Source of the DNA: Haliotis rufescens
Taxonomy: Eukaryota
NCBI RefSeq assembly: GCF_023055435.1
Contig: NW_025964223.1
Span: forward strand, 55,304,001-55,368,000
Length of the DNA stretch: 64,000 bases
Reading direction: 5' to 3'
Position numbers and translations under genes: made by a program
Notes under the pieces: model-generated
The model's database searches: none
What the model saw: the letters and a program-made list of their open reading frames with translations, nothing else
What the model was told of the DNA's origin: nothing
In this document: piece by piece, positions 1 through 64,000 of the stretch
Layout: every line of letters starts with the position of its first letter
How positions within the stretch are numbered: position 1 is the stretch's first letter

Positions 1-818
1 GCAGTGTTGTATTGTATGATAAACAACCTCATGGTTTATTCTCCCTGCAGTGTTTTATTAACTATGGACAAAGAGTTGTTTATTTCTTTTGTGAGATATA
101 AACATTATGTACAGCCTCTTTAAGGATGTTGATGAAATGTACAAGCTTTAAAAATATTTTCCCAGATTTTAATAATGATGACTCCCTGAATAGAATCCGA
201 TCTCAGTAATGTCGGATAAGTCTATTTTAGGAACAGGTGGAGTAAGTTTTGTATTTCAAGCATATTCTCACAATCCTCACATCGATTATCTGTTACCTTT
301 TGCTCCTTATACCATGTATACCGATGGTCAATTCTCTCCTACTTTTGGATGCAATTGTTCGGCCACTGCCTTTATCTGCAAAGCCCGGCTACATATATGG
401 GGAACAACTTACTAGATATTTCCCTCTAAAAAAATAACGTTGTCCAATATATGACATCATCAAGTTGTGAGATCATATTCGTATCACCAGAAGTGACAAT
501 AAGATAGAACATGCTTCAGGTTACACAGGTTGAAAAGGATGATAATTAATCTCAATGTTGTTATGCTGTTGGCGTTTTTACTTTTTTCATATTTATTTGT
601 CCAAAAGCAACTCAACTTGATTGGGTAATAGTGATTTAATTCGCATATTTTACACAAATAAGCAGCTTATCTGGAACCCTGTCAATCTTTGGACATGTCC
701 TATCTTTTTCATGGTTCTTTTTCCAACCACAGTATATATTTGTCCCAAATTATATTCCAGTGGAATTCGGTAACCATGACAATGAACTTGATAAATTAGG
801 CATGTACTACATTTACAG

Positions 819-3800
819 TGGATCCTGGATCATGACATCAGTCAGCTTGGCCTTGACCTTACATTCTCCGTGGAAACGGATGTGTTCGGGGTGCTCCAAG
901 AAGTAGACCTGAAACCAGGGGGCAGCAGAATACTTGTCACAGACGCCAACAAGGTCAGGGTCACATCAACCTGACGCGTGAAGATCCAGGGTAGAGGGGT
1001 CTTCAGCAGCCCATGCTTGTTTGTAAGAGGCGACTAACGGGATTGGGTGGTCGGTGTTCAATTGAGTGGATCGATGCTCATGGTGTCAATCACTGGATTG
1101 TCTGGTCCTGACTCGATGATTTACAGACCGCTGTCAAATAGCGCAAATATTGCTGAGTGCGGTGTTTAACAACAAACAACAAGCAACAAATTATACCAGC
1201 ACAACCTTTGTCTGCACCTTGTTGCTTGTTGCAACATACTTATGCTGATGGGTTTACCCGGGGTGGTCGGGTAGCTTAGCGGTTTAAGCGTTCGCTCATC
1301 ACACCGAAGACCCGGGTTCAATTCCCGACATGGGTACAATGTGTGAAGCCCATTTCTGGAGTCCCCTGCCGTGATATTGCTGGAATATTACTAAAAGCGG
1401 CATAAAACCAAACTCACTCACTCACTGATGAGTTTCCCCAAAGTTAGATACATTATGGAGCTTTTCTTCCATATCTCACTTTGTACAGGAATTTGATGAC
1501 AATGTAAGCAGCTCTTTTGCCTTATCCTTCTCTAGTTGTATGGCATCAAGATGTAATTCTAGTCATGTATGATCAGATGTGGTCCATATTTGATTATCTC
1601 AATAACAAACGGATTTGGTAATGATCTCCATGAACCTCCTTTGCTCTAGGCTGAGTATGTCCAGCTAGTGACCGAGCTACGCATGACACGAGCCATCATG
1701 CCCCAGATCAACAGCTTCCTGTCTGGTTTCCATGACTACATTCCTCATAGTCTTGTACAACTCTTTGATGAGTATGAACTGGTAGGTGCTGATTTTACGT
1801 AGTACTGTTTATGACTTCACTAAATATCTGTTGGGTTGTGTGGTAGCCAAGTGGTTAAAGGGGAAGTGTACACGCAAAAATCACTTTCTTTCTTTTTCTA
1901 AACAAAACGCAATTTTAGAATTAGTTAGTATCTGTGTTTGAAAATATACACTCATTTTTTCTCACAGTGAAAGTAGGAAGCTCACAATAGTGTTAAAATG
2001 ATATGCCGTTATGAGGCCTTCGTTTTACGAGCAAAATAGGCCTGAGTTATCCCCCTTAGATTATGACGTAATTGGTGCTAATTCAACTGGGTCCCTGTCT
2101 ATTCTCAACGCAAAAGATATCAAGGACCAGTTTTTATGTAAAACAACATGGTCTACGACACACTCCGGCGCAGTGGTGACTCAGTATAACACAATTCTGG
2201 CTGGCATCTGAGACGCTAAAATCACAAAACTGTACCTACACCACGTGAAGCGGCTCTAACAAAGCATGATGACGTCATAATGTTTATCAATTGGCACCAA
2301 TGATGTCATATTGCAAGGGGCATAAGCCATGGTGTTTTTGTTATGGAAATAGAACACTTAGTAAATGTGAAAAATATAAATCGTTTTAATGCAAAGAATA
2401 TGTTAATTAAATATGATGTTTTTATATTTTTGTCTATGACACTTCTATGTTAACACTTTTAATGTGGAAAAAGTACAAGAAAAATTGGTTCATTTCCGTG
2501 TGAACTTGCCCTTTAAGGCATATGGTTATCCTGGGTTCAATTCCCCACATGGGTACAACGTGTTTAAAGTCTTTTCATTGTGTCCCCGGCCTTGATATTG
2601 CTTGAATATTGCTACCTTTGCCCCTTACATACTCTCTTGATCTTTGTGAGACTTTTGTTTGAAATAGCATGATTTGGTAGTGGGTTTATGTAGGAAGAGT
2701 TTTTTATCAACTGTTTTACTATGCCAAGAGAAATAAAGTACTTGATATGAGAGGTTCCAGTGCTCCTCTGACTGTGTTGTGATAGGGTAAATGTGTGCTG
2801 TAGGAATTGATGGTGTCAGGTCTTCCTGACATTGACCTGTATGAACTGTGTTGTGATGGGCTGAATGTGTGTTGCAGGAGCTGATGGTGTCAGGTCTTCC
2901 TGACATTGACCTGGATGAACTGTGTTGTGATGGGCTGAATGTGTGTTGTAGGAGCTGATGGTGTCAGGTCTTCCTGACATTGATCTGGGTGAACTGTGTT
3001 GTGATGGGCTGAATGTGTGTTGTAGGAATTGATGGTGTCAGGTCTTCCTGACATTGACCTGGATGAACTGTGTTGTGATGGGCTGAATGTGTGTTGTAGG
3101 AGCTGATGGTGTCAGGTCTTCCTGACATTGATCTGGATGAACTGTGTTGTGATGGGCTGAATGTGTGTTGCAGGAGCTGATGGTGTCAGGTCTTCCTGAC
3201 ATTGACCTGGCAGACTGGGAGGCTAACACCGGCTACACTGGCTATACTGTAGACACTCCAGTCATACAGGTAACTTATACCATCAAGCTTTTATATGTCT
3301 CTGTGGAGATCTGACACACACTCCATAGGTCAAGACCAGACCTGGAGAGGTTCTTGAACAGATCTGATTTAATGAGATTATAACATGAAAAGGAAATTTA
3401 TACTATCTGCAAAATTGTGAATATCTCGGTCAATATAAAGATTACAGTTATGCTCGTTCGTTTCGGTAATCTTGGTATGTCATTTTGATGCAATTATTTA
3501 TTGTGAACAGATTTACCCAAATCCCATTGTATCCGACTTGATGTGTAATACAATCTCAATGCCATCGCCCCTCTGCAATTTCATCGAAAATCTGTTTTCC
3601 TTTTGCCCAAGGTTATTTATCTAACGTTAAAATACTGGCTTCTGATTTCTGATGAAGAAGCGGGCAATCCTTTTCAATGTAGCCCGCTCATGTACCTCAC
3701 TGAGAAATAATTGTAACATACCTTTGGTAACTTTTGGTAAGTATTGTTGAGCTGAAATGAACTGATGTTTATCCGAATACATTGGGTAAAGGGAAGTAAC

Positions 3801-6187
3801 TGGGTTTGTTTGCATTGTCTGCTAGGTGTCAAACTGGTTGAATTAAAGTGTTTTCCTCATAACTGCCAAATTATCTATTTAAGAAACTAAAACTCTATCT
3901 GTGTGATGTGACTCATCAAATGCAGAGCACTGTTTCTAGCTGTGTGATGTTCTGTTGTCCAGTGGTTCTGGGAGGTGGTAGGCGACTTCACACAGCAGGA
4001 AAGGGTCCTCATGCTGCAGTTTGTGACTGGCAGGTCAGTGGCTATACAAGGGACAACTTATCAATACAACATCAACGTCATATGCTCACATCTGTTGTTA
4101 TTAATTACCATATTTTCTTGAGTATAGTGCGCACCTGAGTATAATGCGCACCCCCCTCCAGTGGATTCAGTTTTTTGGAGAAAAAGAATGTGAACATTAA
4201 GCGCAGAAAAAAATTACACCGTACCTCTTCAGCGAATTCCGGTGATGAGAAACTTGGTCAGTACAAATTTGAAATTAGAGATAAAAAAATCACCAGACAT
4301 GTTGATTTACCGTTTAAATTGAATTTTTGTTCTGCTTCGCATTGTTTTACATCCAGGGATTAAGTTTTACATCCAGGGATTAAGATTACCTTGTGTATTT
4401 TGTGTAACAAATCTGGTGTTAGTGGCCCTCATATAAACAAGTATATAATTGTTTATGGCTGTAATTGTAAGAATGTTGGGAATCAGTGTAGTCAACAGGG
4501 AATTATTAAACTACCAGCATGGCTGATTCAATTTGTGGTCTTTATGTCCAGTTCCCGAGTGCCATATGGTGGGTTCGCTAACCTCAGCAGCAGTGGAAGT
4601 CACCAGCAGTTCACCATCAGCCACGTCCCTTACACTGCTGGTAAACTCCCCACAGCATCAACATGGTGAGTATGTCACATACCTTTATGGAAGTCACCAA
4701 CAGTTCACCATCAGCCACGTACCTTACACTGCTGGTAAACTCCCCACAGCATCAACATGGTGAGTATGTCACATACCTTTATGGAAGTCACCAACAGTTC
4801 ACCATCAGCCACGTACCTTACACTGCTGGTAAACTCCCCACAGCATCAACATGGTGAGTATGTCACATACCTTTATGGAAGTCACCAACAGTTCACCATC
4901 AGCCACGTACCTTACACTGCTGGTAAACTCCCCACAGCATCAACATGGTGAGTATGTCACATACCTTTATGGAAGTCACCAACAGTTCACCATCAGCCAC
5001 GTACCTTACACTGCTGGTAAACTCCCCACAGCATCAACATGGTGAGTATGTCACATACCTTTATGGAAGTCACCAACAGTTCACCATCAGCCACGTACCT
5101 TACACTGCTGGTAAACTCCCCACAGCATCAACATGGTGAGTATGTCACATACCTTTATGGAAGTCACCAACAGTTCACCATCAGCCACGTACCTTACACT
5201 GCTGGTAAACTCCCCACAGCATCAACATGGTGAGTATGTCACATACCTTTATGGAAGTCACCAACAGTTCACCATCAGCCACGTACCTTACACTGCTGGT
5301 AAACTCCCCACAGCATCAACATGGTGAGTATGTCACATACCTTTATGGAAGTCACCAACAGTTCACCATCAGCCACGTACCTTACACTGCTGGTAAACTC
5401 CCCACAGCATCAACATGGTGAGTATGTCACATACCTTTATGGAAGTCACCAACAGTTCACCATCAGCCAAGTACCTTACACTGCTGGTAAACTCCCCACA
5501 GCATCAACATGGTGAGTATGTCACATACCTTTATGGAAGTCACCAACAGTTCACCATCAACCACGTACCCTACACTGCTGGTAAACTCCCCACAGCATCA
5601 ACATGGTGAGTATGTCACATACCTTTATGGAAGTCACCAGCAGTTCACCATCAACCACGTACCTCACACTGCTGGTAAACTCCCCAATGAGAGTCACATG
5701 ATCTCAGCTCAATCGAATAGCTGTTTTCTATCAAGTTTGAATTTGTTTAACTCTTTTACAATGTCATATTAGAACATGTCGGTTGGATAAATTGGTTGTA
5801 GCAGAACCACGAGGGGTACATTTGGTTGAATGCGTCCCGCGTTAGCATACGTGGGACGCATACTACTAAATGTACCCCTCGTGATCCTGCTACAACTTAT
5901 GATGTTTGCTTTAAACAAAAGAAACTATTGAGACTGGATGTGGGGTATAAGCCATCCAAGGAGAGTTGTTTGATATGGTTTCCAAAACATTCATACATTC
6001 TCACATGGGTGCAAAGATGACCTGTGTCCAATATTATGCATTCTTGGTGCTGAAAATATATTTTCCATTCATTTCCTCTTCCAGTATCAACCTCCTGAAA
6101 CTTGCTGAATATCCTACAAAAGAAGAACTGAAACGCTGCTTGATGATAGCTCTTCAGTGTGGAAGTCAAGGATATGGACTTGTCTGA
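819..6187 (+). CDS. HACE1: HECT E3 ubiquitin ligase HACE1, 3' part (last 6 coding exons; 5' exons lie upstream of the window)
   Basis: GT-AG exons 819-953, 1650-1781, 3174-3269, 3963-4033, 4552-4665, 6085-6187 splice in frame to [24 protein letters not shown]...[24 protein letters not shown]...[15 protein letters not shown]...WFWEVV...[18 protein letters not shown]...[22 protein letters not shown]...CGSQGYGLV*. This closely matches the HACE1 HECT C-terminus. The catalytic Cys codon is split TG|T by the last intron. Confidence 0.93.
976..1190 (+). mobile_element. SINE-like family B (CCCGTGAAGATCC... body, (CAAA)n tail)
   Basis: ~230-270 bp interspersed repeat. Other copies at about 12564-12800(+), 12826-13065(-), 14246-14501, 41683-41980, 42509-42780, 47082-47240, 49006-49270, 50065-50306, 52545-52808 and 53745-54052(-). 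Ends GCTGGAATATTGCTGAGTGCGGCGTTAAACAACAAAC. Confidence 0.75.
1260..1426 (+). mobile_element. tRNA-derived SINE family A
   Basis: Box A (TAGCTTAGCGG) and box B (GGTTCAATTCC), tail GCTGGAATATT...(ACTC)n; many copies in the window. Confidence 0.85.
1859..2512. mobile_element. Non-autonomous DNA transposon, Kolobok-like, inserted into a family A SINE
   Basis: TTAA target duplication (1855-1858, 2513-2516) and TIRs AGGGGAAGTGTACACG / CGTGTGAACTTGCCCT. The SINE head lies to the left and the SINE remainder (GGGTTCAATTCCCCACATGGGTACAA) to the right. Confidence 0.75.
2769..3210 (+). repeat. 74-bp tandem repeat x6 containing a HACE1 splice acceptor plus the first ~36 nt of the exon
   Basis: AG|GA(G/A)(C/T)TGATGGTGTCAGG starts at 2804, 2878, 2952, 3026, 3100 and 3174; only the last copy continues into the real exon. 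Confidence 0.95.
4594..5686 (+). repeat. 94-bp tandem repeat x~11.6 containing the 3' 72 nt of a HACE1 exon plus the GTGAGT donor
   Basis: Donor TG|GTGAGT recurs every 94 bp from 4666 to 5606 (11 copies); the first copy is the real exon end. Confidence 0.95.
5795..5896. repeat. ~100-bp near-perfect inverted repeat (foldback/MITE-like) in the last HACE1 intron
   Basis: GTTGTAGCAGAACCACGAGGGGTACATTTGGT..ATGCGTCCC pairs with GGGACGCAT..ACTAAATGTACCCCTCGTGATCCTGCTACAAC. Confidence 0.8.
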
Positions 6188-7448
6188 TGATAGCTCTTCA
6201 GTGTGGAAGTCAAGGATATGGACTTGTCTGATGATAGCTCTTCAGTGTGGAAGTCAAGGATATGGACTTGTCTGATGATAGCTCTTCACTGTGGAAGTCG
6301 ACATTCTCGTTAAAATCTGGTCTTGGTCCTTACTTACTTACTTATATTAGGGATTTAATGTGCGCTTTCCGACTGAAAGCGTATGTCGCACACAGGGTCT
6401 TGGTCCTCGCTACTGCAACACATATATCTGATTACATCCCATTACAGATTACATCAGAACGACCTTTCATCCAACCAATCATGGCGGCACTTACGAGATT
6501 GCGAAAGTTAAAATCCAATTCTGTTTTCTAATCATGCAGCCTCCGAAAGGTTAACAAGAGACATTCCAAATGACAGTTACACATCTCATTCCATTAAAGT
6601 CATCATCTGTCTCTCACTTCAATGGCATAAACATTTGAAACGGAAGATACTTTCATTAGTCCATTGGAATTACAGCCATACAATGTTGGCCATCAGACAT
6701 TCCAGAATTTTGTTTTGTTCAGTTTCCAAATTTGAATCAACAACTTGTCAAAGTATTGTTCACAGCATAGTATGGAATGGAAGTCACCAGTTTGGAAATA
6801 GTGACTTCCATTCCAGCCAGCAGTTTGATTGGCTAGTCATTTAATTTGTCGATAAAAGGTTGTTCCGACGTGAACTGCATTGGATGTCCTCAGACCTTTG
6901 TGTAGTGGTAGCCCATATGAAGATTTGATTTTAATGAGATTGGGACGTCAAGGATATGGCCTTGTTTGATGACAACTTTTCAGTGTGGAAGTCAAGGATA
7001 TGGCCTTGTTTGATGACAACTCTTCAGTGTGGAAGTCAAGGATATGGCCTTGTTTGATGACAACTCTTCAGTGTGGAAGTCAAGGATATGGCCTTGTTTG
7101 ATGACAACTCTTCAGTGTGGAAGTCAAGGATAGGGCCTTGTTTGATGAACACTCTTCAGTGTGGTAGTCAAGGATAGGGCCTTGTTTGATGACAACTCTT
7201 CAGTGTGGAAGTCAAGGATATGGCCTTGTTTGATGACAACTCTTCAGTGTGGAAGTCAAGGATATGGCCTTGTTTTATGACAACTCTTCAGTGTGGAAGT
7301 CAAGGATATGGCCTTGTTTGATGACAACACTTCAGTGTGGTAGTCAAGGATAGGGCCTTGTTTGATGACAACTCTTCAGTGTGGAAGTCAAGGATATGGC
7401 CTTGTTTGATGACAGCTTTTCAGTGTGGTAATCAAGAATATGGACTGA
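6141..7448 (+). repeat. 44-bp tandem repeat (~15 copies) of the last HACE1 codons plus stop, split by an insertion
   Basis: TGATGATAGCTCTTCAGTGTGGAAGTCAAGGATATGGACTTGTC x~3.6 at 6141-6299; variant unit x~11.4 at 6947-7448. Confidence 0.93.
6300..6946. mobile_element. ~650-bp insertion inside the 44-bp array, probable non-autonomous DNA element
   Basis: Repeat phase resumes exactly across the insert (GAAGTC ... GTCAAGG, possible GTC duplication). Imperfect TIR TCTCGTTAAAATC / GATTTTAATGAGA. Confidence 0.55.
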
Positions 7449-7766
7449 TGATCTCATAATGCAATCAACATGCCATAATTTCTCCTTCAGAGGCCAGGTA
7501 TTCATCTGAAGTTGACCATGGGAATTGAGGAACTGTATGTGGCTTCAGTGCAAAATCTACTGACTGGCCATAAGATAGATTCCATGACATTACAAATTTA
7601 TTTTGGTACACCTTTATAATCAACTCGAAAAATAATCAAGAGCTAGGCCTAAGCCAAGGATATGTAAAGAGCAAGTGCAGAAATAGAACAGCCTTGACCT
7701 CTATTGGAGTATTTTGGTAGATCAATACATATCGCTTTTGCCTTTCCAGACCACTATACACTGTGC

Positions 7767-8154
7767 TAGGGCTGGGACAGGTAACTCAGGTTCTTGGGTG
7801 GGACCCGGGTACCCAGAGGACCCGTGGTTAGTCATGTGATATGTTGTTTAATGACAATAAACACTCAAAATCAAGTGTTACACTACAAGTCCCTAGATGT
7901 TCACATTTCTTTCTAACTATGCACTCATTCCTTCTGACTTATATATATATATTTGAGTAAAGATGAAGTTTCAGTCAACTTCAGTGAATGAATGACCAGA
8001 TCATTTTATGCATGAATCTAAGTAGTTTTTGCCAGGGCTCTGGTAAAACAATTCCCATTTTGTGACTCTTCAGACCTACAGCGGGTTTCCGGGTAGGGTC
8101 GGCTAATTGGGGCCTGGGTACCCGGGTAGCAAATGTGGACTCCTCCCAGTCCTA
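7767..8154. mobile_element. hAT-like MITE (degraded)
   Basis: Ends TAGGGCTGGGA / TCCCAGTCCTA with subterminal GGGTACCCG motifs; 8-bp TSD only weakly preserved. Confidence 0.5.
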
Positions 8155-9144
8155 CGCTTTGTTGCCTTTGACACTCCAAGGTCAGGAATCCCTGTGCTGC
8201 ATTGCTTGTGTGTTCTCTTTGCAATGTTTGCTATGTATTTATAGCCTGCCTATAACTTGAGTATTATGAAGAAACTGACACCTTTAGTTCATGTCTTTTT
8301 ATCAAATGTACTGTATTCGACGTAAGAAGCGCCCACGGACATATTTGCAATGTATTAATAGCCTGCCCACGGCGATATTTGCTAATATATTGGCTGGTGA
8401 ACAATCCCCAATTAGCACCCCTTCCCACTGATCAATGTACACAAGACTTATTTATTCGTGTATAATACGCACTCATGTGTTATATGCACCCTTAATTATG
8501 GACAATTAAATTCTTGAAAATATATATGTCATGTATAATACGCACCAACTTTTCTTTTGTATCATTTAAGGTTGTCAGCATTAACCACAAAATTTACAAT
8601 TTACAATTTTCAACTCTGTTTTTTTTCTCACCAAAATTATATTCTAATAAGAGCCCCCTATTTCTAATTTTGAGAGCGCCCTTGGCGCTTGTTATGTCGA
8701 ATATGGTATGCATATTTCCTGATGTCAGGTCTGGCTATGCTGGATGTCTGTTCAAAAGTCTGGATAATAATGAACTGGTTTCTCTGGTTCAAGATGAACT
8801 TGAAACCAAATGTATGTATGTCTTCACCTACACCTAAGAAAATCAGCTTGGGCTAAAGACTTGTTCTTGTACAGTGGGATATTATACCTCTAAAATCAGC
8901 CTTTTTAGCACATTTTATCTTATATCTTATCAAGTGAAAAATTGTCAGATCTTCTCTGACAAATGAACATACAATCCCCAGCAAACTGGGGTCCTGGCAA
9001 GGTCTTACCACTATTTTAACCCATATGTGTCGAATTCCCTGTTGTGATCGAGTTCAGTATAATCCCAAGGGTTTTTTAATAATAACTTATCAGTAGCCCT
9101 GGTAAGTCAAACTAAAAAAATGGACAAGTAAAACTATTTATCTG

Positions 9145-9246
9145 GGCCCCATTCCTCAAAGTGATCTTAGCACCAAGGTGATCTCATCTCCCATACTTTA
9201 ACATAGGCAAACAATCATGGTAGCGTTAGGATTGTGGAACACAGCC
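9145..9246. mobile_element. Short PIF/Harbinger-like MITE
   Basis: CTG flanks, GGCC-type termini; homologous to the palindromic MITE at 21551-21657 and to the ends of the 54632-57245 element. Confidence 0.55.
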
Positions 9247-9530
9247 CTGGTCCCAAGGAGTTCAAGACATCGGGGTGCGACTTTAGCAGATTACTTTCAT
9301 AACAACTTCTAAAACTTTACTCTTTCTAATATCATGCAAATCTTTTAGACCAAAAAGTACTCTTTGTTTTACCTCATCCTTAAAAAAACAAAACCTCTTA
9401 TTTGTTATTAAAATATCAATTCCTCATAAACAGAAGTTTTTTTCAATAATATCTTGAAGAATGATTGGTTTTTAACATTAATTTGGGTTTTTAGTTGTAT
9501 CTTATCACACTCATCTTGGTCTACATTTTA

Positions 9531-9770
9531 GGAGCCACAGGTAGCCCAATTGTCTAAAGCGCCGCAATTTGCTGTGCAGAGTTGCATCCCTTGTGCACAA
9601 AACCTACGACTGGAGTTTGAATCCCGGTTCGCCCCAATTATGTTTCAAGGTTTGTCAGCACCATACCCTTGCTCGTGGGTTTCACCAAAATGGTAAATGT
9701 CCAACATTAAGCTAACACGACGTGATATAACTGGAATATTGTTTCAGCAGCGTTAAACCCAACTCACTCT
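9531..9770 (+). mobile_element. tRNA-derived SINE family D (expanded head)
   Basis: Box A-like TAGCCCAATTG, box B GTTTGAATCC, CGTGGGTTTCACC body, shared tail and (ACTC)n. Minus-strand copies at about 54356-54598, 57803-58045 and 61345-61596. Confidence 0.65.
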
Positions 9771-10980
9771 ATATATATCATTTCATGTTTTGACCTCACC
9801 CAAGTCATTTAGAAATGGGTTGGGCTTAAAGTCTGGAAAATTCCAAAATTGTATATAGTTCCTGGCACTCCAGAACTCTTAGCATATGGTAACCATGTTG
9901 ATGAGAAATTACACCCTTTATTTCTGTGATATGTTTATGTTTTTGACTTTAAAAATATGAATCTTTTTAACGCTTTACATTCAGAATATTTATATCTTTG
10001 TTACATTGTTGTTCGACATTTCATTTTAATCAAAATAACGACATAATAGTACTTAGCGTTCATGTGTTTTGTAAATTGTGTTTGCATCATTTTAAGTTCT
10101 GTTCTAAGTTTTTACTGAACAAAAGATCCATGTTTTCTGGTGCAGGCATGTGTGGTTTGTCAAGTTTTTATACCCACTCCCGGTCTCATTGCTATGTTTT
10201 GTTTTGTTTTAACTTCAGGTGTATCGGCTGATAAACCTCTCCTTTTCATGTACATGTTTAAGAATGGAATACACTGACACATTTTTCATGTTGCCAATTT
10301 ACAAGAATGAGCTCTTGCAGTTCCAGACTTGATTTAGTATATGTCAATGGTATGAGTTTATTTTCCCACAGTGATTCAAACTTAAACCTTATTGTGAAGC
10401 CAGACATTTCTGCTCAGTCACCATAGTTGAGTGGAAGAGGAGGTACTGGGAAATTGTTGAGGTTTGAAAGAATGTATATTTATGAATATTTCATGTCTGT
10501 TTCAGTGGGATCAGTAGTCTGTCTTACAGACCCTGATACAAATATATATCAAATACAGCCCATGCAAGTCTATAATGTTTGGCAATTCTAGATCACTGCA
10601 GTATCAGGGTCTCCTAAAATGAAGAGAGTCACTGGGCTCCTTTTTATTATATTTTTATTAAGATAACTGAACAACTGTTTTTTTATGTACGATATGTTCA
10701 TTTCAGAGACTAGATGTTAGTCTATGGGATCAGTTGTGTTTCCACATGAATCTGAAGCTCTGATTACACAAGGAAATTGTATGCCTTTTTCACTATGAAA
10801 GACACCCCTCAATACATGTGTATTTCTAAACAGTGTTCAGAATAGCTGCCTGCCCGCCAGCCAAGTGCCAGTGAATTTTATATTGGGCTGGTCACATTTC
10901 TGTAAATCTGGCCTGACTGTTCAGTTGAAAATTATTGTCAATACCTACCTATAAGGAAGAGAATATACGGATGTCAGCTT

Positions 10981-11040
10981 CTTTATTATGAGGAACACAA
11001 CGTTTCAGAGTATACGCTTAGTCCTTCATCAGGTGAGTGA
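10981..11040 (-). other. Minimal hammerhead-ribozyme-like motif, Penelope-like element terminus
   Basis: Minus strand reads CAC-CTGATGA-AGGACTAAGCGTATACTCT-GAAAC-GTT-GTG followed by AATAAA. Confidence 0.5.
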
Positions 11041-11574
11041 ATGCCATGAGGCAGAGAGCATATATGTACATGTAAGGACATAAAAATTAATAAGATAACA
11101 AAAGATGGAAACTGACAAAGCGTGGAAACTAACAAGGGAAGCCAACAGATCAGTTCAAAGAACTAACACCTACCTTTTTCTACGAATCATCAAGTCAGTT
11201 AAGCTGTCATTTAATGTCAAAGTGAGTTGCCATATTGTTTTCAGTTCAAAGTTTATCGGAAACCCACACAAAGTAGCAAACTGGGCATTAACTGATTATG
11301 ACTGACACACATGTACATGCGTTATTAGTGATGTGTGTGAAAGTATAACAAAACGTATTTTACCAAGCAGCCATGCAACTTTGCCGTAGTGTAGCAAATT
11401 GGTCTAAAAACACACAAAATACATTTAGGTTAACACGAAGTATGTAGGCTGTAGCCATAAAGTAGGGTTAGTGAATATGATGAGGGCTTGTAGCATATGT
11501 CTTTAACAAGCCCTCCTGGCCAGTGAACTTTGAAATCTAATTCATACACTGCAGACACAATTTATGGATAACAA

Positions 11575-11900
11575 CTTCTTTAATACTGTGAAAAGCGACG
11601 TTTCGGTATAGATCCTTATACCGTTGTCAAGCAAGACTGAATGAGGGACATAGTACAGAATATATAGAGTAGGTGGAGGATTAACAGTAACAGCAATTGC
11701 ATACATGAGTGGGATCACAGAGTAGGTAATGACAACAGAAGGAAAATACTGTCACATGATGGACAGAGAACACATGGAAGCCAATGGGACATGATAAGTT
11801 TACATGGGTGGGGTGATTATTGCTTAATGCGTTCATTGTAGGTGGATTGGATGAAATAGCTGTGATCTCTCTTGATTGATGGCTTGTGGCGTGAATTCGA
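11575..11900 (-). mobile_element. Penelope-like retroelement 3' remnant with a variant hammerhead-like motif
   Basis: Minus strand CTTGACAA-CGGTATA-AGGATC-TATACC-GAAACGTC (perfect stem II) then ATTAAA; upstream HKPSIKRD resembles the P-s-l-N-r-d tail of GIY-YIG PLE ORFs. Confidence 0.45.
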
Positions 11901-13384
11901 CACTGTTTATATATAGGGAATGGTGTTCGATGAGATAAAGGGTATACAATTTCACTGCTTTAATCAGATTAAAGATCAGATACAGATTTCTGTGGTTACA
12001 TAAACATCACGTTAATGGAAAAAGTAAATACATGTTTAGTCACCTTGGTGGCACATGAGTTGGGTCATTTTGTAAAACTGTCATTGTCATTCATAATTTT
12101 AATACTTGCATTATTCTGGTGGACATTATTTCCAAGACATAGTTCTGGAATACCCTTTTGTATTATGAGTTGTTTACTATTATGCAATGTATTCTCTAAG
12201 CATGCATTGTGTATATAAATATTTATGAAATTATCACAGATGTGATTATTTACAAAAATTGTACATGTTATAAGTATGGCTATTAATAATATTTTGTTTG
12301 GTGTGTGTGTAGTGCCAATCAGGAAACCAATGTGCCAAGCTTGTACTTTCTTCACTTAAGATAGAAATTGTGTATTTTGTACCCAAGTTTATTATTATTA
12401 CCTCAAACAGTAAGATCAGCAGTTGGGGTTTTCAACTTGATGAATGTGTCATGATGGTGATGACTGGATTGATGTGAATCAGAATCCTCAACTATTCAGC
12501 GTGTTATGTTTCTAGTCTAGCTTACTCAATCCTAATACTCTGGACCCATTCACTTTCATAGGACCCGTGAAGATCCGGGGTAGAATAGGCCTTCAGCAAC
12601 CCCTTTTTTGCCATGAGAGGCGACCAACGGGATCGGGTGGTCAGGCTCGCTTGTCTTGGTTGATGCATTCCATCGTATCCCAATTGTGTGGGTTGATGCT
12701 CATGATGCTCAATCACTGATCGTCTGGTCCAGATTTGATTGTTTACAGACTGTCGCCATATAGTTGGAATATTGCCGACTGCGGCGTTAAACAAAAAAAA
12801 CCAAAAAAAAATCATTATCATAGTTGTGGTTTGTTTTTTATTTAATGCTGCACTTGGCAATATTCCAGCTGTATGACAGCAGTCTGCAAATAATTGTGTC
12901 AGGACCAGACAATCCAGTGACTGATATCATGAGCATCGATCAACACAATGATACCATGCAATCAACCAAGTCACCAAGCCTGACCACCCTGACCAACCGA
13001 TCCATTTAGATGCTTCTCCTGACAAGCATGGGTTGCTGGGGACCTACATTCTTGCCTGGAATCCCCCTGGGTTAACTGAGTTTAATGTCTGATTTCAAAG
13101 ACAATGCTAGAACAAATATTCAATCAAATTACAGATTTGCAAGAAAACTAGTGTGAAGTTGTTGGTAAGAGTGAAGGTGAATTTGAAAACCCTTTCCTTG
13201 GAGAAACATTTTGGGGATTTTCCTCTCACAGAAAGCTGACACACATTCATTAGACTGAAATACTATTCAATTTGGTGATAAACCAAAGTCACTCTGTCAC
13301 AAATGTAGTCCTAATATCACTGGGACAGTCCTTTCTTGCTTCAATGTTAATATTCACAGCTTGCATAAAATCTGAATTATTATT

Positions 13385-13546
13385 GCCAGAAACCTTTGCT
13401 GTGCAGAGTTGTTTCCCTTAGTCATGCCTGAAACCTTCTCTGTGCAGGGTTGTTTCCCTTAGCCGTGCCTGAAACCTTCTCTGTGCAGAGTTGTTTCCCT
13501 TAGGTGTGCCAGAAATCTTCGCTGTGCATAGTTGTTTCCCCTAGGC
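13385..13546. repeat. 41-bp tandem repeat x~4
   Basis: GCC(A/T)GAAACCTT..CTGTGCAGAGTTGTTTCCCTTAG units. Confidence 0.85.
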
Positions 13547-13680
13547 CTTTGATCCATGTAATGTTTGTCTATTTTATGCATAGTGTCTGCAATGGTGAAA
13601 GTAAAATCATTTTTCATGAAATAAAGCCACCCCAATGCCTATTTCTTCTTAAGGATATATTGGACTCTTTTTTTATGGTT

Positions 13681-14033
13681 GACCACCTCCGTGGTCTAGT
13701 GGTAGAGCCTCCGCCCGGAGAGCGGAAGGTCTGGGGTTCGATCCCCGGCCGCGTCATACCAAAAGACGTTAAAAGATGGTACTTGTTGTTACCCTGTCTG
13801 ACGCTTGGCATTAAGGGGCTAAAGCAAGGACAGGTCGGCTCGGAGTCAGTATACTGTGTCTGAGTGGGGTATTCATGTTAAACTGCGACATATCTCAGTG
13901 AGCTAGCACTATAAATCGGCATCAGTCCGGACTAGTACAAGCAGCCACACACACACACACGTACATGCACGTCGCTATATGAGTGCAATAATCTTGGACG
14001 CAACGTTAAACCCAATTTCACTTCACCTCACCT
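13681..14033 (+). mobile_element. tRNA-derived SINE family C (V-SINE-like body)
   Basis: Box A TGGTCTAGTGG, box B GGTTCGATCC, body CGTCATACCAAAAGAC...AGCACTATAAA, (CCTCA)n tail. Near-identical copies at 58402-58706 and 59861-60216. Confidence 0.8.
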
Positions 14034-15178
14034 TTTTTAAAGTTAACATTCACTTCCATGGTATTCACTACTGTATTAATAAAGAAAAGTTCTAGTGAGC
14101 TCCAAGGGGGAATAGTGATAATGCTGTGGTAATGCTGTTTTTATTGTTCACATTTGGCATTGCTATGGTGACAGAAGCCTCACTAGAACATAATATTGTT
14201 AGATGCTGATGTTTTCCGCTTAAGTGTTGCCTGCCTTTATGCCTTCGGATCCGGGGTAGAATAGGTCTTCAGCAACCTATGCTTGCCGTAAATGGCGACT
14301 CTGCTTGTCGTAAGAGGCGACTTACAGGATCGGGTGGTCAGGCTCGCTGACTTTGTTGATGCTTGTGAACGAATCCCAATTACTAAGATCAATGCTCATG
14401 ATATCATTCACTGGTTTGTCTGGTCCAGACTTGATTATTTACAGACCACCGTCATATACCTGTAATATTGCTGAGTGAGGCATTAAACAAAAACAAACCA
14501 ATCCTGCACAAAAGAATGAAAAGTGTCCAGTTCTTCTGGCAGTGAATATATGGGGGAAATGAAATAAAATGCAATCACTTTATTACAATGTGCTTTTGTT
14601 GTATTGTGCTGTGCTAAACATTTGCAAAAACTGACTCAGTTTATTTTCTGAAATGAAACATACACATACTATAAATATCAAAATTTATTAAAACTTTTAT
14701 TCAGCATTAGGGTTAAGTCCTAGATCACATTGACAGATGTACTTCAAACATGAGGTGTTTGCTGTAACATTTCACACATGTACTTTTAAAGCTACCTGTT
14801 TCATTTGGGAAATATTCTGAAAATTATATTGTTTTATTTAGATTATTATAAGTTTGTTAATAAAAGTATTGGCATCATATGTTTTTTGTTTGTTTATCCT
14901 TATAAAAAAAACACATTATGCTTAGAAGATTAATTGGATCTGGAATGAAGAAATGCCTTGAGTTTATCTTGCAAACAAAAACCAGGTTATAGATATCTCT
15001 ATGGAATGCATAACAACATTTTAAAGCAGTGTCAACCATGAAAAAACATAAGTTTAAACTATTATTTCATTCTTGAAATAGTCTATTGTACTTCAGTCAT
15101 CCCAGTTCCATATTTTAGATCTGTTGCCAAACATTGTATGAGATTTGTGAGCATTGCTTATTTAATTATACAGACCCC

Positions 15179-18064
15179 CTGAGTAGGGGGACAAATAACT
15201 GTCTGAGTAGGAGGACAAATAACTGTCTGAGTAGGAGGACAAATAACTGTCTGAGTAGGAGGACAAATAACTGTCTGAGTAGGAGGACAAATAACTATCT
15301 GAGTAAGAGGACAAATAACTGTCTGAGAAGGGGACAAATAACTGTCTGAGTAGGAGGACAAATAACTCTCTGAGTAGGAGGACAAATAACTGTCAGAGTA
15401 GGAGGGACAAATAACTGTCTGAGTAGGAGGACAAATAACTGTCTGAGTAGGAGGACAAATAACTGTCTGAGTAGGAGGACAAATAACTGTCAGAGTAGGA
15501 GGGACAAATAACTGTCTGAGTAGGAGGACAAATAACTGTCTGAGTGGGAGGACAAATGACTGTCTGAGTAGGAGGACAAATGACTGTCTGAGTAGGAGGA
15601 CAAATAACTGTCTGAGTAGGAGGACAAATAACTGTCTGAGTAGGAGGACAAATGACTGTCTGAGTAGGAGGACAAATAACTGTCTGAGTAGGACAAATAA
15701 CTGTCTGAGTAGGAGGACAAATAACTGTCAGAGTAGGAGGGACAAATAACTGTCTGAGTAGGAGGACAAATAACTGTCTGAGTAGGAGGGACAAATAACT
15801 GTCTGAGTAGGAGGACAAATAACTGTCTGAGTAGGACAAATGACTGTCTGAGTAGGAGGACAAATAACTGAGTCGGAGGACAAATAACTGTCTGAGTAAG
15901 AGGACAAATAACTGTCTGAGTAGGAGGACAAATAACTGTCTGAGTAAGAGGACAAATAACTGAGTAGGAGGACAAATAACTGTCTGAGTGGGAGGACAAA
16001 TAACTGTCTGAGTAAGAGGACAAATAACTGTCTGAGTAGGAGGACAAATAACTGAGTAGGAGGACAAATAACTGTCTGAGTAGGAGGACAAATAACTGTC
16101 TGAGTAGGAGGACAAATAACTGTCTGAGTAGGAGGACAAATAACTGTCTGAGTGGGAGGACAAATAACTGTCTGAGTAGGAGGACAAATAACTGTCTGAG
16201 TAAGAGGACAAATAACTGTCTGAGTAGGACAAATGACTGTCTGAGTAGGAGGACAAATAACTGTCTGAGTAGGAGGACAAATAACTGAGTAGGAGGACAA
16301 ATAACTCTCTGAGTAGGAGGACAAATAACTGTCAGAGTAGGAGGGACAAATAACTGTCTGAGTAGGAGGACAAATAACTGTCTGAGTAGGAGGACAAATA
16401 ACTGTCTGAGTAGGAGGACAAATAACTGTCAGAGTAGGAGGGACAAATAACTGTCTGAGTAGGAGGACAAATAACTGTCTGAGTAGGAGGACAAATAACT
16501 GTCAGAGTAGGAGGGACAAATAACTGTCTGAGTGGGAGGACAAATAACTGTCTGAGTAGGACAAATAACTGTCTGAGTAGGAGGACAAATAACTGTCTGA
16601 GTAGGAGGACAAATAACTGTCAGAGTAGGAGGGACAAATAACTGTCAGAGTAGGAGGGACAAATAACTGTCTGAGTAGGAGGGACAAATAACTGTCAGAG
16701 TAGGAGGGACAAATAACTGTCTGAGTGGGAGGACAAATAACTGTCTGAGTAGGACAAATGACTGTCTGAGTAGGAGGACAAATAACTGAGTCGGAGGACA
16801 AATAACTGTCTGAGTAAGAGGACAAATAACTGTCTGAGTAGGAGGACAAATAACTGTCTGAGTAAGAGGACAAATAACTGAGTAGGAGGACAAATAACTG
16901 TCTGAGTGGGAGGACAAATAACTGAGTAGGAGGACAAATAACTGTCTGAGTAGGAGGACAAATAACTGTCTGAGTAGGGACAAATAACTGTCTGAGTGGG
17001 AGGACAAATAACTGTCTGAGTAGGAGGACAAATAACTGTCTGAGTAAGAGGACAAATAACTGAGTAGGAGGACAAATAACTGAGTAGGAGGACAAATAAC
17101 TGTCTGAGTGGGAGGACAAATAACTGAGTAGGAGGACAAATAACTGTCTGAGTAGGAGGACAAATAACTGTCTGAGTAAGAGGACAAATAACTGAGTAGG
17201 AGGACAAATAACTGAGTAGGAGGACAAATAACTGTCTGAGTGGGAGGACAAATAACTGAGTAGGAGGACAAATAACTGTCTGAGTAGGAGGACAAATAAC
17301 TGTCTGAGTAGGGACAAATAACTGTCTGAGTGGGAGGACAAATAACTGTCTGAGTAGGAGGACAAATAACTGTCTGAGTAAGAGGACAAATAACTGAGTA
17401 GGAGGACAAATAACTGAGTAGGAGGACAAATAACTGTCTGAGTGGGAGGACAAATAACTGAGTAGGAGGACAAATAACTGTCTGAGTAGGAGGACAAATA
17501 ACTGTCTGAGTAAGAGGACAAATAACTGAGTAGGAGGACAAATAACTGAGTAGGAGGACAAATAACTGTCTGAGTGGGAGGACAAATAACTGAGTAGGAG
17601 GACAAATAACTGTCTGAGTAGGAGGACAAATAACTGTCTGAGTAAGAGGACAAATAACTGAGTAGGAGGACAAATAACTGAGTAGGAGGACAAATAACTG
17701 TCTGAGTGGGAGGACAAATAACTGAGTAGGAGGACAAATAACTGTCTGAGTAGGAGGACAAATAACTGTCTGAGTAGGGACAAATAACTGTCTGAGTGGG
17801 AGGACAAATAACTGAGTCGGAGGACAAATAACTGTCTGAGTAGGAGGACAAATAACTGTCTGAGTAGGAGGACAAATAACTGTCTGAGTAGGAGGACAAA
17901 TAACTGTCTGAGTAAGAGGACAAATAACTGAGTGGGAGGACAAATGACTGTCTGAGTAGGAGGACAAATAACTGTCTGAGTAGGAGGACAAATAACTGTC
18001 TGAGTAGGAGGACAAATAACTGTCTGAGTAGGAGGACAAATAACTGTCTGAGTAGGGGGACAAA
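15179..18064. repeat. 24-bp minisatellite, ~2.9 kb, with 20/21/22/25-bp variants
   Basis: Consensus CTGAGTAGGAGGACAAATAACTGT; a 132-bp higher-order unit is visible around 17.0-17.8 kb. Confidence 0.97.
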
Positions 18065-18851
18065 GCAGCACAGGGTGTTGTCCATGGAGGCCAACCATGT
18101 AATTGGTTATGAGTTCTGGGAGTGCGTCATGTAACAGTAAAAACGCTTCATCCATTTGGAGAATCTCTTGCTGGTTTTCAGTGAGAGCACCCTTGCCACT
18201 AAGCTACGCAACCGACCACCCTCCAGAGTCCAGATTGTCCGGACCCCCGACCTCCCCGCCCCCCTCCCCCTATTCCTACTTGAAACCCAAATGTAGTATG
18301 TTGTAGGCAGTACAATTATGAGAGATGATTTTGCTGTTTTTGACCCAGTCCTTTTTGAAAATGCTGAATCCTCCCTTGATGTGTGCCATTGTACCCCTCG
18401 GGCGATGAAGGTAGTCGCCCAGCCTGTCAACCAATGTGTTGTCCGGTCAGGCCCGATTAGTGACACCGGCCTTCATATAGCTGGAGTTTTGCTGTATGAC
18501 TAATGTGAAGATCAACACAAAACGTCAATGTCAGAGGATATCCGCCGAAACAGATTCCATTGGGCGTAAAAGGCAAAATAGCGGTGAATCATGTCCTTGC
18601 ATGTGTGAAAAAGCGAATTCAAAACAAAACACATAACTAATTTCATTTATTTGTAATTAGGAATATCAGCGAAAACAATTCAAAAATTATTTAAAAACAG
18701 GATAACATATTTATGATGTTCAAGGAACAACAACCTGTTAACGAAGAAACATCAATTTACGATTGCGAAAGTGGCTTTTCATTTTTTTAGGAATGACGTT
18801 TGCTTAGAACATTTAATTTGAAATAGGCAATTTAGAGTAAGTTCAGGATAA

Positions 18852-20392
18852 TTAACAGAAAAATCGTTTAAAATAGTCGTTCTTTAGAGCAAGTTTGGCT
18901 GTAATTCTATCTAAAGGATTTAAGTCAAGACACTTCTTCAAAAGTGACACAAGCTTTCGGTCAGGAATGTCAAGACCAGATACGTCCAGCTGATTGTGGT
19001 CTTGGGCGATGAACTGAGGTGGTTTTCCCGTCAGACTCTCATACACTGACGCACCAAACATCCACATGTCAAAGGACTTCATTATCTTGTCTTCAACATC
19101 CCTTGTCTTGTTCTGTGGATTGTAGCTTCCGGTACCAAGCCTGATCGCATCGCCAAAGTCGATAACTTTGACCTTTCCACCCTGTCCAATGAGTATATGG
19201 TCTGGCGTTATGTCCCCATGGACTACGTCATGGCTGTGAAGATGTTCAAGACACGTGACAACTTGTTTCATGACTTTCTTCATCGCACCTTGTCTGCGAG
19301 CCTGGCACTTCCTGGCAATGAACTCGGCCATGTTGGATCCGCCGACATACTCCAGTATCATGACTTGGCGGCCCTTGTGTTCAAATAGTTCATAGGCTTT
19401 GATAATGTTCTTGTGTTGGACCTGACCAATGATGTTAAACTCAGTGGTCCATGCTTTGGACACTTCCATCGGGTCTCTGTTTCTTGGGTGCGACACTTTG
19501 GCTGCAAATACTTTTCCGTCTTTGAACACATTGTACACAGTGGCGTTAGCACCAGAGCGGATGACCTCACGGAACATGTAGCCATGGATTGTGAGGCCGA
19601 GGAACGGGTCGCGTGGGAGTGAGCGGAGAAACCCCTCCCCAGCTGATTGAGGTAACTGACAGTTTTCAGGGTGGCGCTGGTTGCAAGGGGGAGTCGCGGC
19701 ATCCGCGGGAGGCGTTGATTTAGACACACACTCCACCAGTCGCTCTACGTCCGACAGACATTTTCTCCATAGTTCTGCTGCAGCATTGTGATGTCCGGCT
19801 TGATGAGCCCACGTCAGATGAGGATCTGAAGACAGTGAAATCATCACATTACAAGTGTTCAGATTTACATAAATTACACACACACACACACACACACTGC
19901 AAAGACATCTAGCAATCAACAAGGTAGACGTGGATGCAAGGTACGCAAATGGAAAGTACGGGGAATCAGAACTCTAATTTGGCCATGTTTTGAAAATAAA
20001 TTATATTAATTATGATAGCTGCTGCTTGTGTGAAATCGGCTAATATGTTTTTTGTCTTGTTTTAAGACGGACACGTTTCAATACAGATTTAATTGGTTTC
20101 AGGAAAAGAATAAAAATAAATGGATTCTAGAGAGAAATGCAAATGTATTAAGCAGCTTTATGATGGCATGTTTAAGAAGTATCGCACGTTTATACAATAG
20201 TTTAAGACTTTTGTGAAAAACAACCACCCGCCGTCTACAATCTGTTAAAAAATCCATTTCGAATTTGCTGGATCGTTCTTTAAAAACTTAATCTTTTTTT
20301 AGAGACCTCGCGCCGCACAACTAATCTAACAGTAAACCCGTTTGGGGTTAATTATACTGACAATAATATTACTTACCAGGAGCCATATCCAT
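18852..20392 (-). CDS. Atypical Ser/Thr protein kinase-fold protein, copy 1 (329 aa, 2 exons)
   Basis: Exon 1 20392-20377 (ATGGATATGGCTCCTG|GTAAGT) and exon 2 19825-18852 (TTCAG|ATCCT), phase-1 join giving MDMAPDPHLTW... Motifs RSGANATVY, FAAK, TEF, HKNII, ILEY, HGDITPDH, IDFG, DMWMFG, PLDRIT. Confidence 0.88.
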
Positions 20393-20458
20393 GAGGGTAT
20401 TGTAACCGATTTTCAGAATAACACGAGCTGTATTTTAGATTAAATCGCCTTACAAAGT

Positions 20459-20546
20459 TTCCGTGAAGAGAAACCACGCCTCGTCTCTAGCGCAATGTGG
20501 CTAAATGTGACGTTCCCTTCTGTGACGTCACACGTTTATGACGTCA
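20459..20546 (-). promoter_or_regulatory. Putative proximal promoter of the kinase gene: two full CREs, one half CRE, one GAS-like site (repeated in each unit)
   Basis: TGACGTCA at 20523-20530 and 20539-20546, TGACG at 20508-20512 and TTCCGTGAA at 20459-20467, lying 70-155 bp upstream of the ATG. Confidence 0.5.
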
Positions 20547-21129
20547 TGTGAGATGTTTTCCGGTTTAACGGGGTCCGGATGAACGAGGCTAGGCTGTTTA
20601 TTTAGAAGGCCAGGTTGCATGATTTTTATAAACGTTTCGGCTGCAGTTAAAAACGAGATTCGTTATTAACATGTGATAAGACCCTGCCTTGTTATATATT
20701 TTTTCTGTTTAATCTACAAATGTATACGTAAAAGTGAGAAGCCTATTTATGGTATGGTGTCCCCCGACGTGATATTGCTGGAATATTGCTAAAAACGGCA
20801 TAAAACCCTACTCACTCACTCACAAAAGTAAAAAGTTTGTACTTAGAGGTTTTCCGTTGTCTTTGAAAGTTCTGAAGAGGTCATCCCTCGGTGAAAAAAA
20901 ACACACATTACACTGGCCTACAAATATATGAAATTTGTGCCCCCGAAGACATTGGCATATCGATCGATTCCCAGACGAGGAGTTAACTCTGTTTGATCTC
21001 TTACAATGATGATGTTTTCATAACGTTTTATTTTTTTATTTGCGGAATATATATTATAATCTGACCTGGTCCAAGTCCGCATTCCTTTGAAATGTCAAAG
21101 TGCTTTTGTCTCTCCATCTCAGGTTTATA

Positions 21130-21289
21130 GAGTGAGTGAGTGAGTATGGTTTTACGCCGCTTTTAGCAATATTCCAACAATATCACGACGGGGGACGCCA
21201 GAAATGGGCTTCACATATTGTACCCATGTCGGGAATCGAACCCGGGTGACGAGCGAACGCTTTTACCACTAGGCTACCCGACCGCCCTC
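21130..21289 (-). mobile_element. SINE family A within the kinase repeat unit (also at ~24967, ~28878, ~32751, ~36618)
   Basis: Reverse-oriented family A sequence flanked by a ~10-bp TSD GGTTTATAGA. Confidence 0.85.
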
Positions 21290-21550
21290 GGGTTCATAGA
21301 CAATGATAAGATTAGAGGATATTTTATGTCTTCCTGCAGTATCCTTCTTTTACATTCCTATAAGACCCATTCTAATCCGGATCTTCACGGGTCTACTGAC
21401 ATATTTATAACCAGATGGCACAAAACGATAAAAGTAGATGGTTTGCGCACCTACCTGTACAAGACACAATACTCTACCACATGTATGGATCCCGTGCTAC
21501 TACAGCAACCTTGCAAACACGACTTGATCGTCTCGATAATAGATCTACGG

Positions 21551-21657
21551 GGTTCCGTTCCACAAAATGATCTTAGCGCTACGATGATCGTAACTCCCAT
21601 ACTTTGAAATAGGCTTACGACTATCGTAGCGCTAAGATCGCTTTGTGGAACTAGGCC
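21551..21657. mobile_element. ~107-bp palindromic PIF/Harbinger-like MITE within the kinase repeat unit
   Basis: GTTCCACAAAATGATCTTAGCGCTACGAT / ATCGTAGCGCTAAGATCGCTTTGTGGAAC inverted repeats. Confidence 0.7.
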
Positions 21658-22666
21658 CTGAATTTTATTGAACCTTTGTGAGACTTGACTGATCATGGGC
21701 CAGTTTCGTCATTTCCCGCCATGTTATTCGTCCATGCGTTGGTTCTGTATCAGGAAGAGATTGCCTTGTAGTTGGTAAGTGATGCCGATCGTGGCCATGT
21801 ACATGTAGTACGTTCAGTCGAAATAAACCGTCACTTGACACTTTATCTAATCATTTCTGTTAAGTTTCAGAAGTGTTCAACATACCTAGTAACCTCGTGT
21901 CATATTGCTGATGGAGGTTTCCGTTAAAAGTACACTTGGCATTATTTATCACTTATATAACAGCTTGGCCCCATTGACCTCTGAATAAAAGTTAGGCAGC
22001 ATCTTATCGCCCTGTCTGTCATGAGACCTCTACCCCAAGTGTGGATTCCGGAGCAGTAGTGTTCCCAGAATCCCCTATTTGTCACAGGTGGTTACCATTG
22101 AGGATCGGATGGTTACAATGACTGGATCGGGTGTTACCTGTAATGTTGTACGTCTTCTAAGAATATTGTTGACCTTGAAGAAAAATTGCCACACTCACTC
22201 ACTCACTCACTCGAGCTGTCAACCAATGTGTGGTCTGGGTCCGGCCCGATTAGTGACACCAGCCTTCATATCGCTGGAGTTTTGCTGGATGAGGCATAAA
22301 GGACTAATATGAGGATAAATACAAAATGTCAAGGCCAGAGAATATCCGCCGAAACAGATTCCATTGGGCGTAAAAGGCAAAATCGCTGTGAAACATGTCC
22401 TTGCAAAGAAGAGAATTCAAAACAAAACACAAAACTAATTTCATTTCATTGTATTGATTGATAACGGTATTTGGAATTAGGAATATAAGCTTAAACATTT
22501 TAAAGTTCATTTAAAAACAGGATAACATATTTTTGAGGTTCCCGGAACAAAAACCTGACAACGAAGAAACATCAATTGCGAAAGTGGCTTTTCGTTTTTT
22601 GAGGAATGACGTTTGCATTCTAAACATTTAATTTGAAATAGGCAATTGAGAGTAAGTTCAGGATAA

Positions 22667-24224
22667 TTAACAGAAAAATCGTTTAAAATAGTCGTTCTTT
22701 AGAGCAAGTTTGGCTGTAATTCTATCTAAAGGATTTAAGTCAAGACACTTCTTCAAAAGTGACACAAGCTTTCGGTCAGGAATGTCAAGACCAGATACGT
22801 CCAGCTGATTGTGGTCTTGGGCTATGAACTGAGGTGGTTTTCCCGTCAGACTCTCATACACTGACGCACCAAACATCCACATGTCAAAGGACTTCATTAT
22901 CTTGTCTTCAACATCCCTTGTCTTGCTCTGTGGATTGTAGCTTCCGGTACCAAGCCTGATCGCATCGCCAAAGTCGATAACTTTGACCTTTCCACCCTGT
23001 CCAATGAGTATATGGTCTGGTGTTATGTCCCCATGGACTACGTCATGGCTGTGAAGATGTTCAAGACACGTGACAACTTGTTTCATGACTTTCTTCATCG
23101 CACCTTGTCTGCGAGCCTGGCACTTCCTGGCAATGAACTCGGCCAGGTTGGATCCGCCGACATACTCCAGTATCATGACTTGGCGGCCCTTGTGTTCAAA
23201 TAGTTCATAGGCTTTGATAATGTTCTTGTGTTGGACCTGACCAATGATGTTAAACTCAGTGGTCCATGCTTTGGACACTTCCATCGGGTCTCTGTTTCTT
23301 GGGTGCGACACTTTGGCTGCAAATACTTGTCCGTCTTTGAACACATTGTACACAGTGGCGTTAGCACCAGAGCGGATGACCTCACGGAACATGTAGCCAT
23401 GGATTGTGAGGCCGAGGAACGGGTCGCGTGGGAGTGAGCGGAGAAACCCCTCCCCAGCTGATTGAGGTAACTGACAGTTTTCAGGGTGGCGCTGGTTGCA
23501 AGGGGGAGTCGCGGCATCCACGGGAGGCGTTGATTTAGACACACACTCCACCAGTCGCTCTACGTCCGACAGACATTTTCTCCATAGTTCTGCTGCAGCA
23601 TTGTGATGTCCGGCTTGATGAGCCCACGTCAGATGAGGATCTGAAGACAGTGAAATCATCACATTACAAGTGTTCAGATTTACATAAATTACACACACAC
23701 ACACTGCAAGCAATACAGACATCTAGCAATCAACAAGGTAGATGAACATATAAAAAGTAAAAGTGGATGCAAGGTATGCAAATGGAAAGTACGGGGAATC
23801 AGAACTCTAATTTGGCTATGTTTTGAAAATAAATTATATTAGTTATGATAGCTGTTGCTTGTGTGAAATCGGCTAATATTTTTTTTGTCTTGTTTTAAGA
23901 CAGACACGTTTCAATACAGATTTAATTGGTTTCAGGAAAAGAATAAAAATAAATGGATTCTGGAGAGAAATACAAATATTATAGCAGCTTTATGATGGCA
24001 TGTTTAAGAAGTATCGCACATTTATTCAATAGTTTAAGACTGGTGTGAAAAACAACCACCCGCCGCCTACAATCTGTTGAAAAATTCATTTCGGATTTGC
24101 TGGATCGTTCTTTAAAAACTTAATCTTTTTTTAGAGACCTCGGTCCACACAACTTATCTAACAGTAAACCCGTTTGGGGTTAATTATACTGACAATAATA
24201 TTACTTACCAGGAGCCATATCCAT
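22667..24224 (-). CDS. Atypical kinase-fold protein, copy 2
   Basis: Exons 24224-24209 and 23640-22667; intact ORF and splice sites. Confidence 0.88.
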
Positions 24225-26510
24225 GAGGGTATTGTAACCGATTTTCAGAATAACACGAGCTGTATTTTAGATTAAATCGCCTTGCAAAGTTTCCGTGAAG
24301 AGAAACCACGCCTCGTCTCTAGCGCAATGTGGCTAAATGTGACGTTCCCTTCTGTGACGTCACACGTTTATGACGTCATGTGAGATGTTTTCCGGTTTAA
24401 CGGGGTCCGGATGAACGAGGCTAGGCTGTTTATTTAGAAGGCCAGGTTGCATGATTTTTATAAACGTTTCGGCTGCAGTTAAAAACGAGATTCGTTATTA
24501 ACATGTGATAAGACCCTGCCTTGTTATATATTTTTTCTGTTTAATCTACAAATGTATACGTAAAAGTGAGAAGCCCTTTTTATGGTATGGTGTCCCCCGA
24601 CGTGATATTGCTGGAATACTGCTAAAAACGGCATAAAACCTTACTCACTCACTCACTCACAAAAGTAAAAAGTTTGTACTTAGAGGTTTTCCGTTGTCTT
24701 TGAAAGTTCTGAAGAGGTCATCCCTCGGTGAAAAAAAACACACATTACACAGGCCTACCAATATATGAAATTTGTGCCCCCGAAGACATTGGCATATCAA
24801 TCGATTCCCAGACGAGGAGTTAACTCTGTTTGATCTCTTACAATGATGATGTTTTCATAACGTTTTATTTTTTTATTTGCGGAATATATATTATAATCTG
24901 ACCTGGTCCAAGTCCGCATTCCTTTGAAATGTCAAAGTGCTTTTGTCTCTCCATCTCAGGTTTATAGAGTGAGTGAGTGAGTATGGTCTTACGCCGCCTT
25001 TAGCAATATTCCAACAATATCACGACGGGGGACGCCAGAAATGGGCTTCACATATTGTACCCATGTCGGGAATCGAACCCGGGTGACGAGCGAACGCTTT
25101 TACCACTAGGCTACCCGACCGCCCTCGGGTTTATAGACAATGATAAGATTAGAGTATATTTTATGTCTTCCTGCAGTACTCTTCTTTTACATTCCTATAA
25201 GACCCATTCTAATCCGGATCTTCACGGGTCTACTGACATATTTATAACCAGATGGCACAAAACGATAAAAGTAGATGGTTCGCGCACCTACCTGTACAAG
25301 ACACAATACTCTACCACATGTATGGATCCCGTGCTACTACAGCAACCTTGCAAACACGACTTGATCGTCTCGATAATAGATCTACGGGGTTCCGTTCCAC
25401 AAAATGATCTTAGCGCTACGATAATCGTAACTCCCATACTTTGAAATAGGCTTATGACTATCGTAGCGCTAAGATCGCTTTGTGGAACTAGGCCCTGAAT
25501 TTTATTGAACCTTTGTGAGACTAGACTGATCATGGGCCAGTTTCGTCATTTCTCGCCATGTTATTCGTCCATGCGTTGGTTCTGTATCAGGCAGAGATAG
25601 CCTTGTAGTTGGTAAGTGATGCCGATCGTGGCCATGTACATGTAGTACGTTCAGTCGAAATAAACCGTCACTTGACACTTTATCTAATCATTTCTGTTAA
25701 GTTTCAGAAGTGTTCAACATGCCTAGTAACCTCGTGTCATATTGCTGATGGAGGTTTCCGTTAAAAGTACACTTGGCATTATTTATCACTTATATAACAG
25801 CTTGGCCCCATTGACCTCTGAATAAAAGTTAGGCAGCATCTTATCGCCCTGTCTGTCATGAGACCTCTGCCCCAAGTGTGGATTCCGGAGCAGTAGTGTT
25901 CCCAGAATCCCATATTTGTCACAGGTGGTTACCATTGAGGATCGGATGGTTACAATGACTGGATCGGGTGTTACCTGTAATGTTGTACGTCTTCTAAGAA
26001 TATTGTTGACCTTGAAGAAAAATTGCCACACTCACTCACTCACTCACTCGAGCTGTCAACCAATGTGTTGTCTGGGTCCGGCCCGATTAGTGACACCAGC
26101 CTTCATATCGCTGGAGTTTTGCTGGATGAGGCATAAAGGACTAATATGAGGATAAATACAAAATGTCAAGGCCAGAGAATATCCGCCGAAACAGATTCCA
26201 TTGGGCGTAAAAGGCAAAATCGCTGTGAAACATGTCCTTGCAAAGAAGAGAATTCAAAACAAAACACAAAACTAATTTCATTTCATTGTATTGATTGATA
26301 ACGGTATTTGGAATTAGGAATATAAGCTTAAACATTTTAAAGTTCATTTAAAAACAGGATAACATATTTTTGAGGTTCCCGGAACAAAAACCTGACAACG
26401 AAGAAACATCAATTTACGATTGCGAAAGTGGCTTTTCGTTTTTTGAGGAATGACGTTTGCATTCTAAACATTTAATTTGAAATAGGCAATTTAGAGTAAG
26501 TTCAGGATAA

Positions 26511-28139
26511 TTAACAGAAAAATCGTTTAAAATAGTCGTTCTTTAGAGCAAGTTTGGCTGTAATTCTATCTAAAGGATTTAAGTCAAGACACTTCTTCAA
26601 AAGTGACACAAGCTTTCGGTCAGGAATGTCAAGACCAGATACGTCCAGCTGATTGTGGTCTTGGGCTATGAACTGAGGTGGTTTTCCCGTCAGACTCTCA
26701 TACACTGACGCACCAAACATCCACATGTCAAAGGACTTCATTATCTTGTCTTCAACATCCCTTGTCTTGCTCTGTGGATTGTAGCTTCCGGTACCAAGCC
26801 TGATCGCATCGCCAAAGTCGATCACTTTGACCTTTCCACCCTGTCCAATGAGTATATGGGCTGGCGTTATGTCCCCATGGACTACGTCATGGCTGTGAAG
26901 ATGTTCAAGACACGTGACAACTTGTTTCATGACTTTCTTCATCGCACCTTGTCTGCGAGCCTGGCACTTCCTGGCAATGAACTCGGCCAGGTTGGATCCG
27001 CCGACATACTCCAGTATCATGACTTGGCGGCCCTTGTGTTCAAATAGTTCATAGGCTTTGATAATGTTCTTGTGTTGGACCTGACCAATGATGTTAAACT
27101 CAGTGGTCCATGCTTTGGACACTTCCATCGGGTCTCTGTTTCTTGGGTGCGACACTTTGGCTGCAAATACTTTCCCGTCCTTGAACACATTGTACACAGT
27201 GGCGTTAGCACCAGAGCGGATGACCTCACGGAACATGTAGCCATGGATTGTGAGGCCGAGGAACGGGTCGCGTGGGAGTGAGCGGAGAAACCCCTCCCCA
27301 GCTGATTGAGGTAACTGACAGTTTTCAGGGTGGCGCTGGTTGCAAGGGGGAGTCGCGGCATCCACGGGAGGCGTTGATTTAGACACACACTCCACCAGTC
27401 GCTCTACGTCCGACGGGAACAGACATTTTCTCCATAGTTTTGCTGCAGCATTGTGATGTCCGGCTTGATGAGCCAACGTGAGATGAGGAAATGAAGACAG
27501 TGAAATAATCACATTACAANNNNNNNNNNNNNNNNNNNNNNNNNNNNNNNNNNNNNNNNNNNNNNNNNNNNNNNNNNNNNNNNNNNNNNNNNNNNNNNNN
27601 NNNNNNNNNNNNNNNNNNNNNNNNNNNNNNNNNNNNNNNNNNNNNNNNNNNNNNNNNNNNNNNACAAGGTAGACGTGGATGCAAGGTACGCAAATCGAAA
27701 GTACGGGGAATCAGAACTCTAATTTGGCCATGTTTTGAAAATAAATTATATTAATTATGATAGCTGCTGCTTGTGTGAAATCGGCTAATATGTTTTTTGT
27801 CTTGTTTTAAGACAGACACGTTTCAATACAGATTTAATTGGTTTCAGGAAAAGAATAAAAATAAATGGAATCTAGAGAGAAATGCAAATGTATTAAGCAG
27901 CTTTATGATGGCATGTTTAAGAAGTATCGCACGTTTATACAATAGTTTAAGACTGATGTGAAAAAAAAACAAAACCGCCGTCTACTATCTGTTAAAAAAT
28001 CCATTTCGAATTTGGTGGATCGTTCTTTAAAAACTTAATCTTTTTTTAGAGACCTCGGTCCACACAACTTATCTAACAGTAAACCCGTTTAGGGTTAATT
28101 ATACTGACAACAATATTACTTACCAGGAGCCATATCCAT
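26511..28139 (-). CDS. Atypical kinase-fold protein, copy 3 (acceptor appears mutated; intron spans an assembly gap)
   Basis: Exon 2 27490-26511 is open with a 6-bp FP insertion. The acceptor reads CAT rather than CAG and lies ~30 bp from the N run. Exon 1 28139-28124 lies beyond the gap. Confidence 0.65.
27520..27663. other. Assembly gap (144 N) at the position of the intronic (AC)n tract of copy 3
   Basis: Run of N. Confidence 0.99.
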
Positions 28140-30425
28140 GAGGGTATTGGAAACCGATTTTCAGAATAACACGAGCTGTATTTTAGATTAAATCGCCTTA
28201 CAAAGTTTCCGTGAAGAGAAACCACGCCTCGTCTCTAGCGCAATGTGGCTAAATGTGACGTTCCCTTCTGTGACGTCACACGTTTATGACGTCATGTGAG
28301 ATGTTTTCCGGTTTAACGGGGTCCGGATGAACGAGGCTAGGCTGTTTATTTAGAAGGCCAGGTTGCATGATTTTTATAAACGTTTCGGCTGCAGTTAAAA
28401 ACGAGATTCGTTATTAACATGTGATAAGACCCTGCCTTGTTATATATTTTTTCTGTTTAATCTACAAATGTATACGTAAAAGTGAGAAGCCTATTTATGG
28501 TATGGTGTCCCCCGACGTGATATTGCTGGAATATTGCTAAAAACGGCATAAAACCCTACTCACTCACTCACAAAAGTAAAAAGTTTGTACTTAGAGGTTT
28601 TCCGTTGTCTTTGAAAGTTCTGAAGAGGTCATCCCTCGGTGAAAAAAACACATATTACACTGGCCTACCAATATATGAAATTTGTGCCCCCGAAGACATT
28701 GGCATATCGATCGATTCCCAGACGAGGAGTTAACTCTGTTTGATCTCTTACAGTGATGATGTTTTCATAACGTTTTATTTTTTTTATTTGCGGAATATAT
28801 ATTATAATCTGACCTGGTCCAAGTCCGCATTCCTTTGAAATGTCAAAGTGCTTTTGTCTCTCCATCTCAGGTTTATAGAGTGAGTGAGTGAGTGAGTATG
28901 GTTTTACGCCGCTTTTAGCAATATTCCAACAATATCACGACGGGGGACGCCAGAAATGGGCTTCACATATTGTACCCATGTCGGGAATCGAACCCGGGTG
29001 ACGAGCGAACGCTTTTACCACTGGGCTACCCGACCGCCCTCGGGTTTATAGACAATGATAAGATTAGAGGATATTTTATGTCTTCCTGCAGTATCCTTCT
29101 TTTACATTCCTATAAGACCCATTCTAATCCGGATCTTCACGGGTCTACTGACATATTTATAACCAGATGGCACAAAACGATAAAAGTAGATGGTTCGCGC
29201 ACCTACCTGTACAAGACACAATACTCTACCACATGTATGGATCCCGTGCTACTACAGCAACCTTGCAAACACGACTTGATCGTCTCGATAATAGATCTAC
29301 GGGGTTCCGTTCCACAAAATGATCTTAGCGCTACGATGATCGTAACCCCCATACTTTGAAATAGGCTTACGACTATCGTAGCGCTAAGATCGCTTTGTGG
29401 AACTAGGCCCTGAATTTTATTGAACCTTTGTGAGACTAGACTGATCATGGGCCAGTTTCGTCATTTCTCGCCATGTTATTCGTCCATGCGTTGGTTCTGT
29501 ATCAGGCAGAGATTGCCTTGTAGTTGGTAAGTGATGCCGATCGTGGCCATGTACATGTAGTACGTTCAGTCGAAATAAACCGTCACTTGACACTTTATCT
29601 AATCATTTCTGTTAAGTTTCAGAAGTGTTCAACATGCCTAGTAACCTCGTGTCATATTGCTGAACGAGGTTTCCGTTAAAAGTACACTTGGCATTATTTA
29701 TCACTTATATAACAGCTTGGCCCCATTGACCTCTGAATAAAAGTTAGGCAGCATCTTATCGCCCTGTCTGTCATGAGACCTCTGCCCCAAGTGTGGATTC
29801 CGGAGCAGTAGTGTTCCCAGAATCCCCTATTTGTCACAGGTGGTTACCATTGAGGATCGGATGGTTACAATGACTGGATCGGGTGTTACCTGTAATGTTG
29901 TACGTCTTCTAAGAATATTGTTGACCTTGAAGAAAAATTGCCACACTCACTCACTCACTCACTCGAGCTGTCAACCAATGTGTTGTCTGGGTCCGGCCCG
30001 ATTAGTGACACCAGCCTTCATATCGCTGGAGTTTTGCTGGATGAGGCATAAAGGACTAATATGAGGATAAATACAAAATGTCAAGGCCAGAGAATATCCG
30101 CCGAAACAGATTCCATTGGGCGTAAAAGGCAAAATCGCTGTGAAACATGTCCTTGCAAAGAAGAGAATTCAAAACAAAACACAAAACTAATTTCATTTCA
30201 TTGTATTGATTGATAACGGTATTTGGAATTAGGAATATAAGCTTAAACATTTTAAAGTTCATTTAAAAACAGGATAACATATTTTTGAGGTTCCCGGAAC
30301 AAAAACCTGACAACGAAGAAACATCAATTTACGATTGCGAAAGTGGCTTTTCGTTTTTTGAGGAATGACGTTTGCATTCTAAACATTTAATTTGAAATAG
30401 GCAATTTAGAGTAAGTTCAGGATAA

Positions 30426-31452
30426 TTAACAGAAAAATCGTTTAAAATAGTCGTTCTTTAGAGCAAGTTTGGCTGTAATTCTATCTAAAGGATTTAAGTC
30501 AAGACACTTCTTCAAAAGTGACACAAGCTTTCGGTCAGGAATGTCAAGACCAGATACGTCCAGCTGATTGTGGTCTTGGGCGATGAACTGAGGTGGTTTT
30601 CCCGTCAGACTCTCATACAATGACGCACCAAACATCCACATGTCAAAGGACTTCATTATCTTGTCTTCAACATCCCTTGTCTTGCTCTGTGGATTGTAGC
30701 TTCCGGTACCAAGCCTGATCGCATCGCCAAAGTCGATAACTTTGACCTTTCCACCCTGTCCAATGAGTATATGGTCTGGCGTTATGTCCCCATGGACTAC
30801 GTCATGGCTGTGAAGATGTTCAAGACACGTGACAACTTGTTTCATGACTTTCTTCATCGCACCTTGTCTGCGAGCCTGGCACTTCCTGGCAATGAACTCG
30901 GCCAGGTTCGATCCGCCGACATACTCCAGTATCATGACTTGGCGGCCCTTGTGTTCAAATAGTTCATAGGCTTTGATAATGTTCTTGTGTTGGACCTGAC
31001 CAATGATGTTAAACTCAGTGGTCCATGCTTTGGACACTCCCATCGGGTCTCTGTTTCTTGGGTGCGACACTTTGGCTGCAAATACTTGTCCGTCTTTGAA
31101 CACATTGTACACAGTGGCGTTAGCACCAGAGCGGATGACCTCACGGAACATGTAGCCATGGATTGTGAGGCCGAGGAACGGGTCGCGTGGGAGTGAGCGG
31201 AGAAACCCCTCCCCAGCTGATTGAGGTAACTGACAGTTTTCAGGGTGGCGCTGGTTGCAAGGGGGAGTCGCGGCATCCACGGGAGGCGTTGATTTAGACA
31301 CACACTCCACCAGTCGCTCTACGTCCGACGGGAACAGACATTTTCTCCATAGTTCTGCTGCAGCATTGTGATGTCCGGCTTGATGAGCCCACGTGAGATG
31401 AGGATCTGAAGACAGTGAAATCATCGCATTACAAGTGTTCAGATTTACATAA

Positions 31453-31503
<51 letters not shown>

Positions 31504-32011
31504 AGCAATACAGACATCTAGCAATCAACAAGGTAGATGAACATATAAAAAGTAAAAGTGGATGCAATGTACGCAAATGGAAAGTACGGGGAATCAGAAC
31601 TCTAATTTGGCTATGTTTTGAAAATAAATTATATTAGTTATGATAGCTGCTGCTTGTGTGAAATCGGCTAATATGTTTTTTTGTCTTGTTTTAAGACCGA
31701 CACGTTTCATTACAGATTTAATTGGTTTCAGGAAAAGAATAAAAATAAATGGATTCTGGAGAGAAATACAAATATTATAGCAGCTTTATGATGGCATGTT
31801 TAAGAAGTATCGCACGTTTATTCAATAGTTTAAGACTGGTGTGAAAAACAACCACCCGCCGCCTACAATCTGTTGAAAAATCCATTTCGAATTTGCTGGA
31901 TCGTTCTTAATCCTTTTTTAGAGACCTCGCGCCGCACAACTAATCTAACAGTAAACCCGTTTGGGGTTAATTATACTGACAACAATATTACTTACCAGGA
32001 GCCATATCCAT
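30426..32011 (-). CDS. Atypical kinase-fold protein, copy 4 (331 aa)
   Basis: Exons 32011-31996 and 31405-30426; FP insertion; intact. Confidence 0.88.
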
Positions 32012-34294
32012 GAGGGTATTGTAACCGATTTTCAGAATAACACGAGCTGTATTTTAGATTAAATCGCCTTACAAAGTTTCCGTGAAGAGAAACCACGCCT
32101 CGTCTCTAGCGCAATGTGGCTAAATGTGACGTTCCCTTCTGTGACGTCACACGTTTATGACGTCATGTGAGATGTTTTCCGGTTTAACGGGGTCCGGATG
32201 AACGAGGCTAGGCTGTTTATTTAGAAGGCCAGGTTGCATGATTTTAATAAACGTTTCGGCTGCAGTTAAAAACGAGATTCGTTATTAACATGTGATAAGA
32301 CCCTGCTTGTTATATATTTTTCTGTTTAATCTACAAATGTATACGTAAAAGTGAGAAGCCTATTTATGGTATGGTGTCCCCCGACGTGATATTGCTGGAA
32401 TATTGCTAAAAACGGCATAAAACCCTACTCACTCACTCACTCACAAAAGTAAAAAGTTTGTACTTAGAGGTTTTCCGTTGTCTTTGAAAGTTCTGAAGAG
32501 GTCATCCCTCGGTGAAAAAAAACACACATTACACTGGCCTACCAATATATGAAATTTGTGCCCCCGAAGACATTGGCATATCGATCGATTCCCAGACGAG
32601 GAGTTAACTCTGTTTGATCTCTTACAATGATGATGTTTTCATAACGTTTTATTTTTTTATTTGCGGAATATATATTATAATCTGACCTGGTCCAAGTCCG
32701 CATTCCTTTGAAATGTCAAAGTGCTTTTGTCTCTCCATCTCAGGTTTATAGAGTGAGTGAGTGAGTATGGTTTTACGCCGCTTTTAGCAATATTCCAACA
32801 ATATCACGACGGGGGACGCCAGAAATGGGCTTCACATATTGTACCCATGTCGGGAATCGAACCCGGGTGACGAGCGAACGCTTTTACCACTGGGCTACCC
32901 GACCGCCCTCGGGTTTATAGACAATGATAAGATTAGAGGATATTTTATGTCTTCCTGCAGTATCCTTCTTTTACATTCCTATAAGACCCATTCTAATCCG
33001 GATCTTCACGGGTCTACTGACATATTTATAACCAGATGGCACAAAACGATAAAAGTAGATGGTTCGCGCACCTACCTGTACAAGACACAATACTCTACCA
33101 CATGTATGGATCCCGTGCTACTACAGCAACCTTACAAACACGACTTGATCGTCTCGATAATAGATCTACGGGGTTCCGTTCCACAAAATGATCTTAGCGC
33201 TACGATGATCGTAACTCCCATACTTTGAAATAGGCTTACGACTATCGTAGAGCTAAGATCGCTTTGTGGAACTAGGCCCTGAATTTTATTGAACCTTTGT
33301 GAGACTAGACTGATCATGGGCCAGTTTCGTCATTTCCCGCCATGTTATTCGTCCATGCGTTGGTTCTGTATCAGGCAGAGATTGCCTTGTAGTTGGTAAG
33401 TGATGCCGATCGTGGCCATGTACATGTAGTACGTTCAGTCGAAATAAACCGTCACTTGACACTTTATCTAATCATTTCTGTTAAGTTTCAGAAGTGTTCA
33501 ACATGCCTAGTAACCTCGTGTCATATTGCTGATGGAGGTTTCCGTTAAAAGTACACTTGGCATTATTTATCACTTATATAACAGCTTGGCCCCATTGACC
33601 TCTGAATAAAAGTTAGGCAGCATCTTATCGCCCTGTCTGTCATGAGACCTCTGCCCCAAGTGTGGATTCCGGAGCAGTAGTGTTCCCAGAATCCCATATT
33701 TGTCACAGGTGGTTACCATTGAGGATCGGATGGTTACAATGACTGGATCGGGTGTTACCTGTAATGTTGTACGTCTTCTAAGAATATTGTTGACCTTGAA
33801 GAAAAATTGCCACACTCACTCACTCACTCACTCGAGCTGTCAACCAATGTGTGGTCTGGGTCCGGCCCGATTAGTGACACCAGCCTTCATATCGCTGGAG
33901 TTTTGCTGGATGAGGCATAAAGGACTAATATGAGGATAAATACAAAATGTCAAGGCCAGAGAATATCCGCCGAAACAGATTCCATTGGGCGTAAAAGGCA
34001 AAATCGCTGTGAAACATGTCCTTGCAAAGAAGAGAATTCAAAACAAAACACAAAACTAATTTCATTTCATTGTATTGATTGATAACGGTATTTGGAATTA
34101 GGAATATAAGCTTAAACATTTTAAAGTTCATTTAAAAACAGGATAACATATTTATGAGGTTCCCGGAACAAAAACCTGACAACGAAGAAACATCAATTTA
34201 CGATTGCGAAAGTGGCTTTTCATTTTTTGAGGAATGAAGTTTGCATTCTAAACATTTAATTTGAAATAGGCAATTTAGAGTAAGTTCGGGATAA

Positions 34295-35315
34295 TTAATA
34301 GAAAAATCGTTTAAAATAGTCGTTCTTTAGAGCAAGTTTGGCTGTAATTCTATCTAAAGGATTTAAGTCAAGACACTTCTTCAAAAGTGACAAAAGCTTT
34401 CGGTCAGGAATGTCAAGACCAGATACGTCCAGCTGATTGTGGTCTTGGGCGATGAACTGAGGTGGTTTTCCCGTCAGACTCTCATACAATGACGCACCAA
34501 ACATCCACATGTCAAAGGACTTCATTATCTTGTCTTCAACATCCCTTGTCTTGCACTGTGGATTGTAGCTTCCGGTACCAAGCCTGATCGCATCGCCAAA
34601 GTCGATAACTTTGACCTTTCCACCCTGTCCAATGAGTATATGGGCTGGCGTTATGTCCCCATGGACTACGTCATGGCTGTGAAGATGTTCAAGACACGTG
34701 ACAACTTGTTTCATGACTTTCTTCATCGCACCTTGTCTGCGAGCCTGGCACTTCCTGGCAATGAACTCGGCCAGGTTCGATCCGCCGACATACTCCAGTA
34801 TCATGACTTGGCGGCCCTTGTGTTCAAATAGTTCATAGGCTTTGATAATGTTCTTGTGTTGGACCTGACCAATGATGTTAAACTCAGTGGTCCATGCTTT
34901 GGACACTCCCATCGGGTCTCTGTTTCTTGGGTGCGACACTTTGGCTGCAAATACTTGTCCGTCTTTGAACACATTGTACACAGTGGCGTTAGCACCAGAG
35001 CGGATGACCTCACGGAACATGTAGCCATGGATTGTGAGGCCGAGGAACGGGTCGCGTGGGAGTGAGCGGAGAAACCCCTCCCCAGCTGATTGAGGTAACT
35101 GACAGTTTTCAGGGTGGCGCTGGTTGCAAGGGGGAGTCGCGGCATCCACGGGAGGCGTTGATTTAGACACACACTCCACCAGTCGCTCTACGTCCGACAG
35201 ACATTTTCTCCATAGTTCTGCTGCAGCATTGTGATGTCCGGCTTGATGAGCCCACGTGAGATGAGGATCTGAAGACAGTGAAATCATCGCATTACAAGTG
35301 TTCAGATTTACATAA

Positions 35316-35370
<55 letters not shown>

Positions 35371-35878
35371 AGCAATACAGACATCTAGCAATCAACAAGG
35401 TAGATGAACATATAAAAAGTAAAAGTGGATGCAATGTACGCAAATGGAAAGTACGGGGAATCAGAACTCTAATTTGGCTATGTTTTGAAAATAAATTATA
35501 TTAGTTATGATAGCTGCTGCTTGTGTGAAATCGGCTAATATGTTTTTTTGTCTTGTTTTAAGACCGACACGTTTCATTACAGATTTAATTGGTTTCAGGA
35601 AAAGAATAAAAATAAATGGATTCTGGAGAGAAATACAAATATTATAGCAGCTTTATGATGGCATGTTTAAGAAGTATCGCACGTTTATTCAATAGTTTAA
35701 GACTGGTGTGAAAAACAACCACCCGCCGCCTACAATCTGTTGAAAAATCCATTTCGAGTTTGCTGGATCGTTCTTAATCCTTTTTTAGAGACCTCGCGCC
35801 GCACAACTAATCTAACAGTAAACCCGTTTGGGGTTAATTATACTGACAACAATATTACTTACCAGGAGCCATATCCAT
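34295..35878 (-). CDS. Atypical kinase-fold protein, copy 5
   Basis: Exons 35878-35863 and 35268-34295; HGDITPAH variant; intact. Confidence 0.88.
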
Positions 35879-38161
35879 GAGGGTATTGTAACCGATTTTC
35901 AGAATAACACGAGCTGTATTTTAGATTAAATCGCCTTACAAAGTTTCCGTGAAGAGAAACCACGCCTCGTCTCTAGCGCAATGTGGCTAAATGTGACGTT
36001 CCCTTCTGTGACGTCACACGTTTATGACGTCATGTGAGATGTTTTCCGGTTTAACGGGGTCCGGATGAACGAGGCTAGGCTGTTTATTTAGAAGGCCAGG
36101 TTGCATGATTTTAATAAACGTTTCGGCTGCAGTTAAAAACGAGATTCGTTATTAACATGTGATAAGACCCTGCTTGTTATATATTTTTCTGTTTAATCTA
36201 CAAATGTATACGTAAAAGTGAGAAGCCTATTTATGGTATGGTGTCCCCCGACGTGATATTGCTGGAATATTGCTAAAAACGGCATAAAACCCTACTCACT
36301 CACTCACTCACAAAAGTAAAAAGTTTGTACTTAGAGGTTTTCCGTTGTCTTTGAAAGTTCTGAAGAGGTCATCCCTCGGTGAAAAAAAACACACATTACA
36401 CTGGCCTACCAATATATGAAATTTGTGCCCCCGAAGACATTGGCATATCGATCGATTCCCAGACGAGGAGTTAACTCTGTTTGATCTCTTACAATGATGA
36501 TGTTTTCATAACGTTTTATTTTTTTATTTGCGGAATATATATTATAATCTGACCTGGTCCAAGTCCGCATTCCTTTGAAATGTCAAAGTGCTTTTGTCTC
36601 TCCATCTCAGGTTTATAGAGTGAGTGAGTGAGTATGGTTTTACGCCGCTTTTAGCAATATTCCAACAATATCACGACGGGGGACGCCAGAAATGGGCTTC
36701 ACATATTGTACCCATGTCGGGAATCGAACCCGGGTGACGAGCGAACGCTTTTACCACTGGGCTACCCGACCGCCCTCGGGTTTATAGACAATGATAAGAT
36801 TAGAGGATATTTTATGTCTTCCTGCAGTATCCTTCTTTTACATTCCTATAAGACCCATTCTAATCCGGATCTTCACGGGTCTACTGACATATTTATAACC
36901 AGATGGCACAAAACGATAAAAGTAGATGGTTCGCGCACCTACCTGTACAAGACACAATACTCTACCACATGTATGGATCCCGTGCTACTACAGCAACCTT
37001 ACAAACACGACTTGATCGTCTCGATAATAGATCTACGGGGTTCCGTTCCACAAAATGATCTTAGCGCTACGATGATCGTAACTCCCATACTTTGAAATAG
37101 GCTTACGACTATCGTAGAGCTAAGATCGCTTTGTGGAACTAGGCCCTGAATTTTATTGAACCTTTGTGAGACTAGACTGATCATGGGCCAGTTTCGTCAT
37201 TTCCCGCCATGTTATTCGTCCATGCGTTGGTTCTGTATCAGGCAGAGATTGCCTTGTAGTTGGTAAGTGATGCCGATCGTGGCCATGTACATGTAGTACG
37301 TTCAGTCGAAATAAACCGTCACTTGACACTTTATCTAATCATTTCTGTTAAGTTTCAGAAGTGTTCAACATGCCTAGTAACCTCGTGTCATATTGCTGAT
37401 GGAGGTTTCCGTTAAAAGTACACTTGGCATTATTTATCACTTATATAACAGCTTGGCCCCATTGACCTCTGAATAAAAGTTAGGCAGCATCTTATCGCCC
37501 TGTCTGTCATGAGACCTCTGCCCCAAGTGTGGATTCCGGAGCAGTAGTGTTCCCAGAATCCCATATTTGTCACAGGTGGTTACCATTGAGGATCGGATGG
37601 TTACAATGACTGGATCGGGTGTTACCTGTAATGTTGTACGTCTTCTAAGAATATTGTTGACCTTGAAGAAAAATTGCCACACTCACTCACTCACTCACTC
37701 GAGCTGTCAACCAATGTGTGGTCTGGGTCCGGCCCGATTAGTGACACCAGCCTTCATATCGCTGGAGTTTTGCTGGATGAGGCATAAAGGACTAATATGA
37801 GGATAAATACAAAATGTCAAGGCCAGAGAATATCCGCCGAAACAGATTCCATTGGGCGTAAAAGGCAAAATCGCTGTGAAACATGTCCTTGCAAAGAAGA
37901 GAATTCAAAACAAAACACAAAACTAATTTCATTTCATTGTATTGATTGATAACGGTATTTGGAATTAGGAATATAAGCTTAAACATTTTAAAGTTCATTT
38001 AAAAACAGGATAACATATTTTTGAGGTTCCCGGAACAAAAACCTGACAACGAAGAAACATCAATTTACGATTGCGAAAGTGGCTTTTCATTTTTTGAGGA
38101 ATGAAGTTTGCATTCTAAACATTTAATTTGAAATAGGCAATTTAGAGTAAGTTCGGGATAA

Positions 38162-39709
38162 TTAATAGAAAAATCGTTTAAAATAGTCGTTCTTTAGAGC
38201 AAGTTTGGCTGTAATTCTATCTAAAGGATTTAAGTCAAGACACTTCTTCAAAAGTGACACAAGCTTTCGGTCAGGAATGTCAAGACCAGATACGTCCAGC
38301 TGATTGTGGTCTTGGGCGATGAACTGAGGTGGTTTTCCCGTCAGACTCTCATACAATGACGCACCAAACATCCACATGTCAAAGGACTTCATTATCTTGT
38401 CTTCAACATCCCTTGTCTTGCACTGTGGATTGTAGCTTCCGGTACCAAGCCTGATCGCATCGCCAAAGTCGATAACTTTGACCTTTCCACCCTGTCCAAT
38501 GAGTATATGGGCTGGCGTTATGTCCCCATGGACTACGTCATGGCTGTGAAGATGTTCAAGACACGTGACAACTTGTTTCATGACTTTCTTCATCGCACCT
38601 TGTCTGCGAGCCTGGCACTTCCTGGCAATGAACTCGGCCAGGTTCGATCCGCCGACATACTCCAGTATCATGACTTGGCGGCCCTTGTGTTCAAATAGTT
38701 CATAGGCTTTGATAATGTTCTTGTGTTGGACCTGACCAATGATGTTAAACTCAGTGGTCCATGCTTTGGACACTTCCATCGGGTCTCTGTTTCTTGGGTG
38801 CGACACTTTGGCTGCAAATACTTTCCCGTCCTTGAACACATTGTACACAGTGGCGTTAGCACCAGAGCGGATGACCTCACGGAACATGTAGCCATGGATT
38901 GTGAGGCCGAGGAACGGGTCGCGTGGGAGTGAGCGGAGAAACCCCTCCCCAGCTGATTGAGGTAACTGACAGTTTTCAGGGTGGCGCTGGTTGCAAGGGG
39001 GAGTCGCGGCATCCACGGGAGGCGTTGATTTAGACACACACTCCACCAGTCGCTCTACGTCCGACAGACATTTTCTCCATAGTTCTGCTGCAGCATTGTG
39101 ATGTCCGGCTTGATGAGCCCACGTGAGATGAGGATCTGAAGACAGTGAAATCATCACATTACAAGTGTTCAGATTTACATAAATTACACACACACACTGC
39201 AAGCAATACAGACATCTAGCAATCAACAAGGTAGATGAACATATAAAAAGTAAAAGTGGATGCAAGGTACGCAAATGGAAAGGACGGGGAATCAGAACTC
39301 TAATTTGGCTATGTTTTGAAAATAAATTATATTAGTTATGATAGCTGCTGCTTGTGTGAAATCGGCTAATATGTTTTTTTGTCTTGTTTTAAGACAGACA
39401 CGTTTCAATACAGATTTAATTGGTTTCAGGAAAAGAATAAAAATAAATGGATTCTGGAGAGAAATACAAATATTATAGCAGCTTTATGATGGCATGTTTA
39501 AGAAGTATCGCACATTTATTCAATAGTTTAAGACTGGTTTGAAAAACAACCACCCGCCGCCTACAATCTGTTGAAAAATCCATTTCGAGTTTGCTGGATC
39601 GTTCTTAATCCTTTTTTAGAGACCTCGCGCCGCACAACTAATCTAACAGTAATCCGGTTTGGGGTTAATAATACTGACAACAATATTACTTACCAAGAGC
39701 CATATCCAT
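38162..39709 (-). CDS. Atypical kinase-fold protein, copy 6
   Basis: Exons 39709-39694 (MDMAL) and 39135-38162; intact; second CRE mutated to TGACATCA. Confidence 0.88.
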
Positions 39710-41137
39710 GAGGGTATTGGAAACCGATTTCCAGAATAACACGAGCTGTATTTTAGATTAAATCGCCTTACAAAGTTTCCGTGAAGAGAAACCACGCCTC
39801 GTCTCTAGCGCAATGTGGCTAAATGTGACGTTCCCTTCTGTGACGTCACACGTTTATGACATCATGTGTGATGTTTTCCGGTTTAACGGGGTCCGGATTA
39901 ACGAGGCTAGGCTGTTTATTTAGAGGGCCAGGTTGCCGGATTTTATAAACGTTTCGGCTGCAGTTAAAAACGAGATTCGGTATTTACATGTGATAAAACC
40001 CTGCCTTGTTATATATTTTTTCTGTTCAATCTACAAAAGTACAAGAATGAAGCCTATTTATGGTATCGTGTCCCCCGCCGTGATATTGCTGGAATATTGC
40101 TAAAAACGGCATAAAACCCTACTCACTCACTCACAAAAGTAAAAAGTTTGTACTTCGAGGTTTTCCGTTGTCTTCGAAAGTTCTGAAGAGGTCATCCTTC
40201 GGTGAAAAAAACACACATTGCACTGGCCTACCAATATATGAAATTTATGCCCGCGTAGAAATTTGCGTCTCGATCGATGCTCAGACGAGGGCATAAGTTA
40301 ACTGTGTTTCATCTCTTACAATGATGATGTTTTCATAACGTTTTTGTATGTATTTGCGGAATATATATTATAATCTTACCTGGTGAAATGTCAAAGTGTT
40401 TTTGTCTCTCCATCTCAGGTTTATAGAGTGAGTGAGTGAGTGCATTAACATTAAGTCTTTTCAGGGAGATCATGAAACAAACGTACAAGGACATGTAGAG
40501 TGTCACCCAAAAATATGAAATAAGGGGAGGCTCAATATTTTCAGTACATTAGTGCATCAAAATTCTCTGACACCCAACCAACACTCCCAACCCCAATATC
40601 TAAGTGACAGAGGTGACACTGTGTGTGGAAATGATGTTTTAATATACATAAAAGAAATTCTCGATAAGCTGCACTACAGTTGATGATGGGAAGATATAAT
40701 ATTTTTTTATCAGAAACGTTGGTGAAACATTTAATATATGTTTACAGATATTGTTATTAAAATTATCATGAACATGACATTGATGCCATATTGTTCTCTC
40801 TCGTCGTACAAACCACCTAATTAAAAAATATGAATAATATCACAAACTTCATAAACCCTTGTAACCCACATTTTCATAAACCCGTGGCTCGTGATTTCAC
40901 TACATACACTATTGCTCGATATAAAGGACCACATGTGAATCACAGCCCCTTCTACAAAGAGATCTTAGAGCTGTGATCGCAGCCCCTAAACTTTAACTGG
41001 TGTAGTCAGTTCTCCAAATTCGGTTTCCGTTTGTTTTGAAAATACGGGAGTAAACGCGCAAACGCATCCAAGGGACGTAATCATTGTTGGAACTCTTCTA
41101 TTTGTTAGGGTGAGAAAGTGTCTTTCGTAAATATATT

Positions 41138-41148
41138 CGCGTAGTCAC
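41138..41148 (-). promoter_or_regulatory. Putative antioxidant response element (RTGACnnnGC) just upstream of the PSMA1 ATG
   Basis: Minus strand GTGACTACGC followed by an AT-rich flank, ~42 bp before the ATG. Confidence 0.35.
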
Positions 41149-41188
41149 GCTTTGAGATTGATCATTTTGGAACCACAGTTCAAGAAAC

Positions 41189-44100
41189 ATGGTAAAGTTG
41201 ATAATCCTGGACATTTTGTGATGATGTTTGGGATTTTTATCATCTCTGTTTGATTTTGCGTAGCGTGTATATTCAATAATTGAATTACTTTGGCTCTGCC
41301 GGTATCAGCATGCTTTTGATTCAATTTAGCTTTGTCATATTATAAACACTATTAAATGTTTGTCCATTGCGTATTCTTGCCAGGTTAAATTGATCTTATT
41401 CGTATGGGATTCTTGTTCGGTTGTCAGTTAGTTCGCTAAAAATCTGTTATTTAAGTCGAGATATTTCCTCAATTCTGAAACGTAGGTCCCCGTATCATAT
41501 TGTCCTGTTTTCGATCAGGCATTTTGAACTGATTAAAGACATCTTTTCACAAAGGTAAAATTGTGATATAATAACAACTGATTAACGTTCATCGTGCAAA
41601 TAATGTGATATGCAGTAAAATTGTATGCTATTGTTTGCCAACTGAATCTTTGTACTACATCATTAGTACTTAGCTGGTCCAGACCCATGAAAATCCAGGT
41701 TAGAATTGGTCTTCAGCATATCATGCTTGTCTAAGTGGCAACTATTCTTGTTGTAAGAGGCGACTAACATTATTGGCTGGTCAGACTTGCTGACATTGTT
41801 GATGCATGTCATCATATCTCAATTGTGTAGATAGATGCTTATGATGTCAATCACTGGATTGTCTGGTCCAGATTCAATAATTTACAGACCGTCTGAATTT
41901 TCTTTTCTTCCGTTATCTTGGTCAAATAGCTTGAATATTGCTGAGTGTGGTGTAAACAACAAACAAACAAACGAACAAACTAAACTTAACTGGTCCATAA
42001 TTGTTGGGTGTAATTTCACAGTGACACAGCTTCACGTTTACTGTCCGACATCCAGTGGCTGCTTGTACATCATGTGTACATAGCTGTAGATTCATGCCCT
42101 CATGTTCTAATAAAGTCCAGTGCTGATTTTGCACCAGTCTTCGAAAGATCAATCAGTGCAAATTACAGAATATCACAAAGTTGTATACCTTTGATCTCAA
42201 ACAATTTACAATGTTTACCTTTGAATACAGCCAAACCTTTATTTTGGAAATCCACTCTTATGAGTCTAAGTGAGTTCGGGAGTTCGGTTTTACACCGCTT
42301 CTAGCAATATTCCAGCAATATCATGGCGGGAGACACCAGAAATGGGCTTCACACATTGTACCCATGTCGGGAATTGAACCCGGGTCTTCGGCGTGACTTA
42401 TTAGTCTAAGAGCCTGAAGGGTGTGAGTTGACAAGCAGTGTTATGTTTTTTAGACAAAGACTAAGCCTGGTATGATATCAGTGTCCTGCTTGATACTAGT
42501 ACCTTACACCCGTGAAGATCCGGGGTAGAATTGATCTTCAGCAACCCATGCTTGCCATAAAAGGTGACTATGCTTGTCATAAGAGGTGACGAATTGGATC
42601 CGGTGGTCAGGCTCGCTTACTTGAATGATGCATGTCATCGTATCCCAATTGTGTAGATCGATGCTCATGACATCAATCACTGGATTGTTTTGTGCAGACT
42701 CAATTATTTACAGACCACTGTCATATAGCTGGAATATTGCTGAGTGCGGCATTAAACAACAAACAAACAAACGAACAAACTAGCACCAATATGAAAATGT
42801 TGCATTGACAGAATGAAGTTAAAATCCACAATAGTAAACTTTGCCATTGCTCTTGTCAATCCAGGTCCAGGGTATGTACAGGCGACTCTTATGTGTTAGA
42901 CATCAAACATGACAAGTAAACAAAGTTTTATGTGTTCAACCTTATCCATTTTCAGTTTTATGAGAGTGTACTGTGTAATGAATTGTTTTACTTTTCAGTT
43001 TCGAAACCAATATGATAATGATGTCACAGTTTGGAGTCCACAGGTAACTATGATATGTAATTTGTAATGTAAAACAACTGTAAAAAAAGCTATGGGGGGC
43101 AATTGTCATTCCAATATTTTAAAGTTAATTGTTAAATTAAATTTGACTTTTCCAGGGCAAAGGTATTCTCATCTTTCGCATTGTAATTGCGGCAATCATT
43201 TGTACTAGTTATGCAATGCTGGATTATCTATTGTTCACAGGGAAATAGGGGTGGGGTAGAGTTTTTAAAGTGTTTGCATCTATTCCAAAGTTTAGATATA
43301 CATTCATCAATGAGCACAATGTTTGAAACTTAGTGTTGGAATTGGTTGTAAAATCTTTATTGATGATGGACCATTCCAATTGATCGATAACCAAAATATC
43401 AATTTTGTTTCCTTTTGCTGTTTTTGAATGTTAAGTTCTGTAAAACTAAAACACTGTAAGAATTTCAGTAACTTGGGTCACAGTGCAACCAACAAGACCT
43501 TATGTATATTTCTTCTCTTGTGACAGGGTCGTATTCACCAGATTGAGTATGCCATGGAAGCGGTGAAGCAGGGGTCAGCCACAGTGGGTCTCAAGTCCCG
43601 GACACATGCTGTTCTTGTTGCCCTCAAGGTAGTGTCCAGTCCAATGATCAAATCTACCTCTATAACACATGTACAGTCAAGTCCCGTTAATCCGACATTG
43701 TTGGTTGCATATGATAATGTCGGATTAACGAGTATGCAGATAAATGAAATTAGGTAGTATGAACGTTCATGATCGAAAATTGGACAACTACACGATAGAT
43801 AACGATACAAACACGTAGGAAAATGAAAAATGAAATATTCATATTGTTGTGTTACATTGTCAGCGGAATATGTTTTCTAATCGGTAGCGAGAACTTGAAC
43901 CGGATTTTAATGAAATTGAGGCATGTGATTAATCCTGTTTTTTTTATTTAAAGCAGTAATTGTATATTGTTAAGCAAGTTTATTCTCTGCAGCCATTGAA
44001 ATATGCAGCTACTCGCCGACTCGTCTCGCATCAAAACACGGGGCTGTGTACTCGCGGGCAGATGACCACAGAGTACGCTGATCACTGTGTTGGATAACGA

Positions 44101-47100
44101 GACTGAATTATAAGTGATTTCAGCAATTCGTTGCAAATTAGGTGTGTCGGAGTTGGAGTGCGAGTCTGTCAGATTAACGGGGATAAATAGCACTGATTAA
44201 ATCAGTTCCCATTATTTGTGTCAAATAAAGCCAAATGTCGGATTAACGAGTGTTGGATTAACGAGACTTGACTGTATAACTAATGCCATCAAACTGAATG
44301 TGGTTTATACTTGTTATGATCTTTCTCGTGGGGATTCTTGGTAAGAATATAAGTCCCAATCAAATTATCTTTTTAGCAAGAGGTAACTTACCAAATGGAG
44401 TGGTCAGGATCAGTGCTCATGGTCTCAATCACTGGATTGTCTGGTCCAGACTGGAGTATTTTCAGTCACCATCATATGGCTGGAATTTTGTTAAACCATA
44501 AACAAATGATACTGACCTATCATTACCATGACAATATCCTTTCGGGTTTTTTCTTATATATGTATAAAACAAACTGGGGGTATTCTGTGTTAGAGCATGG
44601 GTCCCCAGCAGCCAATGCTAGTCATCTGAGGGGACAAGATGGATCAGGTTGTCAGACTCGATGTTATTGTACCCTGATGGTGGTTGGCATTCTCATAATC
44701 ATTATGTTATCAATCTTTGTTTTGCCTGGTCCAGACCAGAACAGGCTACAGTAGGGCTGGCTAAAAACATTGATAATTGGAATTATTGTCGATGGGAAGA
44801 AATATTAACGATTATCAATATGAAAATTGTCATTGATAATATCTTACATTAACTAATGTGATGAAATAAAGTTTAAATTTATTAAAATAGACGTGTTATC
44901 ACAATTACTGAAGACAGAAAGCAATTATTTTTGGTATATCTTACATGTCCACAAAGTAATCCATGCATTAGTGTGTCCCCATTCAGAAGTCCAATTTCTT
45001 TTGGACTTTTTGGCATATTGCTCAGTGTTACTTCTCCGATATTTATCGATAATTGATCAATATTTTGTTAACGATAATTGATCTCTATGATATATATTGA
45101 TAGCTAGCCCTAGGCTACAGTGAAATAGCTGGAATATCGCCAATACTGCATTACACAAGCCAGTTACAATATGGAAGGGAGGTAATTCTGTAATTTATGT
45201 GCCAGTTCAGGAAGCGCATTAATAGAAGTTTGGTTCTGAATCTATCATCTTGTTCACAATGTTGATAAACTTGACTGTTCTATTTCAGCGAGCCCCTTCT
45301 GAGTTGTCAGCTCACCAGAAGAAAATAATTCCCGTTGATGACCATGTTGGTGTGTCTATAGCAGGTCTTACAGCTGATGCTCGACTCTTATGGTCAGGTT
45401 ACCTTTCAACTTGCCGTATTGTATATGTTTTGTTCAGAAAATGATATTTCAGTTGCTTGTCCGTCGAAATATACATCTTTAACGTGTCTTCACTGGCTTA
45501 AAAAATTCTTGATGGTCAAATTTCATTTTACTGAAATGGAAAACAAATCACTCTTGATGTTTTTCTTACCATTAGATATTATATTCCTTTTTGATACAGC
45601 AAATATTTAGTGTATTTTGTTTTGGTGTAAATTAGTCACTTCCCTTTTGTCATTTGTTGAATTTACTGTAATATGTTCATTCCAATTTTCCAGCAACTTC
45701 ATGCGATCTGAGTGTTTGAATTCCCGGTATGCCTATGAAACTCCTCTACCGGTGTCCCGACTCGTCAGCATGATCGGAGATAGTATCCTTGTGTGGAAAA
45801 AATGACAGTAAAAAATGGATTTCCATATGGTGTGTTACGTGACAAAAATTGCTGACACGACATCACCATTAAATCTTGTTTACATATTAGCTATACATTC
45901 ACTGTTTTGAATTTGGTCAGTGCATAGGTAGCCCACTTATCTGAGGGGGTAGGGCTGAGTGGAGTTATCTCCCTTTAACTGTTCTAGGATCTGCTGATCG
46001 GTGATAAAAATCCATAGTTCATCCTGATTAGGATTCTTGCTCTGTGAGCACAATTCCTATTTGTGTACTAAATTTGCCTGAATTTCTGGAAATAATAATC
46101 CGGTTAATTTCTTCAATTATTCTGAGAATTGACATGGCTGGGACTTATGAAAAACCATACACAATAAGTTCAATTTGTTTTCAGAGGTATGCCTTAGTGA
46201 ACAACAAACGTACTATAGTTCAAATGTCGATGAAACAAACACTTTTTCGATATAGTTAACTGGCAATTAAATACCCTTTCTGGGCTGCTGAATTTTTTTG
46301 TAAAATAATCTGTATCATACACAAGAAAATGTGCATTGCCTGGTAAATGTTTGGCCTCAGTTTGGGTGCTTATAAAGATTGGTCTAGAATTTGGTCTGGT
46401 GCGTAATTGGAACAGGACACTTAATACAGTGAATTCAGTACTTGTCACAAGATAAGAATACACTTTTACTACTTCCAGTAGACAGAATATAATATACCGG
46501 TAGGTAAAGTCTAGTTCATGTTCAGGGCTAGTAGATGTGACTTCTAGCCCCCTTTGGCAAGGAACCTTCTGTGTATAAGTTCAATGCTTTGTACATATTA
46601 TTTTGTATTCAGTGAGAGATAATTTGTATTGAGTGAGAGATCCTTTGGCCTTAACTTTGCTAAGAATCACAGGTACCAACTCAGCGTTACGGGAGGCGAC
46701 CTTTTGGAGTTGGCCTCTTAGTGGCAGGATATGATGTAAGTATGTGTGTAGCAGCGTACCATACATTAAACATGGTATGCATGAAAAATGCCCCCTAAGG
46801 TATTAAACTTGAATTTGTTTACATTTGTTTTTATTTATTCAGATAGATCATGATGGAAACATGGTTAAAATATAACTTTGTATTACATAGTGTGCAGTCA
46901 AAGGTTGCATCTTATCGCTGCAGCTGTTCAGGTGAACAAACAGGAGATGACACACTTGGGCAATATAATGTGAATTTTGGCATGAAAAAATGATACAGTG
47001 AAAGGAAGAGGGACGTGCCAAAATTTATCATAACTATGGGGTTAAGGGAAGGGGGCTTATCGCAAGTTCTTAACTATAATGGAATCGGGTGGTCAGACTC

Positions 47101-50100
47101 ACTGACTTTGTTGAAGTATGTCATCGATCCCAATTGCTTGGATATCAATGATATCAATCCCCAGATTGGCTGGTCCAGACTCGCTTATTTACAGACCACC
47201 GTCATATAGCTGGAATATTGCTGACTGCGGCGTAAAACAAACCCATCCACCAAACGACACTCACTCACTCACTCACTCACACTCACTCACTCACTCACTC
47301 ACTCACTCACTCACTCACTGTGATTCATGAATGTTTTGATGATGTAGACATATGTTTCCAGGCACAAGGTCCACACATCTACCAGACCTGTCCATCGGCC
47401 AACTACTTCGACTGCAAGGCCATGGCCATCGGAGCCAGGTCCCAGTCCGCCAGAACATACCTGGAGAGAAAGCTTGACACCTTCCTTGACTGTGAGTGCT
47501 GCTGCAGTAAAACTTCTCAAATTGTAATTATGGACTTTCCAGTTCATATTTATGTTCATGTTCATATGTTCCTATAATGTTAATGGTTTTAGGATGTTAG
47601 TAGTCACTGATAACAGGACCGATGAAGAGGGAGAGGTTTTTATGTACAGTTTAGCCTTACTGCATTGAATGCAATTTGAAATACTATGTTGAAATACCTT
47701 TGAATTTAAGAAAATATACCTTTCAATAGAGTCCCAATTTTAAACAAATTATGTAATGTTTTTGCATTTTACCTGACATTGGCACTTAGTTTGGAATCCT
47801 TGAGGTTACACAAAACCAAACGTTTTTCCATAGATTTCTATAGTAATGTTATATAAAAAATATATTTTTTAAATAAATAGGCATTCGAAGCCTTTACATA
47901 TACATGTAAGGCATAGTCTGGCCTTAAAGCTGCCATGAAAACACAAATTTTGGCTAGCTGAGCTCTTCCAAATACATGAAGCTAACACATCAACCCCAGT
48001 TACGCACCAAAAGTCACCTACTTGAAAATATCTATGGTGACAGTCACTTTCAGCTGAAGTCATCATGCTTCAAAAGTCAGCACTAAATATTGGAAAACAT
48101 TGTCAGTTAAATTACCGGATGAATGTACATGAAAAAAATAAATCTTACACAAAATCATCCAATCACAGCTGCCAGATTTCTCAATCAACATTCAACCTTC
48201 TTTATGAAAACTGCTGCCCAAACAACTGATTCTGATTTGGTGTAGTAGAGACTTAGATGCATCCCAGCAATTAGCATAGAGGTCAAGGTAATTTTGCAAT
48301 CAACTTGTACAGAATTTCTGCTACGGATGCAGGGATGAATCAAGTGAATTAGAAACTGGTGCAAATTTTCTACCTTGTCACCCACAGGTACTCTTGAGGA
48401 GCTGATCCTGCACGGGATGAGATCTCTGAGGGACACCCTGCCCCAGGACTTGGAGCTCACAACCAAGGTGAACATAGTGTTAAATTATTTTTTATAATTT
48501 CCAGAGGTCTTCACATTCTACGATCACAGAGTTATGTCCCTTTGCATTCCACATGGTATTGCTTTTAGTTTCTTTTGACGTGCGAGATTGTTAGTATCCC
48601 TGGATAACATACATTTTGTGTTGTGTTTGTAATCTATGAGATTGTGATTTAATTGAGTGACTTAGTGGGGGAGTTAATTTTGGGGTCACAGGTGCGAGAG
48701 GGATGGTGTGTTCTCGAGGGCTGAACCCATTGTATCTCTGCCTGTATCGTTTTGTCTGTTGATTGTTGAATTGGAATTAGTGTACCGACTATGGTATCCC
48801 TATGTCCCCAGGATAAGCTTGAATACTGGAGGGGAACTGATTTCCAGATTCAAGCCGTTATAGATGCTGCAATGCCTTCATCACAATCCACTTTGTGTTA
48901 ATGACTCTATGTCAGCTAATCAAAGCAAGGTTTTCCAAAAATATGTTTGTCTGACACAGCACCAGGATGTGCAGTTATAGGATGCTGACTTGTTACTTCA
49001 GTAAACCTGTGAAGATCCGGGGTAGAATAGGTCTTCAGCAACCCATGCTCGTTGTAAGAGGCGACTTTGCTTGTCATAAGCGTTGACTTATGAGAATTGG
49101 TGATCAGGCTCACTGACTTGGTTGATGCATGTCATCGAATCCCAGTTGTGTAGATTGATGCTCATGATGACAATTACCAGACTGTCTTGTCAAGACTCAA
49201 TTATTTACAGACCGCCGTCATGTAGCTGGAATATTGCTGAGTGCGGCGTAATACAAACAACAAACAAACAGAACAAATCTTGTATCGTTCAGCAACACAT
49301 TCAGCATGTTCAGACTTTCATCATTCTGTGTGTGTGTTCTATGTGAGTACCTAGTATATGGAATGTTTGTTCAGAAAGCTTTGATGCTTAAGGTGTGGTA
49401 ATGACTCAATTATTATTCAAGCTGATATTTTATCTTACAGAACTGCTCCATTGGGATTGTCGGCAGAGAACAGGACTTTACAATCTACGATGATGACGAT
49501 GTTACTCCATATGTATCCTTTAGTTCATTTTAGGGAAATACTTACAGACTTGCAGAGTACCTGTTAACTAATGATTCTCTTTGCAGATCAATATCTTGTC
49601 AACACTGACATGTTATACTTACTACTGGTAAACAAACACAAATGTGTTGATGCTGCTGAGACACGCATCTGTTAAAAGGGCGTGCACTGATGTATGCGGA
49701 TGTCATCCCAATATTGTTGCCAGATTGTTTGCCTTTTAACAGTGTTCAAAATACCTGCCTGCCCGACCGTCCGAGACGGGTTGATTTCAACTCGGGCTGC
49801 CAGATTTTCAAATCCCCCTGTCTGACGATCGGGTTATGTTTCATATGTGAAAATATTCAAAATATTTCCCGATGATAAGCATTAATTCACATGTAAAGAT
49901 GAATGATAAAATGTAACCAAAAAGAAACCCCGTTAGCTTATCCTGAGAAACATATGATTATAGTGGGCAGGCAGGTTTTGGTCAGGGCTGACAAGTATTT
50001 CAGCTAGCCAGTCCTGTGGTCTGGCTGAAATTTTTGGGAGTTTCATACCCTGCTTTTAAGGCAACCCGTGAAGATCCCGGTTAGAATTAGCCTTCTGCAA

Positions 50101-52086
50101 CCCATGCTTGTTGTATGAAGTGACTTAACAGGTCCGGTTGGTCAGACTCACTGACTTGGTTGATGCATGTCAATGTATCCCAGTTGGGTAGATCGATGCT
50201 CATGATGTCAGTCACTGGATTGTCTGGTCCAGACTCGATTATTTACAGACTGAAGTCATATAGCTGGAATAGTGCTGAGTGTGGCGTTAAACAACAAACC
50301 AACAACAGAAAGCCTGGTTTCTTTATCTGTTCTGTGTTTACTTGTAGTGTGAACACGTGTGACAAACACCAAGACCTTGATCAATTCTTCAAAAGTTCAT
50401 TTGAACACGGTCGATCGTACTGGCCATTTCCATCTTTATCACATGCTATGTAATGCAGGGACAAATGGAGATCAGCATGCCCTGTTGGCTATAATTAATT
50501 TTTTTTCGAATAAAAAAGTAATTGTTAGTTGACGATTCAACACTGTCCATGCAAATTATCCTTGTGATAAGGCTAAAAAAAAGATAAGTCTTGGTTCGCA
50601 GGCACTGCCAGCATTTTCATAAAGTCCGTAGCACGTTTTGTTTTTATTTTCATCCCCCCGCCCACAATGAAATCCTGATACTTAAAAACAATCCAATCCA
50701 ATTTAGCACACAGTTACTTCCCTTAACATGCGCACTGCTTTACTGCGCATCTCGTGGCGGCAATAAGAGTTTGTATTTTGTATGCTTGTTTATGTAGGGA
50801 GGCCCTGTCTCAGGTTGATGGCACACAACTGTTTATTTAGTTACATACTCGTTTGAACAAGCACAAAAAACAAAAAAACATCGCCCACCTGCACTATATT
50901 TTCGTTGCCTGAGAACCAATTCTTTTGTTTTTTTAAGCCTAAAGTAGAATTTTTCCACTAAATTTAGAGTATGTTGAAGAACATGTTTTGTTGTAATGAC
51001 CTTGACATTGACCAGCTGACAAAGATTGAAGGCGAGGAGAGAAGTGCACCGCCACCAGCTGAGGAAGGGGAGGTAAGTCTGTCAGCACACTCTTGGAAGT
51101 ATAGATGATTGAAATTAAAACGCAAATTTTCTTGGCTATTTCTTCTTGTCAGTGTAGGGGCGGTCGGGTAGCCTCGTGGTTAAAGCGTTCGCTCGTCACG
51201 CCGAAAACCTGGGTTATATTCCCGACATGGGTACAATGTGTGAAGCCCATTTCTGGTGTCCCCCGCCATGAAATTGCTGGAATATTGCTAAAAGCGGCGT
51301 AAAACAATACTCAATCACTCTCTTGTCAGTGTAACATGATATGAGCTGAACTGTGATGCCTAAGTTTGCTGTACTATAGAAATGGGAGAAATTCTTTTGA
51401 TGAATGATGATGGAATATTAGTCGTGTCACTATGTGATTTGTGACAAAGTTAATGAGAAACATCTGTATATGCTTGGTAGACATTATTTGAAATGTTGCA
51501 TAAGGATGCTCTTCCACAGGACTATCCGATTAATTACTGGAACATTTTACTTGATATTTTAACATTTTTTAAATATTTTCCAACCACAATCATATAACTG
51601 AGCATAGGTCAGGTTTCATCTGGATAAACTTTAGTGAGTGAGTGCATGTTTATACACCACATTCCACAAGCCTATCAATCAGTGGGGGGTGGTCGGGTAG
51701 CCTAGTGCTTAAAGCGTTCGCTCGACACGCCGAAGATCCGGGTTCGAATCCCGAAATGGGTACAATGTGTGAAGCCCATTTCTGGTGTCCCCCACCGTGA
51801 TATTGCTGGAATATTGCTAAAAGCGGCGTAAAACCAAACTCACTCACTCACTCAACCAGTGGATTGCCTGACTTCGACTCAATTACAGATGATATAACTT
51901 GAATATTGCTGACGCATCATAAAACAACAGGTCCTGATGCCCTTTCAGGAATGTTCCTTCCCTGTGCCTGTATTTCTCAAATGTAAGCATCCTTTTTGTC
52001 AGGCTGCTATGGAGGCCCAGGATGATGCCGCAGCACCTTCAGAACCCAGCGTAGCTGCCCCAGAGACTGAGGGTATGGACCACTAG
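41189..52086 (+). CDS. PSMA1: Proteasome subunit alpha type-1 (278 aa, 11 coding exons)
   Basis: Exons 41189-41191 (ATG), 42999-43043, 43527-43628, 45289-45392, 45694-45782, 46665-46735, 47362-47491, 48388-48467, 49441-49512, 51016-51072 and 52003-52086 total 837 nt. They encode [40 protein letters not shown]...[19 protein letters not shown]...[28 protein letters not shown]...GMDH*. Confidence 0.96.
43674..44274. mobile_element. Tc1/mariner(pogo)-type MITE
   Basis: TA TSD; TIR CAGTCAAGTCCCGTTAATCCGACA / TGTTGGATTAACGAGACTTGACTG. Confidence 0.8.
44752..45112. mobile_element. hAT-type MITE
   Basis: Perfect 8-bp TSD GGCTACAG (44744-44751, 45113-45120); TIR TAGGGCTGGCTA / TAGCTAGCCCTA. Confidence 0.85.
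45783..46664 (+). other. U12-type (minor spliceosome) GT-AG intron 5 of PSMA1
   Basis: 5' site GTATCCTT; branch CCTTAAC at 46649-46655 close to the AG, with no polypyrimidine tract. Confidence 0.9.
49513..51015 (+). other. U12-type GT-AG intron 9 of PSMA1
   Basis: 5' site GTATCCTTT; branch CCTTGAC at 51000-51006, 9 nt before the end of the intron, with no polypyrimidine tract. Confidence 0.85.
50571..50939. mobile_element. MITE with TAA TSD (PIF/Harbinger-like)
   Basis: ~35-bp imperfect TIR GGCTAAAAAAAAG..TTGGTTCGCAGGCA / TGCCTGAGAACCAA..TTTTTTAAGCC, with TAA on both sides. Confidence 0.6.
51157..51320 (+). mobile_element. SINE family A with a 13-bp TSD
   Basis: TCTTGTCAGTGTA at 51144-51156 and 51321-51333. 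Confidence 0.92.
51684..51851 (+). mobile_element. SINE family A
   Basis: Full length with box A/B, (ACTC)n tail and TSD TCAA(T/C)CAGT. Confidence 0.88.
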
Positions 52087-52493
52087 ACAGGCAGTCATCA
52101 TCATCGCCCAGTTGACACGATGCTCTCATTGCCAATACAAGTCATCTATCATCAACACAAACAAATACTGGTGTTCAGACATCAGTCTGAGGAGTAATAC
52201 TGTTAGGTGTCTATCATGACTCGTTCTGAGTATAAAACCTTGCTTTTGAGAATGTCATCAGTTGTTGATGTTACTGACAAATTGTTATGTATTTTCAAAA
52301 GATGCTTAAATACTGATGTATGAAGAGAGGTCAAGTTGATTTTCTGGGGTTAGATTTCAAATGTTCATGGACATTTTGAATCCTAAACCTGTTTATGAAC
52401 TATAGTGCTGGTGGCTTAAAGAGCATTGAACATTGAAACATATTTATGTCATCCACTGTACATTTCCTTTCTGTTGCTGAACATGTGTATTAC

Positions 52494-52499
52494 AATAAA
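52494..52499 (+). terminator. Probable PSMA1 polyadenylation signal
   Basis: AATAAA ~410 nt after the stop, followed by GT-rich sequence. Confidence 0.55.
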
Positions 52500-54631
52500 T
52501 ACAAATTTGAAATGGTAGCTTAGTGTTTGTAGTTTATGAACCTACCCGTGAAGATTCCTGGGTAGAATAGGTCTTCAGCAACCCATGCTTGCCGTAAAAG
52601 GTGACTATGCTTTTCGTTAAAGGCGACTAACGGGATCGGGTGGTCAGGCTCGCTGACTTGGTTGATGCATGTCATCGATCCCAATTGTGTGGATCGATGC
52701 TCATGATATCAATCACTGGATTGTCTGTTCCATACTCGATTATTTACAGACCTCTGTCATATAGCTGGAATATTGCTGAGTGCGGAGTTAAACAACAAAC
52801 CAAACCAAAAGAATATGAAGCATGTATCTGTTCACTAGATTGGTCAACACTTTAAATATTGTTCATCGCAAACAGGAGCCCCAGTGCCTATGAGCAAATC
52901 CCGAGGGGGAGGCACGCTTAGCATGACATTATGAAGGGGCATGCAGTAGCCCTGAAGCATTGTAATAAACAATTAACAAGTTGTTTATCCATGATGACAT
53001 ATGGACAAACATATAACTAAATCATTTGGTGCCATGTATTCAACAAAATCCTGTATCCACACTTGCTGTCAACTTGTATTTGTAACTTCAGGCCCATAGG
53101 AACAGGGGTCCTTCCGAATCTATTTTTTTATCAACAGATTTTCACAAGGAGAATTTTGCTCACCCCCTACCACCCATTGGCCAACATCTACATATATACA
53201 GCGTATTTGCTGAGCTACAAGGATGTAATGTTTGCAGCTACACCCCCACTATGATTTGGTGATATGTTATCAACAAAAATAACAATTGACTAATTTTGGC
53301 AAACACACGCAAATTGTTTCCACAAAGTTATCTTAGAGCTACGATCTGGTAGCATAGTGTTAAGCGCTAAGATGGCTTTCTGGAAAGGGCCAAGGCATGA
53401 ATCTGGTCAAGATTCTATAACTGATTCTATCACCAGGACTGCATGCACCTTGTGGTCCAAGCCAAGATGACAAGGTCTTACATCTGCTGAAATGAGATTG
53501 GTTAACACATGAGGCGAGTTACTTTGCTCCAATCTTATTCATCAATCTAACGGGACGTGTTAACACACCAGCATGGTGGACATTCGGTCTGTAGGTGTAT
53601 AGCCCTTGGATATGTGTTCCCTGCCACAGATAGGTTTCAGTCAAGTTGAATGCAAACGTTTAGTGCCAGGCATATAAACCTTCTTGCCTTTCATTCATAC
53701 CTGAAACAAGTTCTGCTTTTCTCTAAAAAATTGTTTCTTTGGCTTTTTTTTGTTTAACACCGCACTCAGCAATATAACATCTCTATGACGGTGGTCTGTA
53801 AATAATCGAGTCTGGACCAGACCACCCAGTGATTGTTATCATGAACGCTGACGCAACTGGGATACGATGACATGCATGAACAAAGTCAGCGAGCTTGACT
53901 ACCCAGGGCGGTATTCTTAAATAAACTTAAATCTTGAAAAAAACTAACTTCTTAGTTTTTCTATGAATACCACCCCCGATCTCGAACACGTTAGTCGCTT
54001 CTTACAAGTATGGGTTGCTGAAGACCAATTCTAACCCGGAACTTCACGGGTCTTTTATCAAACAAACAGAAGATGTGTCATTATCTTTTTGACACGCCTC
54101 ATTCCTTGCCATGATCGAGTCAGGACCAGATGATGATGACCAGGGTCCGGTGATTCATTTATGAACAACGATCCACAGCATCTGGGTAAGATGACACTAA
54201 GCCTCACCACCCGATCCATTAGGTCGTCTCCTACGACCAGCACAGGTTGGACCCCGTCCCAGAAAGTGGTCACAGCTATAGGATTGTTATTAGTCAATTA
54301 GTTACGATCGCCATAGCGCTAAGATCGGTGTGTGGAGCGGGGCCGGGGGCCTATGTGAGTGAGTTGGGTTTAACGCCGCTTTTAACAATATTCCGCGTGT
54401 CAGCTTAATATGGGAGGAAAGCCCGAAGTGATGCAGGTCTCAGACGTTTACCAGTTCGGTGAAACCCACGAGAAACATAATCGGGGCGAACCGGGATTCG
54501 AACCCACAATCATGGGTTTCTGGCGTGCCCAAGGGACGCAACTCTGCACATCGAATCGCGGCGCCTTATACGACTGGGCCACCCGTGCCGCCCGGGGGTA
54601 AATATATACGACAAACCTACTTATGACCCAG

Positions 54632-57245
54632 GGCCTAGATTTTCGAAACGATCTTAGCTAAGATAAATCTTAACAACTTACGTTCAAAGATAAGATATCT
54701 TAAGGCTAAGATAAGATAGATTTTCGAAACTATCGTAAACCTGTCGCAGATCGTTCAGAGTTACGATACCTATCGTAACTCTGACAAGGAACTCATTTGT
54801 GTTAGAGATTGAAAAAGCGAGGTGTTTCCCAATGACGTCACGGGGATTTCCCAGCTGCTGACAATAACAACAACATAGATAAGTGACACGGAATTCATGA
54901 TCACATTGTCAGGTCACATTGTTTAACATGCACATATTTGAGTGAAATTCTGTACAATCCTACATATGTCCTACATGTAGACGTGTTGTTCTTATGATAA
55001 AAGATGCCATGACTAACCGAACACAAAAAGCATTCGTGTGCCATGCAATAGCATTTTTTAAAGCCAAAAAATGTTATAATCAATAAGTATAGCGTTACCA
55101 CACTTTAGCTATTAGAATGGAAATACTGTGCCAAATGATACTTCACAATTTTCCCTTCAAATGGTCCTCTCGTGACCGCGCAGAACTTTATGATACAAAC
55201 ACATCGCGTACAAAGTCAAGGACGAAAGTAAGGGACGTTATTCTAAATGACAATGACGAGACCTTTGATCGAACAGCATATGCGTTCAGCATTTAACATG
55301 CGTGTTCAAGTCTGATGTTAAGTGATGTATACTGTATATGTTTGTGTTTATGTCAAAAGTCAAGTTTATATTAGTGTAAACACCAACATTATACGTGGAA
55401 ACACTCAAAACAAAAATTGTTCAGGAAGCTGCGCACCCACAAGCAAGATTTTATGACAATCTAAGCTTGTTAAGTTTGTTTTGTTATTTATGTATCCAAT
55501 ATATTTCACGAATTAACCAAGGACTTAAATACAATATCAAGCTATAAGTATTTAGATGATGAAATTATTTTTTATCTATATAGATCCATAATTCTTTTCA
55601 AAATTTATAAGTGACACTAATTTTCGTTCGCAAAGAGAGATAATTTCGGAATTGTCAAGTTATGTTGTCTCATGGAACAAGCCACAAGTTAACGTAAACA
55701 TACATATAATGTAGTCATTTTCTATCCTTTTAAATTAAGTAGAGCTAATAAACTGATTTGTCTGATTTCATTTAAATCTGACTAAGGAGCGAAATACTTT
55801 GTAATGTGTCAAATCTATTCCAGAACGTAGTTCAATGATGTTTGGCTTGTCTGACAGCATTGCTGAGGATCATTTACTAGTATTTGTCCGTTGACCCTAA
55901 ACGTGACAACGATTTTATTGTTTGAATGGTCTCAAGTATATCTATATATTTTTTAAACATAAAACGGGAAGATGTAGACTTAAATATTAAAAACACCAAA
56001 ATATTTTAAAACCGGTTTATTGAATGCAAAGATTATTGTGTTGAAAATGTGTATTTTATATTGATCAGTATATTTCATTCAATAAACTTTTTTTTCTGCG
56101 AACATATATTGGAATTTGCAAACTATGCTACATTTTGACGAGAACCAGAACGAGCATGGGAACCCATTTTTTATTTGATTTGTCGATACGAAAATCTGTG
56201 CTTAACTTTTACTGTCAAAATTTCAGTAAATTGTTATATTTACTTGAATACATCTATATGCCGTTAATCAATGTTTTTAAAGAATGCAATTGTTCAACAA
56301 ACAGTTTTTAATCATTTTTTTTTTCAAATATTTGTCTTTCAAGATGATATAGATAACATAGGTATTAAATTTAAAACGAAACAAATTACAATTACTTTTG
56401 AAAGAAAAATATTAGATATTGAAAACAAATATTTGATCACATGTATTTCCTTGTTAAGTCAATAATCACTACACTGTATAGTTAAAATTCAATTATTAAA
56501 ACCACCCGTCCCACACGATTTTAGATGTAAAAACTTATGCGAAACCTTTATGGTTATTTTTACATATGTAGATTGATATAATTTTATCAAATGCGAAAAT
56601 AAAGACTAAAGCATTGACACAAATGCGATCCAGAAAATATAACAGCGGAACTCTGCGCTTTATGAAAACTGTACCATTGAGCAAGGTGTCCCGGGCGAGT
56701 ACAAAGGGAAACCACTCTCAACTAGAGTTTGAACTAAGATTAGCTCCCCCTGAGTTATCAATGAGGTCACGGTCATTACTGTAGCCTGCCGACACCTTCC
56801 CTTTTTATCCCTCCCAAATTATCGAAAAGGTATGTTGTTTCACACTTCTTCTGCATGGACTCGGATAGAAATATATTGTAAGCTATCGACTCCACAGTTA
56901 TGTGGATCGCTGTCGCGATTGAGAATTTTTTTGACGCGAAATCCATGATGCGTTCTTTTTGTTTTCGAAGTGTCAATTTGAATCACTCAGTTTTACCAAA
57001 TGAAATGTCAATGTTTGAACGTAAAGCAGACTTATTGTTTGGCAAAATATCTATGGAAAAGTATGCCGCCATCTTGGATGAAGATAAAATAAACTTACGA
57101 CAGGTATAGGGCTATCTTAGATTTACGACAAACTTAAGATATCTTAGGGCTACGATAGTTTCGAAAATAGGCTACGATAGCCTACGATTTCCTTACGATA
57201 ACTTTACGATAATCTTAGGGCTAAGATCGTTTCAAAATCTAGGCC
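54632..57245. mobile_element. 2.6-kb non-autonomous PIF/Harbinger-like transposon
   Basis: CAG TSD; TIR GGCCTAGATTTT(C)GAAACGATCTTAGC at both ends; subterminal ATCTTA/TAAGAT/TACGAT repeats; AT-rich interior without an intact ORF. Confidence 0.8.
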
Positions 57246-57577
57246 CAGACCTCCATGTCACAGCAATAAAAAGCGGCGTTAAACCATACTCACTCACTCA
57301 CAGCAATATATATTTTACCAAATATACGTTAAAGAACACTCGGTCTTTTTCATCTGACTATCATGACCATAGTCCTATATAAAAAATCGGGCGATCTCCT
57401 GAGTAGTATATTATGTCGGTTGTTTCACCTGAACACCGCAATATTCCGGCTAAATCACCGCGGCCTGTAAATGATCTTGTCTGGACCAGATAATTCAGCG
57501 ATTGATGTGAGCAGTGATCCGCGTCGTATATGTAACAGTGCTAACCTCAACATACTATATATGTACGTAGTCCTGAG

Positions 57578-57657
57578 CATCTTCCCGGGGCAAGGGAGTT
57601 AACTAGGTATAAAAGTCGACTTTTATAGTCAGTTAACTCCCTTGCCTCGGGAAGATG
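57578..57657. mobile_element. 80-bp foldback element with a 9-bp TSD (MULE-like)
   Basis: AGTCCTGAG at 57569-57577 and 57658-57666; the element is a near-perfect palindrome centred on GTCGAC. Confidence 0.8.
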
Positions 57658-58401
57658 AGTCCTGAGTGGAAGTTCTCTAAAGTGCTGTTCTGATAACACA
57701 CAATCAACCACGTCACAGAGACTTACTACCCGAAACATTACGTACCCTTTATCATTCTACGTGTTATTCAAGGTAATATTGACGGGTATTTGTCATAATG
57801 AGAGAGTGAGTTGTGTTAGATGCCGCTTTTAACAGTATTCCAGTTATATTGCGGCGTGTCAGCTTAATGTCTGAGGAAAGCCCGAAGTGGTGCAGGTCTC
57901 AGACGTTTACCACTTCGGTGAAACCCACGAGCACGGGTATGGTGCTGACAAACCTAGAAACATAATCGGGGTGAACCGGGATTCGAACCCACACACATAG
58001 GTTTCTGGCGTGACCAAGGGACGCAACTCTGCACAGCGAATTGTCATAATGAAGAAAACAAACCAGTGGTAGTGTTTTGTGATGCAAGGCAGTGGCCAAA
58101 AATGTCAGGTTGGGGTCTTGAACACTATCACAGTTATAATTGTGCGTGACAGCCTAATGTATGAGGAAACCCGAAGTATGTCATTCACAGACCTTAACTG
58201 CTTTGATCTTGAACTTCAGTCAAAACACAGTAAGGCATAATATATGAAAGTTATGATTGATTGTCAGACGAAAGATCAGCTATGAAAATGAATGCGAACG
58301 GTTTCGGAACCAAAATCTATAACGCCACAACACACTCGAAACATTTCACATGGACCATGTAATTCCTCCGCGCATGTGGGTAGGTGGTCTTTTTTGGTTT
58401 T

Positions 58402-58706
58402 GACCGCCTCCGTGGTCTAGTGGTAGAGCTTCCCCCCGGAGAGCGGAAGGTCTGGGGTTCGATCCCCGACCGCGTCATACCAAAAGACGTTAAAAGATTA
58501 CTTCTTGTACTTATTACTACCCTGTCTGGCGCTCGGCATTAAGGGTATTCATGTTAAACTGCGGCATGGCATCTCAGTGGGCTAGCACTATAAATCGGCA
58601 CCAGTCCGGACTAGTACAAGCAGCCACACAAACACACACGTACATGCACGTCGCTATATAAATGCAATAATCTTGGACGCGACGTTAAACCCCATTTCAC
58701 CTCACA
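58402..58706 (+). mobile_element. SINE family C (internally deleted)
   Basis: Homologous to 13681-14033. Confidence 0.8.
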
Positions 58707-58799
58707 TTCTTGATTTTAAAAGGTCCTCAATCGTTCTCAGTCTGTGGTATCATTAAATTTCATTGTCTACAATAACACGTAAGCCCTCTGCTCTTGCTT

Positions 58800-59370
58800 T
58801 AATGCAGTATTTGTGATCTCCAAGTGCTGAACGCCTGGGAGCTATTTGCATGATTCAAACCAGCAGGACTCAACAAGAGGTAGTCAACATGTTCTATGTG
58901 CCTCGAGCTCAGTCTGTGATTTGCAGACTGAAGGACAGTTTTCTGCAGATACAAATTGGTATTGACCGGCTAACACAAGTCCAGGATCGATCATTCAGAA
59001 ACCAGATAGACGTGGACGTGTCTAGAGACGGCTTAACGAACGTCAACGTAAGACACCATGACATATTTGGTGGTGGGTCTGTAATGATATGAGCGGGATC
59101 ACTATGACTACCAGAGCGCCACCGTGCATGTATCCTGTAGAATTTAATGGCCAGCCACGAGTCCTGACCTTTCCCCCATTGAGAACGTCTGGGACATGAT
59201 CGGGAGACGTGTACGTCGACGTCAAAAGCCACCTCGCCGACGTCAAAAGCCACCTGCTAAGCCGTAAGCCTAACTTTGCAAGGCGCTGCAAGAGGAGGGC
59301 ACAAGACTCCCTCAAATTGTCACTGGGAGATTGATTCGGACCATGCCACGCCGTAACAACGATTATTGGG
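58800..59370 (+). pseudogene. Degraded, internally deleted Tc1 transposase
   Basis: Fragments TQQEVVNMF..QSVICRL (HTH), FGGGSVMI and WPATSPDLSPIENVWDMIGRRV (Tc1 SPDLNPIE motif, from 59147), with stops and frameshifts. Confidence 0.8.
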
Positions 59371-59419
59371 CATGGTCGAGTCATTTCAAACGTACAATTG
59401 TTGACAACACACGCCTATC

Positions 59420-59771
59420 GGGGGCGGTCGGGTAGCCTAGTGGTTAAAGCGTCCGCTCGTCACGCCGAAGACCCGGGTTCGATTCCCGACTTGGGTACAA
59501 TGTGTGGAGCCCATTTCTGGTGTTCCCCGCCGTGATATTGCTGGAATATTGCTAAAAGCAGCGTAAAACCATACTCACTCACTCACTCACTCACGCATAT
59601 CGTCTTTCTTGGTTGGGGACGGTGGGGTGGCCCAGTGGCTGAAGCATCCGATCGTCACGCCGAAGACGATTCGAGGGTTCGATTCCCCGCATGGGTACAA
59701 TGTGTGTCCCCAATCGGGATATTGTTGGAATATTGCTAAAAGCGGCGTAAAACCATACTCACTCACTCACT
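59420..59771 (+). mobile_element. Two adjacent family A SINEs (59420-59591, 59615-59771)
   Basis: Box A/B heads and (ACTC)n tails. Confidence 0.85.
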
Positions 59772-59860
59772 GTCTGCATGGGTTGTTTACACCCTAACAA
59801 TACATCGGCAAAATGTTCTGTTGATAGTCATGTTGCACCTTAATAGTCCTTCCTTTTTTC

Positions 59861-60216
59861 GACCGCCTCCATGGTCTAGTGGTAGAGCGTCCGCCCGGAG
59901 AGCGGAAGGTTCGATTCCCGGTCGCGTCATACCAAAAGACGTTAAAAGATGGTACTTGTTGTTACCCTATCTGGCGCTCGGCATTAAGGGGCTAAAACAA
60001 GGACTGGTCGGCTCGGAGTCAGTATACTGTGTCTGAGTGGGGTATTCATGTTAAACTGCGGCATGGTATCTCAGTGAGCTAGCACTATAAATCGGCATCA
60101 GTCCGGACTAGTACAAGCAGCCACACAAACACACACACGTACATGCACGTCGCTATATAAGTGCAATAATCTTGGACGCGACGTTAAACCCAATTTCACC
60201 TCACCTCACCTCACCT
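59861..60216 (+). mobile_element. SINE family C
   Basis: Homologous to 13681-14033. Confidence 0.82.
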
Positions 60217-60290
60217 TACATCTCAAAACCTCTTCATATATTTGTAATTATGTCATTTTCGAATATTTCCTTCTTTTTTTTAAGAGTATA

Positions 60291-60364
60291 CAGTAAACTA
60301 CGGTTATAACGAAGTCAAAGGGACCAGTAATTTTAGTTTGTTATAACCGCAGTTCGTTATATAA

Positions 60365-60402
<38 letters not shown>

Positions 60403-60475
60403 CCGGGACCAAAAAATAAGTTCTTTATATCCGTCAGTTCGTTATAAGCGTGTTCTTTATAAACGTAGTTTACTG
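60291..60475. mobile_element. Tc1/mariner(pogo)-type MITE
   Basis: TA TSD; TIR CAGTAAACTACG(G/T)TTATAA. Confidence 0.75.
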
Positions 60476-61993
60476 TACATAAATTAAGCTGGTTTTCATA
60501 ACCAGACAGATGTAAAGGCAGTACCGCATTATTCTTAGTCCGCCTAAAATATTGCTGGACACGTGGTAAGAAGCAATCAGATATTGCGACAGCTGCAGGA
60601 ACGGACTAATCCCTTCAAATCAACATTCCTATCGACGATCTGTGTTCACATTTAAACATGTGAAAACTGTCAAAACAAACCAACCATGCATGACGCAGAT
60701 ATACACCTGCACGACTGGACTCAAACCTTGTCACGCATGACGACATGGAAAATTAAGCTTGTTTCACCTGTACGCCAAAACGTGAATGTACAACACTTCA
60801 TAAGAACGTAAAAAGACAATAAGCCAGGAAAATATTTGCCGCAGGGCGTCGCGTCTTGTTCGCGTAACATGCTGTCATGTTTAAACCTAACACTTTAAGA
60901 TGTATTCACTTACCTAATATAAGGTCACAATGTGAAAGTTTCGCATGAAACCTATATAGCTCTAATTTCCACTTAGTACTAGCTTCCATGCGAACATTTC
61001 ACAATATGGCCTTGCAATATTAGGTAATATATTTTGAAGTGTTTTGTAATACAATCATGAACGTAATTATTTTTACGTTCATGGCTGTGTTGCAACAAAT
61101 GTTTTATTCGCACAGTTGGTCCATATGCTGCAATATTCATGCATATACACCCGCTTCAGGGGCGTCACAGCTGATATCGACAGAGAATTTTTATCAATTT
61201 ACTTTTATACAGTGCACTGCATGCTGCAATGGTGTGTGGCCGCGGTTACCGTACGTCCTCGTTCGTTCATTTTTTTATCAGTTCGAATCCCTGACTGATT
61301 TCCGGTTTGTCAGCACCCCATGCTCGTGGTAGGTGGGTCTGACACAGCTTTTAACAGTATTCCAGGTAAATCACGGCGTGTCTGCTTAATGTGGGAGGAA
61401 AGCCCGAAGTAATGCAGGTCTCAGACGTTTACCACTTCGGTGAAACCCACGAGCACGGGTATGGTGCATGACAAACCTGGAAATAAAACTGGAAGAACCG
61501 GGATTCGAACCCGAATTCATAGGCTTCTGGCGGGCCAAGCACGCATCTCTCCACAGCTAAATATGGCACCATAGGCGACTGGGCCACTCGTGCCCCTTCA
61601 TGCTCGTGGGTTTAGAATTGGTCCTAAACAACCTATATGCTGGTCGTATATTATAGTAAGAGATGGGCAAATGGATCGTGTGGTCGGGTTCTGTTACTTG
61701 GCACCCCCGACGGCGTTGGGCATTGCTCATTGTATTAATCACTGGTTTGTCTGGTCCAGACTCGATGTGTGCAGGTGGCACTCAAGGAATGATGTTGATT
61801 GAATTGTATGATATGCTGGTATTATCACATTAAACAAATTAAAGAATCCTATTCAAGACACGCTGACGATAGCCACCATGTTATTGGTTCTTCGATTTGA
61901 TTTTTTGGGAATTCCTTTGTTATTTTCAAATTATTAGTGTCACAACTAACGCGAACATTCTGTGAGCGTTAATTTAACTACGAAAAAACGAAT

Positions 61994-62042
<49 letters not shown>

Positions 62043-62351
62043 GAAAGCGTTTTTACTCAGATGAAATATAGGACATTGCAGCAGATTACGTTTAACAATA
62101 TTAAGGAAAGCGTCAACAACCTGTAAAAAAAATTACTAAGTCACTTTCTGGGTTGGCAGAGCGAGCTATCTGTCAAATACGACACACGTTTGTTTACGCG
62201 ACACAATTTTCCAATGATAAATAGGAGCCTCTTGGAGGTGTGCCTCAACCAACCAATCAAAGCGCTTCTATTCGGGTCACGCTGTGTCAAGGAAAGGTCA
62301 AATGTTACAAACATTGGCAAGCGTGTTAATCGATAGGACGAATTCTACAAG

Positions 62352-62396
62352 ATGGATGCTGTAATTGGAAAGAAACGATGCGTTGGCAACGGGGTC
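62352..62396 (+). CDS. Possible first coding exon of an unidentified gene (MDAVIGKKRCVGNGV)
   Basis: AAGATGG Kozak-like start, strong GTAAGT donor at 62397, CCAAT boxes at about 62212 and 62254, CpG-richer context. No homology recognised. Confidence 0.35.
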
Positions 62397-63009
62397 GTAA
62401 GTATTTTAATCACTCACTGTAAGATACTGTTTGCTTATTTTACAAGAACGTGTCTGGAAGCAAACGAAATGCAAGATGTCACCAACATCCTGCCCAGCCA
62501 GGGTGACATTGGATGATTGGTTGATAGTCCCATTTTGTTTTAGACTTGTACCGTTCTTGGGTTCATGTCGATTCCTTTTCCCGTTACTCCTGAAATGCTT
62601 CCATGCAACGGACAGTAAATGTGCTGGACAATAATCTTTAGATATTTTTTACAATGAAACACATCAGATACGGGGCTCAAATTTGTGTTTCTGAGACCAT
62701 TCTCATCACCAGCTGATATATATAGGCCAAGATCGATAATGTTGGGAAGGATATCGATTAGCGAGCCATGTTTCTTTCCATTGATTTTGAGCTATTATGA
62801 AAGATGTTGTATTGAACAGTATTCCTCAAACTGTACGTTTATTCCTCTGGGAAAGCTGGAATTGACTGTTATATATATATATAAGACAAATATATTATCA
62901 TACATTTAGTAAACTATTTGGGTCAACTATTTAATAAACCTTTCTTTTACTTTGCAAAAAAATGGAGTTGAATGGAGAAAAGCATAAAGCAGGCTGATTG
63001 CCATGCTGA

Positions 63010-63181
63010 GTGTGAGTGAGTGAGTGAGTTTGGTTTTACGCCGCTTTTAGCAATATTCCAGCAATATCACGGCGGGGGACAGCAGAAATGGGCTTCACAA
63101 ATTGTACCCATGTCGGGAATCGAACCCGGGTCTTCGGCGTGACGAGCGAACGCTTTAACCACTCGGCTACCCGACCGCCCC
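63010..63181 (-). mobile_element. SINE family A with a 12-bp TSD
   Basis: TTGCCATGCTGA at 62998-63009 and 63182-63193. Confidence 0.92.
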
Positions 63182-63638
63182 TTGCCATGCTGAATTAATA
63201 TCTTTTACAATTATTACAAGGTACATCAGTATTTGAACCTACTGTCATGTTACATGCTGTACCTTCTTCTCATGATATGTACCTTGTAAGTTGATGCCTC
63301 TTATGATACAATGACTATGAACACAATGCTATGTACCCTCTGAATTGAATAAAACATTAAAAAAACAAAAAAACTACTTTTTTCACAAATTTACTTAGGT
63401 GATTTTGAAAATAAGGTGATCAAGTTTATGAACAGCCTATAGGTGGAGCTTGAAGTTACAGAGTATATTTTCTAAACTTAATTTATCTGGGGAATATATA
63501 TGTGGAGTGAAACATATGCTATGCTAACAGTTTAGATAATTTGGCATTGTAAGCATAACAGATATTTGACATTAAGAGAAAATAGTTGTATCTGGCAACC
63601 AATTAGAATAAATATTACAATTAGACCCCCAGTTACAA

Positions 63639-63755
63639 TAAATATTTGTATCAGACTACAAAGATTATAATAAATATTTGTATCAGACTACAAAAATTAC
63701 ACTAAATATTTGTAACCGACTACAAAAATTACACTAAATATTTGTATCAGACTAC
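63639..63755. repeat. 32-bp tandem repeat x~3.6
   Basis: TAAATATTTGTATCAGACTACAAAAATTACAC units. Confidence 0.85.
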
Positions 63756-64000
63756 CATTTGCAATAAGTGTTTGATACAAGTAATGATACAGTTTGCCAT
63801 AGATTGAATGATCGCCATCTGGTCATAAATGTCATTCAAGTTTATTGATTATGCATTGTAATCTATATGCCCCGTGTGCCCACAGCAGGGTCAGCTTGAC
63901 CAGCTGCCACACACACACACAGACTGGTTGTCAGACTGGCCGGCCATCTGAGAGCAGCGAGCAGGGCTTTAATAATACCGACACTTGTGTAAAGTAATAT

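What the first reader, a model, noticed from the sequence alone, without database searches (positions are those of the whole stretch)
18420..40442. Young tandem array of at least six atypical kinase-fold genes between two housekeeping genes
Seen: near-identical ~3.85-kb units, all six main ORFs open, inserted between HACE1 and PSMA1. I cannot assign the protein to a named kinase family: it has a unique ~85-aa Cys/Pro-containing N-terminus and a compact kinase domain encoded in a single exon. Inference: a lineage-specific, dosage-amplified family such as those seen in invertebrate immunity or spermatogenesis. The nearly intronless kinase domain could indicate a retrogene or horizontally/virally acquired origin.
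Basis: partly seen in the sequence, partly recalled or inferred. Interest (0 to 1): 0.8.

Follow-up and report, generated by a model that had tools for sequence, protein, structure and literature searches.

The report
Six-copy abalone kinase-like gene array
Red abalone carries six near-identical, expressed tandem copies of a kinase-like gene found only in abalones, whose catalytic site has been rewired yet kept by selection; it is a genuine lineage-specific gene amplification and not a foreign or viral acquisition.

Summary
Window 18424-40441 is a head-to-tail array of exactly six gene cores (~2.8 kb) separated by five repeat-rich spacers (~1.07 kb), lying on the minus strand between HACE1 and PSMA1. 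The genome is most likely Haliotis rufescens. NCBI already models these genes under inconsistent automatic names.

Each gene has two exons. A tiny exon 1 encodes MDMAP, a ~0.55-0.63 kb intron holds a (TG)n microsatellite, and exon 2 carries the rest. The N gap lies inside the intron of copy 3.

RNA-type public runs cover only the exons, and one contig crosses the splice.

The protein belongs to a family found only in Haliotis. Its marks are an N-terminal HNAAAELW motif and a conserved double-CRE promoter.

The array and its sister paralogs form one derived clade:
- the catalytic loop changed from HRDIKPxN to H(G/Q)DITPxH;
- the activation/P+1 loop is deleted;
- dN/dS is ~0.3, the same as in canonical paralogs.

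Copies are mosaics (gene conversion) and the array edges are more diverged, so "young" may partly be homogenisation. H. cracherodii is annotated with one array-type gene but four of the sister type.

Horizontal or viral origin is not supported. Catalytic status and tissue of expression remain untested. The scan had noted the rewired motifs on this same window, not on other DNA.

The parts
18424..40441 (-). Whole tandem array: left stub (18424-18803, 82% to unit tail), six gene cores and five TE-rich spacers
18852..19825 (-). Copy 1, exon 2 (323 codons + stop); matches the database model P0016
20377..20392 (-). Copy 1, coding part of exon 1 (ATGGATATGGCTCCTG, donor GTAAGT)
20523..20546 (-). Copy 1, double CRE (TGACGTCA twice, 16 nt apart) just upstream of exon 1
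22667..23640 (-). Copy 2, exon 2; matches the database model P0014
24209..24224 (-). Copy 2, coding part of exon 1
24355..24378 (-). Copy 2, double CRE
26511..27490 (-). Copy 3, exon 2 (open, 325 codons) but acceptor AG absent (TTCAT|TT); W>L and E>K in the N-terminal motif; the database model P0015 is cut to 241 aa
27520..27663 (.). Assembly gap (144 N), inside the intron of copy 3 where the other copies have (TG)n; not filled
28124..28139 (-). Copy 3, coding part of exon 1, donor intact
28271..28294 (-). Copy 3, double CRE
30426..31405 (-). Copy 4, exon 2 (325 codons); matches the database model P0013; RNA-type contigs reach on to about 30201 (3' UTR of at least ~225 nt)
31406..31995 (-). 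Copy 4, intron (590 nt, phase 1, GT..AG) with (TG)n microsatellite; no RNA-type cover in bins 31471-31804 and next to none (depth 4) in 31805-31971, DNA-type run covers it
31996..32146 (-). Copy 4, exon 1 (5' UTR plus ATG at 32011); the 5' end is approximate, taken from RNA-type contigs
32142..32165 (-). Copy 4, double CRE at the transcript start; an ACGTCAC half-site follows
34295..35268 (-). Copy 5, exon 2; second half of the fused database model P0017
35863..35878 (-). Copy 5, coding part of exon 1
36009..36032 (-). Copy 5, double CRE
38162..39135 (-). Copy 6, exon 2; first half of the fused database model P0017
39694..39709 (-). Copy 6, coding part of exon 1 (CCT>CTT, P>L)
39841..39864 (-). 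Copy 6 promoter: one perfect CRE, the upstream one weakened to TGATGTCA; this edge region is 92-97% identical to the other copies
32767..33836 (.). Example of the ~1.07-kb spacer (unit positions 2386-3455), largely high-copy interspersed repeats; absent after copy 6

Best explanation
The region is a real six-gene tandem array in the red abalone genome. It encodes a 329-331-aa kinase-fold protein of a family known only from Haliotis.

Shown:
- Each gene has a double-CRE promoter, a tiny exon 1, one intron and a single large exon.
- It is transcribed and spliced, and variants typical of several copies appear in the RNA-type contigs.
- The array genes and two sister paralogs on another chromosome form one derived clade. 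That clade lost, once, the catalytic-loop Lys and Asn (HRDIKPxN to H(G/Q)DITPxH), most of the activation/P+1 loop including the APE glutamate, and the ancestral start codon.
- The clade evolves under the same purifying selection as the canonical paralogs.
- The copies exchange sequence.

Inferred:
- The array grew by unequal crossing-over between units and is kept alike by gene conversion. Amplification of this paralog is specific to the H. rufescens lineage, while H. cracherodii amplified the sister paralog.
- Because the peptide-binding platform and two phosphotransfer residues are gone, while the ATP-lysine, the alpha-C glutamate, the catalytic Asp and the DFG Asp remain, the protein most likely binds nucleotide but acts as a weak or non-catalytic regulator (pseudokinase-like scaffold or switch).
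- Its amount is raised by copy number, and its transcription is governed by CREB/ATF-type factors.
For: - Array and open ORFs.
- Pkinase domain at E 1e-37.
- Gene model, splice sites and part coordinates.
- Expression: runs X1, X4 and X6 (three studies, two organism labels) cover 30201-31406 and 31999-32146. They have no cover in bins 31471-31804 and next to none (depth 4) in 31805-31971, and almost none (depth 0-1.5) in spacer bins 33308-33808. The DNA-type run X15 covers all of these. One X6 contig joins 31406 to 31999. Variants at 31088, 31089 and 31095, which distinguish copies, co-occur in X1.
- Restriction to Haliotis. Family size in the own genome.
- Motif changes. One derived clade (100/100) on a stem of 0.72.
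- Selection: omega 0.28-0.33 at dS 0.64-0.75 for array versus sister paralogs, and 0.33 for canonical L010 versus L011.
- Mosaic copies: 240 of 630 site pairs are incompatible. Edges are diverged.
- CREs: 13 in the window against 1.08 expected, conserved in paralogs L007, L008, L009 and L011.
- Eight residue differences between the H. cracherodii ortholog and each of copies 1, 2 and 4.
- Species-specific counts.
Against: - All three residues of the classical pseudokinase test (VAIK Lys, HRD Asp, DFG Asp) are retained in the array copies. His could replace Asn as a metal ligand, so real catalytic activity is not excluded.
- The structure model is only moderate (pLDDT 63; C-lobe 46-77 by 10-residue blocks) and says nothing about ATP binding.
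- The RNA nature of the runs is the tool's guess, supported only by the exon-restricted cover and the splice contig.
- Copy number was not checked by read depth against a single-copy baseline.
- Copy numbers in H. cracherodii rest on annotation alone.
- CRE function is inferred from sequence conservation.
Confidence: 0.6

Rival explanations
1. The array protein is an active but atypical kinase with changed chemistry or substrate class. It might be metal-independent or use His as the metal ligand, or it might act on a small molecule or an unusual protein site, since it has lost the peptide-binding P+1 loop. Amplification would then raise enzymatic capacity.
For: - The ATP Lys, alpha-C Glu, catalytic Asp and DFG Asp are all kept under purifying selection.
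- The HGD...H catalytic loop and the missing activation loop recall small-molecule kinases. Pfam gives secondary hits to APH (E 2e-5) and ABC1 exactly on this loop.
- From memory: CASK lacks the metal-binding Asn and DFG Asp yet is active.
Against: - The sister clade, with the same loop, has also lost the DFG Asp (NFG or NFA) and is equally constrained. That argues the conserved function does not need phosphotransfer.
- The glycine-rich loop is reduced to one Gly (SGANAT).
- The APH and ABC1 hits are far weaker than the Pkinase hit. The resemblance is convergent, because the ancestors had HRDIKPxN.
Confidence: 0.3
2. The six copies are an assembly artefact: over-expansion of one or two real copies or of allelic haplotypes.
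For: - There is an assembly gap inside the array.
- No depth baseline could be obtained.
Against: - Every copy has private substitutions, a different (TG)n length and a different intron length of 551-633 nt.
- The edges differ from the interior.
- RNA-type and DNA-type contigs from other samples carry several of the copy-distinguishing variants together and break at them.
- NCBI models separate genes.
Confidence: 0.04
3. The array gene was acquired from a virus or by horizontal transfer, or is a fresh retrocopy of a conserved multi-exon kinase.
For: - The kinase domain is in one exon.
- There is no one-to-one orthologue among named kinases.
Against: - The closest relatives are paralogs in the same genome. 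They share the intron position, the exon-1 donor and the CRE promoter.
- GC content is like the surroundings.
- Nothing above generic kinase similarity was seen outside Haliotis.
- A retrocopy would not carry its parent's promoter and 5' intron.
- This concerns the array. The origin of the family founder stays open.
Confidence: 0.03

Closest known systems
Canonical Haliotis paralogs of the same family (e.g. P0003, P0171, P0185; NCBI names 'PLK4-like', 'spindle assembly checkpoint kinase homolog', 'aurora kinase C-like')
   Same: - N-terminal HNAAAELW motif and C-terminal RITAK..AL..YF motif.
- Two-exon structure with the donor at the same place.
- CRE-containing promoter.
- 38-48% protein identity.
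   Different: - The canonical paralogs keep HRDIKPxN, DFGGA, a full activation loop with PPE, and a 20-aa exon-1 peptide.
- They are single-copy and dispersed.
Sister paralogs on contig C13 (L007, L008; H. cracherodii P0002 group, named 'CDK2 homolog')
   Same: - The same rewired catalytic loop (HxDITPxH) and the same activation-loop deletion.
- The same loss of the ancestral ATG and the same double CRE.
- 63-67% identity.
   Different: - The DFG Asp is also lost (NFG or NFA).
- There are two dispersed copies in H. rufescens but four annotated in H. cracherodii.
CAMK-like and related Ser/Thr kinases with solved structures (CaMKII, CDKL3, twitchin, MARK, ULK2, Aurora A)
   Same: Bilobal protein kinase fold. 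Best sequence E-values are 1e-17 to 1e-20 (1e-26 for the canonical paralog). Foldseek gives probability 1.0 and TM 0.5-0.65.
   Different: - Only 20-26% identity, and no single family stands out.
- No regulatory domains.
- The catalytic-loop Lys and Asn, the APE motif and two of the three G-loop glycines are missing.
Lineage-specific tandem expansions of kinase or pseudokinase genes (from memory: fish Pim-related kinases, mammalian intronless TSSK genes, Plasmodium FIKK)
   Same: Small proteins that are almost only a kinase domain, with few or no coding introns, taxon-restricted, amplified locally, and with some members carrying degraded motifs.
   Different: No sequence relationship was shown here. 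These are analogies recalled from memory and were not tested.

Membership tests
Eukaryotic protein kinase superfamily (Pfam PF00069) | Profile match above the curated cut-off over the whole domain | tested here: met
   130-134 bits against a cut-off of 31.7, profile positions 3-263 of 263; kinase fold in the model and in Foldseek
Eukaryotic protein kinase superfamily (Pfam PF00069) | ATP-anchoring Lys (VAIK) and alpha-C Glu | tested here: met
   FAAKV Lys115 and Glu134 are invariant in the family alignment
Catalytically canonical Ser/Thr kinase | Catalytic loop HRDxKxxN (catalytic Asp, Lys, metal-binding Asn) | tested here: not met
   The loop reads HGDITP(D/A)H. The Asp is kept, Lys has become Thr and Asn has become His. 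Canonical paralogs have HRDIKPxN
Catalytically canonical Ser/Thr kinase | Glycine-rich loop GxGxxG and activation segment ending in APE | tested here: not met
   The G-loop is SGANAT (one Gly). A 13+4-residue deletion removes the P+1 loop and the PPE glutamate
Pseudokinase by the classical three-residue rule (lacks VAIK Lys, HRD Asp or DFG Asp; rule recalled from the kinome literature) | At least one of the three residues missing | tested here: not met
   The array copies keep all three (K115, D210, D229). The sister C13-type paralogs do meet the rule (NFG or NFA)
Named kinase families used in the NCBI names (Aurora, CDK2, PLK4, MARK, RSK, PAK3) | Clear best match or orthology to that family | tested here: not met
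   Top PDB hits mix CDKL3, twitchin, CaMKII, SNF1, Rad53, CDK and DAPK with similar E-values. The six copies carry four different names. The 651-aa 'RSK-like' model is copies 6 and 5 fused
Tandem gene array under concerted evolution | Head-to-tail units, with copies more alike within the species than to the orthologue | tested here: met
   Spacing 3815-3915 bp. Eight residue differences between the H. cracherodii protein and each of copies 1, 2 and 4. The array clade has 100/99 support
Tandem gene array under concerted evolution | Mosaic variant patterns, and edge units more diverged than interior ones | tested here: met
   240 of 630 informative site pairs show all four gametes. The left stub is 82% and the upstream part of copy 6 is 92-93% identical, against 97.4-99.6% for whole interior units
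Retrogene | No introns, poly(A) remnant, target-site duplications, intron-bearing parent gene | tested here: inconclusive
   The coding sequence is nearly intronless, but a phase-1 intron after codon 5 is shared by the whole family. No parent gene was found. No poly(A) remnant or duplications were seen at the array edges
Horizontally or virally acquired gene | Closest relatives lie outside the host lineage; foreign composition | tested here: not met
   The closest relatives are all Haliotis. GC is 0.39-0.45, against 0.36-0.48 in the flanks

The most novel reading that the evidence does not exclude
A genus-restricted kinase clade gave up canonical protein phosphorylation for a new, still selected activity (a nucleotide-gated scaffold, or a kinase of a new substrate class). 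It is now in a copy-number race in which sister abalone species amplify different paralogs: six array-type copies in H. rufescens against four sister-type copies in H. cracherodii. All are under one conserved cAMP-responsive promoter. This could tie the family to a fast-evolving, species-specific process such as reproduction or larval settlement.
Probability: 0.12. Interest if true: 0.65.

Novelty: new variant of a known kind. Interest (0 to 1): 0.4.

Why it matters
- It defines an undescribed, abalone-only branch of the protein kinase superfamily. Public annotation currently mislabels it under at least ten unrelated kinase names.
- It shows a dated, single-step loss of catalytic-loop residues and of the activation loop, followed by unchanged purifying selection. 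That is a clean natural case for how kinases turn into pseudokinases or change chemistry.
- The six-copy array, the reciprocal amplification in a sister species and the conserved double-CRE promoter give testable handles: copy-number variation among individuals of a farmed and conserved species, and cAMP induction.
- It is nonetheless one more lineage-specific kinase expansion, a phenomenon well known in other animals.

Tried and rejected
Synteny of the HACE1-PSMA1 interval and copy number in H. cracherodii therefore could not be read from DNA. I relied on protein cluster listings instead.
- Read laying allows one call, so no single-copy depth baseline was available and copy number by depth was not tested.
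- The ESM Atlas gave only generic kinase clusters, with SBK1-like as a weak lead.
- Foldseek against PDB gave generic kinases.
- Two literature searches found nothing on this family.
- The bacterial-type promoter and terminator scan is irrelevant for an animal gene.
- Two scripts failed on an over-strict pattern.
- No canonical AATAAA was seen at the 3' end of the RNA contigs.
- Considered and rejected: assembly artefact, viral or horizontal origin, recent retrocopy (see the rival explanations).
- Handling notes: the genome search fetched by itself a locus (L006) that overlaps the N gap, and my ORF listing printed a translation across it.
The spliced proteins used in alignments and in the fold are the database records P0013, P0014 and P0016, returned by the listing of cluster members.
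Full report
**Observation.**
The window holds six direct repeats with start-to-start spacing of 3815-3915 bp. BLAST of one unit against the window shows that the array runs from 18424 to 40441. Interior units are 97.4-99.6% identical. A left stub (18424-18803) is only 82% identical to the unit tail, and the last unit is 93% identical and stops at unit position 2385. Each unit has an open minus-strand ORF of 333-382 codons as listed mechanically, with a full-length Pfam Pkinase match at E about 1e-37.

The geometry is six cores of ~2.8 kb and five spacers of ~1.07 kb: 6 x 2799 + 5 x 1070 = 22,144 bp, against 22,018 observed. Six is therefore the exact number in this assembly. The spacer and parts of the upstream region are high-copy interspersed repeats, with depths of 10^3 to 10^6 in every run. 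A ~170-bp SINE-like element there recurs at least seven times elsewhere in the window.

**The gap.**
The 144 N at 27520-27663 were examined first. The letters on both sides align collinearly with the other units, at unit-4 positions 1053 and 1168. The missing stretch corresponds to the (TG)n microsatellite that the other copies carry in their intron. The gap ends 27 nt upstream of copy 3's acceptor position, so it is intronic and frame is not an issue. I did not fill it. A locus fetched automatically by the genome search (L006) overlaps it, and I made no use of its letters there.

**Organism and existing annotation.**
The best protein hits are Haliotis. One cluster member (P0015) is flagged as encoded by the window itself and lies on a 63.3-Mb H. 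rufescens contig. The window is G000:C445:55304001-55368000.

NCBI models correspond to the copies as follows:

| Copy | Model | Length | NCBI name |
|---|---|---|---|
| 1 | P0016 | 329 aa | probable spindle assembly checkpoint kinase homolog |
| 2 | P0014 | 329 aa | aurora kinase C-like |
| 3 | P0015 | 241 aa | none shown (model truncated at the gap) |
| 4 | P0013 | 331 aa | aurora kinase C-like |
| 6 + 5 | P0017 | 651 aa | ribosomal protein S6 kinase alpha-2-like (read-through fusion of two copies) |

The genes are therefore already in the databases, but under inconsistent automatic names. I found no paper on them.

**Gene structure and expression.**
On the minus strand of copy 4, exon 1 ends with ATGGATATGGCTCCTG followed by GTAAGT at 31996. 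A 590-nt intron (31995-31406) holds the (TG)n run. Exon 2 starts at 31405 after TTCAG. This gives MDMAPDPHLTW, as in the NCBI models.

Exon 1, the donor and the promoter are 99% identical in all six copies, and all part coordinates were checked. Copy 3 lacks the acceptor AG. Five of its 11 differences from copy 6 lie within 80 nt of the gap edge, so this could be contig-end error.

Public runs behave as follows:
- Three runs guessed to be RNA (X1, X4, X6; three studies, two organism labels) cover 30201-31406 and 31999-32146.
- They have no cover in intron bins 31471-31804 and next to none (depth 4, X1 only) in 31805-31971. Spacer bins 33308-33808 have almost none (depth 0-1.5).
- A DNA-type run (X15) covers all of these stretches.
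- One X6 contig joins 31406 to 31999.
- In X1, the variants at 31088, 31089 and 31095, which distinguish copy types 1, 3/6 and 2/4/5, occur together. More than one copy type therefore appears to be transcribed.

Tissue is unknown, because the run labels are coded.

**Family and distribution.**
The window's own genome has the six array copies and two paralogs at 66-67% identity on contig C13, 1.47 Mb apart. Further paralogs at 31-48% identity lie on C583, C223, C334, C79, C556 and C113. Nearly all match as one uninterrupted exon.

All paralogs share an N-terminal motif HNAAAELW and a C-terminal RITAK..AL..YF motif. In between is a Pro/Ser-rich linker of variable length, reaching ~400 residues of tandem repeat in the 716-aa member.

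An exhaustive HMMER profile search of 1.84 billion cluster representatives gave four single-stretch hits among the 150 best listed, which reach down to 183 bits. They score 559, 516, 504 and 219 bits, and all are from Haliotis. The ten top hits I looked up by cluster include multi-kinase-domain proteins of birds, protists and bacteria, whose scores are sums over domains. A word search with the family alignment drops from 450 bits (Haliotis) to 113 bits (a ciliate CDPK-like protein). Within the reach of these databases, the family is restricted to Haliotis.

**What changed in the array protein.**
Canonical paralogs have SGGTAT, HRDIKPxNILIG, DFGGA and a full activation segment with TPxYxPPE. 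The array proteins differ as follows:
- the G-loop is SGANAT;
- the catalytic loop is HGDITP(D/A)HILIG;
- the DFG motif reads DFGDA;
- a 13+4-residue deletion removes the P+1 loop and the APE glutamate.

The C13-type sisters share the loop (HQDITPSH) and the deletion, and have also lost the DFG aspartate (NFG, and NFA in one). The ATP lysine, the alpha-C glutamate and the catalytic aspartate are invariant.

A maximum-likelihood tree puts array and C13-type proteins in one clade (100/100) on a long stem of 0.72 substitutions per site, nested among canonical members. The rewiring therefore happened once. The same clade lost the ancestral ATG in exon 1 and uses a downstream one.

The AlphaFold model, built from a shallow 12-sequence alignment, gives mean pLDDT 63. 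By 10-residue blocks the N-lobe reaches 72-93 and the C-lobe 46-77. Residues 1-76 are disordered except for a helix over the HNAAAELW motif. Foldseek finds only generic kinases.

**Selection and array dynamics.**
- Among the six copies, 7 variable codons are synonymous and 11 nonsynonymous, against a neutral expectation near 25 nonsynonymous.
- Array versus C13-type gives dS 0.64-0.75 and omega 0.28-0.33.
- Two canonical paralogs give omega 0.33 at dS 0.63. The rewired clade is therefore as constrained as the canonical one.
- CDS identity among copies (98.6-99.6%) exceeds intron identity (92.7-99.8%). The microsatellite inflates apparent intron divergence.
- 240 of 630 informative site pairs show all four gametes, so the copies are mosaics.
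- The left stub and copy 6's 5' region are far more diverged than the interior.

Together this fits an array older than its interior identity suggests, homogenised by conversion or unequal crossing-over.

Eight residues differ between the single annotated H. cracherodii array-type protein and each of copies 1, 2 and 4. H. cracherodii has four distinct C13-type proteins, against two in H. rufescens. This suggests reciprocal, species-specific amplification, but only at annotation level.

**Promoter.**
Two perfect TGACGTCA palindromes 16 nt apart, plus an ACGTCAC half-site, lie at the 5' end of the RNA-type contigs in copies 1-5. Copy 6 keeps one. The window has 13 such sites against 1.08 expected. 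The same arrangement stands upstream of L007, L008 and L011, and L009 has one perfect copy with half-sites beside it. One full CRE with the half-site and the exon-1 donor are invariant in the alignment across paralogs whose synonymous sites are saturated. From established knowledge, TGACGTCA is the consensus cAMP response element bound by CREB/ATF bZIP factors. Regulation by such factors is inferred and was not tested.

**Mechanism.**
- Shown: a real, expressed, spliced, selected six-copy array of a Haliotis-only kinase-fold gene with a rewired active site.
- Inferred, about 55-60%: the protein binds nucleotide but has little or no protein kinase activity and acts as a regulator whose dose is raised by copy number.
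- Rival, about 30%: it is an active kinase with altered metal use or substrate class.
- Assembly artefact and foreign origin are each unlikely (3-4%).

**Flanks.**
The last HACE1 exon ends near 6184 on the + strand. PSMA1 exons start near 42.9 kb on the + strand, and one of them (43554-) was verified against solved structures. The array is on the opposite strand to both.

**Verdict.**
This is a lineage-specific kinase-like expansion with some instructive features, and it is of moderate interest.

Noticed in passing
window 15179-18064: A 24-nt minisatellite (consensus CTGAGTAGGAGGACAAATAACTGT, about 125 copies, 89% matches) lies about 360 bp from the left edge of the kinase array. It gives long spurious ORFs in three frames.
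   Followed up: partly
window 1256-1426, 42269-42385, 51158-51323, 51687-51854, 59419-59590, 59617-59771, 63011-63180, and unit positions 1991-2061 and 2370-2530 of each array unit: A ~170-bp SINE-like interspersed repeat. The array ends on the right within ~15 bp of the start of this element, and each unit carries an inverted fragment pair of it.
   Followed up: partly
window 4533-5772 (+) and 2625-3229 (-): Short tandem arrays (periods ~94 nt and ~74 nt) that repeat sequence at HACE1 exon boundaries, seen as series of near-identical ORFs. They are already the subject of other notes on this window.
   Followed up: no
L012 (G000:C79:29661702-29665535), proteins P0026 and P0181: A 716-aa family member carries ~400 residues of Pro/Ser/His-rich tandem repeat (PSVHVPAPARGKT-like) between the HNAAAELW motif and a canonical kinase domain. 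It is conserved between H. rufescens and H. cracherodii.
   Followed up: no
H. cracherodii proteins P0002, P0019, P0020, P0021 (one 82-Mb contig): Four distinct sister-type (NFG or NFA) proteins with near-consecutive accession numbers, against two dispersed loci in H. rufescens. This may be a reciprocal tandem amplification in the sister species.
   Followed up: partly
window 27440-27519 (copy 3, next to the gap): Five substitutions cluster within 80 nt of the gap edge. The four nearest the gap are all changes to T on the gene strand, and one removes the splice acceptor. This may be contig-end sequence error rather than biology.
   Followed up: partly
proteins P0025 and relatives (Pipra filicauda, Pseudopipra pipra): Among the top profile hits are bird 'PAK3-like' proteins with four kinase stretches (2027 aa), probably fused models of another lineage-specific kinase array. 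They are unrelated to the abalone family beyond the kinase fold.
   Followed up: no
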